DNA of 64,000 bases, taken from the IMG/VR virus record IMGVR_UViG_3300023235_000008, positions 1 through 64,000 of that record, one strand, 5' to 3'. The notes under the pieces are model-generated. The model searched no databases and was not told where the DNA came from. It saw only the letters and a list, made by a program, of their open reading frames with translations. Below, one piece after another: positions 1-64,000 of the stretch. Every line of letters starts with the position of its first letter. The first letter of the stretch is position 1. Made by a program: the position numbers and the translations under genes.

Positions 1-130
1 TCCATATATATGATACAATGGGCCTGATGCCTTTCGTATCGATTAATAGTAATAATAACCCCTTGACAGATTCCATATATATGATACAATGGGCTTGATG
101 CCTGACGTAATAGTGTGTGATATAGTAGCC
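1..130 (+). promoter_or_regulatory. Promoter-repeat array (left part runs off the window)
   Basis: TTGACA(63-68)-N16-TACAAT(85-90) with an extended TG, followed by GGGCTTGATGCCT; a second partial unit at 1-38. The same units recur at 2400-2880. Confidence 0.75.
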
Positions 131-167
131 TATTGACATACGATGCATTATGGTGTAGAGTAACTAT

Positions 168-275
168 ATGACATGCGAAATGGAAATTAATGATTGGGCA
201 CGGCACGTTGGACTATGGACGGTAAACTGCATAGAACCGATGGAAGCATTTTGGTGGACATTGAAACATGACTGA
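168..275 (+). pseudogene. Collapsed HRxDGPA-repeat gene remnant
   Basis: 35-codon leaderless ORF ending EAFWWTLKHD; an alternative frame reads WTMDGKLHRTDG, indicating deletion plus frameshift. Confidence 0.65.
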
Positions 276-873
276 ACCAAGATTTGATGCAAATGGTAGC
301 AAATATTGGTATTTGAATGGTGAACGTCATAGAACAGACGGACCAGCTATTGAATATGCAAATGGCGACAAGTATTGGTATTTGAATGGTGAACGTCATA
401 GAACAGACGGACCAGCTATTGAATATGCAAATGGCGACAAGTATTGGTATATTAATGGCTTACGTCATAGAACTGATGGCCCTGCCATTGTAAATTCAAA
501 TGGCGACAAGTTTTGGTACTTTAATGGTAAACTACATAGAGAAGATGGACCTGCCATTGAATTTGCACATGGCGACAAATATTGGTACTTGAATGGCGAA
601 CGACATCGAGTAGATGGTCCTGCTGTTGAAGATGCAAATGGCACCAAAGCTTGGTATTTGAATGACGAACGACATAGAGAAGATGGACCAGCCATTGAAG
701 AATATGGCAACATGTATTGGTATTTGAATGGTGAACGTCATAGAACAGACGGACCTGCCGTCGAAGCGGCAAATGGCGACAAGTATTGGTATTTGAATGG
801 TTTCTCCGTTCATATGGAAGACGTAATCACTGATCCAAAAGAACAGTTCTGGTGGACATTGAAACATGACTGA
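268..873 (+). CDS. HRxDGPA (MORN-variant-like) repeat protein, 7 repeats
   Basis: Repeats of about 23 aa, W(Y/F)xNGxxHRxDGPA, with conserved tail MEDVITDPKEQFWW. Confidence 0.9.
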   Translation: MTEPRFDANGSKYWYLNGERHRTDGPAIEYANGDKYWYLNGERHRTDGPAIEYANGDKYWYINGLRHRTDGPAIVNSNGDKFWYFNGKLHREDGPAIEFAHGDKYWYLNGERHRVDGPAVEDANGTKAWYLNDERHREDGPAIEEYGNMYWYLNGERHRTDGPAVEAANGDKYWYLNGFSVHMEDVITDPKEQFWWTLKHD

Positions 874-1117
874 ATATCCAACTGGTGCCAAGTTTTGGTA
901 TATTAATGGCAAACGTCATAGAACAGATGGACCAGCAATCGAATATCCAACTGGTAGCAAACATTGGTATATTAATGGCAAACTACATAGAACAGATGGA
1001 CCTGCCGTTGTACGTGTAGATGGCACCAATGGCTGGTGTTTGAATGGCATACAAGTTACTATGGAAGACGTATTGACTGAACAGGAAGCATTTTGGTGGA
1101 GAATGAAACATGAATGA
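866..1117 (+). CDS. HRxDGPA repeat protein, 2 repeats
   Basis: Same repeat; tail VTMEDVLTEQEAFWW; start overlaps the upstream stop. Confidence 0.9.
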   Translation: MTEYPTGAKFWYINGKRHRTDGPAIEYPTGSKHWYINGKLHRTDGPAVVRVDGTNGWCLNGIQVTMEDVLTEQEAFWWRMKHE

Positions 1118-1340
1118 CGATAAACAATCGTTTTGGGATAGTTTACGTATGCCACCCGACATAAGAAAAAACTGTCTTAACTGTAAGCATTTCGCATTTC
1201 ATAATAATCCCAATATACGCTATACAAATGCTAGGGATAACTGTAACCACCCGACAGCAGGAGTTCGAAAGAAACGGCGGTGCTGGGCAGCAGACAGTGA
1301 TGAAAAACGCCTTTGGAGATATAAACGATTCGTAGAATAA
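1110..1340 (+). CDS. KEFW-CxxC cassette-family small protein
   Basis: Leader MNDDKQSFWDSLRMP, CLNC plus two more Cys, terminal LWRY. Confidence 0.75.
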   Translation: MNDDKQSFWDSLRMPPDIRKNCLNCKHFAFHNNPNIRYTNARDNCNHPTAGVRKKRRCWAADSDEKRLWRYKRFVE

Positions 1341-1343
1341 CAC

Positions 1344-1371
1344 TTGACAATATTGTTGTTTTGCGTATAAT
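1344..1371 (+). promoter_or_regulatory. Sigma70-like early promoter (leaderless uvsE)
   Basis: TTGACA-N16-TATAAT, then 6 nt, then ATG at 1378. Confidence 0.8.
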
Positions 1372-1377
1372 CTTATT

Positions 1378-2403
1378 ATGAATTATTTTGACCAATCAAT
1401 ACAGCGTGTCGGCTTTGCATGTAAGTATATGCATCCCGACCAATCGCTCACCAAGAAGTTGCTGGAAGACGTTCAGCGACCGTTCAATGGCAAGACCACT
1501 ACTGCTCGTTGGCTTGCTTCACAATCATGCATTGATATAGCCGAACAGCGATTATATGAACTTGCCAAGTTTAACTGTGAATCAGTTATCAATCTTATCA
1601 AATATGTAGCCAGCTTGCCGCCTAATCAGCGTATGTTGCGCATCGGCAGTGACGTTCTACCAATGTATACCCATCCTGATTGGAAATACTTCTATAATAA
1701 TGATGTAAAACATCACGTTTCATCACGACTCAAACAGGCTGGCGACCTTGCACGTGATAATGATGTGCGACTATCAATGCATCCCGGTCAGTTTACCGTG
1801 CTTGCCAGTGACAACCCCGATATTGTAGAAAACTCTATTCGTGAGTTTGAATATCATGCTGACATTGCACGTATGATGGGTTATGGCGAAAACTTCATGG
1901 ACTTCAAAATTAACGTGCATATCTCTGGTCGCAACGGTCCCGATGGCATCGATGCCATTCTACCACGCTTGTCTACAGAAGCACGTAACTGTATCACTAT
2001 CGAGAATGATGAGAATGCGTGGGGTATTGACAGTTCACTTGACCTTGCTAATGACCTAGCACTTGTCCTTGACATACATCATCACTGGTGCCGTGAAGGC
2101 GAATACATACAGCCTACCGACGACCGATTCAAACGTGTCATTGACAGTTGGCGTGGTGTGCGTCCTACCATCCACTATAGCTTATCACGTGAGGATATCC
2201 TTATTGACCATCCTACCGATGTTATGCCCGATATGCCTACGTTGCTTGAGGATGGATACAAGAAACATAAACTACGTGCACACAGTGATATGATGTGGAA
2301 TACAGCGTGTAATCAATGGGCTGAATCATTCTTGCCATATGCTGACATCATGATCGAAGCCAAACATAAAAATCTTGCGTCTAGCGCATTGATTAACACT
2401 TGA
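1378..2403 (+). CDS. uvsE: UV damage endonuclease (UvdE/UvsE)
   Basis: Motifs GFACKY, MLRIGSD, RLSMHPGQFTVLAS, IENDE, LVLDIHHH, HYS, RAHSD, IEAKHK. Confidence 0.95.
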   Translation: MNYFDQSIQRVGFACKYMHPDQSLTKKLLEDVQRPFNGKTTTARWLASQSCIDIAEQRLYELAKFNCESVINLIKYVASLPPNQRMLRIGSDVLPMYTHPDWKYFYNNDVKHHVSSRLKQAGDLARDNDVRLSMHPGQFTVLASDNPDIVENSIREFEYHADIARMMGYGENFMDFKINVHISGRNGPDGIDAILPRLSTEARNCITIENDENAWGIDSSLDLANDLALVLDIHHHWCREGEYIQPTDDRFKRVIDSWRGVRPTIHYSLSREDILIDHPTDVMPDMPTLLEDGYKKHKLRAHSDMMWNTACNQWAESFLPYADIMIEAKHKNLASSALINT

Positions 2404-2878
2404 CATAAAGCGTATATGTGTTACAATGACTTTCGTATGGATTAATAGTAATAATAACGCATAAAAACATGTTATAATGGTGGTGATACCCGACCCACCA
2501 ATAATAAAAACAGTGGTATTATAACACATATACTCAATGCTGTCAACCCTTGCCATATATGTGATACAATGGGCTTGATGCCTGACGTATAATCATTCTA
2601 TCACCGTGAAATAAACGCTTGACAAAGTTTCTATGTGTGTTACAATGGACTGATGCCTGCGTAGTAATAATAAAAAAACGGCGTATCACTACCAGTATAA
2701 CACGTTTTCATATACTGTCAAGCAATCTTTTACCTTGACATAAAACATATATGTGTTAGAATGGACTGATGCCTACAGAATCGTTTTCAAATCAAACGTA
2801 TCACTACCAGTATAACACGTTTTCATCCATAGTCAAGTAAAAAGATTGCTTGACACAATGTATACCATATAGCATAAT
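2400..2878. promoter_or_regulatory. Dense array of forward and reverse sigma70-like promoters with no real ORF
   Basis: Forward: TTGACA-N16-TACAAT/TAGAAT at 2400, 2619 and 2735; TTGACA-N17-CATAAT at 2850; extended -10 at 2562-2570. Reverse: TTGACA-N17-TATAAT (2546-2518) and TTGAC(A/T)-N16-TATACT pairs. An exact 30-bp repeat lies at 2682-2711 and 2797-2826. Confidence 0.8.
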
Positions 2879-2880
2879 GA

Positions 2881-2937
2881 ACGTACAATAATATTGAGTG
2901 TAAAAATGCACTGTTCTGGTGGAAGATGAAAACATGA
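2881..2937 (+). pseudogene. Orphan tail of an HRxDGPA gene
   Basis: Reads TYNNIECKNALFWWKMKT*; CTGTTCTGGTGGAAGATGAAAACATGA is identical to the tails of downstream paralogs. Confidence 0.6.
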
Positions 2938-3335
2938 CTGAACCGATATGTCATACTTATGCAAATGGCGACAAGTATTGGTATCTACATGGCAAACTAC
3001 ATAGAACAGATGGACCAGCTGTTGAATATGCAAATGGCGACAAGTATTGGTTATTCAATGGTGAATCGCATAGGGAAGACGGACCAGCCATTGAAGAATC
3101 AAATGGTAGCAAGTGGTGGTTTAAGAATGGCGAAGTTCATAGGGATGACGGACCCGCCATTGAATATACAAATGGCACCAAAGAATGGTATTTGAATGAT
3201 AAACTACATAGAACAGATGGACCTGCCGTTGTACGTGCAAATGACACCGAATGGCGGTTGAATGGCGAACGTGTTACTATGGAAGACGTAATCACCGATC
3301 CAAAAGAACTGTTCTGGTGGAAGATGAAAACATGA
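2934..3335 (+). CDS. HRxDGPA repeat protein, 4 repeats
   Basis: Start at MTEPICHTY (ATGA overlap); conserved tail VTMEDVITDPKELFWWKMKT. Confidence 0.9.
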   Translation: MTEPICHTYANGDKYWYLHGKLHRTDGPAVEYANGDKYWLFNGESHREDGPAIEESNGSKWWFKNGEVHRDDGPAIEYTNGTKEWYLNDKLHRTDGPAVVRANDTEWRLNGERVTMEDVITDPKELFWWKMKT

Positions 3336-3730
3336 CTGAACCGATATGTCATACTTATGAAGATGGCACCAAACGTTGGTATACGAATGATAAACTTCAC
3401 AGAGAAGATGGACCTGCTGTTGAATATGCAAATGGTAGCAAATCTTGGTATCTACATGGCTTACGTCATAGAACAGATGGACCAGCAATCGAATCATATG
3501 GCAACATGTATTGGTATCTACATGGCAAACGTCATAGAGAAGATGGACCTGCTGTCGAAAATGTAAATGGCAACATGTATTGGTATCAATATGGCAAACG
3601 TCATAGAACAGATGGACCTGCTGTCATTTGCACGTACAACACCGAATGGCGGTTGAATGGCGAACGTGTTACTATGGAAGACGTAATCACCGATCCAAAA
3701 GAACTGTTCTGGTGGAAGTTAAGATCATGA
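3332..3730 (+). CDS. HRxDGPA repeat protein, 4 repeats
   Basis: Start corrected to the ATGA overlap (the ORF-track extension is the shifted frame of the previous tail). Confidence 0.9.
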   Translation: MTEPICHTYEDGTKRWYTNDKLHREDGPAVEYANGSKSWYLHGLRHRTDGPAIESYGNMYWYLHGKRHREDGPAVENVNGNMYWYQYGKRHRTDGPAVICTYNTEWRLNGERVTMEDVITDPKELFWWKLRS

Positions 3731-4062
3731 ATAAAAATGGAATGCATACCGATGCAAATGGCACCAAAGCTTGGTACTTTAATGATAAACTTCATAGAAC
3801 AGATGGACCTGCTATTGAAGAATCAAATGGCACCAAAGCTTGGTACTTGAATGGTGAATATCATCGAACAGATGGCCCTGCTATTGAATTTACAAATGGC
3901 GACAAACAATGGTTCAAGAATGGCAAACGTCATAGAACAGATGGACCTGCCATTGAGTTTGCTAATGGCAACAAGTATTGGTATTTGAATGGCGAACGTG
4001 TTACTATGGAAGACGTAATCACCGATCCAAAAGAACTGTTCTGGTGGAAGATGAAAACATGA
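3727..4062 (+). CDS. HRxDGPA repeat protein, 3 repeats
   Basis: MNKNGMHTDANGTKAW..., conserved tail; ATGA overlap. Confidence 0.9.
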   Translation: MNKNGMHTDANGTKAWYFNDKLHRTDGPAIEESNGTKAWYLNGEYHRTDGPAIEFTNGDKQWFKNGKRHRTDGPAIEFANGNKYWYLNGERVTMEDVITDPKELFWWKMKT

Positions 4063-4322
4063 CTGAACCGATATGTCATACTTATGAAGATGGCACCAAA
4101 TCTTGGTATTTGAATGATAAACTACATAGAACAGATGGCCCTGCCGTCGAATATGCAAATGGCACCAAACGTTGGTACTTGAATGATAAACTACATAGAA
4201 CAGATGGACCAGCTGTTGTACGTGCAAATGACACCGAATGGCGGTTGTATGGCGAACGTGTTACTATGGAAGACGTAATCACCGATCCAAAAGAACAGTT
4301 CTGGTGGAAACTAATATCTTGA
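4059..4322 (+). CDS. HRxDGPA repeat protein, 2 repeats
   Basis: MTEPICHTYEDG..., conserved tail; ATGA overlap. Confidence 0.9.
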   Translation: MTEPICHTYEDGTKSWYLNDKLHRTDGPAVEYANGTKRWYLNDKLHRTDGPAVVRANDTEWRLYGERVTMEDVITDPKEQFWWKLIS

Positions 4323-4351
4323 CATTACTACATTATATGATATATTAAATC

Positions 4352-4954
4352 ATGATGATGAAAAAACACACAATCAGTGTAATAGCATTACTAACAGCAT
4401 ATGCCGTAGGTAGCACACTATTGCACATATACCCCGAAAAACCAATGGTCCTCGTGCCCGCACCCATATCACCCGTATACGTAGAAATCCTCCCCGAACT
4501 ATATCCATGGGAAGATGCAAACGGAACACTACTAGACTGTAGTAAAGAACGTAGCGAACGTATCGCATTGGCTTGTAACATATACCATGAAGCACGTTCC
4601 GAAAGCCTACGTGGACAAGTAGCAGTGGCATTAGTAACACGTAATCGTGTCCTTTCAAAGAAATACCCCAATACATATGAAGAAGTGGTATGGGATATCA
4701 GACGTTCAGCTAAAACAAAACGTAAAGTGGCACAGTTCTCTTGGGCACTAGATGGTAAACACGATAGGGTATATGAACAACAAGCGTGGCGAACAGCTTG
4801 GGAAATCGCAGGGGATATATTAGCCAATAAATATACAGACTTTACAGAAGGTGCACTATGGTATCATACCAAAGCAGTTAATCCACGATGGAATAAACGT
4901 TTCAATGTTTCTACTATCATTGGGGATCATATCTTCTATGTCACACGAAACTGA
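4352..4954 (+). CDS. Cell-wall hydrolase, SleB/CwlJ (Hydrolase_2) family
   Basis: N-terminal TM segment; LACNIYHEARSE, GQVAVALVTRNRV, QFSW, GALWYH, IGDHIFY; leaderless promoter at 4319-4346. Confidence 0.9.
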   Translation: MMMKKHTISVIALLTAYAVGSTLLHIYPEKPMVLVPAPISPVYVEILPELYPWEDANGTLLDCSKERSERIALACNIYHEARSESLRGQVAVALVTRNRVLSKKYPNTYEEVVWDIRRSAKTKRKVAQFSWALDGKHDRVYEQQAWRTAWEIAGDILANKYTDFTEGALWYHTKAVNPRWNKRFNVSTIIGDHIFYVTRN

Positions 4955-5074
4955 TACAAAACTTGGCGGAAAGAAAATGGTCAACTTCATAGAGAAGATG
5001 GTCCAGCCGCTTATCCATATGATAACTGGGAATGGAATAAAATGACTGACAAAGAACATGGTATTTTGGAATAA
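4955..5074 (+). pseudogene. Chimeric remnant: HRxDGPA repeat fused to a WEWN cassette end
   Basis: Reads TWRKENGQLHREDGPAAYPYDNWEWNKMTDKEHGILE*; the ATG at 4938 is one A short of being in frame. Confidence 0.65.
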
Positions 5075-5219
5075 GTTACGTGAACCTATCAAAAAAGGGT
5101 GTTTCAATTGTCGGTATGAGAGAACCATACAAAAAAGTATGTATGAAAAAGATTCTAAAATGATGAATAACCCTGTTTATCCAGATGATAACTGGGAATG
5201 GAATGGCAAATGTGAATAA
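5058..5219 (+). CDS. KEFW-CxxC cassette-family protein (53 aa, not in ORF track)
   Basis: MVFWNKLREPIKKGCFNC...YPDDNWEWNGKCE. Confidence 0.7.
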   Translation: MVFWNKLREPIKKGCFNCRYERTIQKSMYEKDSKMMNNPVYPDDNWEWNGKCE

Positions 5220-5224
5220 AGAAG

Positions 5225-5284
5225 ATGGTATTTTGGAATAAGTTACGTGAACCAGTTGACAACTGGGAATGGAATGGCAAATGA
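5225..5284 (+). other. Empty cassette: leader joined directly to the WEWNG end (19 aa)
   Basis: MVFWNKLREPVDNWEWNGK*; the 5' part duplicates 5058-5086. Confidence 0.75.
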
Positions 5285-5344
5285 TATAGTATTACGTGTG
5301 GTAAATGTCATGAACGCCCGACACGTATACTGGGAATGGAATAA
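5285..5344 (+). pseudogene. Cassette fragment (CGKCHE core plus WEWN end in another frame)
   Basis: TCGKCHE matches the 22286 member; TACTGGGAATGGAATAAA follows out of frame. Confidence 0.55.
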
Positions 5345-5382
5345 ACATTGACAACATTAGTAATAACTGCTAGTATACATTA

Positions 5383-5544
5383 ATGAATAAAGAAAAGTTT
5401 TGGAAGTCATTAAGTCATAACTGTGCTAATAACAGTCGAGGATACAATCAATCAGTGTATTGCAAAATCAAATCGTGCACTTCGTCGGCAAGTATGAGGG
5501 AGTATGGTGAAGTGTTTTGGGAATGGGATGGAAATGACGGATAA
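5383..5544 (+). CDS. KEFW cassette-family protein (53 aa, not in ORF track)
   Basis: MNKEKFWKSLSHNC...C...C...FWEWDGNDG; leaderless promoter TTGACA(5348)-N17-TAGTAT-N6-ATG. Confidence 0.75.
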   Translation: MNKEKFWKSLSHNCANNSRGYNQSVYCKIKSCTSSASMREYGEVFWEWDGNDG

Positions 5545-5779
5545 AGAAAAGTTTTGGAAAACGTTACGTGAACCGTCTGAGAAATCATGTAAAAACTGTA
5601 AATGGCGATATGATATAAAATCAGTTAAACTGAATGAAGATGGTTCGGAATGCACTTCAGAGGATTACGACCATATTGGTGATATTTGTGAAGCGTGTAC
5701 AATGAATAGGCACATCAGGAGTAATAATGACACATCGAATGTTATCCTGCCTAAATGGCAATGGAATAATAAACATTGA
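5534..5779 (+). CDS. KEFW-CxxC cassette-family protein
   Basis: MTDKEKFWKTLREPSEKSCKNC...CEAC...WQWNN. Confidence 0.8.
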   Translation: MTDKEKFWKTLREPSEKSCKNCKWRYDIKSVKLNEDGSECTSEDYDHIGDICEACTMNRHIRSNNDTSNVILPKWQWNNKH

Positions 5780-5786
5780 CAACACC

Positions 5787-5929
5787 ATGGAATAAAGATT
5801 AAGTGAACCTAATAAAAAAGGTTGCTTTAACTGTCGGTTCGGACTACTTATATTGTCGTAAATGCGAACAATCAGGGTTATTCATCATTTCTGTATCCAG
5901 ACAACTGGGAATGGGATGGTTTGGCATAA
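5787..5929 (+). pseudogene. Frameshifted KEFW cassette
   Basis: LSEPNKKGCFNCRF, YCRKCEQ and YPDNWEWDGLA lie in three different frames. Confidence 0.65.
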
Positions 5930-6001
5930 TCTGAAATGTCCTACTAATCGTACAGTTGGCGTGGTTGATGCACGTTGAATTGATCGTTTTGCGTATTAGG
6001 A

Positions 6002-6290
6002 ATGGAATGGCGTGACGTAATGAAAGCCTTTTTTAAATTATTTAGAGAACTAAACGGACGTTATACTAATTACAATGGTCATAGAACTGACGGGCCATCT
6101 ATTGAACGTGTTACTATGGAAGATGGAATCATGAATGATGATGTTGTATGTGTGACAGATTCATATGGCAATAAGGCTTGGTATTTGAATGGCTTATGCT
6201 ATTGATTGTTAATGGCATCAATGACTGGTATTTACATGATAAAGAATATGATGTATTATCTGGGAAGGAAGCAATTGGGTATTGACGTAT
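6002..6290 (+). pseudogene. Decayed HRxDGPA gene fragments
   Basis: NGHRTDGPSIERVTMED joined to YGNKAWYLNG, followed by stops. Confidence 0.55.
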
Positions 6291-6519
6291 GACTGATGAT
6301 AAGGAAGAGTTTTGGAAGTCATTGACTACTATGCCTGTTATTGAGCGTTCCTGTGATAACTGTCGTTGGTTTAATGGTAAGTTTTGTATTGAGCCTATAT
6401 CTCTCCGCAATGACATTACGACTTGTATGTATGTTTATAGCGATGTTGATTATGATTCTGCGTATGTTAGTTATACTGGTTACAGTTTACCTAAATGGGA
6501 GCGTCGGGAGAATGATTGA
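6289..6519 (+). CDS. KEFW-CxxC cassette-family protein
   Basis: MTDDKEEFWKSLTTMP...CDNC...C...C...LPKWERR. Confidence 0.8.
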   Translation: MTDDKEEFWKSLTTMPVIERSCDNCRWFNGKFCIEPISLRNDITTCMYVYSDVDYDSAYVSYTGYSLPKWERREND

Positions 6520-6841
6520 ATGTAAGACTGATGATGCTGGCAACAAGTTTTGGTTTTTGAATGGTGAATATCATAGGGAAGACGGACCAGCTATTGAGTT
6601 TGCTAATGGCGACACGGTATGGTATATTAATGGCGAACGTCATAGGGAAGATGGTCCTGCTATTGAGTTTGCTAATGGCGACAAGTTTTGGTATAATCAT
6701 GACAATCGACATAGGGAAGATGGACCAGCTATTGAGTTTGCTAATGGCAACAAGTCTTGGTATTTACATGGTAAAGAAGTTACTGTGTATGATGTATTGA
6801 CTGATCCGAGAGAACAGTTTTGGTGGAAGATGAAATCATGA
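6512..6841 (+). CDS. HRxDGPA repeat protein, 3 repeats
   Basis: MIECKTDDAGNKFW...; tail VLTDPREQFWWKMKS; start corrected from 6341. Confidence 0.85.
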   Translation: MIECKTDDAGNKFWFLNGEYHREDGPAIEFANGDTVWYINGERHREDGPAIEFANGDKFWYNHDNRHREDGPAIEFANGNKSWYLHGKEVTVYDVLTDPREQFWWKMKS

Positions 6842-7005
6842 TTGAAAAAGAATCTATAGACCGGTTTGGCAACAAGTCGTGGCATGTGGGTGTGAAGCGT
6901 CATAGAGAAGTGGTGCCCGGTAGCGAAGCGACTGTTCGTTTTCAGAACAACATATGGCGTTCCCCGCTTTCCTGTTGTGTATCACATTTGGGAAGGCAAG
7001 TGTAA
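6838..7005 (+). pseudogene. Degenerate HRxDGPA-type ORF
   Basis: FGNKSWHVGVKRHRE, after which similarity is lost. Confidence 0.45.
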
Positions 7006-7165
7006 TGTCTAAGTTCAAGGTTGGAGAAAGAGTAAGAATTGGCAGGTATAAAACATATCTACAAAATGAAATGGATGGTGTGTATGAAGGCGGGTGGGTT
7101 GTTGAACCGGAGATATAATCCAACCTGTAGATACTGGATATGAAGAAATTATCAAAAGGAAAATA

Positions 7166-7363
7166 ATGATGTCTGATATGAAACCAAGAAAATTTCGACA
7201 CTGTATTTCACGAGTCTTTATTGACGGCGATGCGTGTATTACGGATGGTGTGATTACCGAGGTTGATGGAAACCAAGTTACTTTTCAAACCTACCCTGAT
7301 TGCGGCGATCCTGTTAAGATGTTCACGGTACATGAGATGTTATCTTATATTCGAAGTGAGTGA
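7166..7363 (+). CDS. Hypothetical protein
   Basis: Co-oriented 65-aa ORF overlapping an upstream small ORF. Confidence 0.55.
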   Translation: MMSDMKPRKFRHCISRVFIDGDACITDGVITEVDGNQVTFQTYPDCGDPVKMFTVHEMLSYIRSE

Positions 7364-7438
7364 AGAACGTATCGTTGCAACGGTAGGACTTTGATCCTAA
7401 TCCTTGACATATAGTAATTGTTATGATATGGTTATGTT

Positions 7439-7603
7439 ATGAATGACAAAGAAGAATTTTGGAAAGCATTGAAGTCACCTATACGTGAGTGTAAAAACTG
7501 TGCTGTTATACATTCGTATGGTATGTCTACATTAACTAACAAGTATTGTCGTGAGTATTGTATCTCATGCGATAATTTCAGTAAGTGGATATCTGATGAA
7601 TAA
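7439..7603 (+). CDS. KEFW-CxxC cassette-family protein (54 aa, not in ORF track)
   Basis: MNDKEEFWKALKSPIRECKNC...CREYCISC...KWISDE; leaderless promoter at 7404-7432. Confidence 0.8.
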   Translation: MNDKEEFWKALKSPIRECKNCAVIHSYGMSTLTNKYCREYCISCDNFSKWISDE

Positions 7604-7624
7604 TAAAGAATATCGGATGCGGTA

Positions 7625-7834
7625 ATGGTTCTGAAGCACAAGGCTGAAGCCCCTGAATGGTTAATAGCGCATGGTGCTAATATTTGGTTAATTGATTATG
7701 ACGACACTGACGATGAAACTATATTTCGTCCTATACTTAAAGCTATTGGTCAGGACGATGAAGGAATATTTGATCCGGCGTATGTTAACTATGAAGGACG
7801 TAGTTTACCTATGTGGAAGGCACGTGATGAGTAA
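7625..7834 (+). CDS. Hypothetical protein, probable cassette member that lost its leader
   Basis: C-terminus YVNYEGRSLPMWKARDE resembles the 6289 member (YVSYTGYSLPKWERREND); an out-of-frame MNNKEY at 7596. Confidence 0.5.
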   Translation: MVLKHKAEAPEWLIAHGANIWLIDYDDTDDETIFRPILKAIGQDDEGIFDPAYVNYEGRSLPMWKARDE

Positions 7835-8015
7835 GCAGGAATTTTGGAATGATTTGCGGTCGGTGCCATTATCTGACCGTGATTGTAATAACTGTTTATA
7901 TTACACACGTAATACCACGCAGAGTTGGCTTAATTGTATATATTGTGTCCAAGATGCTAAAGATAGTAAAAAGCCTGTTGGTGCTTCGTCTGGTAGTTAT
8001 TGGAAACCAAAATGA
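7827..8015 (+). CDS. KEFW-CxxC cassette-family protein
   Basis: MSKQEFWNDLRSVP...CNNC...CIYC...YWKPK; start corrected from 7692. Confidence 0.8.
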   Translation: MSKQEFWNDLRSVPLSDRDCNNCLYYTRNTTQSWLNCIYCVQDAKDSKKPVGASSGSYWKPK

Positions 8016-8196
8016 GTAAGCAGGAATTTTGGGATGCACACAACCAACACAAAGGGGTTGTGATAACTGTAAGTATAATAAAAGAATAAATGGGGGGATT
8101 TACTCAGTATGTAAGCGACCAAACCAAGTCTACGCCTGTGTTGGATTTTATGGAAAAAAATCGCAATGGGAATGGGATGGTAAGAACTATGGGTAA
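8012..8196 (+). pseudogene. Frameshifted KEFW cassette
   Basis: MSKQEFWDA, then a shift to TQPTQRGCDNC...C...C...QWEWDGKNYG*. Confidence 0.75.
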
Positions 8197-8211
8197 GATA
8201 AATACATTATA

Positions 8212-9441
8212 ATGTTATTAAATGATTTACTATTAGAATATAAAGAAGGCAAGAACCAGCACCTTCATCACGTTGAAGACATTGTATTTCACGAGGGTAA
8301 TGCTGGTGCACGTATTGCATTAAACTATATTGATAGCGTTCGTCAACTATTAGCACAGGGTGGTAACAGGCACGAAAGCATATCGGTTAAGTGGGATGGT
8401 GCGCCAGCTATTATATGTGGCATTGATCCTGCTGACGGTGAGTTTTTTGTTGGCACGAAGAGTGTATTCAATAAGACTGGTGGCAAGTTGATTAAGTCAC
8501 GTTCTGATTTAAAGAAGTATGGTTACGAGGGTGAGTTAGCAAACAAACTTATGTTAGCATTGACGCATTTATCCAAGTTAGGCATCACTGGTGTGTTACA
8601 GGGTGATATGATGTATACCCGAGATGATCTTGAGACAAAGACATTTGGTGGTGAAGAATACCTTATGTTTCAGCCTAATACGATTACGTATGCTGTTCCT
8701 ATTAATAGCGACGTTGCGAAGACTATGCGTAGATCGAAGATTGGTATTGTATTTCACACACGTTACAGTGGCGACAGCATTGGTGAAATGACGGCGGAAT
8801 TTGGTGCTAGTATTTCGGGATTGAATAGTGTATCGGATGTATGGTATGATGATGCATCTTACAAGGATTTGACTGGCATTGCATCATTAACCAAGGCGGA
8901 GAACGATAAACTTATCAGTGATATAGCGGCTACCAAACGTGCTATTAAGATTGCGAAGTTTGATGCATTGAAGAGTCAATATAGTCCATTGCTTATGACG
9001 TTTGTTAATAGTCGTATTCGTAAGGGTGATGATCAGGTTGCACATCCGCATGATTTTGCAGAAGGTTTCACTAAATGGTATGCGGCACGATTGATGCATG
9101 AGATTAGCAAATTAAAGAATCAAGACCCTGATGCGAAGCCTGTTCAGAATCGTATGAAGAAGATTGAAGAACAGAAGGAATACATGAAGCGTAATTTTAA
9201 GGGTATTATTGCTGGGTTAATGGTTTACAAGGATTTGATTGTTTTAAAGAATCAGTTATTAAACAAACTGAATAAGATTGATACGATGAAAAGTTTAGTA
9301 AAGACGGATGATGGTTACAAGGTAGTTAATCCCGAGGGGTTTGTTGCTATTGGTGCCGCTGGTGGGGCGATTAAATTAGTTGATCGTATGAGCTTTTCTA
9401 AAATGAATTTTGATGCAGCAAAAGACTGGAAAAAGACGTGA
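8212..9441 (+). CDS. Conserved T4-like phage protein (DUF6267-like)
   Basis: KNQHLHHVED, SVKWDGAPAIICG, FFVGTKSVFNK, VLQGD, FQPNTITYAVP, PEGFVA, IKLVDRMSFS; late promoter ATAAATA just upstream. Confidence 0.85.
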   Translation: MLLNDLLLEYKEGKNQHLHHVEDIVFHEGNAGARIALNYIDSVRQLLAQGGNRHESISVKWDGAPAIICGIDPADGEFFVGTKSVFNKTGGKLIKSRSDLKKYGYEGELANKLMLALTHLSKLGITGVLQGDMMYTRDDLETKTFGGEEYLMFQPNTITYAVPINSDVAKTMRRSKIGIVFHTRYSGDSIGEMTAEFGASISGLNSVSDVWYDDASYKDLTGIASLTKAENDKLISDIAATKRAIKIAKFDALKSQYSPLLMTFVNSRIRKGDDQVAHPHDFAEGFTKWYAARLMHEISKLKNQDPDAKPVQNRMKKIEEQKEYMKRNFKGIIAGLMVYKDLIVLKNQLLNKLNKIDTMKSLVKTDDGYKVVNPEGFVAIGAAGGAIKLVDRMSFSKMNFDAAKDWKKT

Positions 9442-10064
9442 GTGACGTTTCGCATTTACGCAAACTAATGAGTTCGGTTGATAAGCCGAAGCGTATTGTT
9501 GCGATTTATCCGGGACGTTTTCAGCCATTTCATTTGGGACACGCAGCAGTATATAATATTGCGAAAGAGAAATACGGTGAATGTTATATTGCTACGTCTG
9601 GTAGTTTAGATATAAAATCGCCATTTACATCGGAACACAAGCGAATAATGATGATGCGTTCTGGTATTCCTATTGATAAGATTGCGGTATGTCGTCAGCC
9701 TTATATGCCTATTGAAATATTACAGAACTTTAATCCGCAATATGATTCTGTTGTATTTTTCATCGGTGAGAAGGATATGGCATCTGATCCACGTTTTCAA
9801 TTTAAACCCACTAAGTCTGGTAAGCCTAGTTATTTCCAGCCTTGGGTAAATGATGATACGCTTGATACTTTTAATAATCAGGGATACATACGTGTTGTGC
9901 CTACGATTGATTTTACTGTAAATGGACAGTTGATGCGTTCTGCCAGTGAATTCCGTAGCATGTTTGCGAAGGCGGATAATGCTGCACAGACGGTGATGGT
10001 AACAGATATGTATGGTGTATATGACGGACAAATCCATAATATTATGAAAAACCGCTTGACATAA
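9438..10064 (+). CDS. Cytidyltransferase-like (HIGH) nucleotidyltransferase
   Basis: YPGRFQPFHLGH motif; SASEFR near the C-terminus. Confidence 0.8.
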   Translation: MSDVSHLRKLMSSVDKPKRIVAIYPGRFQPFHLGHAAVYNIAKEKYGECYIATSGSLDIKSPFTSEHKRIMMMRSGIPIDKIAVCRQPYMPIEILQNFNPQYDSVVFFIGEKDMASDPRFQFKPTKSGKPSYFQPWVNDDTLDTFNNQGYIRVVPTIDFTVNGQLMRSASEFRSMFAKADNAAQTVMVTDMYGVYDGQIHNIMKNRLT

Positions 10065-10089
10065 TTTCAAAAATAGCTATACTACAAGT

Positions 10090-10767
10090 ATGGCAAATTT
10101 ACACCCCGACGCAAACTTTATTACGGAACTTTCATTATTACTTGATTCGGTAAACGAACAGTATGTTGCTTTTTTGTCTGACAATAACAATGTTGATGAC
10201 CCGACTGAACTTGCTGATATTATGAACAGTATGTTTGAAGTGTATGATATGGATCATATCTACGTAGACGTTGGTTCAGCGACGTGTGTAACTGCGGTTG
10301 ATTGGTATATCCAGAATGCTGTTGTTGATGGTGATGGAGAGATAACGATTATGCTAGACCCATCGTCAATTAACGGTTATTGGGGTCCAGCAACTTTTAA
10401 AGATGTTGTCTTAAAGACGCTTGAACACGAAGACATTCATATGCGCCAGCGGGATCGCATGGGTGTTAATAAGTATAACAGCATTCCGAGCGGTTATATG
10501 AAGGGTGTTTTGAAAGCAGCCGAAACTGGTAATCAAAATGATATGAAGCGTATGTATTTTCGTGATCCACAGGAGTTGATGGCGCACGGACACGATATAT
10601 ATCGTGAGTTACAGCGTTTAGATAATCCACAGGAAGCGTTACGTAATCCAGAGAGTTTTCGTAATGATTTACCAACGTATGATAAGCATCGTGCGATTTT
10701 CCCACCAAATGCAAAACCATTGCAGCGGTTGTTAGGGTATGCTGCACGTTATTTCGAGTATGCATAA
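10090..10767 (+). CDS. HExxH (zincin-like) hypothetical protein
   Basis: LEHEDIHMRQ and QELMAHG; leaderless promoter at 10056-10083. Confidence 0.65.
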   Translation: MANLHPDANFITELSLLLDSVNEQYVAFLSDNNNVDDPTELADIMNSMFEVYDMDHIYVDVGSATCVTAVDWYIQNAVVDGDGEITIMLDPSSINGYWGPATFKDVVLKTLEHEDIHMRQRDRMGVNKYNSIPSGYMKGVLKAAETGNQNDMKRMYFRDPQELMAHGHDIYRELQRLDNPQEALRNPESFRNDLPTYDKHRAIFPPNAKPLQRLLGYAARYFEYA

Positions 10768-11030
10768 TGAGTGAACTCGACGCAGATATATTTGGTAACA
10801 AGTTTTGGTGGATGGATGATAAACTTCACAGAGAAGATGGACCTGCTGTTGAATATCCAAATGGCAACAAGTTTTGGTATCTTGATGATAAACTTCACAG
10901 AGAAGATGGACCTGCTGTTGAATATCCAAATGGCAACAAGTTTTGGTATCTTCATGGACATGAAGTTACTATGGAAGATGTTATAACCGATCCAAAAGAA
11001 CGATTTTGGTGGAGAATGAAAAGTGACTGA
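10767..11030 (+). CDS. HRxDGPA repeat protein, 2 repeats (isolated copy)
   Basis: Two exact 69-bp repeats; tail VTMEDVITDPKERFWWRMKSD. Confidence 0.9.
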   Translation: MSELDADIFGNKFWWMDDKLHREDGPAVEYPNGNKFWYLDDKLHREDGPAVEYPNGNKFWYLHGHEVTMEDVITDPKERFWWRMKSD

Positions 11031-11412
11031 AAGGATATAACAAATGTGGTCGAATAGTAACGAAATCAAAATACATGATACGCCAACACCGAGAGGCGGA
11101 TATATCCGTGGGTATGTAGCCAAGTGGAAAGGTCATACTGAAACGATGGAAGGCACATCACGCAAGACGTATTGGACGTGGCGCATTGATATTAAGTGAG
11201 TAGCGGTGTGCGTATTCAGAACTTTGGTGAAGGTCGCAATGATTCGACACCGATGGCACAATCACGGCATCATGGTTCAAAGAAACGTGCGGTTGATGAT
11301 ATGCGATCCGCGATGAATGAAATGAAACTATTATCTTGTTGTAAATTTTAGACTTGACATCTACGTTGGATGTGGTATTGTGTATGTATCAGATTAATCA
11401 AGGAGAGATATT

Positions 11413-11634
11413 ATGGGTATGACATTTGCACCTGACACATCATTCAACTGGTCACAGCCACGTGAAGTTAGCACAAACTGTGCCAATGCCGCTATCACGA
11501 TTGTTGAGTTCGGCAAGCTGGGCTGGAAAGCATTTATTAACGATGGCGTTCCATTCTTTTCAGAGCCTATGCCAAAAGCCGAGTTGATTCGTCACCTTGA
11601 ATCATCCTTTCCCTTTACGGTGAAAGTACGATGA
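11413..11634 (+). CDS. Hypothetical early protein
   Basis: TTGACA promoter at about 11354 and an AAGGAG SD. Confidence 0.7.
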   Translation: MGMTFAPDTSFNWSQPREVSTNCANAAITIVEFGKLGWKAFINDGVPFFSEPMPKAELIRHLESSFPFTVKVR

Positions 11635-11819
11635 CCCTTTTTATTCGAGCGTGTCAAATCCGCAAATCCTGTAAGACAACAGAGCAAGAGCTTACTGCTC
11701 TAAGATACGCAATGTTGGCGATGGAACGGGAATTAACCACAGTCGGACACGGATTTTTTGCAGATCATGAGACACATATCCGCATTCTGCGAAAATATAG
11801 AACATTACTAGTTGACTGA
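11631..11819 (+). CDS. Hypothetical protein
   Basis: ATGA-coupled 62-aa ORF. Confidence 0.55.
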   Translation: MTLFIRACQIRKSCKTTEQELTALRYAMLAMERELTTVGHGFFADHETHIRILRKYRTLLVD

Positions 11820-11869
11820 ATACTATATGTGTGTTATATATAATCATAATCAATGAAAGGCGAGATGAC

Positions 11870-12031
11870 ATGAAGTTTTACACATATAATGCAGATTTTT
11901 CCGATGGTAAGAAAATGACCATGGAGACAGGCGCAAAGATTACGGAAGCAAAACGTAGCATGGCGTTCGAAGCAGCAAGTCGTGGCACTAAACTGATGAA
12001 GTTTGTGAAGGTAAGTGAACGGAATTTATGA
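11870..12031 (+). CDS. Hypothetical early protein
   Basis: Upstream promoter-like signals and GAAAGG; start MKFYTYNA. Confidence 0.6.
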   Translation: MKFYTYNADFSDGKKMTMETGAKITEAKRSMAFEAASRGTKLMKFVKVSERNL

Positions 12032-12504
12032 AAAAGCTATTATCAATTAAAGTTACTTCAAAACTATTCGCTAAGTCCGAAGCAGAGGACTGGGCGAATC
12101 ATGCTGTATCTTTAGTTGATCCCGGACATAGTGTCCCTGAGTTTGATTGTCGGCATCATGTCGGTTTCTTTGAAGATCACGAAGATGCTAATGACAGCAA
12201 TGCACCTGTTTTAAATGACGTTGCCGCCGCATTGGATTTTGGTTTAAAGTTTGAAGATGGTGATAATGTATTGGTTCATTGTCATGGTGGGATTTGTCGT
12301 TCTACTGCGATGGCTATGCTGTTTCACATTCAAGCAGGGTTTACGCCCAAAGAAGCATTGAAGCGTGTTGAACGCAACCGTCCACAAATGTGGCCAAATA
12401 CTTTAGTAGTCGCATTAGGTGATGAAATATTAGGATTAGATGGCGCAGCTATTCGTGCGCTTGATGATTTCATTGAAGAAAACGATGGCAAAATTGTCTG
12501 GTAG
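12028..12504 (+). CDS. Protein-tyrosine/dual-specificity phosphatase-like protein
   Basis: CX5R motif VLVHCHGGICRSTA; RPQMWPN. Confidence 0.85.
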   Translation: MKKLLSIKVTSKLFAKSEAEDWANHAVSLVDPGHSVPEFDCRHHVGFFEDHEDANDSNAPVLNDVAAALDFGLKFEDGDNVLVHCHGGICRSTAMAMLFHIQAGFTPKEALKRVERNRPQMWPNTLVVALGDEILGLDGAAIRALDDFIEENDGKIVW

Positions 12505-12513
12505 GAGATAGAA

Positions 12514-12723
12514 ATGATGACGATTGAAAAACTAATTGAGTTATACGAAAAAGAGTTGGTTGATAATAAAAACTATATCAAGACTTTATATGATGACGAA
12601 GATGCAGAAGAACTAGCTGCCGCATACTCTGAAAAAGAGATGTTGAATCGTATCATTCAAGACTTGAAAAGGGTTAACCAACCAACGAGATGGACTGAGG
12701 GCGAGTTAGGTCTGGAGTATTAA
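12514..12723 (+). CDS. Hypothetical protein
   Basis: AGGAG SD; acidic helical ORF. Confidence 0.65.
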   Translation: MMTIEKLIELYEKELVDNKNYIKTLYDDEDAEELAAAYSEKEMLNRIIQDLKRVNQPTRWTEGELGLEY

Positions 12724-12974
12724 TGAAAATCCGTGAACACTATTCGGTTCGTATCATTGACTTTGTGTGTGACCGTGATGAAAAAGAAATCATTCATGAT
12801 ATGATTTCGGATATCATTATGGACGACAAAATCGCAAGGGTAGTTCGTTCTGGGCCGCTTGTTGATGGTAATAAGATTATGCCCGGTAAGTTTCATTACA
12901 TCGTTCACATTGATAGTGAAGCTGCTGACGCCTTTATAAAATCCCTTAAAAAAATGGCAAATACCTTTGAGTGA
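12723..12974 (+). CDS. Hypothetical protein
   Basis: TAATG-coupled ORF. Confidence 0.65.
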   Translation: MKIREHYSVRIIDFVCDRDEKEIIHDMISDIIMDDKIARVVRSGPLVDGNKIMPGKFHYIVHIDSEAADAFIKSLKKMANTFE

Positions 12975-13308
12975 AAAAGATAATTTTTGGAATGCGTTGC
13001 GAATGCCACATGATTTGGATAGGCATTGTGTGAACTGTGCCGTCCCGCCACTTGCCGAGAATGGCATAAGCACGGGTTATTATGGATGCGTGATATCTGA
13101 ATCCTGCACAGCGCCACACCGATGCGTATTGCATCCAACAGAAACTGTGTTAACCAACGATAAAAATAATATAATATCTAGTGTAGAGGAATATATTGAA
13201 TATCAGTTAGCTGCATGGGAAGAAACGGTGAAAACATTCCCAAGCAAGAAGCCACCCGGCACAATACCATTTGAAAACTATTGGGAATGGAATGGCGATG
13301 ATGATTAA
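12967..13308 (+). CDS. KEFW-CxxC cassette-family protein (long, 113 aa)
   Basis: MSEKDNFWNALRMP...CVNC...C...C...C...YWEWNGDDD. Confidence 0.8.
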   Translation: MSEKDNFWNALRMPHDLDRHCVNCAVPPLAENGISTGYYGCVISESCTAPHRCVLHPTETVLTNDKNNIISSVEEYIEYQLAAWEETVKTFPSKKPPGTIPFENYWEWNGDDD

Positions 13309-13343
13309 TAAAACCATATCAAGTGTAAAACGATAAATATCAT

Positions 13344-14903
13344 ATGCGTAGTACACTAGTTATGGGTTGGATGTCCCTTGCAATGTCCTTATTGATTGCG
13401 GGTTGTGCCGCCTATTTTAGTATCACCGGATTGGCGGCACTATTTGCGGCTGCGCTTGTGCCTGTTATTATTATGGCAACAGTTCTTGAGTTTGGTAAAG
13501 TAAGCGCAACCTTCTTTCTACACCGATTCTGGGATGATTTGCCCGGTCAGTTAAAATACCCCCTTACGATAATGGTCGTTATTCTTATGGTTATTACCAG
13601 TATGGGTATCTTTGGTTTCTTATCAAAAGGTCACCTAGAACAAGAAGCACCAGCTGAAATAGGTGGGTTACAGATTGAACGAATTGACCAACAAATCAAT
13701 CGTGAGAAGGATACCATTTCACGCCAAGAGGAACGTTTATTGCGATTACAAGGCATTGTCGATGCGCTTATTAAGTATGACCGCATACGTGGAGCAGATG
13801 GCGCAGATGCCACACTTGAAAAGCAACAGCCAGAACGTAAAGTGATTCAAACAAGCGTCGATGAAGCATACGAACGCATTAATACCCTACAAGAAAAAAG
13901 ATTACCATTGCAATCAGAGGTAAGTAGTATTGAAGCCAAGCTTGGACCTATCAAATACGTAGCTGAGTTGTTTGGCTATGACTTGGTTACTGATCCTGAT
14001 GGTAAGGGCAAGGCTGTTCGTATTGTTATTGTTATGTTTATGCTGGCATTTGACCCATTGGCTATTTGGCTTGTTATGGCGGCGGATTGGGCATTTATGC
14101 GCCACCGTAAAGAACGTGATGCATTTAATGATGAAGAAATAAAAGAAATAAAGGAAATTGAATATAAACTTGTTGGCGATGTAACGGAACTTGAAACCGC
14201 ACTTGTTGATGTTTATAATGAATTGGAGGAAAAAGAAATGGAACTTAAAGAATATATGGCAGTCCTAGAAGAATTGGGACGCATCATTGACGAGAAACCA
14301 ACCGAGGTTGAAAAGATTATTGAGATTGAAGATACAGCAAAGATTGAAGAAATGAATGCTGATATCAATGGTTTAACTAGTTTAAAGCATTCTATGGAAC
14401 AAGAGCTTGATACCCTGCGTTCCAGTTTGCTAACGAAAGAACAAGTTACGACAGAACTACAACAAGCGTTAGGAGAAATCCGCAATCAACTTAATATGAT
14501 TCAGCAAGAAAATAATACGCTTCGTAAAGAGATTGATGCACGTGATGGTGCTGTGCTTAACCTAAACAAGAAGTATAATCTTGTTGAAAAAATCCCCGGT
14601 ATGCTTGCCCGTCCTGACAGCGTAGCTAAAAACACACCGTCATTCGGCACCGAGTTTCCAGCATCCCCAACATTAGACCAGACATTTTTACGTGTTGATG
14701 AAATGCCAAGTAAACTATATCGTTATGATGGTTCACGTTGGTTGGAAGTTATCAAAGACGAAAGTGTTTTGTATGATGAAAAGTATCTACAGCACCTTAT
14801 CAGTGAACTTGGTGATGGCAAAGTCGCACTTGACGATTTAAGTCATAAGGAACAATCTGAGATTCAGAGCTTATTGAGTAAAGAGGATGTTCTTGGAAGA
14901 TAA
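13344..14903 (+). CDS. Membrane-anchored coiled-coil protein
   Basis: Four N-terminal TM helices (AAYFSITGL, LEFGKV, TSMGIFGFLSKGH), LGPIKYVAEL, FDPLAIWL, then a long coiled coil; late promoter upstream. Confidence 0.85.
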   Translation: MRSTLVMGWMSLAMSLLIAGCAAYFSITGLAALFAAALVPVIIMATVLEFGKVSATFFLHRFWDDLPGQLKYPLTIMVVILMVITSMGIFGFLSKGHLEQEAPAEIGGLQIERIDQQINREKDTISRQEERLLRLQGIVDALIKYDRIRGADGADATLEKQQPERKVIQTSVDEAYERINTLQEKRLPLQSEVSSIEAKLGPIKYVAELFGYDLVTDPDGKGKAVRIVIVMFMLAFDPLAIWLVMAADWAFMRHRKERDAFNDEEIKEIKEIEYKLVGDVTELETALVDVYNELEEKEMELKEYMAVLEELGRIIDEKPTEVEKIIEIEDTAKIEEMNADINGLTSLKHSMEQELDTLRSSLLTKEQVTTELQQALGEIRNQLNMIQQENNTLRKEIDARDGAVLNLNKKYNLVEKIPGMLARPDSVAKNTPSFGTEFPASPTLDQTFLRVDEMPSKLYRYDGSRWLEVIKDESVLYDEKYLQHLISELGDGKVALDDLSHKEQSEIQSLLSKEDVLGR

Positions 14904-15270
14904 TATTACGATTGTAACTTCACCTAACTATTTTTACGGCGACCAGCCTAGTCTGATGCTATTCGATGTATCGGGCGCTGATATTAAACTTATAATCGAA
15001 CTTATAATGGAAGCTAATCTTGTAATGAGCCTTCATTTATGTTATAATGGTAAATCCGATAGGGAATGGTTACTAAATACCGCAAGGCAATGCGACCGTG
15101 TGATAGTTAATTTAGAAAATCATACCCTAATCAAAGGATTTATATTGAATCATAAGAACGTTTCGTACTATAATAGTGATAATGATATTACGTCATTGAA
15201 CACCAACGAGTTAACCGATCCCCTAGATTATATAATGAGGTTTGTAAATGAGCAAAGACAAAGACAGTGA
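14887..15270 (+). CDS. Hypothetical protein
   Basis: Overlap-coupled ORF preceding clpX. Confidence 0.7.
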   Translation: MFLEDNITIVTSPNYFYGDQPSLMLFDVSGADIKLIIELIMEANLVMSLHLCYNGKSDREWLLNTARQCDRVIVNLENHTLIKGFILNHKNVSYYNSDNDITSLNTNELTDPLDYIMRFVNEQRQRQ

Positions 15271-16504
15271 TAAGACTAAAAACTTAGAATGTGATTTCTG
15301 CGGCAAGAATCGAAATGAAGTAGATAAACTCATTGTCGGTAATGAAACAAGCATTTGTAACGAATGTGTTGATCTTTGTCACGACATATTAGAAGATGAT
15401 CGTTATGCTAAGATAAAGAAATCTCTTATCAGCAAGGATCATCTTAATCCCATCATGATTAAAGCACACCTTGACCAATACGTAGTGTCACAAGACAATG
15501 CTAAAATCGCATTAAGTGTAGCCGTAGCCAATCATTTTAAACGTATCAATCACCCACCAAAAGACTTGAAAATCGAAAAATCAAACATTATGATTGCAGG
15601 TCCGACTGGCAATGGTAAGACGATGCTGGCACGTGCTATTGCAGAGTATCTTGAAGTTCCATTCGTTATCACCGATGCGACAACCTTAACCGAGGCGGGT
15701 TATGTCGGTGATGATGTAGAAAGTATCGTGTCACGATTGTTACATGTTGCTGGTGGTGACATAGAAAAGGCACAGAATGGTATTATCTTTATCGATGAGA
15801 TTGATAAGATTGCACGTAAAGGTGAAAATGCCAGTATTACACGTGATGTTAGTGGAGAAGGCGTTCAGCAAGCATTATTGAAGCTTGTAGAAGGCACTGA
15901 GTGTCGCATTGCCCCGCAAGGTGGACGCAAGCATCCCGGTCAGGATATGGTGAGCGTGGATACACATAACATTTTATTCATTGTTAGTGGAGCATTTGTT
16001 GGCTTGGATAAACTTATTGCTAAACGTCAGAAGCCTACATCAATCGGCTTTGGTGCGTCAGTAAACAAGATGGATGAAGATAATACGCATCTATTGGACC
16101 AAGTTGAGCCACACGATTTTGTAGACTTTGGGCTTATCCCTGAGTTCACAGGTAGATTTCCTGTATTCACAAATGTCCAGCGTTTAACAAGTGAGCAACT
16201 TGTTCATATTATGACCGATACAAAGAACAGTATTGTTGAGCAGTATCAATATTACTTTGATTTACAAGGTGTGTCGCTTGAGTTCACTGAATCCGCATTA
16301 ATGGCTATTGCTGAAAAGGCGGTTACATTGGATACGGGTGCACGTGGCTTGAAGAAGATTATCGAAGATGTTCTATTACATCATCAGTATAATCTATATA
16401 CATATGCTGAAGAAGGTGTGAAAAAACTTATTGTAACTGATGACACAATCATGTATAATGATAGAGTAAAGTTTGTTTATGCTGATAAAGAAGCAAACGA
16501 ATAA
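15248..16504 (+). CDS. clpX: ATP-dependent Clp protease ATPase ClpX
   Basis: Zn-binding CDFCGK..C..C; Walker A GPTGNGKT; [12 protein letters not shown]; IFIDEIDKI; [14 protein letters not shown]; TGARGL. Confidence 0.97.
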
Positions 16505-16519
16505 CCGGATAGGAAAAAA

Positions 16520-16771
16520 ATGAGAGAGTTTAAAGGAACAAGAATCGACGTTCGTAGTCGTCACGGCGATACGGAAGAACAGCGTGGTCGTGCTATTACA
16601 AATGCGATGCGCAAGTTCAAGAAGATGGTACAGAATGAGAATATCATTCAAGATTATCGTGAAGCACAGTTTTACGAAAAGCCAACAGATAAGCGTCGTC
16701 GTAGAAAGGCAGCAGCCATTCGCCGTTGTCAGAAAGCTGCACAAGAAGCAACATTGGAAAGAGGCTGGTGA
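16520..16771 (+). CDS. rpsU: 30S ribosomal protein bS21
   Basis: AMRKFKK...IIQDYREAQFYEKPTDKRRRRKAAAIRR. Confidence 0.9.
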   Translation: MREFKGTRIDVRSRHGDTEEQRGRAITNAMRKFKKMVQNENIIQDYREAQFYEKPTDKRRRRKAAAIRRCQKAAQEATLERGW

Positions 16772-17022
16772 TGAAAACATTAATCGCAGTAGTGGCATTA
16801 GTAGCCCTTTCGGGTTGTGCTAATAACTTTCCGTTTACTAACGTAGGCGGAACGACAGAGTATGAATATATTGGTTGTCATAAGGTTGATACGCCATCTA
16901 CCGAAGGTGTCTATCAGTTTGGACCACTTGGTGTTCATCCACGTTATGTAGGCAATCGTGTATTCTTTAAGCAGAAGAGTGCTGATGGCACGGTAGCCGA
17001 TACAAACTTGGAAAAATGCTAA
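16771..17022 (+). CDS. Putative lipoprotein
   Basis: Lipobox ALSGC after a hydrophobic signal peptide. Confidence 0.7.
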   Translation: MKTLIAVVALVALSGCANNFPFTNVGGTTEYEYIGCHKVDTPSTEGVYQFGPLGVHPRYVGNRVFFKQKSADGTVADTNLEKC

Positions 17023-17132
17023 TCGAACAATATAGATGTTTGCAATGCAATCATCAATATACTGGTCCAGCGGGACCAACTGGATGTCCTGTGTGTGACC
17101 ATATATATGTTAAATGGGAGAGTTACAAATGA
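17016..17132 (+). CDS. Small zinc-ribbon protein (38 aa)
   Basis: YRCLQCNH...GCPVCDHIYVKW. Confidence 0.6.
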   Translation: MLIEQYRCLQCNHQYTGPAGPTGCPVCDHIYVKWESYK

Positions 17133-17214
17133 CATTCGTAATCGGATTTCTAGTCGGATATTGTGTTCATTGGTTAATATTTGGTAATTGAATATTGTGT
17201 TCACAACTGGCTAA

Positions 17215-17365
17215 GATAAATAATGATGACAACGTGCCATTACGGGCGTTGCAATCGAGGCTTTGGAACATTGTGCCAGCGTAGCAAATCAAGTTCCATT
17301 TTAGTAGGTGCCAAATGGTTTGGGCTTACACACATTACTTGCTTATAACAAAGGAGTATAGCAAA
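17215..17365 (+). ncRNA. ROSE-like RNA thermometer in the hsp20 5' UTR
   Basis: Late promoter GATAAATA, four hairpins; the last pairs UACUU(G)CUU with AAGGAGUA (UUGCU opposite the SD, bulged G at 17341). Confidence 0.75.
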
Positions 17366-17803
17366 ATGAAAACTACACTATCACGCAGAAACTTACCTAA
17401 CTTTCTTGGATTCGACAGTATTTTTAATGAACTGGAACGTGCATCGGGAACTGTTCAATCAACGGCGGGTTATCCGCCATATAACGTAATCAGCGAAAAC
17501 GAAAATGCCTACACGGTTGAAGTCGCAGTAGCTGGTTTCGGGAAAGATGAGGTAACGCTTGAAGAACACAATGGTGAACTTATTATCCGTGGTGTCCTTC
17601 AGAATGAATCAGAATCGGATGAACAACGTAACTATCTACACAAAGGTATTTCAAACCGTAAGTTTGAACGCATCTTTAGACTGGCTGAACACGTTCAAGT
17701 GGCTGGCGCAGTTGTAGAAAATGGTATGTTAACGATTAAGTTGGTTCGTGAGGTTCCCGAAGAACTACAACCACGTACCATTAAGATTGAATACAAAGGA
17801 TAA
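17366..17803 (+). CDS. Small heat-shock protein (Hsp20/IbpA family)
   Basis: GYPPYNV, EVAVAGF, YLHKGISNRKFER, NGMLTIKL, PEELQPRTIKI. Confidence 0.95.
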   Translation: MKTTLSRRNLPNFLGFDSIFNELERASGTVQSTAGYPPYNVISENENAYTVEVAVAGFGKDEVTLEEHNGELIIRGVLQNESESDEQRNYLHKGISNRKFERIFRLAEHVQVAGAVVENGMLTIKLVREVPEELQPRTIKIEYKG

Positions 17804-17822
17804 TCCGTTAGCGAAAATAATG

Positions 17823-17858
17823 AGGGACAGGTGTAAAAGCCTGTCCCTTTTCCTTTTG
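17823..17858 (+). terminator. Rho-independent terminator
   Basis: AGGGACAGG-loop-CCTGTCCCT followed by a T-rich run. Confidence 0.85.
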
Positions 17859-17894
17859 TATAAATACATTATATATGTACATTAAGGACTAGTT

Positions 17895-18374
17895 ATGCAA
17901 AACAATATTCTATTGAAATGGTGGATTCAAACCGTAGTGGTTATGTTCGGTGCCGTTATGGCATCACATCTTGGATGGTGGGAAGCCTTATGGTATGCTG
18001 ACCAAACCAAGATTTCAATGGTAATCATTGCTGTATATCTATTTGCGACCATATCGTGTGGCATCATTGCTAAAAGAAAAGATACTAAGTTTCTGGATAG
18101 ACAAGGCGAGTATGTATGGTTTTCATGTGATGCAATGCTAACGCTTGGAATGATCGGAACGGTTGCTGGTTTTATTATGTTATTTGGCGATGCATTTACT
18201 AACATTGATGTAGAAAATACCGAGAACTTACAGGCTGTTATTGTTGATATGGCAGTGGGTATCGGCACAGCATTAACCACTACGCTTATGGGTCTTATTG
18301 GATACTTGTTAACCAAGCTTCAAATACAGGTTATTGAAAGCAGTTGGGAAGACGATGAAGTATCAGAGAAATAA
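17895..18374 (+). CDS. MotA/TolQ/ExbB-like membrane protein
   Basis: LGMIGTVAGF...GIGTALTTTLMGL TM signature. Confidence 0.75.
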   Translation: MQNNILLKWWIQTVVVMFGAVMASHLGWWEALWYADQTKISMVIIAVYLFATISCGIIAKRKDTKFLDRQGEYVWFSCDAMLTLGMIGTVAGFIMLFGDAFTNIDVENTENLQAVIVDMAVGIGTALTTTLMGLIGYLLTKLQIQVIESSWEDDEVSEK

Positions 18375-19011
18375 GCGATCAGGAACAGTCGTTGGCTTCA
18401 ATGACTTACTATTCAATCTATTAATCAGTTTTGTTTGTTTGTTTATTATTGCATTCATCATGATGAATCCCCCTACTAAAAAGAAATCGATTGATCCAAA
18501 GGCTGAGTATATGATTACTATGACGTGGCCAGATGGTGACACGAATGACATTGACCTATGGGCAAAAAATACCCATGGCGCTGTTAGCTTTCGTGCACGT
18601 GATAATGAAACGATGCATCTTGACCGTGATGATCTCGGACAAACGAATGACAAGCTTGTATTGGATGGTGTCGAAGTTGTAAATCCTATGAATACTGAGG
18701 CTATTGCTATTCGCCAAACAATAGAAGGCGAGTATACTATTAGCATTCATTGGTATTCAACGAAAGATGATAGCCTAGACGTTGTGCCTGTCGAGATTGA
18801 AGTGATACGTATAAATCCATATAGACTTATGGCTAAGAGAACTGTTATAATGACAATAGTAGGTCAAGAACAAACGGCGTTTAAGTTTACAATGAGTGGC
18901 ATGGGATTGGCAAAGGCATTTACTACTGAACAAGAGGAATGGGTTACTGAGCAGGTAGCGAAGTTTCGCAGTGATGCCATCGTACACGAGACACCCGACA
19001 CAGGAAATTAA
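18355..19011 (+). CDS. Single-TM partner protein (ExbD/MotB-like N-terminus)
   Basis: GFNDLLFNLL TM with a conserved Asp; periplasmic domain with DIDLW and LDRDDLG. Confidence 0.65.
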   Translation: MKYQRNKRSGTVVGFNDLLFNLLISFVCLFIIAFIMMNPPTKKKSIDPKAEYMITMTWPDGDTNDIDLWAKNTHGAVSFRARDNETMHLDRDDLGQTNDKLVLDGVEVVNPMNTEAIAIRQTIEGEYTISIHWYSTKDDSLDVVPVEIEVIRINPYRLMAKRTVIMTIVGQEQTAFKFTMSGMGLAKAFTTEQEEWVTEQVAKFRSDAIVHETPDTGN

Positions 19012-19500
19012 ATGGAATTCTTTTTAACAACGACAGGCGCATTGGTTAGTATTTGGGTTGCATTAACTATTGTATTTTTAATGCTGGTAGCTAAGTCAAC
19101 CTTAACATTAACTAGAAAAATGACGATTGTACCATTGACATTCCTACTTCTGTATGTTACTATAAGTGATACAATAAATCTATTCGGATATCCTTATGAT
19201 GGTTATCCAGTAGGTGAATTTCAAATCGTGTCACATCGTGTGGACGAAACAAAGACTATTGTGTTATGGGTTCGGAATGATGATGGTGATCGTCTGTATC
19301 GTTTCCCATATGATGAAAATGCGAAAAAGGCACTTGATGCTGCTAAGAAGAAAGCTGACAAAGGTGTGCGACAGATGGGTAAGTTTGAACGTTCAAACAA
19401 ATCCAAAGGAAATAAGAACCAAGGCATGTCACGTGACAGTGAAAACTCTTTAAAAGTATATGATTTTCCACATCAACAACGTATTCCTAAAAACCAATGA
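19012..19500 (+). CDS. Membrane protein, third gene of the ExbB-like cassette
   Basis: Two N-terminal TM helices; GYP...; abuts the previous stop. Confidence 0.7.
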   Translation: MEFFLTTTGALVSIWVALTIVFLMLVAKSTLTLTRKMTIVPLTFLLLYVTISDTINLFGYPYDGYPVGEFQIVSHRVDETKTIVLWVRNDDGDRLYRFPYDENAKKALDAAKKKADKGVRQMGKFERSNKSKGNKNQGMSRDSENSLKVYDFPHQQRIPKNQ

Positions 19501-19507
19501 GGTAATA

Positions 19508-19810
19508 ATGACTGATTCAGATATTGCGATTGCTACAAAAACGAAGGTAAGAGTTAAAGAACCTTCTATGTTCAACGTGATTTATTTAAACGACGATGCA
19601 ACAACAATGCAGTTCGTTATCGATACGCTTATGCGTCATTTTGATTATGATGATGAACGTGCGATTACTAAGATGGCTGAAATCCACGAAGAAGATTCCG
19701 CGGTTGTCGCCACGCTACCATACGAGATTGCCGAACAGAAAGGCGTCGAAGTAACACTTGAAGCCCGTGCGCTTGGTTTTCCACTTCAAGTCAAAGTAGA
19801 GCCATCGTGA
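19508..19810 (+). CDS. clpS: ATP-dependent Clp protease adaptor ClpS
   Basis: NVIYLNDDATTMQFV, EIHEE, EIAEQK, FPLQVKVE. Confidence 0.95.
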   Translation: MTDSDIAIATKTKVRVKEPSMFNVIYLNDDATTMQFVIDTLMRHFDYDDERAITKMAEIHEEDSAVVATLPYEIAEQKGVEVTLEARALGFPLQVKVEPS

Positions 19811-20004
19811 TGGATAGTTATATGGATGAAGCCTGTAAGAATGCAGCAAAGGCTTATCTAAAAACGTGTTCATCTGGCGGTATGCCAGACAAAGAAGTTG
19901 AGGTGGTTCAGAAGCACGTTGATGCAATGGGTGACTTACATTACTTTGCGATGAATATTGCAGAAGCCTTGAAAGAAAATGGATACAAGGTGGTGAAAGC
20001 ATGA
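19807..20004 (+). CDS. Hypothetical protein
   Basis: Coupled ORF in operon. Confidence 0.55.
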   Translation: MMDSYMDEACKNAAKAYLKTCSSGGMPDKEVEVVQKHVDAMGDLHYFAMNIAEALKENGYKVVKA

Positions 20005-20525
20005 AATGTATAAATTTATGGGCGGGTCCGGGCGCAGGTAAGTCCACTACTGCTTCGGGTCTTTTCTTCGAAATGAAGACAAGGGATATGGAAGTTGAAC
20101 TTGTCACCGAATATGCTAAGAAACTTGTGTGGCAAAAGCGACATAACACTCTTAAAGATCAGTTATATGTGACTGCCAAACAGAACAGTCGTATGATGGT
20201 ATTGCAGGATCAAGTGAACTGGTGTATTACTGACTCGCCATTGTTATTGGGGCTGTATTATATGCCGAATTATCATCCACTGACATTTCCGACATTTGCA
20301 TTAGAACTTTTTAATTCGTATGACAATCTAAACATTTGGATTAATCGAACTAAAAAATATAATCCAAACGGTCGTAATCAGAACGAACAAGAAGCACGTC
20401 AGGCTGACGATGATATCAAACAACTTCTTATTGACAATAATCTTCCGTTTGTTGAAGTTGATGGCGATGCAATGGCACCGAAGCGTATATTGGAAACTGT
20501 TTTAGCACAAGGAAAATACACATGA
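20001..20525 (+). CDS. P-loop NTPase (AAA_28/NadR-like)
   Basis: INLWAGPGAGKST, ELVTEYAK, ITDSPLLL, YNPNGRNQ. Confidence 0.85.
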   Translation: MKCINLWAGPGAGKSTTASGLFFEMKTRDMEVELVTEYAKKLVWQKRHNTLKDQLYVTAKQNSRMMVLQDQVNWCITDSPLLLGLYYMPNYHPLTFPTFALELFNSYDNLNIWINRTKKYNPNGRNQNEQEARQADDDIKQLLIDNNLPFVEVDGDAMAPKRILETVLAQGKYT

Positions 20526-20710
20526 TTTACTGTTTATACTTTACTCTTATTTCATCAGCATTGGTGATGGTCACATCGATTGTTAGTTGTCTTATTTTAG
20601 GAATAATTCCAATGTCGATGATGTCGGTGCATATCTTATTGATGATGCTATTGATGGGTGCGCTTTCATATCATATCAGGGATTTAGCTGATGAGGAAAT
20701 GAATAAATGA
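20522..20710 (+). CDS. Small membrane protein
   Basis: Two hydrophobic helices; ATGA coupling. Confidence 0.5.
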   Translation: MIYCLYFTLISSALVMVTSIVSCLILGIIPMSMMSVHILLMMLLMGALSYHIRDLADEEMNK

Positions 20711-21063
20711 AAGTAGTATACGGTGAAGATGTAAGCGAAATGTTTGGCGACAAGTATATCGTGCTTGAACTTGACACGTTTATGGTAGAAGGCGAAGAAC
20801 TCCCGGCGTGGTCAGTAATCAGTGCAGAAAATATTAGTCTTGGTGATTTACCACAAATGGACCATTGGAAAGAGTTTCACGCCAAGATGATTAATGGCTA
20901 CAAAACACAGCAATGGAACTTTGTATTGGATTGTGTATCTAATCTTCGTGGTAAATGGGGAGGAGAGATAGATTCATTTTATGACCATATGGAACAACGT
21001 GTGAAAGAGTTGCAGTTAAGTGTTCCTGACCATTGGACGCCTGTTATCCATCGCAATGGATAA
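20707..21063 (+). CDS. Conserved hypothetical phage protein
   Basis: YIVLELDTF...LRGKWGGEIDSFY. Confidence 0.75.
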   Translation: MKVVYGEDVSEMFGDKYIVLELDTFMVEGEELPAWSVISAENISLGDLPQMDHWKEFHAKMINGYKTQQWNFVLDCVSNLRGKWGGEIDSFYDHMEQRVKELQLSVPDHWTPVIHRNG

Positions 21064-21262
21064 AGAAGAGTTCTGGGAAGCGTTAAAAAGTAATCAAGAT
21101 TGCGAGGACTGTCGGTTCGCAAAGATATACCGAACGCTTGATGATAACAATCCAGATCATTTTCAAGTGTTTTGTCACGAGAAAAGCCAAATATTTCAAA
21201 ATCACTATGTTCCTGAGAAATGTAAGATGTGGAAGATAAGAAGATATGAGCTATTGGAATGA
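21056..21262 (+). CDS. KEFW-CxxC cassette-family protein
   Basis: MDKEEFWEALKS...CEDC...C...C.MW. Confidence 0.8.
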   Translation: MDKEEFWEALKSNQDCEDCRFAKIYRTLDDNNPDHFQVFCHEKSQIFQNHYVPEKCKMWKIRRYELLE

Positions 21263-21459
21263 ATAAGGATGCATTTTGGGAAGCGTTAAGTCTGCCATCG
21301 CCGTGGTTATAGCAACTGCAAGCATTTTAATACATCATATGTATATATTACATCAGTGATAACTCGTGTATCTGCACAGAACTAATGGATAAAGACTCCG
21401 CTACGACATGTAAGTACGGACACCCATGGTTACGCCAATGGGAACGGGATGGAAAATGA
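21259..21459 (+). pseudogene. Doubly frameshifted KEFW cassette
   Basis: MNKDAFWEALSLP / RGYSNCKH / CICTE...TCKYG...QWERDGK* lie in different frames. Confidence 0.7.
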
Positions 21460-21480
21460 CGAAAATACCTAAATATATGT

Positions 21481-22047
21481 ATGTACGAGAAACTTATTAT
21501 TTGGGTAATCATTACGTTAGTGCCCCTTATTCCGACCTATGTAACCCACAAGGTGTTGCAAAGTAATAGCTCGTTCAAAAACACTAGCCAAGGCATTAAA
21601 CTAGGTGGCTCAATCGCCGCCTATTTTATTTTATTGGGCGTAGCTTTCACATCATACAATAATATGTATAGTGATCCATTAGAGCCTATTCGGCACGATC
21701 TTGAAGGTAACTGGATTTGCAATGGTACAATAATAAACTCCCTTAATGAAGATAAAGTAAACACAACCATTGAAAGCGCACTATCCATTAATATGAATAG
21801 CGGCGGAAAGCTGTCATTAACTGGACAAGTCATAGATTCAAATAAGTTTTGGCAAGCCGAAGAAGTTATTGTAACGCCAAAGAAACTAATCTTTATCTTT
21901 CAAACACCTACCCAAGCAACAGGCATCACGTGGTTATCATTTAGCTATCAGGACGATACTATCAAAGCATTGTTCGGCACTTGGGTAATCACGGGACAGA
22001 TTGGACGAGGCTCCCTTAGTTGTTTCCGTGCCGTCAACCCACAATAA
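21481..22047 (+). CDS. 2TM plus predicted beta-barrel protein
   Basis: Two TM helices (GIKLGGSIAAYF), then LEGNW and alternating beta-strand patterns; late promoter CTAAATA. Confidence 0.7.
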   Translation: MYEKLIIWVIITLVPLIPTYVTHKVLQSNSSFKNTSQGIKLGGSIAAYFILLGVAFTSYNNMYSDPLEPIRHDLEGNWICNGTIINSLNEDKVNTTIESALSINMNSGGKLSLTGQVIDSNKFWQAEEVIVTPKKLIFIFQTPTQATGITWLSFSYQDDTIKALFGTWVITGQIGRGSLSCFRAVNPQ

Positions 22048-22089
22048 TAACCCCTTGACATAATCAATCTATTCTGTTATCTTTTATCA

Positions 22090-22293
22090 ATGAATAAAAA
22101 AGAACACCAGTTTTGGAATATTTTAACCAATCCGATACCAGAACCTCGTTGTTCTAACTGTAGACACCGAGAGTATTTTAATGATACATGCTATCGTCTA
22201 CGTGAAACTGGCGAAGAAGAATGCGCTATATTTCTTATTAATGTGGTCCAAACTTATCCTTTTTGGGAATGGGATGGAACTTTTGATGAATAA
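22090..22293 (+). CDS. KEFW-CxxC cassette-family protein
   Basis: MNKKEHQFWNILTNP...CSNC...C...C...FWEWDG; leaderless promoter at 22055-22083. Confidence 0.8.
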   Translation: MNKKEHQFWNILTNPIPEPRCSNCRHREYFNDTCYRLRETGEEECAIFLINVVQTYPFWEWDGTFDE

Positions 22294-22489
22294 GAATGAG
22301 TTTATCAAGGCTTTATCTGAACCGTATGATAAAAGTTGTCTGAACTGTAAGTTTGCCAGACGGTCTGGCACAATGCCAGAGGATGGATATAATAACAAGT
22401 GTGGGAAGTGTCACGAACACGATCCAGAAATGATAAATAAACCTGACCTGTATCCAGAAGACAACTGGGAATGGAACGGCGACAAATGA
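22286..22489 (+). CDS. KEFW-CxxC cassette-family protein
   Basis: MNKNEFIKALSEP...CLNC...CGKC...DNWEWNGDK. Confidence 0.8.
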   Translation: MNKNEFIKALSEPYDKSCLNCKFARRSGTMPEDGYNNKCGKCHEHDPEMINKPDLYPEDNWEWNGDK

Positions 22490-22713
22490 ATAAAGATAAA
22501 GAACAGTTTTGGGAATCAATGGTATCGCCTGAAATCGGGTGCGGCACATGTAAGCACTTAGAACCAGATGGTGCCGAAAGTTGTGGGAGGGTGCTACTAC
22601 AGGACGAGGATGAATGCATTGTTGTATCCCGCATGGTGAGTGACAGTCACCCGAAGAGTATATACCCACATTGGGAATGGGATGGAGTTAACACAGAGGA
22701 CAATGACCGATGA
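22486..22713 (+). CDS. KEFW-CxxC cassette-family protein
   Basis: MNKDKEQFWESMVSP.GCGTC...C...C...HWEWDG. Confidence 0.8.
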   Translation: MNKDKEQFWESMVSPEIGCGTCKHLEPDGAESCGRVLLQDEDECIVVSRMVSDSHPKSIYPHWEWDGVNTEDNDR

Positions 22714-23051
22714 TATGTAAAGAAGATTTTATATTTGGATTAACGGCTTCAAGTAATGACATTGAATTCGAGAAACGGCGTCGTGAATATGCCAAAAAAT
22801 ATAAAAGGGCGAAGAGAAATGCGCTGAAAGAGTTTAAAGACACACCTACCAAAGCGCTTCTCAATATGCGATATGGTTATTTTAGGAATGAGTATAGTGA
22901 TGATGATGAATATCATAGTCGGGAAGGTGTATCCGATGCGGTGTATGAGATTCTAAGCACCCGAGAGCACATTCCGAACAAACTTGAAGGCAAACGTGCC
23001 CGTCAAGCAAAGGCGAAAATGGGTAGACATAAAGGAAGACGTGATAAATGA
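22710..23051 (+). CDS. Hypothetical basic protein
   Basis: ATGA-coupled; body ends REHIPNKLEGKRARQAKAK; weak leader-like start KEDFIFGL. Confidence 0.7.
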   Translation: MICKEDFIFGLTASSNDIEFEKRRREYAKKYKRAKRNALKEFKDTPTKALLNMRYGYFRNEYSDDDEYHSREGVSDAVYEILSTREHIPNKLEGKRARQAKAKMGRHKGRRDK

Positions 23052-23218
23052 ATAAGACTGAGTTTATCAATGCGTTAAGTGAGCCTACTAAAAAAGGTTG
23101 CTTTAATTGCAAGTTCAAATACGAGAATTGGTGTGTGACGTGTCACGAACACGATCCAGAAATTATGGCAACCCTTAGTTATCAAGAAGATAACTGGGAA
23201 TGGAACGGCGACAAATGA
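23048..23218 (+). CDS. KEFW-CxxC cassette-family protein (56 aa, not in ORF track)
   Basis: MNKTEFINALSEPTKKGCFNC...CVTCHEHDPE...DNWEWNGDK. Confidence 0.8.
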   Translation: MNKTEFINALSEPTKKGCFNCKFKYENWCVTCHEHDPEIMATLSYQEDNWEWNGDK

Positions 23219-23703
23219 ATAAAGAAAAGTTTTGGGAAGCATTGCAAGCACCGATACGCCGTGATTATTGGAATACCGAAGAGTTCGGACTTGAACTTGA
23301 AAAATGGTTTGGGTATTCTAATCTACGGGAAGCCGAACATCATCATACTTTTAACAGTATTATAAAACGGTTTCCTAACCTTCCGTCATACATTGATCGT
23401 ATTAATATTGAAAATGAACAGCGGGCTGAACAACGGCGGCGTGATTATGACACGTGGACTAGAAAGAATGTAACACTTGTTGAAGTAGATATGCTTGCTG
23501 GTGGAAAAGATAGCCATCCTGATATCAAAACAGATAGTACACAATATCTTGCGCTGATTGGTGGAGGGTTTGTTGCTGGAACGTTTAGTAAGGTTAACGA
23601 GAAGGGTAGACTAAACTTTTGGGGTGGCTATAACCAACAGTATGATAAACCGGGATATAACAGCAGCGACTGGCAAAAACTATGGGAAATCGTAACCAAA
23701 TGA
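23215..23703 (+). CDS. KEFW leader fused to an unrelated Cys-free body
   Basis: MNKEKFWEALQAP, then about 150 aa of different sequence ending LWEI. Confidence 0.75.
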   Translation: MNKEKFWEALQAPIRRDYWNTEEFGLELEKWFGYSNLREAEHHHTFNSIIKRFPNLPSYIDRINIENEQRAEQRRRDYDTWTRKNVTLVEVDMLAGGKDSHPDIKTDSTQYLALIGGGFVAGTFSKVNEKGRLNFWGGYNQQYDKPGYNSSDWQKLWEIVTK

Positions 23704-23873
23704 ATAAAGATAAAGAACTGTTTTGGAAGCGACTATCATTTGAAAAGAGTTGTAATAACTGCTTTTATTCACGTGCGTGTATATCACGATTTATGCCAAA
23801 ACCCGTAACTTGTTCACCTACCCGATTAAATGAATGGGTATGGAATAAAAAGACTTACACGAAAATGAAATGA
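23700..23873 (+). CDS. KEFW-CxxC cassette-family protein
   Basis: MNKDKELFWKRL.FEKSCNNC...C...C...EWVWN. Confidence 0.8.
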   Translation: MNKDKELFWKRLSFEKSCNNCFYSRACISRFMPKPVTCSPTRLNEWVWNKKTYTKMK

Positions 23874-23964
23874 CTGAAAAGGATTTATCTTATGTCTAAA
23901 AAAGACTTGACTTAACTTATTGTCCATGTTACTTTAATGAACAATAAGGAAAAGGAATACACAC

Positions 23965-24183
23965 ATGGTAAACGGTTTTGAAGTAGGTCAGAAAGTTACT
24001 TGGTCAAGCGCAGCTGGTCAGTTGGTTGGAACCATCAAAAGTTTCAACAAGGCCAAGAATGCAGCACATAATATGATTGATTGGGTGACGATTAGTTGCC
24101 CTACCCCGATGAACCCAAATCGTACTGCGCACTTCGCAGCAACAAAAAGCTATTTTGCACAGCTTAAAGTTCAAGCAATATGA
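23965..24183 (+). CDS. Hypothetical early protein (SH3-like beta pattern)
   Basis: TTGACT promoter at about 23907, AAGGA SD; FEVGQKVTW. Confidence 0.7.
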   Translation: MVNGFEVGQKVTWSSAAGQLVGTIKSFNKAKNAAHNMIDWVTISCPTPMNPNRTAHFAATKSYFAQLKVQAI

Positions 24184-24377
24184 TCTGGTTAATTTTAGGT
24201 CTGACGACTTGGACAGTTGCATCTGTCGTTTTCTTCTTTTGGTCTTGGGAGACTAAAGGTAAATGCGGCGGACCCGATCCGTGGTACGTTTGGGTCTTTA
24301 TGTTGCCGTCATTTGCACTGGCGACTATTATTGGACTGGGTTTTTCGTTAATAGAGATGGTAAAGAAAGGAAAATAA
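24180..24377 (+). CDS. Small membrane protein
   Basis: Two TM helices; ATGA coupling. Confidence 0.6.
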   Translation: MIWLILGLTTWTVASVVFFFWSWETKGKCGGPDPWYVWVFMLPSFALATIIGLGFSLIEMVKKGK

Positions 24378-24378
24378 A

Positions 24379-24792
24379 ATGACTGAAACACTACCGACGC
24401 TATACATTCTGATGCGGAATGACATGGAAAGCATGAACGCTGGCAAAGCAATGGCGCAAGCTAGTCACGCAAGTAACGCTTTCGTAAAACATGCTAACGA
24501 AGCGTTGCCTGACTTCAATCTTGGTCAATTGTTTCCGCAATGGAAATTGGAAACCGAACAAGGTTTCGGCACTGTTCTGGTTCTAGCTGTTAACGAAAAG
24601 CAGATGCGCCAAGCTGTAGAAACTTCTGAAGTTATGGGTTTGGTTTCTGGTGTTGTTCACGATCCAACCTACCCTCTACGGGATGGTGACACGACACACT
24701 TCCTGCCAGTTGATACGTGTGCTTATGTTTTCGCAGATCGTGCTAACCCGATGGTTAAAGCAGTTCTGGGCAACTTTCCACTTCACCCTTAA
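24379..24792 (+). CDS. Peptidyl-tRNA hydrolase 2 (Pth2)-like protein
   Basis: LYILMRND..MNAGKAMAQASHA, TVLVL, VHDPTYP resemble the Pth2 fold signature. Confidence 0.7.
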   Translation: MTETLPTLYILMRNDMESMNAGKAMAQASHASNAFVKHANEALPDFNLGQLFPQWKLETEQGFGTVLVLAVNEKQMRQAVETSEVMGLVSGVVHDPTYPLRDGDTTHFLPVDTCAYVFADRANPMVKAVLGNFPLHP

Positions 24793-25053
24793 AACACCAT
24801 AAGGAATAAATACCATGTTATACCAACGAGATATTTTCAAAGGCACGACAATCCAACTAACGACCAAACCCTTCAAAAACTGGGAAGGCGGTGGGCACAG
24901 TCCATCAAACCTTTACGCCTGTAACTGAAGTTGTTGAGTTAGACGATTACAACTTACGGCAGGTGATTAAAGTTACACCGATTGTGATGCGAACTGGTAA
25001 TTTTCCTGACCCGAAATGTCCATACACATCTTACGTAGTGGAGTATTAAAAAA

Positions 25054-27568
25054 ATGATAGATGATTTAGTGGTACAGTACAGGGAATCAAATGGTGGAGA
25101 AAGCAACGGACAACACATTACTAGTAGTATCCATGATGGTCGCATTGATCAAATGGTGGAGAAAGCAACGGACAACACATTACTAGTAGTATCCATGATG
25201 GTCGCATTGATGACAATGACAATCCTCGGGATATTATCAACAGCGACAACCCAGACGAAATCCGTAGCGATGGACCCGCCAGAGGGACGATACGAGAGAC
25301 TGGTGGAAGTACGGGAACAGATGGTTCCGAACTCAGTGGCGACACTGGAAATGTTAAACGAGAAACAATCACAGATGGAGAACAAGTAAATGGAAACCCT
25401 AGCACTAGCGGCACCACTAATGACGGTGGCGATACTACAAGCACAGGAAGCACTACCGACGACGACACTGGAACAGATGAAGGTGAAGATGGAGACACAA
25501 CTGGAAACGGTGACGGTGGGGGCGACGATCCATCTTCTGGCGATGGTGATGGTTCTGGCACCAGCAATGGCAGTCTAACTGTAACAGTAACCACACGCAC
25601 ATATAGTGAAACAGAAACAGGCGATCCAGTGCTGGTTGATACTAGCACTGACGCCGTTTCGTCACGTTCTAATGACCTTGAAAACAATCGTGAAGTTGTT
25701 ACAACCGATACAACTACCACTAACACATACGAAACCACTGTAACTACAACACAATACGAAGTTGAAGTAACTACTATTACTGATGCAGATGGTAACGTGG
25801 TAAGCATGACTGAATCTGACCCGACAGTTACTAGCCAAGATTCTACCGTTGACCAAACGAGTGATGCAAGTGTTAACAGTGAAACATCATACGAAGAACC
25901 TACATACGAGACAACGCAGCAAGTCGAAACCGTAACGGTTGTAAGTGATCCTGTTACCGAAACCACGTATGAAGACGTAACTTCACGTACCAACGATTTA
26001 GAAAACAATGAAGAAGATGTAACCGTTACTAGAAATTATACGGACGAAACTTCTGTTGATAAACACGTGAAGTAGAACACGTTGATACTTTCACAACCTT
26101 TGAGAATGCGGCGGTAACGGTTGAATATGTTCAAGACGTTAACGTGGTTGTCGGTGATCCTGTGGTTGATGTTCAATCAGAAACATATACTGAGCGTGAG
26201 ATTGATTACGACAATGACCGTGAAAAACTTTCAACATATGAAGATACCACTACAACCACAACGATAACAACCACTACGACCACAACCACTACGCCTGTGT
26301 ATACTGTGACGTATTCAGATGGAACAACGGAAACAGAATATGGCAATCCTGCCGCTGATGTGGTGAGTAGTGATAACGTGACGGTTGATACAAATGTTGA
26401 AGCAATCAATACAGATTACGAATATCCAGAGATTGTTACCACAAATGATACTGTAACGTCAACTGATGTTACTGACCCTGCTGTTACGACCACGTATGAA
26501 GATGTGACTGTTACTGTTCAAAATGAAGATGGAACGACAACTGAAGTCACCACACGTGAGTTCACTGACACAACATCGGTTACAACGACTGTAACAAATA
26601 CAACGACACCAACAACCACGTTGACCTATTCCGATGGAACAACTGAAACGGTGGTTGGTGATCCGATTATTACTACCGAAACAACAACAGATGAAACATT
26701 CATTGAACGTGATGAAATCATTGACCAAGACACAACACCATTCGCTGATGAAGATGCCTTTACTGGTGTAGAAGATCAAGCTACGCAGTTTTACCTTGAT
26801 GATATTCTTGAAAATGATTATGATCTTGATGGTGATGTATTGGATTTGGTATCGTTTGATCAGCCATCTAACGGCACATTGACATACGATGCTAACGAAC
26901 AACTGTTTACATTTACGCCTGACGAGAATTGGAATGGCGAGACATCATTTGGATATACAATCACTGACGGTGACGATGAAGTAAGTTCAACAGTGAACCT
27001 AACGACTGAAGATGATTTAACTGATGAAGGTGAAGAAAACTACGAAGACCCTAATGGCGGTGGATCGGGACACGGTTCAGGTTCAGGAAGTGGATCAGGG
27101 TCTGGTTCAGGACATGGAAAGGATTCTGGCTCTGGAAAAGATAAAGATACTGGTTCAGGTTCGGGTCATGGAAAGGATTCTGGTTCTGGAAAAGGCAAGG
27201 ATAAAGATGGCAAAGATAACGACGATTCAGGACACGGAAAAGGTGGCTCAAAATCTGGAAGCGGTTCTGGGAAAGGAAGCGGCGAAGGCAAAGATTCGGG
27301 AATGGAAAAGAACGATGGGTCTGCTGAAGGCGATGCGAAGGATTCGCAAAAGAACGATGAAGAAGCCGACTTCGTATTTGGATTAGAACGTGATGGTGAT
27401 GTTCAAAACGATTGGGTGAATGCTGAAGCATCTGATGAAAGCAACGGCAATGGATGGACAGATCATACACCTACAGAAGATGATGATACAATGAACTGGG
27501 GCGATGGCGAAAGTAAAGTTGACCTGCCAGATGATTTACACGACTACGATAATAACCATAATTACTAA
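25054..27568 (+). pseudogene. Large acidic Thr/Asp-rich adhesin-like protein with a cadherin-like domain, broken by two frameshifts
   Basis: Three frames join (25054, 25149-26075, about 26064-27568) if a 62-bp duplication is removed and one A is added at 26061-63; ED...ILENDYDLDGD...FTPDENWNGETSFGYTITDG cadherin-like/Ig domain; GSGSG linker. Confidence 0.75.
25086..25209 (+). repeat. Exact 62-bp tandem duplication
   Basis: ATCAAATGGTGG...GGTCGCATTG occurs twice (25086-25147, 25148-25209). Confidence 0.95.
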
Positions 27569-27602
27569 ACAAAGACTTATTTGATACTAAGAAAAATGAT
27601 GA

Positions 27603-27878
27603 TTAATCATCACACCAACGTATAACACCGTATTGCACTTCGGCAATGGCTTCATCTGGTGTGATATCAAACCATTCACCTGATACCCTAGTGTGACGGT
27701 TTGCTTTGTGTATTTCTGATTCTATAAGGCGAACTTGTTTCTCTGGCACTTCCGCATAATAATGTATTTTTAGTTTAGTGGGATTACCTGTCTGTAGTGC
27801 AGCTAACCTTGTATCAACATCATTGCTGAACCCTATTTTTTGTGGTCCATCCACGCCACCTATTACATATATAAACAT
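27603..27878 (-). CDS. GIY-YIG-like (T5orf172/MUG113) domain protein
   Basis: IYVIG...KIGFS.D...RL..LQTGNP...E..IH......GEWF. Confidence 0.85.
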   Translation of the reverse strand: MFIYVIGGVDGPQKIGFSNDVDTRLAALQTGNPTKLKIHYYAEVPEKQVRLIESEIHKANRHTRVSGEWFDITPDEAIAEVQYGVIRWCDD

Positions 27879-28954
27879 TACGAATAGACTGCCCGTTGAT
27901 AGTTAACTATTAGTTCTTGGAGGATACTATCTTCGAACTCTCCGTAAAATAGATTGTTATTATGCTCTAGGATAGGTTTCATATCATGATACATTGTGTG
28001 TAGATCATCCATAGATAATGAGTTGACATACTTTACAACTTCTGCGATCATATCAAGTCTGCGGCGTGGGTTAAGTTCAAGGTCATAACTTTCATCCCAC
28101 CATTTGTCAAATGACTGGAAGCCATATCGTTTCAAATAAGCTAATGAACCGGGTGTTGATGTTAATACGAATGGACGTTGTAGTGCGATGGGTTTGAATA
28201 TCTTTTCCGTTAAGTGATTGAATTTCTCATAAAAAACTGTTTCGTTTACTACATGAAGGAATGATTTAGATTGCGTGACCCAATCAATCTCAAAACTTGT
28301 ATTTGGGATAGGATTATCTAAGTGATCATACCGATATGGGAAGCTTGCTTTACGCACAGATGCCTTTTGATGTTCGTTTAAAAAGCAGTATTGGTTATCC
28401 AATATTTCGTCAATGGTTTTGTTGCTGAATGGACATATATCTGAGCAGCTTACTTGATTGGTATGTGGGTCGGGCAGGATGCTTGATAGATACAAACGAT
28501 AATCTCGCATACCTTCTATGATACGACTTGAACTGTTATACTTATATTCAAAGGTGTCGAATGGTTTATAATGTCTATAGTTTCTATACCACCGTAATGC
28601 TAAATATCCTTGAAAGAAAAAATAAACTGTTTCGAACGACCCGCACCCTTCAAATGTTTGCTTATAGTCATTGTTGTAATCACTAATAAGGATTAGTTTC
28701 TTCTTGGAACCTCTCGCAGTTCTCAGTTGTGGTATTTTATCATATGAAAAGTTTGGTTCATTGGCGGCGAATATATTTATAAAGGATGACTTTACACTAT
28801 TCGCCGAATGACTCACCTGAATGTCTAAATAACAATCGGTAACCGTGCCGGGGTCTTCAAAATATACATTTTTATATATGCCAAACCCATTTTTATATAG
28901 AAATTCAGCTATGGAAATGCTATAATTAAGAACATCATACAAAGGACACTCCAA
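27878..28954 (-). CDS. Glycosyltransferase-like conserved phage protein
   Basis: HVVNETVF...LTEKIFKPI...RPFVL.STPGSL.YLK.YGF.SF..WWDESYD. Confidence 0.7.
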   Translation of the reverse strand: MECPLYDVLNYSISIAEFLYKNGFGIYKNVYFEDPGTVTDCYLDIQVSHSANSVKSSFINIFAANEPNFSYDKIPQLRTARGSKKKLILISDYNNDYKQTFEGCGSFETVYFFFQGYLALRWYRNYRHYKPFDTFEYKYNSSSRIIEGMRDYRLYLSSILPDPHTNQVSCSDICPFSNKTIDEILDNQYCFLNEHQKASVRKASFPYRYDHLDNPIPNTSFEIDWVTQSKSFLHVVNETVFYEKFNHLTEKIFKPIALQRPFVLTSTPGSLAYLKRYGFQSFDKWWDESYDLELNPRRRLDMIAEVVKYVNSLSMDDLHTMYHDMKPILEHNNNLFYGEFEDSILQELIVNYQRAVYS

Positions 28955-28955
28955 T

Positions 28956-30029
28956 ATGAAAATATCGTTTATAGGGCTTGGTAAACTTGGTTTGCCGTGC
29001 GCTGAAGAAATTGCTAAAAAAGGTCATACTGTTACCGGTTATGATATCCAAGGGTTCAAGTCAGATTTGGTTACTAGTGTGGAATCAATCAAAGATTTAA
29101 TACACCACGACTACAGTAACCGCCCTGATATTTTATTTATCGCAGTTCCAACACCCCACGAAGAATCTTATGATGGTCGATACCCAACTGCGCATTTGCC
29201 ACCAAAAGATTTTGACTACACCATTGTTAAAGATGTGATGAAAGAAGTTAATCGTTATAGTAATCGCCAGACACTGGTGGTCCTTGTATCGACCGTGCTA
29301 CCCGGCACAGTTCGCCGTGAGCTTATTGATGTGATTCCACGTAATCGCTTTGTATACAATCCATACCTAATCGCTATGGGAACAGTTGGATGGGATATGG
29401 TCAATCCAGAAATGGTAATGATTGGTACTAAAGATGGCGATGAAACAACTGAAGCACGAGAGTTGATTGATTTCTATGAAACCGTTATGGATAATGACCC
29501 ACGTTATGTTGTCGGAACATGGGATGAAATGGAATGCGTGAAGATTTTCTACAATACATTCATTTCTACAAAAATCGGTCTTGTGAATATGATTCAAGAC
29601 GTTGCTGAAAAGCAAGGCAATATCAATGTTGATGTAGTTACAGATGCCATTGCGCATTCAACACACCGTATTATGTCACCTATGTATATGAAGGCTGGCA
29701 TGGGCGATGGGGGTGCTTGTGTTAAATCTGACTTTAAAATTAATGTAAATGACGCACATATTGAAATCAGCGAGTTATATAACACATTTAACGACACTGA
29801 ATATTATATCGTAGATTCAATGAATTGGGCAGGAACAAAGAAAGACCAAAAGAAAATTGCCGATGTTACTATGCGAGAATATAGCGGCCCATTGTATACT
29901 TTTACTACCGAATCTGGAAAGAAAATATCAGTTACAAAAGATCATTTAATTCCAGTAGAACGAAAAAGAAAACGAATTATTATAAAGGCAGAAGACATCA
30001 AAGAAACAGATAAATTATTTATTTTATAG
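28956..30029 (+). CDS. ugd: UDP-glucose/GDP-mannose dehydrogenase N-half fused to a split-intein N part
   Basis: Rossmann IGLGKLG, IAVPTP, STVLPG, YNPYLI, KIFYN, GMGDGGA, then intein start C255 (29718) with block B VTKDH. Confidence 0.9.
   Translation: MKISFIGLGKLGLPCAEEIAKKGHTVTGYDIQGFKSDLVTSVESIKDLIHHDYSNRPDILFIAVPTPHEESYDGRYPTAHLPPKDFDYTIVKDVMKEVNRYSNRQTLVVLVSTVLPGTVRRELIDVIPRNRFVYNPYLIAMGTVGWDMVNPEMVMIGTKDGDETTEARELIDFYETVMDNDPRYVVGTWDEMECVKIFYNTFISTKIGLVNMIQDVAEKQGNINVDVVTDAIAHSTHRIMSPMYMKAGMGDGGACVKSDFKINVNDAHIEISELYNTFNDTEYYIVDSMNWAGTKKDQKKIADVTMREYSGPLYTFTTESGKKISVTKDHLIPVERKRKRIIIKAEDIKETDKLFIL
29718..30029 (+). mobile_element. Split intein, N fragment (103 aa)
   Basis: CVKSDFKI... 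after GDGGA; YTFTTESGKKISVTKDH; ends in a basic tail at its own stop. Confidence 0.85.
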
Positions 30030-30084
30030 GTGATAACGGTACTTGTTATGTATTTTTGTATAAATAAAGTATAGGAGATACATA

Positions 30085-30900
30085 ATGATAGTAGAAGAAT
30101 TTAGACGAAAATATTCATGGATAGATAAGAAAAAAAACAAGACTGTTTATTGTAGTACAAAGATGATCCGATTGAAATGCGACAAATGCGATCTAATACA
30201 CGAACGAGATTTATCACATTACACCAAGATGACAAAGGTTGATCTGTTTGACAAGGATTATTGTAATAAATGTTGGCGGTCGATATTAAACAACCGTCCG
30301 GAGAAAATAAAAAAGATGTCAGACGCATTAAAAAAGGTGTGGAGTGACCCAAAAAAACGACAGGAAATGTCAATAATGATGAAAAATATTTGTGCTAAAA
30401 CTGGAAGAATGATTGGAGATAATAACCCAATGAAAAATCCAGAAACACAAAAAAAGGTAGGAAAAACCCGTTCAGAACGAATGACAAAAGAAGAAAGAAA
30501 GAAATATTCATTAGGATCAAAAAAAGCATGGGAGGACGGAAAATATATAGGCGCTAATACAACAGGAAAATGTGTTTGGCATGATTACGTCCATTCGAAT
30601 GGTGAATTGTACAAAGTTCAAGGAACATGGGAATTAGCATTTATTAAATGGTTAGATAGAAACAATATGACATTTAGTTGTCATATAGGACGTATCCCTT
30701 ATGTGGATGCAAATGGTAAAGAACGAAATTATTATCCTGATTTTTATGTGAATGAATGGAAGTGCTATATAGATGTTAAATCTGATTACTGGCACAGCAA
30801 AGAACCAACCAAGTTTGATCTACTAAAAGAACAACACCCAAATAATCCAATTAAATTATTATTTAAACGAGATTTAGAAAACTTAGGAATTAAAATATGA
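30085..30900 (+). CDS. Free-standing homing-endonuclease-like protein (NUMOD-type DNA-binding repeats plus PD-(D/E)XK domain)
   Basis: GDNNPMKNPE, KKVGKT; GTWELAFIKWLD...YYPDFYV...YIDVK; own TATAAATA promoter and AGGAG SD; AT-rich. Confidence 0.8.
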   Translation: MIVEEFRRKYSWIDKKKNKTVYCSTKMIRLKCDKCDLIHERDLSHYTKMTKVDLFDKDYCNKCWRSILNNRPEKIKKMSDALKKVWSDPKKRQEMSIMMKNICAKTGRMIGDNNPMKNPETQKKVGKTRSERMTKEERKKYSLGSKKAWEDGKYIGANTTGKCVWHDYVHSNGELYKVQGTWELAFIKWLDRNNMTFSCHIGRIPYVDANGKERNYYPDFYVNEWKCYIDVKSDYWHSKEPTKFDLLKEQHPNNPIKLLFKRDLENLGIKI

Positions 30901-31418
30901 CAACTGAACGAATTACAAATATTGAAATAACTGAATACAATGGTGATGTTTACAATTTAGAAGTGGAACCCAATCATGAAAATAAAGATGATCAATTTTA
31001 TATGTGTGCTGACACTGGAATCGTAATTCATAATTGTCACCCACGTGACAACATTGCTTTACGTTGGATGGCAAAAGACCTAAATCTTGGCTACGATTTG
31101 TTTGATGCGGTAATGAATGCCCGTGAACAACAAGCCAAGAATATGGCAGACAAACTAGTTAGTTACAATCTACCTGTTGTGATTATGGGCAAAAGTTATA
31201 AGCCCGGTGTGGATTACGAAGATGGGTCAAGTTCTATTCTTGTTGGATCATATATTGATGATGTGCAATATGATGTAATCCTTGACGAACCTGCTGTATA
31301 TCTAATGGCACATCCGCAAGATACGTTTAACGAAGGCGCAGAAGATTCTGTGGTTGTTGACCCTTGGCGTCAAGTACGTTCACAACATAAGACATATTGG
31401 TATGGAAATACTAGATGA
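30897..31418 (+). CDS. ugd: Split-intein C part fused to the UDP-glucose dehydrogenase C-half
   Basis: 46-aa IntC with VYNLEV and terminal IHN (31034), then C+1 CHPRDNIAL; MGKSYKPG. Confidence 0.9.
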   Translation: MTTERITNIEITEYNGDVYNLEVEPNHENKDDQFYMCADTGIVIHNCHPRDNIALRWMAKDLNLGYDLFDAVMNAREQQAKNMADKLVSYNLPVVIMGKSYKPGVDYEDGSSSILVGSYIDDVQYDVILDEPAVYLMAHPQDTFNEGAEDSVVVDPWRQVRSQHKTYWYGNTR

Positions 31419-31612
31419 ATAAGGATGAGTTTTGGCGAGCATTGACAATCCCGCCAAATGATCAACGAACATGTTCGAACTGTATTAAGAAGAATGGTCT
31501 TGAATGCTTTATTCAAGATTTGGACATGGCGCATTGGCCAGAAAACAAGTATTGTTCACGTGGATTGCATCTTGACAATAGCGTTGATAAATGGGAATGG
31601 AATGGCGAATGA
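31415..31612 (+). CDS. KEFW-CxxC cassette-family protein
   Basis: MNKDEFWRALTIPP...CSNC...C...C...KWEWNGE; ATGA overlap at both ends. Confidence 0.8.
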   Translation: MNKDEFWRALTIPPNDQRTCSNCIKKNGLECFIQDLDMAHWPENKYCSRGLHLDNSVDKWEWNGE

Positions 31613-32355
31613 AACTAATAGCTGGTGGATGTAGCCTGATACAAGGCGCAGAGTTACAAAATACTGATAATACGTGGACTGGAAATATTGCCGAACGCCG
31701 TGGATTTGAGTATATCAACGAAGGCTATCCCGGCGCAGGTAACAGATATATCGCCAAACGCATTATTGATAGGGTATCAACGATAGACGACAATGTTGCG
31801 GTAATAGTTCAATGGTCATATCTTTCACGCTATGATTACATTTGTTCATTTGATACTAAAGAGCAGAATAGTCCTTGGTATACCCTAACACCCGCACACC
31901 TAAACTTGTCTGATAAAACGGTAGCATCGTGCTTTGGCGATGAGTATGTTCAACGCATCAAAAACTTCGGCACCGACAAGTGGGCAGAAGTTGAATATCG
32001 TATGCTTGATAGTATGAATGAACTTGACAACACACTTACACAAATCCTATTGCTACAGGAATATTTGAATAATAGAAACATCCCGTATATGTTTTCTTGT
32101 GCTGAACGATGGAACGATTTCAAACATTGGAATACATTAAAGAATAATGGTCCATCTATTTGTAGAAGTCTATACGACAGCATTGACTGGAATAAGTTTA
32201 AATGGTTTCCGCACGATTATGGCGACACAGGATTTGTATATTGGGCTAATGCACACAACTTTGAAAAGGGGCAATACGGACACCCTCTTGAAGAAGCACA
32301 TGTTGCCGCTGCTGACATTATGGAACCACATTTTATGGAGATTCTAAATGAGTAA
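31609..32355 (+). CDS. SGNH/GDSL-like conserved phage protein
   Basis: LIAGGCSL...GAGN..I...VQWS..SRYD...GHPLEEAH. Confidence 0.75.
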   Translation: MKLIAGGCSLIQGAELQNTDNTWTGNIAERRGFEYINEGYPGAGNRYIAKRIIDRVSTIDDNVAVIVQWSYLSRYDYICSFDTKEQNSPWYTLTPAHLNLSDKTVASCFGDEYVQRIKNFGTDKWAEVEYRMLDSMNELDNTLTQILLLQEYLNNRNIPYMFSCAERWNDFKHWNTLKNNGPSICRSLYDSIDWNKFKWFPHDYGDTGFVYWANAHNFEKGQYGHPLEEAHVAAADIMEPHFMEILNE

Positions 32356-32572
32356 GGAAAAGTTCTGGAAGTTATTGGCTGGTCCAACTGAAAAGTCTTG
32401 TATGAACTGTCAGTTTAAAGGCGATTATGTTACTGTTAAATGCAGTATTGATGAAAGCCCGTTTTGGGGAAATGGCAAATGGCTATGCTATAACAGAGAT
32501 GTATTGGACCACACTACATATGAACTTATTCATTATAAACAACAATGGGAATGGGATGGTGAAAGAGAATGA
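32348..32572 (+). CDS. KEFW-CxxC cassette-family protein
   Basis: MSKEKFWKLLAGPTEKSCMNC...C...C...QWEWDG. Confidence 0.8.
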   Translation: MSKEKFWKLLAGPTEKSCMNCQFKGDYVTVKCSIDESPFWGNGKWLCYNRDVLDHTTYELIHYKQQWEWDGERE

Positions 32573-33183
32573 TTATAGAAGATTATGAAAACCCGTTTGA
32601 CGCATTATTAGATTTTGAGGATATGCTGTCGGAATATACTGGCGCACCTTATGTGGTGTTAACAGATTGTTGCACACACGCATTGGAACTGTGCTTACGG
32701 CACGAATATACAATGTGGGATGTCACATTGCCAGCCCGAACATATCTAAGTATTCCGATGATGTTAAAAAAGATTAACAAGAACTATTTCTTTAAGGATA
32801 TTGATTGGGAAGAAGATGGCGAATACGATGTCATTCCAAGTGTATACGATTCGGCAAGATTATTTGAAGAAGGAATGTTCCGTCCACGTGAAAAGCAATG
32901 CCTTAGTTTTGGGCACGGAAAACCATTGCAAATCGGCGCAGGTGGTGCTATACTATTAGATAACGCTGACGACTACGCTACCTTAAAACGTATGGCATAT
33001 GATGGTCGTAACATTCATACCTATGATAAATGGGCTGACCAAAATGTATTTGATATTGGTTATCATTATCATATGCGTCCTGAATGGGCAATAAAAGGTA
33101 TGCGGATGTTGGATGATGGTGATATCAAATCCCCGCCGCCATTCAACTATCCTGATTTGCGAGATATAACTATCAATGGATGA
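32569..33183 (+). CDS. DegT/DnrJ/EryC1/StrS-like PLP aminotransferase (short form)
   Basis: TDCCTHALELCL, TYLSIP, YDSA, CLSFGHGKPL.IG.GG.ILLD, GYHYHM. Confidence 0.85.
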   Translation: MIIEDYENPFDALLDFEDMLSEYTGAPYVVLTDCCTHALELCLRHEYTMWDVTLPARTYLSIPMMLKKINKNYFFKDIDWEEDGEYDVIPSVYDSARLFEEGMFRPREKQCLSFGHGKPLQIGAGGAILLDNADDYATLKRMAYDGRNIHTYDKWADQNVFDIGYHYHMRPEWAIKGMRMLDDGDIKSPPPFNYPDLRDITING

Positions 33184-33412
33184 CAGTAAACAAGAGTTTT
33201 GGAATGCGCTAACCCAGCCAACAAAAAGAACGTGTGATAACTGTTTCTTTAACGAAGCTACGGTTAGCACCACATCGTGTTCATTGCGGGCTGGATTAAT
33301 GTGCGATGTTCATAATGATTATATTTACTCATCGGTTGCAAACACAAGTAGCAGACCTTTTAACACGTATAAAGCAAAAAGATTATGGGAATGGGATAGA
33401 AAAAATGCATAA
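33176..33412 (+). CDS. KEFW-CxxC cassette-family protein
   Basis: MDDSKQEFWNALTQPTKRTCDNC...C...C...LWEWDR. Confidence 0.8.
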   Translation: MDDSKQEFWNALTQPTKRTCDNCFFNEATVSTTSCSLRAGLMCDVHNDYIYSSVANTSSRPFNTYKAKRLWEWDRKNA

Positions 33413-33911
33413 AATAGAAAAGATGACACCGTTTTGGGACGATGAATATAAGTTTTTAGATTATCAACGAGAAGCATTCAATGACCCTGAGTTGTTGAAT
33501 CAATGGAAGAAAGACGGTTATACCCACAAATACTATGTAGGCAAGATGGCTGATTTCCGCAAGGAACAACCGTCTTGGAATAACCTAGTCAAAGAACATT
33601 TCCGTCATTGGAATGATGTTGGAACAAGTTATTATGTGATGGAAACAGGCGTTATTCTACCAGAACACGCAGACCTGTACGCACGATATAAACAGGCTTA
33701 CGAGTTATGGCACAACGAGAATATTAATCGTGCAGTGATCTTCTTAGAGGATCGAAAGCCGGGACACATCTTTGAGATTGATGGCGAATGTCTTAACTGG
33801 AAAGCTGGTGATTATGTCGTTTGGCAGAACGATAATAAGCATTCTGCCGCAAACATCGGGATTGAACCCCGATATACATTACAGGTGACAGGATGGACCA
33901 AAGCGACTTAA
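33405..33911 (+). CDS. 2OG-Fe(II) oxygenase / cupin-like protein
   Basis: ILPEHAD...RAVIFLED.KPGH..E...W..GD...H.AANIG.EPRYTLQVTG. Confidence 0.8.
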   Translation: MHKIEKMTPFWDDEYKFLDYQREAFNDPELLNQWKKDGYTHKYYVGKMADFRKEQPSWNNLVKEHFRHWNDVGTSYYVMETGVILPEHADLYARYKQAYELWHNENINRAVIFLEDRKPGHIFEIDGECLNWKAGDYVVWQNDNKHSAANIGIEPRYTLQVTGWTKAT

Positions 33912-33912
33912 A

Positions 33913-34152
33913 ATGAATAAAGAAAAGTTTTGGAAAGCATTGCGTGAACCAACACACCATAACTGCCGTAACTGTAAACATCTTGATCATTTTGCGAATA
34001 TGGGTATGGGAAATTACTCTGTTGTGTGTGACACCAAATCTGAAAATGGTCGTATGCTAGACCCTGATTGTGCTAGCATTTCACACCCAATCAGTGGAGC
34101 CACCCGAGCATTATATAAAGATAATTGGGAATGGAATGGAAAAGATGAATAA
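33913..34152 (+). CDS. KEFW-CxxC cassette-family protein
   Basis: MNKEKFWKALREP...CRNC...C...C...DNWEWNG. Confidence 0.8.
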   Translation: MNKEKFWKALREPTHHNCRNCKHLDHFANMGMGNYSVVCDTKSENGRMLDPDCASISHPISGATRALYKDNWEWNGKDE

Positions 34153-34345
34153 AGATAAAGAACTGTTTTGGGAAGAACTCTGCGCCGACCCACCAGAACC
34201 AAAACCATATATAGTATCATATTACGATGATGGACATCACGTAGAGGTAGAATATTCGGATGGAAGTATTAGTGCGTGGGGCAAAGATATAGAAGAAGAA
34301 CTGATGCGATTGTTGGTAACCGAGATTGAAGATGATAGTAAATAG
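34145..34345 (+). CDS. KEFW leader fused to an unrelated acidic body
   Basis: MNKDKELFWEELCADP, then YIVSYYDDG...; no WEW. Confidence 0.65.
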   Translation: MNKDKELFWEELCADPPEPKPYIVSYYDDGHHVEVEYSDGSISAWGKDIEEELMRLLVTEIEDDSK

Positions 34346-35351
34346 CAATAACGAATGGGATAAGTTACATGATGTGGTGGTTGGTGTATCCAACTTTGCC
34401 CGTTTCCCTACCGAAGACCCTTTATTCAGTATGCAATCCATCACTACTAAATGGAAAGAAACATCGTTGCCACAAGGAAACTTTGATAAGAAAGTTAAAA
34501 CTAAGGCGACCGAGAACCTTATGGATATCGTTCTTCGTCTTGAGCAATATGGAATCAAAACACGAGTCCCAGCGAAACTTGACTACCGTGAAACACATAA
34601 CAACTACTATTGGGAAACCGACGGTATGTATGGCTATTGTCCACGTGACGTTCTACTAGTAGTCGGCAACCGTGTCATTGAAACACCAATGGCGTATAGA
34701 AGCCGTTGGTATGAGTTCCAAGGATACGAACACATTAAACGAGATGCAATAAAGGATGGGGCAGTATGGTTCAGTGCACCTAAACCAGCATTATTCGATG
34801 ATGATTTCAAACTTGACCACGACAATAACAAGATGATACTTACCGAAGACTATCCTATCTTCGACGCAGCAAACGTATGCAGGGTGAATGATGATCTACT
34901 ATACCTTGTAAGTGAGACAGGTAACTATCGTGGCGGCGAATGGTTACAGCAAATGCTACCTGATAAGACCGTTCATATTCTTGATAACCTATATAGTTAT
35001 GCTCATATCGATAGCACTATTTGTCCGCTTAAAGAAGGATTGGTTATGCTTAATGCCAATCGTGTAAATGAAAGCAACTGCCCGAAGGTCTTTAAGGATT
35101 GGGAAAAGATTTACATTACCGAAGAAGAAGTTGTGGCACAATATTTCAAAGACTACCCGTATGCGTCTAAGTGGATTGCATTGAACTTATTGGTTATTGA
35201 GCCGGGTTTGGTGTTGATGGAATCAGGACAACCATACATTAAAAAACGACTTGAAGCGCACGGCATTGAGGTTATTGACACGCCAATGGATATGGCACGA
35301 ACACTTGGTGGAGGGATTCATTGTTGCACACTTGACTTACATCGTAGCTAA
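34332..35351 (+). CDS. Amidinotransferase (glycine/inosamine-phosphate amidinotransferase family)
   Basis: NEWDKL, YCPRD, FDAANV, HIDST, LGGGIHCCTLDL with catalytic Cys. Confidence 0.92.
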   Translation: MIVNSNNEWDKLHDVVVGVSNFARFPTEDPLFSMQSITTKWKETSLPQGNFDKKVKTKATENLMDIVLRLEQYGIKTRVPAKLDYRETHNNYYWETDGMYGYCPRDVLLVVGNRVIETPMAYRSRWYEFQGYEHIKRDAIKDGAVWFSAPKPALFDDDFKLDHDNNKMILTEDYPIFDAANVCRVNDDLLYLVSETGNYRGGEWLQQMLPDKTVHILDNLYSYAHIDSTICPLKEGLVMLNANRVNESNCPKVFKDWEKIYITEEEVVAQYFKDYPYASKWIALNLLVIEPGLVLMESGQPYIKKRLEAHGIEVIDTPMDMARTLGGGIHCCTLDLHRS

Positions 35352-35383
35352 ATACAGTAGCGGTATAAGGAATAATAATAATA

Positions 35384-36073
35384 ATGAACACTACCGAATT
35401 TACGGCAATTGCTGTAGACTTTACATCTATTACTGATGTTGCAAAGTTAAGTGAACTTGCTGCTATCAAAACGCATATGGTATTGTCCGTTATCAAACAG
35501 GATTTTACTACCGTGCTGAGTGTTGGCAATAGCCTTGTTGCCTATGGTCTTGCTGACCTTGGGTATAAGGTATATATAATTGATGACCGATTATTTCTAC
35601 ATAAAAATATTGTGTATATTACAGAACCTACCCAGAAATACGATTTGGTATTGGCTATGGATCAAGCCACCACGTATTGCGATAGTAACGATAAACAACA
35701 AGCCAAGGTTAAACTATTTGCCAGCTACACTAAAAAATATTTTGTGACCACAGTGATGGATTATAAAAATACCACTAATAGGATTTTTGAAGAACCATTT
35801 TATATCAAAACTGGTAATGACGAACGAGTGGTATTGCATCATCGCAAATGGGATAATAATGATCGACAGGCGTGGACACATTACACTTACATTACTGACG
35901 AAAATCATGTAACCACAATGCATGGACCATATAATAGACGAACGATGTATTTCAAACAGCTTGCCAAGTTCTTATTTGACAACGGTGTAAAAAAATATAA
36001 TGTCCATAAAGAACCCTTATATAAGGGTGTATATAGTAAAACATTTCAACATATTGTTACGGCGGAGTTTTAA
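35384..36073 (+). CDS. Methyltransferase-fold-like hypothetical protein
   Basis: VLSVG......L...GY.V and KYDLVLA resemble a degenerate SAM-binding fold. Confidence 0.6.
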   Translation: MNTTEFTAIAVDFTSITDVAKLSELAAIKTHMVLSVIKQDFTTVLSVGNSLVAYGLADLGYKVYIIDDRLFLHKNIVYITEPTQKYDLVLAMDQATTYCDSNDKQQAKVKLFASYTKKYFVTTVMDYKNTTNRIFEEPFYIKTGNDERVVLHHRKWDNNDRQAWTHYTYITDENHVTTMHGPYNRRTMYFKQLAKFLFDNGVKKYNVHKEPLYKGVYSKTFQHIVTAEF

Positions 36074-36088
36074 TAGGATAAATATATA

Positions 36089-36370
36089 TTGATGAAGGTA
36101 CGCATAAGTCAAGTCAAAAATCACGCACAAAAGTTCAAGTGCTGGCTAGATGCCGGAACCCACTATTATTATGGTCGTTCATACGTTGACCACACCAATC
36201 TTACCCCCGAAATGATTAAAACCGAATCCGATATCGAAGTTTATCTCAAACAACAAGAAGCAGATTTCGTAAAAACCCACACAGTAGGATGCCTACCCGA
36301 ATGGGTTATTGATTTCAAAAGCCCTAAAGATATTATGTACTTCTCATTAAAATGGGTTGACAACCGATAG
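36089..36370 (+). CDS. Hypothetical protein
   Basis: Late promoter GATAAATA; C-terminal DFKSPKDIMYFSLKW. Confidence 0.65.
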   Translation: MMKVRISQVKNHAQKFKCWLDAGTHYYYGRSYVDHTNLTPEMIKTESDIEVYLKQQEADFVKTHTVGCLPEWVIDFKSPKDIMYFSLKWVDNR

Positions 36371-36407
36371 ATTTCTACGTATACTCTGTAAAGATAAGGA
36401 GATACAA

Positions 36408-36608
36408 ATGATTACCACCCCTATAACTCTAGCATTATTGTTAATGATTGTGACCAGCATGATTCGTGTTTTGATGAATGGGGAAAATGGCAGCAATATT
36501 GATAAGATTATGGCGATGGCGATGACCCTCGCGCCGCTAATGGTAGTCACTGGCATGGTGTTTATATCCTATGTCGTCTTCAACTTCATTTCCGCACTGA
36601 TCGGCTAA
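36408..36608 (+). CDS. Small membrane protein
   Basis: AAGGAG SD; two TM helices. Confidence 0.6.
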   Translation: MITTPITLALLLMIVTSMIRVLMNGENGSNIDKIMAMAMTLAPLMVVTGMVFISYVVFNFISALIG

Positions 36609-36898
36609 TGAACAAACAACAATTTTTCAAGGCCCTCTCAGAACCCACTGTAAAAGCCAAACGAATGAATAAAGAAGAATTCTGGCAAGCATTGAGTCAA
36701 CCTATATTTCACAGGCACACTTGCGCCTCTTGTAAATACGCCGAGCATGGTAATCCTAAAGGATGGGGGGCGGACCATGACCAGACGTACGATTACAAAC
36801 CCTGTATGGTGTGCCAAACCACGCCCCCGAACGATCTAATGCATAAAGACAATGCATGGGAATGGGATGGTAAAACTATGCCTGATGATGAGTATTAA
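36608..36898 (+). CDS. KEFW-CxxC cassette-family protein with a duplicated leader
   Basis: MNKQQFFKALSEP..MNKEEFWQALSQP...CASC...CMVC...AWEWDG. Confidence 0.8.
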   Translation: MNKQQFFKALSEPTVKAKRMNKEEFWQALSQPIFHRHTCASCKYAEHGNPKGWGADHDQTYDYKPCMVCQTTPPNDLMHKDNAWEWDGKTMPDDEY

Positions 36899-36899
36899 T

Positions 36900-37127
36900 A
36901 TGAATAGCGAAAAAGAAGAGTTCTGGAATACATTGACCGATCCTGTATTTAAGGCTTATGGATGTGGAACCTGCAAATATAAAGAAAATGTCACGAAGAA
37001 GGGGGAGTGTCGGCACCCCGATAATATACGGTATGATGTTTGCAATTCATGGATTCATCCATCCATGACTAACAATAATCTATGGGCGTGGGATGGTGAA
37101 ACCTATCACGATTATGAGTATGAATAA
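36900..37127 (+). CDS. KEFW-CxxC cassette-family protein
   Basis: MNSEKEEFWNTLTDP...CGTC...C.HP...C...LWAWDG. Confidence 0.8.
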   Translation: MNSEKEEFWNTLTDPVFKAYGCGTCKYKENVTKKGECRHPDNIRYDVCNSWIHPSMTNNNLWAWDGETYHDYEYE

Positions 37128-37332
37128 AGAAAAAGAAGAGTTCTGGAATACATTGACTGAGCCTGTATTTAATGAATATGGATGCAATACATGTAAATAT
37201 GAGAGTGGGATTGGATGCTCCCATCCCGACATTGCCGGGACAAGCCTACTGTCCAGATGCACATCCTACAAGCATCCCTCTACCACCTCTTATAACCAAT
37301 GGGAATGGGATGGCAAAACCTATAATGAATAA
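37120..37332 (+). CDS. KEFW-CxxC cassette-family protein
   Basis: MNKEKEEFWNTLTEP...CNTC...C.HP...C...QWEWDG. Confidence 0.8.
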   Translation: MNKEKEEFWNTLTEPVFNEYGCNTCKYESGIGCSHPDIAGTSLLSRCTSYKHPSTTSYNQWEWDGKTYNE

Positions 37333-37335
37333 TCG

Positions 37336-38295
37336 TTAAGAAATGTTTTCTTCAAACTCTTTTAGTCGTTTCCATATACTTCGTAGTTCTGTTATCTGTG
37401 TCCAGTTTTCTATGGGCAAACTAAACGCCTGATACACCTTCTGAAATGCATTGGACACTTGAACCAGCGTTCCCAATAAGATGGCACCGGTGAACAGGCT
37501 AGGCCCCATAACGAGGTAAGGTGCAATGACCATAAACTGCCCTAGTATATTTGTCCATAGATCAAAGTAACCATAATGATTAAATAGTCTTTGATAGTTT
37601 ACCTTAATGCCACTGAATAGATCAATCAATGTTTCTTCGTAGCCGTATCGTAGTTTGTCATCCTCTGCATACACCAACTCTTTACGGAACCGTGCTTCTA
37701 CCCTTTGGTTATTGTATTCAAGACCGGGAAGGAACCATCCAACAAACCATGAAACAATAATGCCACCAAAACTAACAGCAATGGCAAGCCATACAAGACT
37801 ACCGGGAATACTGGCAAATGGCTCAATACTCACCCCTCCGGAAAGTGTCCAAAGGATTGGAATAAAAGCAATGACCATCATAAATGCCCGAACAACTTGT
37901 AGCCCGAGCGTTTCAACGATCCGGGCGAAGCGATACGTATCTTCTTGAATACGCTGACTGGCACCTTCTATCTCCCTCATAACCAGCCGCCATCGTGGGA
38001 TGTAACTGAATGTTATTGCCTCACGCCATCGCATAGCATACATTCTGGTGAACCAGTTTGTCACCGTAACGACAGCGACATATGGCATCGCAAGATAAAA
38101 GAATGTCATCAGGCTATCCCAAAACTCTTGAATATCATGCTCAGTTGCCTTTTGTAAAATATTATAGAATGAACCATACCATTCATTTATTTGAACTGTA
38201 AGATACACTTGGAAAGATAATGAGACGAAGAGTAGTAATAAACCACCCCAAGCCCATAGACGCCATTGCGGTGAGCAGAAAAACGATTTTATCAT
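37336..38295 (-). CDS. sbmA: SbmA/BacA-like peptide transporter
   Basis: INEWYGSFYN.LQK, RWREA, IEGASQRIQEDT.RF, GLEYNNQRVEARFRKELVY.EDD, ITELRSIWKRL.EFE. Confidence 0.9.
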   Translation of the reverse strand: MIKSFFCSPQWRLWAWGGLLLLFVSLSFQVYLTVQINEWYGSFYNILQKATEHDIQEFWDSLMTFFYLAMPYVAVVTVTNWFTRMYAMRWREAITFSYIPRWRLVMREIEGASQRIQEDTYRFARIVETLGLQVVRAFMMVIAFIPILWTLSGGVSIEPFASIPGSLVWLAIAVSFGGIIVSWFVGWFLPGLEYNNQRVEARFRKELVYAEDDKLRYGYEETLIDLFSGIKVNYQRLFNHYGYFDLWTNILGQFMVIAPYLVMGPSLFTGAILLGTLVQVSNAFQKVYQAFSLPIENWTQITELRSIWKRLKEFEENIS

Positions 38296-38394
38296 ACCGT
38301 ATTTATAAAAGTTTTGACCCCTGTGAGGAAAAGTGATACAATAAGATGTAGCAATCCGGTTACGCTCATAAATTATGGTTACTACCGTTTTGTT

Positions 38395-38850
38395 CTACTT
38401 GCCTATATATATGTAGGTTCGTAAAAAGTTTAATAACTCCGCATCAGGATGAGGCATAGCACCATTATGTATCATATGTGCAAATATTAGTTTTCCTAGT
38501 TGCTGCTGTAATTTTACAAATTCAGGGTCAGCTTTTTTCCCCTTTCGTTTACTTCCGCCACCCGCCGTGCTGTTATATCCATCACCATGGAATGTATTGT
38601 ATTCATTGATGAAGTGAGGTTCCATTGTGTTCAAAGTATGATCTTCGTCGAGGCTTTGGTAGATGGTTTCAACAATGAAGTTTTCAGGACCATGCTTCAC
38701 AATAGCTGCTTGGAACAGTGATTTCCCCCCACGATTTGCGGCTACTTTGTGTGATGACCATCTATGCTGCGGTGAATATGATGTAAATCCTATATAAGAT
38801 TTGTTGTTGATTTGATTGGTGATTTTATATATAGTATAAATATTTGACAT
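38395..38850 (-). CDS. GIY-YIG homing endonuclease
   Basis: TIYKITN.IN.KSYIG...R...H...E..FI..YNT...GYN.T.GG. Confidence 0.9.
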   Translation of the reverse strand: MSNIYTIYKITNQINNKSYIGFTSYSPQHRWSSHKVAANRGGKSLFQAAIVKHGPENFIVETIYQSLDEDHTLNTMEPHFINEYNTFHGDGYNSTAGGGSKRKGKKADPEFVKLQQQLGKLIFAHMIHNGAMPHPDAELLNFLRTYIYIGK

Positions 38851-38918
38851 TGCTGATGCTCCTTTAAAGCGTTAGAGTAAGTGGATATTTCAGTATCGTG
38901 ACTTACATCTTTATTTAG
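38851..38918 (-). ncRNA. Structured late-promoter/hairpin leader of the GIY-YIG gene
   Basis: CTAAATA + GTAAGT-cac-GATA-loop-TATC-c-ACTTAC + SD hairpin; covaries with the copy at 60269-60336. Confidence 0.75.
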
Positions 38919-39046
38919 CTATGTTCCCGCCGCAATGCTGCATAGCAACATCAACATGGTGATTTGATAGACTTACCTACTAAATAATGTTATAATAAGA
39001 ACAATGAAAACACATTAACACTTTAACAACACGTAGGAGAGACAAA

Positions 39047-39181
39047 ATGTTTGGTTTAAAGAAGAAGCATCCGCAACAGCGGGATTACGATACGTATCTT
39101 CGCACAGAATTTCGTGAAGAATACAAGCACCACCAGAAGCCATCACCGGCATATCTGTATGGTATGCGTTTTTTCTGGTAG
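39047..39181 (+). CDS. Small hypothetical protein (44 aa)
   Basis: AGGAG SD; MFGLKKKH...DYDTYLRTEFREEY...RFFW. Confidence 0.6.
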   Translation: MFGLKKKHPQQRDYDTYLRTEFREEYKHHQKPSPAYLYGMRFFW

Positions 39182-39192
39182 GGGATATAACT

Positions 39193-39347
39193 ATGAATTT
39201 ATTTAATGGAATCATTTCGCTATTTAAGCGCAAAGAAATGACAGATACGAGTTATATCTTGACTTACTCTAACGCTTTAAAGGAGCCAAGGACATTTATG
39301 ATCTTGAGCATCGTGAGAATGCTTGGAAAAGAGGCAAGAGACTATGA
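39193..39347 (+). pseudogene. Disrupted small ORF (YL..A.DIYDLE.R pattern, DUF3563-like) containing a copy of the HEG leader
   Basis: ELYL and KGAKDIYDLEHRENAW are separated by an 18-nt insert with a stop. Confidence 0.45.
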
Positions 39348-39484
39348 ATATATTTAAAAGAATTGGTGGATACTTCATTAGTGAGGAATTCATTCAAGCC
39401 CGTACACGTACAGCATTGTCACGTGCGGGTATTACAAGAGAACGACTAGAACAACTCAAACAGGAGAGAATTAAGAATGTTTAA
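39344..39484 (+). CDS. Small protein (46 aa), DUF1127-like GITR motif
   Basis: ALSRAGITRERL; ATGA coupling. Confidence 0.5.
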   Translation: MNIFKRIGGYFISEEFIQARTRTALSRAGITRERLEQLKQERIKNV

Positions 39485-39650
39485 ATTAGAAGATATGCAA
39501 AAAGCTTTCACACCCGAAGGTTTCGTAACAGCAATGGAAAAGATGCAGAGCAACTATTTCAGTGCGATTGAACAAGGTCTTGAAGCACAGCGCAAAGCTG
39601 CAAAAGAAGGTCTTATTGCATTCAAGAAGGTATCTGCACAAAGCAAATAA
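39477..39650 (+). CDS. Small amphipathic helical protein (phasin-like, 57 aa)
   Basis: AGGAG SD; F.LEDMQKAFTPE...AIEQGLEAQRKAAKE. Confidence 0.55.
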   Translation: MFKLEDMQKAFTPEGFVTAMEKMQSNYFSAIEQGLEAQRKAAKEGLIAFKKVSAQSK

Positions 39651-39669
39651 GTCTTGACAACACCACATC

Positions 39670-39711
39670 AAAAGCCCTATACTAGTATATAAACTGGTAT
39701 GGGCTTTTTTT
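39670..39711 (+). terminator. Rho-independent terminator overlapping a promoter
   Basis: AAAAGCCCTATACTAG / CTGGTATGGGCTTTT plus a T-run; TTGACA at 39654. Confidence 0.75.
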
Positions 39712-39725
39712 ATGGAGAATACTAA

Positions 39726-40007
39726 ATGAAACTACCTATAAACTATACGAGAATCGGTGCACGCGAGCGTCGTGAAGTCCGTGAAGAATACATTCGCATT
39801 CAAGACGGAAAATGTTGGTGGTGTGAGAACGCACTTACCGATAATCCTACCACTGAGATTATGGATACAGATGTTAATCGTCGGTTATTCCCGCCGAACT
39901 TCTTTAAGCATCCTGTTCACTTACAGCATGATCATGATACTGGTATGACCGAAGGTGCGGTTCATGCCAGATGCAATGCAGTAATGTGGCAATACCACGG
40001 GAAATGA
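39726..40007 (+). CDS. Endonuclease VII-like / HNH-type small protein
   Basis: QDGKCWWC...HLQHDHDTG...GAVHARCN. Confidence 0.8.
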   Translation: MKLPINYTRIGARERREVREEYIRIQDGKCWWCENALTDNPTTEIMDTDVNRRLFPPNFFKHPVHLQHDHDTGMTEGAVHARCNAVMWQYHGK

Positions 40008-40195
40008 ACGACAGGGAAAAGTTTTGGCAGGATTTATCAAAGCCGCCGTTGAATAGACGAGGTTGCCGCAACTGTATTCATTTCGCTTCATCGGGTTTAC
40101 TAAGCGATTGTATGAATCCAGTGGGCATGACAATATGTAGTGGGGGGCGTGACGAGTATTGGGAGTGGAATGGCGAACATTGTTATGGACGATAA
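40004..40195 (+). CDS. KEFW-CxxC cassette-family protein
   Basis: MNDREKFWQDLSKPP...CRNC...C...C...YWEWNG. Confidence 0.8.
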   Translation: MNDREKFWQDLSKPPLNRRGCRNCIHFASSGLLSDCMNPVGMTICSGGRDEYWEWNGEHCYGR

Positions 40196-40314
40196 AGAAA
40201 AGTTTTGGCAGGATTTATGCAAACGCACAGATTTATTGTAAAAAACAGATGGGTCAACGCATAACTACAACATGCGAACCATGTATGTGGGAATGGGATG
40301 GAATAAGGGAATGA
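40185..40314 (+). pseudogene. Deleted/frameshifted KEFW cassette
   Basis: MDDKEKFWQDL..., then out-of-frame YC...CEPCMWEWDGIRE*. Confidence 0.7.
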
Positions 40315-40382
40315 ACATGAAAAAAATAGAAGGTGACAAGTTCTTTTGGGCAACATTAAAAGGGGAATTTGATGAGATATAA
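40311..40382 (+). other. Leader-only mini-ORF (23 aa)
   Basis: MNMKKIEGDKFFWATLKGEFDEI*; ATGA-coupled. Confidence 0.4.
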
Positions 40383-40587
40383 AATAACGACAACATTACG
40401 TGACGGTATTCGTGACAATGCTGGCGTGGCTGTAACCAATGCCCTACACGGTATGGGATTCGATATGCTAAAAAGCACCCGCATCGGTAAGGTATTTTAC
40501 ATTGAAACAGATGATGATATTAACGAGATTGTTAAACACATTGTCAATCCAGTTATGGAGGATTTTACCATTGAAAAACAAGACTAA
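40372..40587 (+). CDS. purS: Phosphoribosylformylglycinamidine synthase subunit PurS
   Basis: TLRDGIRDNAGVAV..AL..MGF...RIGK.F.I......VNPVMEDF. Confidence 0.85.
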   Translation: MRYKITTTLRDGIRDNAGVAVTNALHGMGFDMLKSTRIGKVFYIETDDDINEIVKHIVNPVMEDFTIEKQD

Positions 40588-40807
40588 GAAAGAAAAGTTT
40601 TGGGAAGCATTGCATATGCCACAAAATAAGAACTGTAGTACCTGCATATATGACGGCGATCCTACCTATAACAAAGATCATATGTATTCTGAACCAGATG
40701 GACCCTGCTTTCATCCTACTCGCACCGAAGATGAGGGGTGTTCTTTAGGTAGACCCGCCTCGAATAACTCTTTCCCGTTTTGGAAATGGGATGGGGTATC
40801 GACATAA
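40571..40807 (+). CDS. KEFW-CxxC cassette-family protein (TTG start)
   Basis: KKEKFWEALHMPQ.KNCSTC...C.HP...C...FWKWDG. Confidence 0.75.
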   Translation: MKNKTKKEKFWEALHMPQNKNCSTCIYDGDPTYNKDHMYSEPDGPCFHPTRTEDEGCSLGRPASNNSFPFWKWDGVST

Positions 40808-40812
40808 TAAAA

Positions 40813-40845
40813 CCTTAACAAATGTGTAACAAAACCTTAAATTGC
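40813..40845 (+). promoter_or_regulatory. Putative Pho box upstream of pstS
   Basis: Three 11-bp-phased repeats, CCTTAAC / GTGTAAC / CCTTAAA; TG-N-TATAAT at 40863-71 and TATAAATA at 40851. Confidence 0.6.
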
Positions 40846-40901
40846 AAGTATATAAATATTTGTGATATAATAAGGAATAATCATTTAAAGGAAATCAACA
40901 A

Positions 40902-41906
40902 ATGAAACTAAATCTACTAGCCGTCGCCGCAACGGCATTTTTGCTTGTGGCAACAACTGCTGAAGCACGTGACCAAATTCGCATCGTAGGCAGTTCTACC
41001 GTTTACCCATTTTCAACTACCGTTGCTGAATCATTCGGCAATACAACCTCCTTCAAAACACCAGTCGTCGAATCTACGGGATCAGGCGGCGGCTTGAAAC
41101 TATTTTGCAGTGGTGTTGGAACACAATTCCCAGACATTACGAACGCATCAAGACAAATCAAACCTTCTGAAATCAAACTATGCGCAAAGAACGGCGTGAC
41201 TGATGTAACCGAGGTTTTAGTTGGCTTTGATGGTATTGCTATCGCTAACGCAAAGGGAGCAACACATCTTGACTTAACCGTTCGTGATTTATTCTTGGCT
41301 TTAGCTAAGTTTATTCCTGATGCAAATGGCGAGTTAATCGCTAATCCAAATGAAACATGGAATGACATTGGTATTAACTTACCAGAAATTAAGATTGAAA
41401 TATTAGGACCGCCACCAACGTCAGGTACACGAGATGCGTTCCTTGAATTGGTTATGGAAAAAGGCGCAAAGACATTCCCTTCATTGAAAGAACTTCGCAA
41501 GACAGATAAGAAAAAGTTCAAAGCAGTAGCACATGGTCTACGTGAAGATGGTGCTTATGTAGAAGCTGGCGAGAACGACAACTTGATTGTTCAAAAGCTA
41601 TCGGCTAATAAGAATGCTGTTGGTATCTTTGGATTTAGCTTTCTAGAGAATAACAGTGATAAGGTTCAAGGTTCACACATCAATGGTGTGTTGCCAACAT
41701 TTGAAAACATCTCTGATGGTTCTTATCCAGTGTCTAGGTCATTGTTCTTTTATGTGAAAGAACAGCACGTTGGCAGTATAGCTGGTATTGAAGAATATGT
41801 TAGTGAGTTTATCAGTGAAAAGGCAACGGGTGAATACGGATATCTTTCTGATAAGGGTCTTATCCCGGCACCAGAAGGAACTGTTCGAAAACGAAAAGTT
41901 AAATAA
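40902..41906 (+). CDS. pstS: Phosphate ABC transporter substrate-binding protein
   Basis: Signal peptide; IVGSSTVYPF, ESTGSGGG, GPPPTSGTRDAF, YPVSRSLFFYVK. Confidence 0.95.
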   Translation: MKLNLLAVAATAFLLVATTAEARDQIRIVGSSTVYPFSTTVAESFGNTTSFKTPVVESTGSGGGLKLFCSGVGTQFPDITNASRQIKPSEIKLCAKNGVTDVTEVLVGFDGIAIANAKGATHLDLTVRDLFLALAKFIPDANGELIANPNETWNDIGINLPEIKIEILGPPPTSGTRDAFLELVMEKGAKTFPSLKELRKTDKKKFKAVAHGLREDGAYVEAGENDNLIVQKLSANKNAVGIFGFSFLENNSDKVQGSHINGVLPTFENISDGSYPVSRSLFFYVKEQHVGSIAGIEEYVSEFISEKATGEYGYLSDKGLIPAPEGTVRKRKVK

Positions 41907-41923
41907 TCATATACGATATAAGG

Positions 41924-41962
41924 AAATAGGGGCTTGACAGTCCCTATTTTTTTGCGTATACT
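41924..41962 (+). terminator. Terminator whose loop is the -35 of the next promoter
   Basis: AAATAGGG-GCTTGACAGT-CCCTATTT plus T-run; TTGACA(41934)-N17-TATACT(41957). Confidence 0.75.
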
Positions 41963-41974
41963 CCATAATAATAA

Positions 41975-42295
41975 ATGAAATGGAGATTTAGAATGTTTGT
42001 AATTAAAGATATAATGAGCGGGAAATACTTGATTACAAGTAACGCTAATACGGCTGATCCAAAAAATATTGAATTAGCAAAAAGATACGAAAATGAAAAA
42101 GGTGCTGAAAAGGCTAGAAAATATCACCAAGATCGTGCCGATAAAAATGTGGCGAGTGGAAAGAAGTTGTATGAGCTATATGTTCGTGACGGCGACCAAT
42201 CCAACGCCGATTGCGTTAAAAATTGGAAAGATCGGGAACAGGAATGGAAAGTGGTTGAAGTCCAATCCATTACAGTAGAAGTGAGGACTGTGTAA
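41975..42295 (+). CDS. Hypothetical protein
   Basis: ORF downstream of an early promoter. Confidence 0.65.
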   Translation: MKWRFRMFVIKDIMSGKYLITSNANTADPKNIELAKRYENEKGAEKARKYHQDRADKNVASGKKLYELYVRDGDQSNADCVKNWKDREQEWKVVEVQSITVEVRTV

Positions 42296-42483
42296 TATGC
42301 TAGGAATAGCTTGTGTAGCAGGACTATTGATTTTCAATACGACAGCATTTAATCCAGATACAATATTTGCCATTAAACTTGATAAGGGAGACATAAGAGT
42401 TAGTTGTGTATGGCACAAAAAAACTTCTTGACATTCATACCGATTCTGCTATTATGTATAAGTAATCAATAGGGAGAACCCAA

Positions 42484-42708
42484 ATGAAAGTTACCGTTTT
42501 TATCACCGCCGCACAGAACGCAAAGTTCTTTGACAATGCATTGAACACCAGCGAAGGTTTCGCTGAGTTGTCCCGAGTTGTTCGCAATGTTGTGACCAAT
42601 GAAGACGGTGCACTTATCGCCGAAGCAACTGTCAACGGTCGCAATGTTCCAGTGATTTCAAACTACGGCGACACCGAGTTCTACGACCTTAACGCAGAAG
42701 CGATGTAA
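42484..42708 (+). CDS. Hypothetical early protein
   Basis: TTGACA promoter at about 42428, GGGAG SD. Confidence 0.7.
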   Translation: MKVTVFITAAQNAKFFDNALNTSEGFAELSRVVRNVVTNEDGALIAEATVNGRNVPVISNYGDTEFYDLNAEAM

Positions 42709-43460
42709 TGAAAATACGCTTACTCAGTGACGTTCATCTCGAATTTGACAATACTCCAATGGAGTTTTGTGACGCACTTTACAACCCAAACTGGAATGGG
42801 GCAGATGTGCTTGTTCTGGCGGGGGATATCACTACTAAAAGCCGTGTGCAATGGATTGTGGAAATGTCTAAACATTTTCCGCACGTTGTCTATGTATACG
42901 GCAATCATGAGTTTTATAAGAGTAACTTTGATAGCGTGAAACGTCATACTGTCGAAAGTCTACCAAGTAATGTGCATGTCCTTGATGATAGTTCAGTGAT
43001 GCTGGATGGTGTAAATTTCCACGGCTGCACATTGTGGTCTGATTTTAATAAAGGCGATCCACTTACGTATCACGCTGCACAATCGTCGATGAATGATTAC
43101 AGGCAAATCCGTGACGAGAAGTATTCGATTATTAAACCACAGGGTATTCACACCAGACATAACGTGTCAAAGATGTTCCTTGCTGATAACGTTAAGGAAG
43201 GCGACGTGGTTGTAACGCATCACGCACCAACGTATAAGAGTATTCACGCAAGATTCCGAGGCGATAAGTTGTCTGGATGTTATGCCAGTGATTTGTCTGA
43301 CCTTATATTGGACACGAAACCGGCATTATTCTGCCACGGTCACGTTCACGATTCATTTGATTATATGGTCGGCGACACACGTGTGGTATGTAATCCGAGA
43401 GGTTACAAAGGGAGCGAACTTAATCCTAACTTTGACGAGGATTTGACAGTAGAGATATGA
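42708..43460 (+). CDS. Calcineurin-like metallophosphoesterase
   Basis: SDVHLE, LAGDI, YGNHE, CTLW, VTHHAP, CHGHVH, NPRGY. Confidence 0.93.
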   Translation: MKIRLLSDVHLEFDNTPMEFCDALYNPNWNGADVLVLAGDITTKSRVQWIVEMSKHFPHVVYVYGNHEFYKSNFDSVKRHTVESLPSNVHVLDDSSVMLDGVNFHGCTLWSDFNKGDPLTYHAAQSSMNDYRQIRDEKYSIIKPQGIHTRHNVSKMFLADNVKEGDVVVTHHAPTYKSIHARFRGDKLSGCYASDLSDLILDTKPALFCHGHVHDSFDYMVGDTRVVCNPRGYKGSELNPNFDEDLTVEI

Positions 43461-43810
43461 ACGGCGAACTACGATATTTATCAGACTCAAATATATTCCG
43501 GTTGGATTACTATGAGTATGTCGCATCGGATCGTGAAGAAAGAATACAGCACGTTCGTGAAGATTTGGAGTTCATTTTTCGCTACGCATCGACCGCAGAC
43601 ATAGAAATGTTTGGGGTTGACAAAGCCGAAGTATATAATCGTCGTGTAACGATTTCTAATATGGACGGGTTTGAAAAAATACTGGTTGCATATCTAACAG
43701 AATGTGCTGATGTTCAAATCGATGATATTGATTTCGTAATAGATGACGAAAAATCCCGAATGTTCTTTGACCTATCGGCTGACTATAAAAAAGTGGAGTA
43801 TTGGAAATGA
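43457..43810 (+). CDS. Hypothetical protein
   Basis: ATGA-coupled ORF. Confidence 0.65.
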   Translation: MNGELRYLSDSNIFRLDYYEYVASDREERIQHVREDLEFIFRYASTADIEMFGVDKAEVYNRRVTISNMDGFEKILVAYLTECADVQIDDIDFVIDDEKSRMFFDLSADYKKVEYWK

Positions 43811-44172
43811 AAACTATTGTTGTAACCATTACAATGGCTGCAATCGTTTTAACGGGTTGTGTGCGTGAGTTATCAAGTTACGAGCGACAACTTCAGTGGG
43901 AAGAAAACCAACCAAAATCGTGGGCTGGCAAGACTGGTCAAAAGGGTAGGGACTTTCAGATGTGGCAATTCCGTAAACGTTGCGAAACGGCATACAGTTA
44001 TGAATGCCTTGAACTTGATATTCATGGTGACCGCAGCGTACGTGAGGCACCGCCACCACCAGCACGAACAGGCAACAAGCGCATCTACAGCATTTGTGAT
44101 GGTGGCGTATGTGTCACTGAAAAGATTTGTTATGATTTGGTTAATGGAACAGAGGAATGTGTCCGTGAGTAA
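43807..44172 (+). CDS. Putative lipoprotein
   Basis: Signal peptide with lipobox VLTGC; Cys-rich C-terminus. Confidence 0.65.
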   Translation: MKTIVVTITMAAIVLTGCVRELSSYERQLQWEENQPKSWAGKTGQKGRDFQMWQFRKRCETAYSYECLELDIHGDRSVREAPPPPARTGNKRIYSICDGGVCVTEKICYDLVNGTEECVRE

Positions 44173-44554
44173 AAAATCAAAAGCGTGGGAATCTTCGTAT
44201 GATCCCGATAAACAAAACAAGCGTGATGTTCCCAGCTGGTGGTTGGGGGTGGATCAGCGAACGATAGTTAATGACTGGGAGCCTAACATCATAACGGCAG
44301 ATTATGACGAGTTTATAGAAATCCTTGAATACTGTAAGAAGAATAAGATTGGTATTAAAAACTGGCAATATGCGAGGATTGGCGGCAGACAAGGTGACAA
44401 GTTTATAGAACTCCTTGAAAAATGTAAGAAGAATAAGATTGGTATTAGAAAATGGCAATATCCGATGCTTGATGGCGGCAGACAAGGTTTTATCATTCGA
44501 TTGAAAAAACAACGTGACCTTTTTGCTGTAAATCTTACACTAAGACAATCATAA
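44165..44554 (+). CDS. Hypothetical protein with an internal 29-30 aa duplication
   Basis: GTG start; D.FIE.LE.CKKNKIGI..WQY....GGRQG occurs twice. Confidence 0.6.
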   Translation: MSKKSKAWESSYDPDKQNKRDVPSWWLGVDQRTIVNDWEPNIITADYDEFIEILEYCKKNKIGIKNWQYARIGGRQGDKFIELLEKCKKNKIGIRKWQYPMLDGGRQGFIIRLKKQRDLFAVNLTLRQS

Positions 44555-44627
44555 TAATGTTGACTAACCCTTCCTAATGTAGTATAATAGTTCATTGAGT
44601 TAAACCAACCTTTATAGGAGAAATAGT

Positions 44628-44798
44628 ATGGATGCTTTTGAAAAAGAACTACACGACGCTGCCGACGAGGCTATCTTCGGACTTCAACTAGACCACGATG
44701 CTGCTGTTCGGTTTGTTAGAAACAATGTTGACAACACCGAAGACTATCAAGCAGAAGCCGCAGTGAACCGTTTATTGACTGGCACATCACCACTATGA
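44628..44798 (+). CDS. Small early protein (56 aa)
   Basis: TTGACT-TATAAT promoter, AGGAG SD; MDAFEKELHD... Confidence 0.65.
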   Translation: MDAFEKELHDAADEAIFGLQLDHDAAVRFVRNNVDNTEDYQAEAAVNRLLTGTSPL

Positions 44799-45346
44799 AA
44801 GAGTTAACACATCTTGGGGGGATCACTGTATCCCCCCAACAAGCCCACGTATTCTATTATGTTAGACCAGACTTTGAAAAAGGTCCGTGGGTAGCGGGCG
44901 GTGCCATTAGGCAACTACTACAATGCAGAACAGTTAAGTCGGATTTTGATGTATATTGTTCTAGTCAAGAGCAATCAAAAATCATTGCGGATCGACTAAC
45001 CGACGCTGGGTTCAGCGTAGCCTTTGATTCCGAGAACGCAGTCACATACCGTGCGGATGATATTGATGTCCAACTTATCAAGAAGCAGTGGTTTCAAAAT
45101 CCACTTGATGTAGTTAATGACTTTGATTTCGCACAAGCCCAACTTATTTCAGATGGCTATTCGGCGTGGGGCAATCCTGATTGGAACGAAGACGACATTG
45201 ACATTGTGAGCTACCGTCCGAAATCGATTCTGAAACGCCTTGTGAAATATTATGCATACGGCTACAAGATTAAACAGGAAACACTTACAAAGCTTTCCGC
45301 AGATTCTGATTTACAATATGATTTTCGCAATGATCCGGGGTATTAA
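44795..45346 (+). CDS. Nucleotidyltransferase (poly(A)-polymerase/CCA head-like, stand-alone)
   Basis: WVAGGAIR....KSDFDVY; VQLI...FDFAQ; KRLVKY..YGY. Confidence 0.75.
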   Translation: MKELTHLGGITVSPQQAHVFYYVRPDFEKGPWVAGGAIRQLLQCRTVKSDFDVYCSSQEQSKIIADRLTDAGFSVAFDSENAVTYRADDIDVQLIKKQWFQNPLDVVNDFDFAQAQLISDGYSAWGNPDWNEDDIDIVSYRPKSILKRLVKYYAYGYKIKQETLTKLSADSDLQYDFRNDPGY

Positions 45347-45348
45347 TT

Positions 45349-45927
45349 ATGGCATTTAATATTAATGTATCACTACCAGATTCAGATTCAGATAACGATT
45401 CGAGTAGCTTTGTGCCAATCGATTCAATGTGGAAAAAGGAATCGATGTGGGCATCACTATCCGAGCAACCTACTATGGTCACCTTGGATGTCAAAGGTGT
45501 AGAACATCTTTATGTATTAACAAAAACACGTATGTTCACGCATCGCACATTTGTGGCATTGGTATCTGATTACCGTTGGTTTATCCGTCCTACACCATTG
45601 ATGAAGGAAGCATTGTTTGATGACGCTGCCAACAATCATTTGGTCGGCAGTAAGTATACTGAATCTTGTGAAAGTGTTTATCATAGTTGGTGGTCGCAAA
45701 CCAAGCGTGAGTTTGCATTCAACTGCAAAAAATGGATTGATTCATATCCCGATAATACTGAAGCAGATATTTTGGCTTTTCTTGATCCATCAAACTCACA
45801 GTTCACACAGAAAAGTGATAAGTTGCGGTCAGATGGTATAGCATCAAGTTGGACATTACTTAATAGTATATCAAAAAAGAAGAAAGCAAACTATGCAGCT
45901 ATTAGTGAAATTGAAATAGAGTTCTAA
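45349..45927 (+). CDS. Hypothetical protein
   Basis: 192-aa ORF in operon. Confidence 0.7.
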   Translation: MAFNINVSLPDSDSDNDSSSFVPIDSMWKKESMWASLSEQPTMVTLDVKGVEHLYVLTKTRMFTHRTFVALVSDYRWFIRPTPLMKEALFDDAANNHLVGSKYTESCESVYHSWWSQTKREFAFNCKKWIDSYPDNTEADILAFLDPSNSQFTQKSDKLRSDGIASSWTLLNSISKKKKANYAAISEIEIEF

Positions 45928-46163
45928 TGGATCAAAAAAAATGCCCTAGATGTGAAATCGAACAGGAAATAGCCACCGAATTCTTCTTTATTAAAGCCAC
46001 TGGATATTACCAATCTTGGTGTAAGTCCTGTATGCGAGAAGTGTCGGCTATTAAATATAAAGAGCGTAAGCAAAAAGAAAAAGAAGAAAAAACAGACCCA
46101 AAAAAAATATTTGCGGATATTCTAGAAAGAAAACGATTGACAACAGACGACGATAATGTATAA
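45927..46163 (+). CDS. Zinc-finger protein
   Basis: KKCPRC...EFF.....YQSWCKSC. Confidence 0.7.
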   Translation: MDQKKCPRCEIEQEIATEFFFIKATGYYQSWCKSCMREVSAIKYKERKQKEKEEKTDPKKIFADILERKRLTTDDDNV

Positions 46164-46280
46164 TGATGATAATGTAACTGAACCAGAATCTGACGAGGAA
46201 GAAATGAAAAAAGACGAACGCATCGAAAACATTTGCGGCATTTTACTGATTGTCGTGCCACTTGTATTTATGTTGCTATC

Positions 46281-46592
46281 ATGAAGATCGCAGCAGCATT
46301 GCTAGTAGTAGCAACCCTTGCGGGATGTTCTTCTACCCATCGTATGGATATTTATGACCTTCGTTATATGAAGATTGATTGTGCAAATAAAGAAGCGCAA
46401 ATCAAGTTTCTTGAAACGCAAATGTCAACCGAATGGGATCGTTTATCTGCAACCTACCATACACGTGGAATGCTTAGTGGATTGATGGGGGCTATCAACG
46501 GCACCTATACACAACAGAAGGCACTCGCTGATCGTGAATATGATAAGATTGCTAAAAATTTGATTTGGGATTTAAGAACCCAATGCCCGTAA
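46281..46592 (+). CDS. Putative lipoprotein
   Basis: MKIAAALLVVATLAGC lipobox. Confidence 0.7.
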   Translation: MKIAAALLVVATLAGCSSTHRMDIYDLRYMKIDCANKEAQIKFLETQMSTEWDRLSATYHTRGMLSGLMGAINGTYTQQKALADREYDKIAKNLIWDLRTQCP

Positions 46593-46611
46593 CTTTTAAA
46601 GGAAACACACC

Positions 46612-46896
46612 ATGAGTGATAAAAATGTAGACTACCTTAGTGAACTATTACCGCTAATTAATTATGCGTATCACCCTATGCCGAAGTTTGAATTCACTTT
46701 TCAATTTCCAGTAGGCGACAGCACGGTTTCATTCGCTATTCCTGCCGATGATTTGGGCATGGATGATGATACGTTTCAAGCAACCGACGATCAGTTAAAG
46801 ATTGCGGCGACTATTGCTATCGCTAAGTTTGAACATTTTGTTGAACGTGAAAGCGGACGCCTAACCAATCAGTTATTTAAAGAGACTGAACTATGA
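46612..46896 (+). CDS. Hypothetical protein
   Basis: AAGGA SD; 94 aa. Confidence 0.65.
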   Translation: MSDKNVDYLSELLPLINYAYHPMPKFEFTFQFPVGDSTVSFAIPADDLGMDDDTFQATDDQLKIAATIAIAKFEHFVERESGRLTNQLFKETEL

Positions 46897-46942
46897 CATC
46901 AAAGAGGCGAGTTGAAGTCACAAATTTGGACCAATTTTACGG

Positions 46943-47491
46943 ATGATATTCCCAATGGCGAAAATCTTAAAGTATAGTATTCTTGCAAGTGTCTTGTTTG
47001 CTACACCTGTAGCTGCCGAGTGCGTCTTAAAAGAAACCACTAATGCAAAGCAACTAGGCACTATTGAAAGCGTTCGTAACATTACAAAGAACGTTGTTCC
47101 GTGGCGTGAAAACAAGCAGAAGTGTATGGTTTCATTCGAGGCACAAGTCGATGGCAACTGGCATCAGGGTCTTGGGTCTTATGTATTCCATAAAGATGAA
47201 GGCAAAGCGTGTGCAGTGGCATATGAAACTGGTAAAAAGTTAATGCTTGAAGAGTTATATCCACAACAAATCCGTAGCAAGGCTGAACTTGTTTGTGATG
47301 ATTCAAATAAAGAAAAGGATTTAACTGGTTTAGAAGGCTTATCTAAAATCAGTGGCAATAGATTTGTATACCAAGGAAAAACGTGCGACCGCTATTTTGA
47401 AACCGTAGTAGAAGGTCGTGACCTATATCAATGGACTGTCATTATGTGTCAACTACGCCCAAACCGTTGGGTTGAAATGGATCGTTACTAA
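46943..47491 (+). CDS. Secreted hypothetical protein
   Basis: Signal-peptide-like start; Cys pairs. Confidence 0.7.
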   Translation: MIFPMAKILKYSILASVLFATPVAAECVLKETTNAKQLGTIESVRNITKNVVPWRENKQKCMVSFEAQVDGNWHQGLGSYVFHKDEGKACAVAYETGKKLMLEELYPQQIRSKAELVCDDSNKEKDLTGLEGLSKISGNRFVYQGKTCDRYFETVVEGRDLYQWTVIMCQLRPNRWVEMDRY

Positions 47492-47492
47492 A

Positions 47493-47729
47493 ATGTCACT
47501 ATCATCAGCATATCGTGCTAAATTCATTGTATCCATTTATGAAGAAGACGGGGTATCTAGGGTATCCGTTGACAAGAATAGACAAGGCAGGACAGGTAAT
47601 CTTGATCCAGTTGCATATCCACCCGACGAGTTGAAAATGCTTTGGAAGATGTTTATCGGATTAAAGAATGATCCAAAATACAAAGATGCATATGATAAGT
47701 TAAAGTTCATGTATGAGTTAAGTGAATGA
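47493..47729 (+). CDS. Miniature DnaB/SF4 helicase C-terminal remnant plus conserved tail
   Basis: FIVSIY...RVSVDKNRQGRTG; tail DPKYKDAYDKLKFMYELSE. Confidence 0.6.
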   Translation: MSLSSAYRAKFIVSIYEEDGVSRVSVDKNRQGRTGNLDPVAYPPDELKMLWKMFIGLKNDPKYKDAYDKLKFMYELSE

Positions 47730-48040
47730 ACGGAATCAAATCAGGTGCAATGAACGTCATTTCTGGCGGCACTGGCAAAGGTAAATCAGTTATAGATACA
47801 ATGATGCATTCTGACGTTATTATTTCTATACGGCATGGCTTTGGTGATGATGCTTGGGAAGGGCGACGGGTATGTATTGAGAAGAATCGATATACTGGCG
47901 AATGCGGTGTATTACCATCAGAAACTTGTGATCCTGCTGAACTTGATATGTTATTGAAACTGTATTTTTATCTAAAAGACGATCCGAAATACAAAAATGC
48001 ATATGACAAGTTAAAATTTATTTATGAACTAAGTGAATAA
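47726..48040 (+). CDS. Miniature SF4 helicase remnant (Walker A joined to motif H4) plus conserved tail
   Basis: NVISGGTGKGKS, then SDVIISI...VCIEKNRYTGECG; tail DPKYKNAYDKLKFIYELSE. Confidence 0.65.
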   Translation: MNGIKSGAMNVISGGTGKGKSVIDTMMHSDVIISIRHGFGDDAWEGRRVCIEKNRYTGECGVLPSETCDPAELDMLLKLYFYLKDDPKYKNAYDKLKFIYELSE

Positions 48041-48113
48041 AAGACTTGACATAACGATACCAATGTGTGTATAATGATTACAGTTAAACTTTAACAATAA
48101 AGAGGATATCACT

Positions 48114-48710
48114 ATGAATACTAAACTTCTATCGGCAGTTGCCGGTGTAATGTTCTTGGCTGGATGTGCGGCAGACCCCGGTTCGCCAGAAGCCCGTTAT
48201 CAAGCCTATCTTGACGCACAAGAAGCGAAACAAGAAGCCATTCAAGAACAGGTAGACAATATTCCAGACTGGTTTATTGATCCACCACAGAGCAATATCG
48301 CTGTATATACAGTGGGTTCGGGTGCATCCAAAAGTCTGGATATGTCCCTTACCAAAGCAACCCTATCGGCAAAACGTCAGCTTGCAGACCGCATGGCTGG
48401 TGAGTTGAGCGAAGTTATTCGTGAGTTTGCCACCGAGATTGGGTCCAGCGATGATCCAACGGTCTTTGAAGAAATGGAACGGGCGACCAAAAACGTTGTT
48501 CGTAACACTGCGGTATACGGTTATCGTATTGCCAACAAAGAAATCGTAGCTAAATCGGGTGGGGTGTATCAAACATATATCCTATTGGAATACGGTGACG
48601 AAGAAATCAATAAAGTATTGAAACGTGTTATTCAACAGCAACAGCTTGCTGAACGTGATAAGCGTAAAGCTTCTTTGTATAAAGAGCTTGAAAAACAAGT
48701 AGCACAATAA
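48114..48710 (+). CDS. Lipoprotein (LPP20-like)
   Basis: FLAGC lipobox; IPDWF..P, A...A.LSAKRQLA, Y..YILLEY. Confidence 0.8.
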   Translation: MNTKLLSAVAGVMFLAGCAADPGSPEARYQAYLDAQEAKQEAIQEQVDNIPDWFIDPPQSNIAVYTVGSGASKSLDMSLTKATLSAKRQLADRMAGELSEVIREFATEIGSSDDPTVFEEMERATKNVVRNTAVYGYRIANKEIVAKSGGVYQTYILLEYGDEEINKVLKRVIQQQQLAERDKRKASLYKELEKQVAQ

Positions 48711-48728
48711 CGAACATTGATATATTAG

Positions 48729-48761
48729 AAAAGGGCGGTTCCTACGGGTGCCGTCCTTTTT
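48729..48761 (+). terminator. Rho-independent terminator
   Basis: AAAAGGGCGG..CC-TACG-GG..CCGTCCTTTTT, immediately followed by TATAAATA. Confidence 0.85.
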
Positions 48762-48791
48762 GTATAAATAACATATCAGTGAGGATTTAGA

Positions 48792-49697
48792 ATGCGCATA
48801 TCAGAAATAGCTGTCGGCGAAGCACCTATTAGTGACTATCAGACAATAAGCGATGAACCATCCAGTCAGCGGGGTGACCCAACGGCTATCAGTAAAGACC
48901 CAGAAGCATTTGCAAAGCGGTCATCAAGTTTCACTGATAAACGTGATCGTGTTCTTACAACGAATCCAAAAGCAGTTCAGCAGTTAAAGAAAAAGTGGGA
49001 AAAGATTGGCGAAGATGTATATGTTTATGTGGTTAATAGCAAAGAAGCAAGGGATCACACAGAGGTCGGCGTAGTAACTCGTGAATGGCTTGAGACACAA
49101 ATGCCAGCCATTGCCCCACACATTCCACAACACGAAGACGGTATTACTATTTTATACACAAACAACAAGGGTGCCGAGAAGGTTCCTATGACGCCTTGGA
49201 TTATGGCACATCGTCTTGCACACGCAATGGCACGTGGCAAATGGCAAGGTGGTAGGGACATCAATGAATATAGTGAAGCCGAGCGTTCCATTAACGATAC
49301 CGTTGCCGATATTTTAAAGACAAGTTATGGGTATACGCCGCCATCTACTGATAAATATGGAAATGACAGAACATCGACGGTAAGATATGAAAAGATACGT
49401 AAAAAGTTTTTTGAAGAGATTGGCACCTTTCGTTCGGCAAGAAATAAAAAACTTCGTGCTGATTTCGAGTTTTTGAATGAAGTCATTGCACAATACATTA
49501 TCACTGGAAAAATAACATTTAATCCGATTCCGCAGAAAATCATTTTAACGAAGGCTTGGGGTAATGACGCAGATGGGATTTATCTTCGCAATGATGAAGA
49601 TATGTCAAATCAAATGATTCAAACATTATCACGTGACCTTGAATATTATGTAGAAAATATGTTTAGCCAATCTATTGGCCGCATATTTGTGATGTAA
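48792..49697 (+). CDS. Late hypothetical protein
   Basis: TATAAATA at 48763, GAGG SD; MTPWIMAHRLAHA; MRISEI leader. Confidence 0.8.
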   Translation: MRISEIAVGEAPISDYQTISDEPSSQRGDPTAISKDPEAFAKRSSSFTDKRDRVLTTNPKAVQQLKKKWEKIGEDVYVYVVNSKEARDHTEVGVVTREWLETQMPAIAPHIPQHEDGITILYTNNKGAEKVPMTPWIMAHRLAHAMARGKWQGGRDINEYSEAERSINDTVADILKTSYGYTPPSTDKYGNDRTSTVRYEKIRKKFFEEIGTFRSARNKKLRADFEFLNEVIAQYIITGKITFNPIPQKIILTKAWGNDADGIYLRNDEDMSNQMIQTLSRDLEYYVENMFSQSIGRIFVM

Positions 49698-50053
49698 TGC
49701 GTATATTCGAGTTTGACCAAAAAGAGATTCCATCCTTGAAGTTCTATAGTGGCGTCACAGATTCACACTCTGGACAGACAAACGGTGTGTTGTGGGCATA
49801 TGACCCGACAAAATACCAACGAGGCTTCGATGCAAAACAAGTCGAAGGACCGGGCATCTATGGTTACATCGAATGGGTAAGTTATCAGGGCGAAACCCAG
49901 ATTCAAATGATTGAGGTATTGCCAGAGTTCCGTCGCAAGAGCATTGGATCACAAATGGTCAAGGCACTTAATGGCAGCACATCCGACAATGTTGTGTGGA
50001 GTGGCACCACCGATGATGGTGAGAATCTACGTAAGTCTATAGAAAAACTTTAA
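49697..50053 (+). CDS. GNAT-like acetyltransferase
   Basis: IQMIEVLPEFRRKSIGSQMV...TTDDG. Confidence 0.75.
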   Translation: MRIFEFDQKEIPSLKFYSGVTDSHSGQTNGVLWAYDPTKYQRGFDAKQVEGPGIYGYIEWVSYQGETQIQMIEVLPEFRRKSIGSQMVKALNGSTSDNVVWSGTTDDGENLRKSIEKL

Positions 50054-50192
50054 CCGCCGTTTTTATAAATATTCTTATGAAACCTGTACAGGAATGCGAA
50101 CGTTTACTTGACCAACTATCACTCGCTATTGATAATGGTTTGCCCGAAACTTATATAAATACCTTGACAGTTAAGATCAGTATGGTAGTATC

Positions 50193-50226
50193 ACATTATG
50201 AGAGCAAACACATTATGAGAGCAAAC
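50193..50226 (+). repeat. Exact 17-bp tandem duplication over the cca start
   Basis: ACATTATGAGAGCAAAC occurs twice. Confidence 0.9.
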
Positions 50227-51405
50227 GAATTCACCGAGGCGAAAATGAGCCAGTCAAAGTTTCAGCATCTATTGACACCAGCAGTAACGCATCTTGACGA
50301 TGTTATGCGTAAAGGCGGTTTTGAAATCCGTATTGTCGGCGGTGCAGTCCGTGACTTGGTATTAGGTAAAGACCCCAAAGACATTGATATGGCGACAGAC
50401 GCCACCCCTGATCAAATGATTGAAGTGTTTGACCGTGCGGGTATCTCGTGGGTGCCTACAGGCTTAGAACACGGCACGTTGACCGTTGTATTGGACGGTG
50501 AGCCTATTGAAATCACAACCTTGCGTATCGATTCAGAAACTGATGGTCGCCACGCTGATGTAGAGTTTACCACAGATTGGAAAGTTGATGCTGAACGCCG
50601 TGACTTGACGTTCAACGCTATGTCAATGGACTTGGATGGTAACCTGTTTGACTACTTCGGTGGTGTTGAAGACTTGAAGGCTGGTAAGGCTAAGTTTGTT
50701 GGCGATGCTGGTCAGCGTATGGAAGAAGACTTCCTGCGTATCCTGCGCTTCTTCCGTTTTCAAGGCCGTATGCCTACCCCGCAATGGGATAAAGAAACAT
50801 TGTCCAAAGTCGCCGAAAAGGCAGAAGGATTGACTGGTATCTCCGGTGAGCGTGTATGGATGGAATTGACTAAAATCCTGTCAGGTAATCACGCCGAAGA
50901 AATCTTGAAGATGATGGATAATACTGGTGTGGCAGATGCTATCGGATTGCCGATGAATAACTTGAATGAATTTACTCGTGTAAAGCAAATCACTAACAAT
51001 TACAACCTACTGGCAGCATCGTTGGTTGACGATATGAATCAATTGAAGACACTACGAAAGCGTTGGAAGTTTAGCAATAACGAAAATGATATGATTGAAT
51101 TCATTGTTGCTAACCGTGACATCAATATCACAGTAGAAAATGCAAAGCGTTTGATGTCTAAACCAAAGGCACAACCAAGCAAGATTCGTGCAGTATTGCA
51201 CTACCAAGGCAAAAGTAAATTGGCGAATTCATTGAAGCGTTGGAAAGCACCAGAATTTCCCGTCACTGGAAAAGACCTGTTGGCAACTGGTATGACATCC
51301 GGCAAAGAAATGGGTGCGGCGTTGGCAGCAATGCGTAAGCGTTGGGAAGACAGTGACTTTACGTTGAGTAAAGATCAGTTAATCCAACAAAAAAACCCAG
51401 CATAA
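50215..51405 (+). CDS. cca: CCA-adding tRNA nucleotidyltransferase
   Basis: VGGAVRD, DIDMAT, GLEHGT, EITTLR, RRDLTFNA, EDFLRILRFFRF, SGERVWMEL; start uncertain (50077/50215/50245). Confidence 0.95.
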   Translation: MRANEFTEAKMSQSKFQHLLTPAVTHLDDVMRKGGFEIRIVGGAVRDLVLGKDPKDIDMATDATPDQMIEVFDRAGISWVPTGLEHGTLTVVLDGEPIEITTLRIDSETDGRHADVEFTTDWKVDAERRDLTFNAMSMDLDGNLFDYFGGVEDLKAGKAKFVGDAGQRMEEDFLRILRFFRFQGRMPTPQWDKETLSKVAEKAEGLTGISGERVWMELTKILSGNHAEEILKMMDNTGVADAIGLPMNNLNEFTRVKQITNNYNLLAASLVDDMNQLKTLRKRWKFSNNENDMIEFIVANRDINITVENAKRLMSKPKAQPSKIRAVLHYQGKSKLANSLKRWKAPEFPVTGKDLLATGMTSGKEMGAALAAMRKRWEDSDFTLSKDQLIQQKNPA

Positions 51406-51417
51406 AAGCTGGGTTTT
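51392..51417. terminator. Bidirectional terminator
   Basis: AAAACCCAGC-ATAAAA-GCTGGGTTTT between convergent genes. Confidence 0.8.
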
Positions 51418-51442
51418 CGTTAATCTAATCCTTTAAACTATA

Positions 51443-51646
51443 TTAAATCATCATTGCTTCTGCTTCTGATTTTAGTTCTGTCTCGTTAGTAGCTTTGGAA
51501 CGAGAAGCGATAGTTTCATTATCGCCGGGAAGAAGATCAACTTTCGATTTGATATATTCTTTCAAACGGTCAGTAGTGATGTACCCATTGTTAGCTTTGA
51601 TTGCTTCAATGGCATATGGCTCAAGTTCTGCTTCTGTGTGATACAT
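51443..51646 (-). CDS. Hypothetical protein
   Basis: Minus-strand TTGACA promoter at about 51695-51700; resembles the N-terminus of restriction-associated proteins only weakly. Confidence 0.5.
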   Translation of the reverse strand: MYHTEAELEPYAIEAIKANNGYITTDRLKEYIKSKVDLLPGDNETIASRSKATNETELKSEAEAMMI

Positions 51647-51704
51647 AATAACTCCTTTGTGTTTAAGTTAGTATATTACCATACCTAGTATATATGTCAA
51701 GCTA

Positions 51705-52565
51705 TTATTCAAACAATGATGAAAACCTGTCATCTTTTGAGTTGTACATAAGAATCTCAGTAGCTTTCTTTGCTTCGTGACCGCCTTCGACCACCTTGCG
51801 ACGACCGGCAGTATATGTGACTGGGAACCTATGAACTCTAGCTGCCCTATTATCAAAGAACCCGTCGCCAGAATCCCGATTACACAACCATACGTTATAA
51901 TTATTCTCTACAACGCCAATGAGTTTTTCGGTTTCACTATCGGCGAATGCCGCATTATAATCGGCGAACGAATTACGATATGGTGGATCATAGAATGTAA
52001 AATCAGATATTGGAACATTAGACCAATCCCCACACGTGATCACGATATTCTTATTAGATAATAGTGTGTGCCAACATTCCATAACTTCTCTATCATATAC
52101 CGCAGTTGTTTGGGTTAGTAACCCACTCGGTGTGCCATAGCGATTATTGGTGTTTTTGTTAATTTGCCATATACCATTAAACCCGGTCTTCATAAGAAAA
52201 TACAAAGTTGCCGCTTCTTCTGGCATTGACCACTTCTGATAATCATATGCGTGTTCCTGTCGAATATCATAGTAGTATTTTTTACGATCTTCTTTGGATA
52301 ACGGAAGGTATTTCGCTTCGTATGCGTTAATGGTATTCGTAAACTCGCTGTAGTTATTCTTAATCGCAATGTAAATGTTTATCAATGATTGGTTAATGTC
52401 ATTGATATAACAAGTTTTTGGATCATAGCGTTTAATGACGTGTAAAAACATAGCTCCGCCACCAAAGAAGGGTTCGGAGTATGTTTTTACACCATTCGGA
52501 AAGAATGGCTGGTAATGCTTGAGCATTTTGTTCTTGCCGCCAGCCCATATGTATAATGGTTTCAC
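51705..52565 (-). CDS. DNA adenine methyltransferase (D12 class)
   Basis: WAGGK, YSEPFFGGGA, INDIN, GFNG, FYDPPY. Confidence 0.93.
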   Translation of the reverse strand: MKPLYIWAGGKNKMLKHYQPFFPNGVKTYSEPFFGGGAMFLHVIKRYDPKTCYINDINQSLINIYIAIKNNYSEFTNTINAYEAKYLPLSKEDRKKYYYDIRQEHAYDYQKWSMPEEAATLYFLMKTGFNGIWQINKNTNNRYGTPSGLLTQTTAVYDREVMECWHTLLSNKNIVITCGDWSNVPISDFTFYDPPYRNSFADYNAAFADSETEKLIGVVENNYNVWLCNRDSGDGFFDNRAARVHRFPVTYTAGRRKVVEGGHEAKKATEILMYNSKDDRFSSLFE

Positions 52566-53110
52566 TGTTTTAATGCCTTTTCGATAATACTATTAACGTA
52601 TTCTTGTGTGAACCCTTCTTCGTGACCGAAGAAAGAACTGCCTTTTGTATACAGTTCATTCCACACACGGGTGTCTTTAAACACAGCTTCGTCAATAGCC
52701 AACGCTACGTTGAATGTGCGATACATGGTTGACTTTGGTAGAGTACCTGTGCCGCTACAAAAAGTAACATACATAACGTCTGGATTTATATGCTGTGCAA
52801 CCGCCCGATTTTTAAACCAACGCTCACATGCATTTCCTACTGGACCTTGTTTCTTTGCTTCGGCAACCAATACTAGTTGGTCATCCTTATCGAACCACAT
52901 CCCGCCATCGGGTGACATACCAACGCATCCATCTTTGCCAAAGATGCCATTGCCAGTGATTGAAGATTTGCATGTATATCCTTCAATGGTCATGGACTTT
53001 GTATTCTTTAACATTTCGTCCAGTCTTTTAGAATCCGTGTCGTATGCTGTAGTTCCCGCTTGAATACCGCCACGGAAGTCCTTATTGTAAGTGCTTAATA
53101 CTTTTGTCAT
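52562..53110 (-). CDS. EcoRI-like type II restriction endonuclease
   Basis: SPDGG...LVAEAKKQG..GNACERWFKN parallels EcoRI PDGG...LVAEAKHQG...GNAIER; overlaps the MTase start. Confidence 0.75.
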   Translation of the reverse strand: MTKVLSTYNKDFRGGIQAGTTAYDTDSKRLDEMLKNTKSMTIEGYTCKSSITGNGIFGKDGCVGMSPDGGMWFDKDDQLVLVAEAKKQGPVGNACERWFKNRAVAQHINPDVMYVTFCSGTGTLPKSTMYRTFNVALAIDEAVFKDTRVWNELYTKGSSFFGHEEGFTQEYVNSIIEKALKQ

Positions 53111-53128
53111 TTATTTATCCTTTCCAAA

Positions 53129-53214
53129 AATGATTGACATTATTGATTTAATAGATTACACTTCATTTAACAATGATTGACATCATTGATTTAATAGATT
53201 ACACTTCATTTAAC
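53129..53214 (+). repeat. 43-bp tandem duplication of a promoter
   Basis: Two copies (1 mismatch), each containing TTGACA-N17-TACACT. Confidence 0.85.
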
Positions 53215-53239
53215 AATTAGGCACATAGGAACCTCGTAA

Positions 53240-53389
53240 ATGTTAGAAGATATCGATCTTGATCTTAAAGAAGTAGAAAAGTTTCTACAAGATGGCGGCG
53301 ATATGGAAGATTTAATTATCTCTGTATTTATTGAATATGGATATGACCCAGAGACAGCCTTTGAAATGGCTAAATCTTATTTTTTATAG
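53240..53389 (+). CDS. Small acidic protein (49 aa)
   Basis: AGGA SD; MLEDIDLDLKEVEKFL... Confidence 0.5.
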   Translation: MLEDIDLDLKEVEKFLQDGGDMEDLIISVFIEYGYDPETAFEMAKSYFL

Positions 53390-53958
53390 AACTTCGTAAC
53401 ATCTGTAACTAAATTAGCCACATCGGGGTCTGCTAACACGACCGCCAAAAAATCTATTGGTGCCCGAGCGCCAGTGAATGCATATAGTTCTTGTTGGTTA
53501 TCAGAAACAAGGTCTTTTCCGATGTGATAATTTTTCGCTGCTATAGACACAAGTTTTTCTAGCATTCGACTGTCTTGTGTGTGTAATAATGCGCCAAAGC
53601 CCCAAGACGATCCTGATTGATTTCTTCCTCTATATATCGCACCCATATCATTGGATTGTCCAACTTTACTTGCGGTTCCTTCGAACGAGAATTTAATTGG
53701 ATTTTGTATATCTATAATTGGGAAACCGCCACTCGATTCAGATAATCCATATATTAGGTGTCCAGAACCACCGATATAAACACACGGTACATGATACGTT
53801 TTTTCGAATCTACTATGAGATACCCCATAGTGTTCTGTTATACAACTGTTATAATCATCTTGATTAAAATATGGATGATCGCATGGACCTTTTTTATCCA
53901 ACACATTGTAAATTAAGGATTGCGGTAGAAAATTCTTTGTTATTAATTGTTTAGTCAT
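53377..53958 (-). CDS. Hypothetical protein
   Basis: 193-aa AT-rich ORF. Confidence 0.65.
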   Translation of the reverse strand: MTKQLITKNFLPQSLIYNVLDKKGPCDHPYFNQDDYNSCITEHYGVSHSRFEKTYHVPCVYIGGSGHLIYGLSESSGGFPIIDIQNPIKFSFEGTASKVGQSNDMGAIYRGRNQSGSSWGFGALLHTQDSRMLEKLVSIAAKNYHIGKDLVSDNQQELYAFTGARAPIDFLAVVLADPDVANLVTDVTKFYKK

Positions 53959-54301
53959 TAAAATGTCTCTTTCTGTGTGATTGAATTTATAAACTATTAT
54001 ACCATGCGCACAGGTGGTGATTTCAATATAAAAGATTATATAAACATATTGACTATTATTACGAGTATTTGATATAATACATATTTATGGGTTGACAATC
54101 TACTGATTTGTGGGTATAGTTACATCATAATGAAAAGGAAGAGAAAATGCAGATTTATATGGACACCAGCGACAACATTAGCGCCAGCGAAATGGCAGCA
54201 TTTATGTCCGAAATCAACTCTATTTTGGTCAACCAAAACCCCAAGCGTGAAGAAGCCGCCCGTATTATTGAAATGAACGGTCAGGCAGCAGAAGCTAATA
54301 A

Positions 54302-54511
54302 ATGATTTGGTCACTTGTGCTAATATCTGTTTTAACCGGTAATCCTGTCGTAGACTTGAAACCACTTGGTAAGTTTTCTGTATATGGGCATTGTGACCGT
54401 ATGATGCAGAAAATGAATGCGAAACGTGATATATCCGTCAGTTATTTTGACTGCCGCTTGCAGTTACCAAATGGAATCCGTGAAAATAAAGAAAAAATCG
54501 AGGCAAGATAA
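54302..54511 (+). CDS. Small secreted hypothetical protein
   Basis: Hydrophobic N-terminus; Cys pair. Confidence 0.55.
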   Translation: MIWSLVLISVLTGNPVVDLKPLGKFSVYGHCDRMMQKMNAKRDISVSYFDCRLQLPNGIRENKEKIEAR

Positions 54512-54771
54512 ATACAATATGATCGACTAGAATACTACTATTTGCGAGGTACAACAGCCCATTCAAAGATGCTGTTGACCTCTTTTTTTGTGCGGAGATG
54601 AAAAATGGATAGTTTAGAATATATCGAAATGACAGGCTGTGAGCGTATTTTACATCGTGTATCAGCAACAAGCGTTAACACACCGTGGGCAGCAGATGCC
54701 GACAAAAACTTAGAGATTGTCAAACAGTTTTTGGCACATCGTTATCAAGAATTAAAGGATAAAACTTAACA

Positions 54772-54993
54772 TTGGCTAAAGAAGAATTGCTAGAATTAGA
54801 GGGTGAAATCATTGACGTTTTACCACAAAGTATGTTTAAAATCAAAGTGGATAATTCGGAACACATAGTTCTGGCATATCTTAGCGGAAAGATGCGCAAG
54901 TTCAAAATCAAGTTGGTATTGGGCGATAAGGTTAAAATCGAAGTGTCACCATATGACGTTTCAAAAGGTCGAGTAACTTATAGGCATAAATGA
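54772..54993 (+). CDS. infA: Translation initiation factor IF-1
   Basis: [10 protein letters not shown]...LP..MF.....[12 protein letters not shown]....GDKV..E.SPYD..KGR.TYR. Confidence 0.95.
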
Positions 54994-55226
54994 TGGACAA
55001 AGACAAAGATAAAGAACAGTTTTGGGACGATTTAAAAGCACCGTTTGCACCAGAAAACTGCGGGTGTGTTAGTTGCGCCCGTCCAAGTGCAGGTATGATG
55101 ATGTCGCCCAACTTTCTGTATGCATGTGAAATCTGCGGCAATAAACGGTGCCCGCATCACACGCATCATGCACGTGCATGTACTAACAGTAATGAACCGG
55201 GACAAAAAGGAAGTATTTACAAATGA
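54990..55226 (+). CDS. KEFW leader fused to a different Cys/His-rich domain
   Basis: [14 protein letters not shown], then [12 protein letters not shown]...[12 protein letters not shown]. Confidence 0.75.
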
Positions 55227-55546
55227 TTACAATAACCGAAAATGCTAAAAAGCAGTTTACGACAATGATGGAAGACAATGGATTTGAAGCATTCATTTTC
55301 GGTGCATCTGGTGGTGGATGTGCTGGTTTTAACTATCTTTTAAAAGAAACTAAGTTAGACGATGCCAATGAAGGTGATGAAGTAATCGACTTCGATGGTG
55401 TTAAAATCGTTCTTGATAAGGCTAGCGTATTCGCTGTCGCTGGTACAGAGATTGACTATAAGATTGATGTGATGGGTTCACGCTTTGCGTTTTCAAATCC
55501 TATCGCAACATCATCTTGTGGATGTGCAACGTCATTTAGTATCTGA
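55223..55546 (+). CDS. A-type Fe-S cluster carrier (IscA/ErpA, HesB family)
   Basis: GGGCAGFNY, GTEIDY, F.NP.ATSSCGCATSF. Confidence 0.93.
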   Translation: MITITENAKKQFTTMMEDNGFEAFIFGASGGGCAGFNYLLKETKLDDANEGDEVIDFDGVKIVLDKASVFAVAGTEIDYKIDVMGSRFAFSNPIATSSCGCATSFSI

Positions 55547-56530
55547 CGCTGGTTCCATTAATCCTAGCTGCATATCGATATGCATTACAACTTCATCTCG
55601 CATAATCATTAGCTTGAAATCTTCGTATGGTAACTTGTATTGCAATACGTCGAACAAGTCATCTACGCTTTCGATATTTGCACCATCGGCTTCAATAATA
55701 ACATCGCCTATTTTAACGCCAGCCGTTTCAGCAGCTGAACTAGGTTCAACCATATTGACAAACACCCTACCCAGCGCAGGATTATAGTCAAGTCCTGTGC
55801 CTATCCTTGGTCTATCGATACGTCCATTCTCAATCAACTTCTTAATGACATACAGCGCCAACTTGCTATCCACACTCATGCTCAACCCGTCGCTACCGCC
55901 GTCTTTCGATAGGATTAATGTATTGATAGCGATAACATTACCTGCCATATCCATTAATGGTCCACCGCTATTTCCTTGGTTAATAGACACGTCGCTTTGA
56001 ACTACTGTCTGCCAACCGCTTGATATACGACGATGAATATGACTAACTACGCCTTTTGACACTGTATACATTAATCCACGTGGATGACCCATCGCCCATA
56101 CTTCTTGTCCAGCACGTAGTTTATCACTATCGCCCCATTTCATTGGTATGGTTTTTGGCATACCCTTTTCAACACGCAATACTGCAATATCAGATAGTGC
56201 ATCAGTGCCAATCAATTTTGCTATATGTCGTTTTGTGGAATTTTCAAAACTTATTGTAATGACTTTAGCTTTATCAATCACGTGGTTATTTGTGATGATA
56301 TATTGCCCGTCAATGACGAATCCTGTGCCTACACTGACCGGTTCTCGGTTTGGTTTGTTTTTATTTAGGTATTTGTCCAACGCTGAACCGGGTATTACGC
56401 CTTCTCTCTTGGATTCAACCAAGACGATTGAACTTCTTACATTTTCAACCGTATCCAAAAATTCCTCGTTGCTATGTGCAAATGACTGGAATGGTAGCAA
56501 TAAAATTGCCATTATGATTAATATACGCAT
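55532..56530 (-). CDS. HtrA/DegP-family serine protease with PDZ domain
   Basis: Signal peptide; GTGFV, ITNNHV, DIAVL, INQGNSGGPL; C-terminal PDZ. Confidence 0.93.
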   Translation of the reverse strand: MRILIIMAILLLPFQSFAHSNEEFLDTVENVRSSIVLVESKREGVIPGSALDKYLNKNKPNREPVSVGTGFVIDGQYIITNNHVIDKAKVITISFENSTKRHIAKLIGTDALSDIAVLRVEKGMPKTIPMKWGDSDKLRAGQEVWAMGHPRGLMYTVSKGVVSHIHRRISSGWQTVVQSDVSINQGNSGGPLMDMAGNVIAINTLILSKDGGSDGLSMSVDSKLALYVIKKLIENGRIDRPRIGTGLDYNPALGRVFVNMVEPSSAAETAGVKIGDVIIEADGANIESVDDLFDVLQYKLPYEDFKLMIMRDEVVMHIDMQLGLMEPASDTK

Positions 56531-56578
56531 ATTATATTTATCACGGAAAAAGATAAATACTAGAAACAGGAGTCTCAC

Positions 56579-57106
56579 ATGGCTAAACAAACTATTGGTA
56601 TCGGCGCAGCAGCAAATGACGGAACGGGCGATGATCTTCGTGTTGCGTTTGATAAAGTAAACGACAACTTTTCGGAAATCTATACCGAGTTAGGCGGCAC
56701 AACGCTTAGTAACCTCAACTTTATAGGTAATACTATTTCTTCAGAAGATTCAAATGGAGCTATTATTCTTGATCCAAACGGAACGGGCAATGTGACTATT
56801 GCCAGCGGTAGTTTGGTTGGTAATGTGACTGGTGCCCTAACTGGTAATGCGGATACGGCAACAACAGCGGCAACAGTAACAACTGCCGCTCAACCAACAA
56901 TCACATCCGTGGGAACATTATCCTCACTTAATATCGGCGCAGACAGATATAATATTTCAACCACATACACCCCAGCATCATCAGTGGGAAGTCCCGGCGA
57001 CACAACAGGCGACGTTGCAGTAGACAATAGTTTCTTCTATTATTGCACGGGTGTATATGATGGTTCGACCGTGATTTGGGTTCGTTCTACGCTGTCCGCT
57101 TTCTAA
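56579..57106 (+). CDS. Virion structural protein (tail/baseplate-associated)
   Basis: MAKQTIGIG..ANDGTGD.LR.AF.K.N.NF.E.Y; C-terminal G..GD.A.D....YYCT..YDG...IW; late promoter. Confidence 0.8.
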   Translation: MAKQTIGIGAAANDGTGDDLRVAFDKVNDNFSEIYTELGGTTLSNLNFIGNTISSEDSNGAIILDPNGTGNVTIASGSLVGNVTGALTGNADTATTAATVTTAAQPTITSVGTLSSLNIGADRYNISTTYTPASSVGSPGDTTGDVAVDNSFFYYCTGVYDGSTVIWVRSTLSAF

Positions 57107-57139
57107 GTAAAACTGATAAATACCCTAAAGGGGATATAA

Positions 57140-59566
57140 ATGGGAATTCCAGTATGGGTAACACCAGCAGGTGATTTAGGAAAAATTCAGGAAGCTGAGT
57201 TTTATGACTTTCAGGTTATTGTAGAAGACCCTGAAGCCCCTAGCGACGAATTGCAACCAAGATTTAACTTACAATCAGGAACAATGCCAACTGGTCTACG
57301 TATTACACGAGAAGGTCTGATGGAAGGGCGTCCAAGTTGTGAAATCTTTATTGCAGGTGTTCCTACAAACGTTGGTCAAAATGTAACATCTAGATTTGTC
57401 CTACGTGCGACAAGTTATGATGGTATCGTGAGTGACCGCACATTTGAATTGACTGTTGTGGGACAAGATGACCCCCTTATTCTTACAGCTGACGGAGAAC
57501 TTGGTATATACCGTGATGGGCAATATGTAAATGAACAGATTGTTGCCACCGATGCTGATCCCGACGATACACTTACTTTTAGAATTTTAGATGGTGAATT
57601 ACCACCGGGCGTAACGATTAGTAATGATGGTTATATTACTGGATACATCGAACCTACGCCATTGCTTACGGGAACACCGGGGTTTGATGCCAACGCATTT
57701 GATGTGAATAGCTTTGATTTCCGCACGATTGCGCAAAATAAAAACTTTCAATTCACAGTTGCAGTGACAGATGGTAAATCAACAGTTGCTGGAAATTATA
57801 CAATATACGTGTATGCTGGCAATACATTTACCGCCGACAACGCTGATCTTACCGCAGATATGGCAGGATTTCCGTTTACTACTGACCAAAATTCGCTTCG
57901 TCCACCAGTATTATTAACGGCTGAAGCAGATATTGGAATAGTCACACACGACAACTATTTCGCATACCAATTCACTGGAATGGATTTCGATGGCGATCCA
58001 ATCGAATATAGTCTAGGTGTAGGTGGTGGCGAAGGTTACGATAACGATTTAGGATTCGACGGCGAAATAAACGGATTTGATGTTGGCGATCTTGAACTGC
58101 CGCCGGGTCTTGTTTTGGATTCAACAACAGGTTGGTTATATGGCTATATACCAAATCTAGCAGCAACGCAAACCGAATATACATTCACCGTGCGTGTTCT
58201 TAAAGCAAATGATTCAACATATAAAAGCGATTTTAAATTCTTCACGATGACAATTGTTGGCGATATTCGTTCGATAGTTAACTGGATTACGCCCGAAGAT
58301 ATAGGCACCATTGCCGTGGGTGAAATCAGCACTATTTCTATAGAAGCTACCAATACCTTAAATAAAAATTTACAGTATCGCTTGAAATCAAGATCAAATA
58401 GTAAGTTGCCACAAGGATTAAACCTTAACTTGGATGGACTTATTGTCGGACGACCAGCATTTAAAACGTTTATGATAGATGGCGGAACAACATCATTTGA
58501 TTCCGAGAGCTTCGTTATTAATGAAACCACGTTTGAACGCACATATACATTTACAGTAGAAGCTTTTGATTCCGATGGCGATGTATCTGCTTTTAAAACG
58601 TTTACCATAGTTATTGATCCCGGCGATTTTATTCCGTATGAAAATCTGTGGGCAAAAGCATATCCAAAGGTAGAGCAACGTGACATATGGTCTTCTCTTA
58701 TTAACTCACCCGATGACTTTCCACCAGATTTGATCTATCGCCAGAATGATTATTATTATGGAAAACAGCAGGATATAAGAATCATTCTTAGTACGGGATT
58801 AAACCCTAGTCTTCCTGCTGAAATGATATCGGCAATCGCTAAAAACCATTACAATAAACGTGTTGCATTTGGAGAAATTAAAAAGGCACGAGCAGTTCGT
58901 GACGGCGTGGTTCAGTATGAAGTTGTATATCTTGATGTATTGGATACCGAAGCAAACTCATTAAAACAATCAACAGGATTGAGTATTGATTTTTATGAAA
59001 ACCATAACGATATATGGAGTAATCCTGCGTTAGTATCTGACACAAACCTTACAGGAGACTACGATGGCATTGACGCTGGTGATAGTGATCAACACGTATT
59101 CTATCCAAACTCCTTTGAGAATATGAACCAACAACTATTGGATAACGTAGGGCAACTTGCACTGACTAGTCTTCCACTATGGATGCGTTCTAAACAAGAA
59201 AATGGAAGCATACTTGGATTCACTCCTGCCGTTGTTATTGCATACGTTACACCGGGTTCGGCAGATGAAATCATTTTCAATATTAAACGTCGCACCGATA
59301 TTGACTTGAAAGATATTGAATTTATTATTGACAGATATATCTGGGATAATGATATGACTGTGAACTTTGATATCGCTAATGATGAGTGGGGAACAGAAAC
59401 AGAGACTACGTTTGATCTAAGTGTCAATGCTGCGGATGAAACCTTCTTCGATGGCGGGTCTACACGATTTATAACCGATTCATTCTTGTATAAATCCAGT
59501 CGTGATGATGGCGATTCTTTCTTGAAATTCCCATTGACAAATATTGATAGTAAAATACTAGGTTAA
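57140..59566 (+). CDS. Virion structural protein with putative Ig/cadherin-like repeats
   Basis: Repeated G.LP.G...GLI.G and FTV.V.D modules; late promoter GATAAATA. Confidence 0.85.
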   Translation: MGIPVWVTPAGDLGKIQEAEFYDFQVIVEDPEAPSDELQPRFNLQSGTMPTGLRITREGLMEGRPSCEIFIAGVPTNVGQNVTSRFVLRATSYDGIVSDRTFELTVVGQDDPLILTADGELGIYRDGQYVNEQIVATDADPDDTLTFRILDGELPPGVTISNDGYITGYIEPTPLLTGTPGFDANAFDVNSFDFRTIAQNKNFQFTVAVTDGKSTVAGNYTIYVYAGNTFTADNADLTADMAGFPFTTDQNSLRPPVLLTAEADIGIVTHDNYFAYQFTGMDFDGDPIEYSLGVGGGEGYDNDLGFDGEINGFDVGDLELPPGLVLDSTTGWLYGYIPNLAATQTEYTFTVRVLKANDSTYKSDFKFFTMTIVGDIRSIVNWITPEDIGTIAVGEISTISIEATNTLNKNLQYRLKSRSNSKLPQGLNLNLDGLIVGRPAFKTFMIDGGTTSFDSESFVINETTFERTYTFTVEAFDSDGDVSAFKTFTIVIDPGDFIPYENLWAKAYPKVEQRDIWSSLINSPDDFPPDLIYRQNDYYYGKQQDIRIILSTGLNPSLPAEMISAIAKNHYNKRVAFGEIKKARAVRDGVVQYEVVYLDVLDTEANSLKQSTGLSIDFYENHNDIWSNPALVSDTNLTGDYDGIDAGDSDQHVFYPNSFENMNQQLLDNVGQLALTSLPLWMRSKQENGSILGFTPAVVIAYVTPGSADEIIFNIKRRTDIDLKDIEFIIDRYIWDNDMTVNFDIANDEWGTETETTFDLSVNAADETFFDGGSTRFITDSFLYKSSRDDGDSFLKFPLTNIDSKILG

Positions 59567-60237
59567 ATGGATGCTAACCATTTCGTAGCGACAGGATTAT
59601 GCACTGGCGTTTCAGTCCATTGTTTGATAGGCTTCCACATAGTATCGGTAAGCTCTTGACTACGTTCTGGTGTCATCAACGATGAATTATTAACACTGTA
59701 AAAATCCTCATTGCCGAACAACGTCTGGAAGGTTGCTTTGTTTTTCTGGGTGCTAGTCCACGCATCAGTTACAATATCTACCGGAACACGACGATTGCGC
59801 TGGTCATTTCGATCCAATGCTACCTGAAGGTCAGTATTAACAAAAATCATCTTTGTTTCATAGCCCAACGCTTCTAGACGATCTTTAATCTGCGTCGATT
59901 TAGTGATATCGGCAGCTGTGCTATCAATAATCAACCCAAGGCGACCTTCAATGTAGTTACCAAGGCGATTTGCAGTGATGTCTTGTGCTTGCTTACGAAC
60001 AGCATCCCGTTTTTCTGTTTCTTCAGGAGGCATACGTAAACTTAGATTGTTCTTACGCATAAGATATTCAAATACATCATCGCTATTAACTGTTTTAAAT
60101 CCCATTCCCTGTGTGGTTTGGCGGGCAATCATACCTTTTCCTGAACCACCACCGCCAGCAAGGAATATAGCCTTGAAGATGCTCGGATCGTGTGGTCCTT
60201 CGGTTATAATAGTTTCAATGATTTGATTAATTCGCAT
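59563..60237 (-). CDS. P-loop kinase (zeta-toxin/AAA_33-like)
   Basis: KAIFLAGGGGSGK, VNSDD.FE, GLIIDST, LGYETKMIFVNT...R.VP. Confidence 0.85.
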   Translation of the reverse strand: MRINQIIETIITEGPHDPSIFKAIFLAGGGGSGKGMIARQTTQGMGFKTVNSDDVFEYLMRKNNLSLRMPPEETEKRDAVRKQAQDITANRLGNYIEGRLGLIIDSTAADITKSTQIKDRLEALGYETKMIFVNTDLQVALDRNDQRNRRVPVDIVTDAWTSTQKNKATFQTLFGNEDFYSVNNSSLMTPERSQELTDTMWKPIKQWTETPVHNPVATKWLASI

Positions 60238-60268
60238 AAGTGTTTCCTTATTTGAAGTATTTATCAAC

Positions 60269-60336
60269 ATAAATAGAATGTAAGCCACGATGCGACAACA
60301 TCCGCTTACTCTAATACTGAAAAGGAGTATCAGCAA
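60269..60336 (+). ncRNA. Structured late-promoter/hairpin leader of the HNH gene
   Basis: ATAAATA + GTAAGC-cac-GATG-loop-CATC-c-GCTTAC + TACT/AGTA SD hairpin; paralog of 38851-38918. Confidence 0.75.
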
Positions 60337-60627
60337 ATGTATTTACCCGAAGAAGAAAAGAAAAAAGAAAAACTTGCTGCGTATAAGCGAGAATATCGTA
60401 AAGCCAATAAAGAAAAACTGGCGGCGCAGGATAAGATACGCTATGAAAACAATAAAGAGGAAATAGCAATACGAGGTAAGCAATACCGAGAAAATAATAG
60501 AGAAAAGATTTTAGAACAAAAACACCATGTTGATCATATAATCCCATTACAGGGCGAAACAGTTTGTGGATTGCATGTGCCGTGGAATTTACAAATGATA
60601 ATATTGCCAAAGGCAATAAATTGCTAA
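60337..60627 (+). pseudogene. Internally deleted HNH homing endonuclease
   Basis: Charged N-terminal repeats joined directly to [21 protein letters not shown]; the usual intervening segment and terminal N..K motif appear missing. Confidence 0.65.
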
Positions 60628-60665
60628 ATACATGTATAAATACTACAAATGGAGATATATAAAAA

Positions 60666-61394
60666 ATGGCAAGTAACATAAATCCGAACAATATAGACGG
60701 AACTTTCCCAGTTGCCGGACAAGATAATTCATCACAGGGGTTTAGAGATAACGCAACCAATACTAAGAACAACTTTACTGAAGCAAAAACTGAGATTGAA
60801 GACCTTCAAAGTAAGGTAATGCTAAAATCGGCATTGGATGGCACAACGATTGATAACGCTGGTGGCGGTGCGCTTCTTAAAGACTTTGAAATCCGTGACT
60901 TCTCGGAGACACGTCTTGCTAAAGGTTCAACAAGCGGAACGGTTACATTCAACTACACTGAGGGTGGATATCAAACGGTATCATCGAGTGGTTCATTATC
61001 ATTTGCATTTTCAAACTTTCCTGCATCTGGTAAACTTGGACGTATGCGTGTTGAAGTTTCTATCTCTAGCATTGCCCATACGGTTACATTACCGGCTACT
61101 GTTACTGTAGGCACCGCATACATTCAGGGATATGCATCGAATATTATTACGTTTGATGCAACTGGAACATATATTCTAGAATTTACAACCCATGACAGTG
61201 GAGCAGTCATTGCTATCCAAGACTTAACCCGATCTTCGGGTGATCAGGTTGCTCAACGCACACCAGTAAACGTTGGTGTAGCAGGCGACGTTGCAGGCAA
61301 GATTGCCGCAGATGCATCATACGTATATGTATGCACTGGAACATATGATGGTTCGACAGTTATTTGGAAACGTGCTGCGATTAGTGCATACTAA
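60666..61394 (+). CDS. Virion structural protein
   Basis: MASNINP.NID.TFPVAGQDN.SQGFRDN; C-terminus paralogous to the 56579 protein; TATAAATA promoter. Confidence 0.85.
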   Translation: MASNINPNNIDGTFPVAGQDNSSQGFRDNATNTKNNFTEAKTEIEDLQSKVMLKSALDGTTIDNAGGGALLKDFEIRDFSETRLAKGSTSGTVTFNYTEGGYQTVSSSGSLSFAFSNFPASGKLGRMRVEVSISSIAHTVTLPATVTVGTAYIQGYASNIITFDATGTYILEFTTHDSGAVIAIQDLTRSSGDQVAQRTPVNVGVAGDVAGKIAADASYVYVCTGTYDGSTVIWKRAAISAY

Positions 61395-61404
61395 GGACTG
61401 AAAA

Positions 61405-62639
61405 ATGTCCAAGGTTCTAGAAGAAGCATACACCTATAGTTATCTACGAGAGACTGAACGTGGTATTGCATTCTATGGAAGTAGTAAGGCACAAGTTCCG
61501 TATCTTATAGTTTTCAACGATGACTGGTACAATTCCAGCACCGTAGAATCGGGCACATTTACCGCTGTTATTTTCAAACCAAAGAAAACCCTTGAACTTT
61601 TATTTTCAAACCAAAGAAAACCCTTGAACTTTTAAAGGTATATCAGCGCCGTGGTAACGATTATGATAGGTCAACCCTCATTAACGTGATTAAGCTTGAA
61701 GACGATCCGTATGCATTGCATTCGATTGATGAAACGGGTTTCTACAAAACAAAAGAGTTAACAAGTCGTGTAGAACTTTTTAAGTATCTCACTGTTGACC
61801 TTAGTATGCCATCCGAGACTTTTGAGCGTTATCTGGGTGATGCACCGACTGACTTTGATGACAATGACTACGTTGCATATCACGATGCCAGAGTATTCTT
61901 TCCTGATAATATCAGAGAATCCGTAAAGAAAAATATGTTATCATTGCTTGATGTCTTTGAAAACCTATTAGATGCAAAAAAACTAAACTTTCTTATTGAT
62001 GATAGTGACATTCGTTTTAGCAAACTTCCCGGCAAAACAATCGGGACATATAATAAGTCTTCCCGTAATATTATCATCCAATATTCTGCTAAGAAAACAC
62101 AGGAAGTAATCTATACAATCATTCACGAATATGGGCATAAATTCTGGTATGAGTATATGACCGATAAACATCATACCCATATCAAAAATATGTTTGAAAA
62201 GATTAAAGGCGTTGAAAAATATAGCAATATTCACCAAAGCACACGTGATGAGTATATGGCAGGTATTATTCCACAACTTAAAGTAGGTCAAGAAGTGCAT
62301 TATCTTGGCAGGAAACGAACATATAAGAGCAACTCCCCGTTTACTATTACAGCCGTATCTTCTGAACAGCTAGTTCTTAATGCTTTACACGGCGGCACAT
62401 TAACGGGAACACCAGCGTTTATTCTTGGTGGAAAATGGAAAATAGAAGGTGTTGATATGAGTCCACCGAAAACCACTGACTACATCAATAAATCAGATTG
62501 GTTTCCGACTAGTTATTCTCAGAAAGATCACGAAGAATGGTTCTGTGAAATATTTTCATTCTATGTAAATAACTCATTGGATGGTAAACCAAAAGAATGG
62601 ATGGAAGGTCTTTTGACCCTTGGAGCAAAAAATGCGTGA
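61405..62639 (+). pseudogene. HExxH metallopeptidase-like (zincin) gene split by a 32-bp duplication
   Basis: ORFs 61405 and 61686 fuse in frame (400 aa) if one copy is removed; IIHEYGHKFW ... TSYS.KD.EEWFCE.FS. Confidence 0.75.
61568..61631 (+). repeat. Exact 32-bp tandem duplication
   Basis: TTATTTTCAAACCAAAGAAAACCCTTGAACTT occurs twice. Confidence 0.95.
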
Positions 62640-64000
62640 TATATTGAATAAAATAAAACTACTTGAAAATATTCTTATTGAATACTACGACTACAATAAT
62701 GAAGTATTGATGAAACGAATGAACCGAGATAACTCATTCGGTATGTATAAAGATAAGATTGGCGAAGAAGGTGAAAACTGGACCGATTGGCTTGCTGAAC
62801 AAGACCCAACGCAGAATAAAAAATACGTAAACTGGATGATTACCAGATACCTTAAAGGTGGTATTCAACGCCTCGAAGATATCCCATCAAAAATCACACC
62901 AGCATTAACAATCTATGCTAAACTAGCTGTAAAGAAAAAGCTAAATCCAGAACACCGTGATATCAATCGATTTAAAAACTTAGATCAATTCGTTGACGCA
63001 GTTGCTTCCTATACCGAAACAGTAGCGTCGGACGTTCTTTCCAGTAAGAAGGAAAAGAAGGTTAGTATTGAACAGGAAATGTATGCCAGCGGTGATGCTG
63101 AACTTGTATTCAACGACAAAGAATATAAGATAATTATTCCACATTCGCATAAGGCAAGTTGCTATTTCGGTAAAAATACAAAATGGTGCACGACTGCGGC
63201 TGACAATGATAGTTATCACAACCAGTATAGCGCACAGGGACCAATGTATATCATTTTACATAAACCAACGAATTCAAGATGGCAATTCCATTTTGAATCA
63301 AAGCAATATATGGATGAACAGGATCATCAAATTCAGTTGGGAACCTTCTTCGAAGAACATCCAACAATCTTTGATGTATTTCAAGAACGTGATCTATTGC
63401 CACCAAGTTTTACTATTATTCGAGATATACGTAAAGAGGGCGGTGTTACGAAAGACAACCTTAATGTTCTTTACGATGCGCTACGTGATGAAGGTGTCGC
63501 ACCGCATAATTTTCAACAGATGGATAAATCAAGCACTGATACTCGTCAAGATATTATGATTGAAGATTTCAGTGATGTTGCTGATTTTGCAAATGATAAA
63601 CTTAATAGCGATCACCCGGTTCACACATTGATCAATATTATCGAAGACCCAGATATGCTGGGTGAACTAACTGATTTTGAACCAACCGATATTCCCGATG
63701 ATTATTATGCCAAAATGATTGAATTATTGGAACCATATTATCAGGACAAAATCTTTCAGGCGGCGGGTAATACAGACGACCCACAACGTGCATTTTGGAG
63801 ACTTGAAAGAGAAGGACATCGATACTATAATCTTATGATTGATTCTTTTGAAAAAGCATTCAAAATCGGCGAGGGAAGCCAAGATGAGATTATTAAAAAT
63901 CTAAAAGAACGTGCTGTTAAATATATACAATATACTGCTTTTAATCCATCCTCACTTCAAGTGAGGATTGTTAACTATGACAGTGAAATCCAACTTATTG
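62632..64000 (+). CDS. Large phage protein with ASCYFG..TKWCT motif (PcfJ-like), runs off the window
   Basis: Open from ATG 62632 to the end (absent from the ORF track because it has no stop); DPT.NKKYV.W, DIN.FK, ASCYFGKNTKWCT, GP.YII, WQFHFES.QYMDEQD. Confidence 0.85.
   Translation, partial: MRDILNKIKLLENILIEYYDYNNEVLMKRMNRDNSFGMYKDKIGEEGENWTDWLAEQDPTQNKKYVNWMITRYLKGGIQRLEDIPSKITPALTIYAKLAVKKKLNPEHRDINRFKNLDQFVDAVASYTETVASDVLSSKKEKKVSIEQEMYASGDAELVFNDKEYKIIIPHSHKASCYFGKNTKWCTTAADNDSYHNQYSAQGPMYIILHKPTNSRWQFHFESKQYMDEQDHQIQLGTFFEEHPTIFDVFQERDLLPPSFTIIRDIRKEGGVTKDNLNVLYDALRDEGVAPHNFQQMDKSSTDTRQDIMIEDFSDVADFANDKLNSDHPVHTLINIIEDPDMLGELTDFEPTDIPDDYYAKMIELLEPYYQDKIFQAAGNTDDPQRAFWRLEREGHRYYNLMIDSFEKAFKIGEGSQDEIIKNLKERAVKYIQYTAFNPSSLQVRIVNYDSEIQLI

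What the first reader, a model, noticed from the sequence alone, without database searches (positions are those of the whole stretch)
38851..60336. A covarying ~68-nt structured leader shared by two unrelated homing-endonuclease genes
Seen: upstream of GIY-YIG (minus strand, 38918-38851): TAAATAaagatGTAAGT cac GATA ctgaaa TATC c ACTTAC tctaa cGCT ttaaagg AGC atcagca ATG. Upstream of HNH (60269-60336): TAAATAgaatGTAAGC cac GATG cgacaa CATC c GCTTAC tctaa tACT gaaaagg AGT atcagcaa ATG. There are three compensatory base-pair swaps, identical 3+1 internal loops and an SD-covering hairpin. Established: T4 endonucleases such as I-TevI are delayed by late promoters and RBS-sequestering hairpins. Inference: a portable expression module or end-of-element RNA/DNA structure that pairs with different nuclease families. 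It could also be a recognition or guide element.
Basis: partly seen in the sequence, partly recalled or inferred. Interest (0 to 1): 0.66.

Follow-up and report, generated by a model that had tools for sequence, protein, structure and literature searches.

The report
Antisense-folding module heading phage homing endonucleases
The two look-alike "leaders" are real copies of a widespread ~85-bp cassette at the start of many unrelated homing-endonuclease genes in uncultured T4-like phages. Its conserved fold forms on the strand opposite the endonuclease gene, so it is most likely a small antisense RNA framed by two facing late promoters, not an mRNA leader hairpin.

Summary
Both copies exist as described, with three compensatory swaps, and neither the window nor related loci match any Rfam family. 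Pattern and covariance-model searches of IMG/VR found at least 188 distinct copies, almost all directly before GIY-YIG, HNH or NUMOD3 homing-endonuclease genes. The interpretation needs revising. All non-Watson-Crick pairs in the helices are A.C on the endonuclease strand, which means G.U on the opposite strand. The opposite strand is more stable in 172 of 185 members, and RNAalifold gives it 19 pairs. These include a helix that joins the conserved TCTAA and TCAGC boxes through G.U pairs. The fold is framed by two facing T4-type late-promoter cores (TAAATA), each followed by 5 nt and a G that begins a helix. The inner box lies in the first codons of the endonuclease gene, in all three reading frames. 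The genome encodes a gp55-type late sigma factor. Most of these endonuclease genes lie antisense to their neighbours. Best reading: a portable bidirectional late-promoter cassette whose outward transcript is a ~65-75-nt structured antisense RNA covering the endonuclease 5' UTR and Shine-Dalgarno sequence. No RNA data were available, so transcription and repression are inferred.

The parts
38835..38842 (+). Copy A, inner (antisense) late-promoter-like box, 8/8 match to TATAAATA on the plus strand. It lies inside codons 3-5 of the GIY-YIG ORF.
   Evidence: Sequence and R2 alignment. In the family the box is TATTTA on the HEG strand in 64/94 ORFs, found in all three frames. In copy A it sits 9 nt before the G of GCUG instead of the usual 5.
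38852..38906 (+). Copy A, folded core read on the plus strand (antisense to the HEG). Hairpin P3as is 38853-38875 with the anti-Shine-Dalgarno CCUU in its loop. One A follows. Hairpin P1/P2 is 38877-38906.
   Evidence: R2 hit of 84 bits, E 8e-17. Family covariation and RNAalifold structure. Fold of this strand.
38907..38919 (+). Copy A, U-rich tail after the 3' hairpin on the plus strand. It is the complement of the outer late-promoter box (CTAAATA, 38912-38918 on the minus strand) that faces the GIY-YIG gene. The predicted mRNA start is G at 38906.
   Evidence: Sequence. Spacing statistics. T4 late-promoter geometry, -13 to -6 (PMC1524935).
38395..38850 (-). GIY-YIG homing-endonuclease gene, 151 aa.
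   Evidence: Pfam PF01541. PHROG homing-endonuclease families. Homologues at 58% and 44% identity carry the same module.
60268..60275 (+). Copy B, outer late-promoter-like box (CATAAATA) facing the HNH-like ORF.
   Evidence: Sequence and alignment.
60280..60334 (-). Copy B, folded core read on the minus strand (antisense to the HNH-like ORF). The predicted antisense start is G at 60334. P3as comes first, then P1/P2, which ends at 60280. A U-rich tail runs 60279-60268.
   Evidence: R2 hit of 81 bits, E 5e-16. Fold. Family structure.
60340..60347 (-). Copy B, inner (antisense) late-promoter-like box (GGTAAATA on the minus strand) in codons 2-3 (Y-L) of the HNH-like ORF. It lies exactly 5 nt before the G of GCUG.
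   Evidence: Sequence. R2 alignment. Spacing.
60337..60627 (+). 96-aa ORF with an HNH-type motif.
   Evidence: Translation. No Pfam hit at E<=0.01. Family members with the same MYL start carry HNH or GIY-type domains.
39262..39286 (+). Third, partial copy. It is 25 nt identical to the P1 3' arm, TCTAA and P3 of copy A, inverted relative to it and 380 bp away. It has no P1 5' arm, no CAGCA box and no endonuclease gene. Probably a recombination scar or the remnant of a lost cassette.
   Evidence: blastn within the genome. Sequence. The same in three near-identical contigs.
38968..38996 (+). Sigma-70-like promoter (10/12, TG extension) on the strand opposite the GIY-YIG gene, just beyond the module and before the small ORF 39047-39181.
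   Evidence: In the family such promoters (>=10/12) follow the module on the antisense strand in 31/108 cases, against 5-6/108 in controls.
60258..60264 (-). The neighbouring zeta-toxin-like kinase gene (59563-60237, minus strand) has its own ATAAATA box 20 nt before its ATG, immediately beyond the tail of copy B.
   Evidence: Sequence. Pfam PF06414.

Best explanation
The element is a portable, roughly 85-bp bidirectional late-promoter cassette fused to the 5' end of free-standing homing-endonuclease genes (HEGs) in uncultured T4-like phages.

The outer TAAATA box drives the HEG mRNA. That mRNA would start at the first base of helix P1 and carries the Shine-Dalgarno sequence and ATG supplied by the cassette.

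The inner TAAATA box lies on the opposite strand inside the first 2-5 codons of the HEG. It would drive an outward transcript starting at the G of GCUGAU. This transcript folds into two hairpins. The 5' hairpin has 8 bp and presents the anti-Shine-Dalgarno CCUU in its loop. The 3' hairpin has 11 bp with two bulged Gs and is followed by a U-rich tract. This is the layout of a small cis-antisense RNA of about 65-75 nt, complementary to the whole HEG 5' UTR.

Inferred mechanism: the antisense RNA pairs with the HEG leader, possibly through loop-loop contact at the Shine-Dalgarno sequence. This would limit translation and/or trigger decay. The result would be to damp or time nuclease expression, perhaps across the several HEGs in one phage that share the cassette.

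Shown here: the family, its covariation, the strand on which it folds, the two boxes and their spacing, and the HEG association and orientation. Inferred: that both boxes fire, that the outward RNA ends in the U tract, and that it represses the HEG.
For: 1. Family and covariation. There are 188 distinct copies. On the antisense alignment of 133 members, 99.3% of cells pair, against 82.8% in shuffles and 25-51% in slid controls. The covariation score is 0.534 against 0.203.

2. Strand of the fold. On the HEG strand, P1+P2 show 1032 Watson-Crick pairs, 31 A.C and 1 G.U; P3 shows 39 A.C against 3 G.U. The antisense strand is more stable in 172 of 185 members, mean -16.2 against -11.5 kcal/mol. 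RNAalifold on the antisense alignment finds 19 pairs. These include CUGAU paired with RUUAG, with an invariant G.U and one pair that varies A-U 103, G.U 24, G-C 6, and a G-Y pair (G-C 111, G.U 22). This accounts for the conserved TCTAA, TCAGC and CRC boxes.

3. Facing promoters. In a sample collected without requiring either box, TAAATA lay upstream in 67 and TATTTA downstream in 64 of about 73 family members. The downstream box occurs in all three reading frames (40/15/9) across unrelated protein families, giving N-termini MxIY, MYL or MIFI. Each box is followed by 5 nt and then a G that begins a helix (120/179 and 119/170). This matches the T4 late-promoter position of -13 to -6 (PMC1524935).

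4. The promoter type is used in this phage. It encodes a gp55-type late sigma factor (phrog_12791, E 3e-75). ATAAATA is 61% intergenic in a genome that is 17% intergenic. It sits 17-31 nt before many ATGs, or 4-7 nt before others.

5. The inner box is kept equally often whether the upstream neighbour is divergent or co-oriented (59-65% exact). Its role is therefore tied to the HEG and not to the neighbour.

6. Specificity. Downstream ORFs are HEGs. The element is virtually absent from cellular genomes.
Against: No transcript data: no RNA run was listed for this phage.

The 3' hairpin is AU-rich, and the U tract starts 2 nt after it. The U tract is also the complement of the outer promoter box, so it cannot be judged as a terminator on its own.

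In 12 of 70 divergent cases the neighbour's ATG lies only 6-19 nt beyond the cassette. There, outward transcription must read through, at least partly.

Both promoters are of the late class, so mRNA and antisense RNA would be made at the same time. The regulatory logic (damping, threshold or cross-talk) is therefore unclear.

The helix formed by the invariant boxes cannot be proven by covariation where nothing varies.

A strand-biased mutation spectrum could contribute to the A.C excess, although it would not explain why mismatches are tolerated if the sense fold mattered.
Confidence: 0.5

Rival explanations
1. The fold is in the HEG mRNA leader. A 5' hairpin plus a hairpin covering the Shine-Dalgarno sequence would delay or limit translation, as in I-TevI, segB or mobE.
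For: A late-promoter box, the hairpins, the Shine-Dalgarno sequence and the ATG lie in the right order. The sense strand also folds, at -9 to -14 kcal/mol with z -2 to -3.2. The mechanism is established for T4 and Aeh1 HEGs (PMC2988022). Dassa et al. 2009 read similar metagenomic hairpins this way (PMC2677866).
Against: Non-canonical pairs on the sense strand are A.C rather than G.U, about 70 against 4. The sense fold is weaker in 172 of 185 members. The promoter box is outside the hairpins, so late transcripts keep the whole fold, unlike I-TevI and mobE. The sense Shine-Dalgarno hairpin is 3-4 bp. The model does not explain the TATTTA box held in three reading frames. Most of these HEGs are antisense to their neighbours, so early read-through cannot translate them anyway. 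R2 finds nothing in T4 or Aeh1.
Confidence: 0.1
2. Outward promoter with a structured leader. The inner box exists to transcribe the neighbouring phage gene that the HEG insertion cut off from its own promoter. The fold would be a stabilising 5' leader of that mRNA.
For: 70 of 100 upstream neighbours are divergent and start 6-90 nt beyond the cassette. In 12 there is no room for another promoter. T4 HEGs are known to embed promoters for flanking genes (PMC2988022).
Against: The inner box is equally conserved when the upstream neighbour is co-oriented (18 exact plus 8 variant of 30) and when the divergent gene is far away. 31 of 108 neighbours have their own sigma-70-like promoter, and others have their own ATAAATA box, between the cassette and the ATG. 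A leader role does not need the anti-Shine-Dalgarno loop or the conserved bulges.
Confidence: 0.17
3. PeSL-like insulator. On the early-gene strand the 3' hairpin plus U tract terminates or processes transcripts that run antisense through the HEG. The next early promoter follows it.
For: The fold is on the strand of the surrounding genes. In 48 of 77 cases both neighbours oppose the HEG. The hairpin is followed by a U-rich tail and then, more often than in controls, by TTGACA-N17-TATAAT (31/108 against 5-6/108). Composite terminator/promoter cassettes that shuffle genes are known in T4-like phages (PMC2839356, PMC4122927).
Against: A terminator needs neither the 5' hairpin, nor the invariant GCUGAU and UUAGA boxes, nor a TAAATA box in the HEG's first codons at a fixed 5-nt spacing. 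The stem is AU-rich and bulged. In 12 of 70 cases the neighbour's ATG follows within 6-19 nt, so an efficient terminator would silence it.
Confidence: 0.13
4. DNA-level element. A hairpin or cruciform forms on the HEG template strand as single-stranded DNA. It could serve as a recombination hotspot, a replication or priming signal, a hairpin promoter, or a nuclease recognition or guide element.
For: G.T wobbles are also tolerated in DNA hairpins. The cassette clearly recombines: it heads unrelated ORFs, and a 25-nt inverted partial copy exists.
Against: A conserved, strand-specific two-hairpin fold bounded exactly by two predicted transcription starts, with an anti-Shine-Dalgarno loop, fits an RNA. 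Recombination needs homology, not structure. Different nuclease families would not share one recognition site. No repeat or guide-like variable segment is present.
Confidence: 0.05

Closest known systems
Late-promoter plus RBS-sequestering hairpin control of T-even homing endonucleases (I-TevI, I-TevII, I-TevIII, segB, Aeh1 mobE; Gott 1988, Gibb & Edgell 2007/2009, review PMC2988022)
   Same: A T4-type late promoter (TATAAATA core) sits directly upstream of a phage HEG. RNA structure lies next to the Shine-Dalgarno sequence. The purpose is to restrain a potentially harmful nuclease.
   Different: In the known cases the promoter lies inside the hairpin and the fold is on the mRNA of co-oriented read-through transcripts. 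Here the box lies 5 nt upstream of the whole fold, the pairing is selected on the opposite strand, a second facing box lies in the first codons, and most HEGs are antisense to their neighbours. The covariance model finds nothing in T4 or Aeh1.
Conserved 5' hairpins of free-standing HEGs in metagenomic 'fractured genes' (Dassa et al. 2009, PMC2677866)
   Same: Metagenomic phage-like loci with GIY-YIG and other HEG families. Hairpins occur in 15 of 16 5' UTRs, ten of them with TATAAATA. Two conserved motifs are complementary in the stem. This may be the same cassette or a relative of it.
   Different: It was read there as a sense-strand translational hairpin. No strand test, antisense box or family-wide model was reported. 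The sequences are in figures and supplements that are not held here, so identity could not be checked.
CfrI antisense RNA of cyanophage S-PM2 (Millard et al. 2010; summarised in PMC2984593)
   Same: An experimentally detected antisense RNA in a T4-like phage that overlaps a free-standing HEG and is co-expressed with it.
   Different: CfrI is about 225 nt, links the HEG to psbA, and is not known to be a shared structured cassette. The model R2 finds no match in S-PM2.
IS10 RNA-OUT / RNA-IN (known from the literature, recalled from memory and not checked here)
   Same: Face-to-face promoters sit at the 5' end of a mobile element's nuclease or transposase gene. The outward RNA is a short stable stem-loop complementary to the mRNA 5' end and ribosome-binding site, and it can act in trans on other copies.
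   Different: A different element class (an insertion sequence in bacteria), no sequence relation, sigma-70 promoters, and a single hairpin. Here the promoters are phage late promoters and the RNA has two hairpins.
PeSL composite terminator/early-promoter cassettes of T4-like phages (PMC2839356, PMC4122927)
   Same: Short conserved regulatory cassettes that flank variable genes and act as points of modular exchange. On the early strand a stem-loop is followed by an early promoter.
   Different: PeSLs are early-promoter units not tied to HEGs. This cassette carries late-promoter cores, supplies the Shine-Dalgarno sequence, ATG and first codons of the HEG, and has a two-hairpin fold with invariant junction bases.

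Membership tests
T-even HEG control by late promoter + RBS-sequestering mRNA hairpin (I-TevI / mobE type) | T4-type late promoter (TATAAATA core) immediately upstream of the HEG, in a phage with a gp55-type sigma factor | tested here: met
   TAAATA lies upstream in 67 of about 73 members sampled without requiring it. A gp55 homologue is present in the genome. ATAAATA is enriched in intergenic DNA.
T-even HEG control by late promoter + RBS-sequestering mRNA hairpin (I-TevI / mobE type) | The late promoter lies inside the inhibitory hairpin, so late transcripts lack its 5' arm | tested here: not met
   The box ends 5 nt before the first paired base in 120 of 179 members. All helices lie downstream of the predicted +1.
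T-even HEG control by late promoter + RBS-sequestering mRNA hairpin (I-TevI / mobE type) | A stable hairpin on the mRNA strand sequesters the Shine-Dalgarno sequence | tested here: not met
   The sense P3 is 3-4 bp. The mismatches are A.C on the sense strand. The antisense fold is more stable in 172 of 185 members.
T-even HEG control by late promoter + RBS-sequestering mRNA hairpin (I-TevI / mobE type) | The HEG is co-oriented within early or middle polycistronic units | tested here: not met
   Both neighbours are on the opposite strand in 48 of 77 cases and co-oriented in 13 of 77.
cis-antisense RNA control of a mobile element's nuclease gene (IS10 RNA-OUT type; CfrI) | An outward-facing promoter inside the 5' end of the ORF | tested here: met
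   Motif level only. The TATTTA box occurs in three frames (64/94 exact, plus one-base variants), with 5-nt spacing to the conserved G in 119 of 170. Promoter activity was not measured.
cis-antisense RNA control of a mobile element's nuclease gene (IS10 RNA-OUT type; CfrI) | The antisense strand forms a conserved, stable stem-loop RNA complementary to the mRNA 5' UTR and ribosome-binding site | tested here: met
   19 pairs, 99.3% of cells paired, covariation above both shuffled and slid controls. The anti-Shine-Dalgarno sequence lies in the 5' hairpin loop.
cis-antisense RNA control of a mobile element's nuclease gene (IS10 RNA-OUT type; CfrI) | The antisense transcript is detected and represses the gene | not testable with these tools
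   No RNA run was listed for this sequence. No cultured phage carries the element.
PeSL composite terminator / early-promoter cassettes | A stem-loop followed by a sigma-70 early promoter on the early-gene strand | tested here: inconclusive
   A sigma-70-like match of at least 10/12 lies within 110 nt beyond the hairpin in 31 of 108 cases, against 5-6 of 108 in controls. It is absent in most. Terminator activity is unknown.
PeSL composite terminator / early-promoter cassettes | Sequence relation to the described PeSLs | not tested
   PeSL sequences were not retrieved. R2 found nothing significant in T4 (E 0.98).
Any Rfam 15 family | Score at or above the gathering threshold, or any match with E<=1 | tested here: not met
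   No match in the window at gathering thresholds. No match at E<=1 in four loci carrying six copies.
Conserved HEG 5' hairpins of Dassa et al. 2009 | The same conserved stem motifs | not testable with these tools
   The motifs are only in a figure and a supplement that are not held.

The most novel reading that the evidence does not exclude
The cassette encodes a dedicated small antisense RNA that unrelated homing endonucleases share by recombination. Because the copies in one phage are about 80% alike and keep invariant loop and junction bases, the RNA would act in cis and in trans. That would be a copy-number-sensing, IS10-like 'multicopy inhibition' system for selfish nucleases in phage genomes. 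The inner promoter would also fix the first four codons of every gene that joins the club.
Probability: 0.3. Interest if true: 0.85.

Novelty: new variant of a known kind. Interest (0 to 1): 0.72.

Why it matters
Free-standing homing endonucleases are the most common selfish genes in large phages. How they are kept harmless has been worked out for only a handful of T4 and Aeh1 genes. It appears to work differently from the textbook mRNA hairpin. The selected fold is on the opposite strand, between two facing late promoters, and it constrains the first codons of the proteins at the DNA level. If the outward RNA is real, it would be the first conserved family of antisense regulators of homing endonucleases, a new RNA family for Rfam, and a clear case of promoter sequence dictating protein N-termini across unrelated genes. 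It also offers a compact marker for finding mobile nuclease cassettes and late promoters in uncultured T4-like phages, and a ready-made bidirectional late-expression module for phage engineering.

Tried and rejected
1. My first pattern had the wrong loop length and found nothing. It was corrected.

2. Near and distant blastn of the region against cultured phages found no relatives of the cassette.

3. Very specific patterns retrieved only three near-identical contigs of the same phage.

5. I tested whether the two TAAATA/TATTTA boxes are arms of one long helix. The bases flanking them do not covary, so an extended helix is not supported. The frequent TACTTA variant would still be a G.U on the antisense strand, so a short 6-bp pairing cannot be excluded.

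6. T4 gp55 used as a direct protein query found nothing in the genome. A PHROG profile scan then found the homologue.

7. The search for an empty, HEG-less allele next to the kinase gene found only a distant fusion protein and was uninformative. Cassette boundaries therefore rest on where conservation stops across loci.

8. I checked whether co-oriented loci are 'fractured genes' as in Dassa 2009. The flanking ORFs showed no obvious split gene, and this was not pursued.

9. No RNA sequencing run was listed.

11. The simple terminator scan does not flag the 3' hairpin, which has too few G-C pairs for its rule.

Full report
**Observation**

- Copy A lies on the minus strand at 38851-38918, before a 151-aa GIY-YIG ORF at 38395-38850 (Pfam PF01541).
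- Copy B lies on the plus strand at 60269-60336, before a 96-aa ORF at 60337-60627. This ORF shows an HNH-type motif by eye but has no Pfam hit.
- The two copies align from a TAAATA box to the ATG. They fold alike and differ by one compensatory pair in each of three helices.
- A 35-nt pattern over the two inner helices matches only these two places in the 230-kb virus record that holds the window, and never in shuffled sequence.
- No Rfam family matches, either at gathering thresholds in the window or at E<=1 in four loci that carry six copies.

**A large family**

GIY-YIG homologues at 58% and 44% identity (L012, L013) carry the same element, with further compensatory changes and a TATAAATA or CATAAATA box.

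I then scanned IMG/VR with a pattern that fixes only unpaired bases (TAAATA, CRCG, TCC, TCTAR) and requires no pairing.
- 108 of 111 distinct hits have at least 4 of 6 Watson-Crick pairs in helix P1.
- The same pattern in 596 Gb of bacterial and archaeal genomes gave hits with 0-3 pairs. There was one real copy, on a 148-kb contig binned with a Haliscomenobacter MAG.

A second scan was anchored on the 3' half and required neither promoter box. In total 188 distinct copies were collected. Several contigs carry two or three copies. No cultured phage carries the element: blastn found none, and model R2 finds nothing in T4, Aeh1, S-PM2 or Pelagibacter phage Mosig, although it recovers two copies in a positive-control contig. 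The window's own genome has only the two full copies.

**What follows the element**

Of 91 complete downstream ORFs:
- 31 match NUMOD3, 21 match HNH-type Pfam families, 5 match GIY-YIG and 2 match the I-TevI DNA-binding domain.
- Most match PHROG homing-endonuclease families, for example phrog_314 in 53 and phrog_655 in 28.

**On which strand does it fold?**

- On the HEG strand, P1+P2 contain 1032 Watson-Crick pairs, 31 A.C, 1 G.U and 3 others. The inner four pairs of P3 contain 39 A.C against 3 G.U.
- The tool count on the sense alignment shows P1 95.2% paired, with no one-sided changes at all.
- An A.C on one strand is a G.U on the other. On an alignment of the opposite strand (A6, 133 members), P1 is 99.9% paired and the whole structure 99.3%. 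Shuffles give 82.8% and slid partners 25-51%.
- RNAfold finds the opposite strand more stable in 172 of 185 members, with means of -16.2 and -11.5 kcal/mol.

RNAalifold on A6 independently predicts 19 pairs.
- The 5' hairpin has its outer half made of the invariant boxes. CUGAU, the complement of the TCAGC box, pairs with RUUAG, the complement of TCTAA. This half includes an invariant G.U and one pair that varies A-U 103, G.U 24, G-C 6, with no unpaired cell.
- After a single A comes the 3' hairpin. It consists of P1, one G-Y pair (G-C 111, G.U 22) between two bulged Gs, and P2.

The boxes that looked like conserved single strands on the mRNA are therefore helices on the other strand.

**Two facing late-promoter cores**

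- The outer TAAATA box, which faces the HEG, is present in 67 of about 73 members collected without requiring it.
- A second box, TATTTA on the HEG strand and so TAAATA on the other, lies in the first codons. It is exact in 64 of 94 ORFs, and most of the rest differ by one base (TACTTA or TATATA).
- This inner box occurs in all three reading frames (40/15/9). It produces N-termini MxIY, MYL or MIFI on proteins that are otherwise unrelated. That is a DNA-level constraint and not a protein one.
- The bases flanking the two boxes do not covary, so they are not simply the arms of a long helix.
- Each box is followed by 5 nt and then a conserved G: the first base of P1 in 120 of 179, and the G of GCUGAU in 119 of 170.
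- The T4 late promoter occupies -13 to -6 (PMC1524935). Both predicted starts therefore fall exactly at the two edges of the folded core.

**Is this promoter type used in this phage?**

- The genome is T4-like. It encodes a baseplate wedge and hub and a gp46-like nuclease subunit.
- It encodes a late sigma factor of the gp55 type (phrog_12791, E 3e-75).
- ATAAATA is 61% intergenic in a genome that is 17% intergenic. It lies 17-31 nt before many ATGs.
- About 14 genes have the box only 4-7 nt before the ATG. This is consistent with a transcription start 5-6 nt after the box.

**Context**

- In 48 of 77 cases both neighbours lie on the strand opposite the HEG, and most genes of those loci do too. 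This is the reverse of the T4 rule (PMC2988022).
- 70 of 100 upstream neighbours are divergent and start 6-90 nt beyond the cassette.
- On that strand a sigma-70-like promoter (at least 10/12) follows the cassette in 31 of 108 cases, against 5-6 of 108 in controls. The window has one at 38968-38996.
- The cassettes therefore sit mostly in early-gene arrays, pointing the other way.
- The inner box is kept equally often whether the upstream neighbour is divergent and near, divergent and far, or co-oriented (59-65% exact).

**Interpretation**

The best-supported reading is a portable bidirectional late-promoter cassette.
- The outward transcript would begin with G followed by an 8-bp hairpin that shows the anti-Shine-Dalgarno CCUU in its loop.
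- It would continue into an 11-bp bulged hairpin and a U-rich tail.
- It would be complementary to the entire HEG leader. This is the layout of a cis-antisense small RNA, comparable to IS10 RNA-OUT (recalled from memory).
- An antisense RNA over a phage HEG has a precedent in CfrI of S-PM2 (PMC2984593).
- Pairing with the leader would limit translation or stability of the nuclease mRNA.

The fold, its strand, the boxes and the spacing are shown. Firing of the inner box, termination in the U tract and repression are inferred.

Weak points:
- No RNA data were available.
- The terminator is atypical, and its U tract is also the complement of the outer box.
- In 12 of 70 cases the neighbouring gene starts within 6-19 nt, so read-through must occur there.
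- Both promoters belong to the same temporal class.

**Rivals**

- The sense-leader model is disfavoured by the wobble asymmetry, the energies, the position of the promoter and the unexplained inner box.
- An outward promoter serving the neighbouring gene is disfavoured and by the neighbours' own promoters, but it may be a secondary benefit.
- A PeSL-like terminator or insulator (PMC2839356, PMC4122927) explains the 3' hairpin and the context, but not the 5' hairpin, the invariant boxes or the inner promoter.
- A DNA-level hairpin cannot be excluded, but nothing requires it.

**Prior work**

Dassa et al. 2009 noted hairpins with TATAAATA and two complementary conserved motifs upstream of free-standing GIY-YIG and Vsr-like HEGs in ocean and lake metagenomes, and read them as translational hairpins (PMC2677866). 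This may be the same cassette. Their sequences are not held here, so I could not test it.

New here are the size of the family, the strand of the fold, the facing promoter in the coding region, and the antisense orientation of the genes. I rate the finding a new variant of a known kind.

**Third partial copy**

A 25-nt stretch at 39262-39286 is identical to the P1 3' arm, TCTAA and P3 of copy A, inverted and 380 bp away. It has no endonuclease gene. It fits a recombination scar or a decayed cassette, and it shows that the module is an active point of exchange.

**Limits of the work**

- No alternative genetic code was used.
- No reads were laid.
- Gene orientation rests on simple ORF calls from my own scripts.

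Noticed in passing
G000 genome 205021-206847 (+), outside the window (L310:1721-3544): The gp55-type late sigma factor is 608 aa instead of about 185. PHROG matches cover residues 1-191 and 514-598. The middle gives a weak Intein_splicing hit (E 0.004, below the cutoff). It is probably an intein-interrupted late sigma factor. A 551-aa HNH homing endonuclease gene lies next to it on the other strand.
   Followed up: partly
G000 genome-wide; in the window e.g. before 13344, 37336-38295(-), 50077, 55532-56530(-): About 14 genes have ATAAATA only 4-7 nt before their ATG, with no room for a Shine-Dalgarno sequence. Their late mRNAs would be leaderless or nearly so.
   Followed up: partly
window 37336-38295 (-) and 40902-41906 (+): The phage carries an SbmA/BacA-like inner-membrane transporter gene (Pfam E 1e-110) directly downstream of the GIY-YIG gene, and a PstS-like phosphate-binding protein gene. 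The PstS-like stretch is 70% identical in DNA to Pelagibacter phage Mosig. Both are unusual auxiliary genes.
   Followed up: no
G000 genome 86476-88128 (+) (L304:2576-4225): This thymidylate synthase ORF of 550 aa has HNH-endonuclease matches at residues 157-382 ahead of the ThyA domain. It is either an in-frame nuclease insertion or a fusion.
   Followed up: no
G000 genome 156956-170059 (-): A single ORF of about 4367 aa lies next to the T4-like baseplate wedge gene. It was not characterised.
   Followed up: no
L396 (contig of a MAG labelled Haliscomenobacter sp. EUL_031, 148 kb), 490-535: This is the only true family member among 120 pattern hits in cellular genome bins. The contig is probably a mis-binned phage genome, or a weak hint at a Bacteroidota host.
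   Followed up: no
family loci, e.g. L099, L141, L150, L190: In a sub-family the ATG lies upstream of the CAGCA box (N-terminus MTSN..IY). The CAGCA box and its spacing to TATTTA are still kept. The box is therefore a nucleic-acid signal that does not depend on where translation starts.
   Followed up: partly
window 59563-60237 (-): The gene divergent from the HNH cassette encodes a zeta-toxin-like/AAA_33 kinase-fold protein. In a distant relative (L321) the same domain is the C-terminal part of a protein of at least 584 aa.
   Followed up: partly
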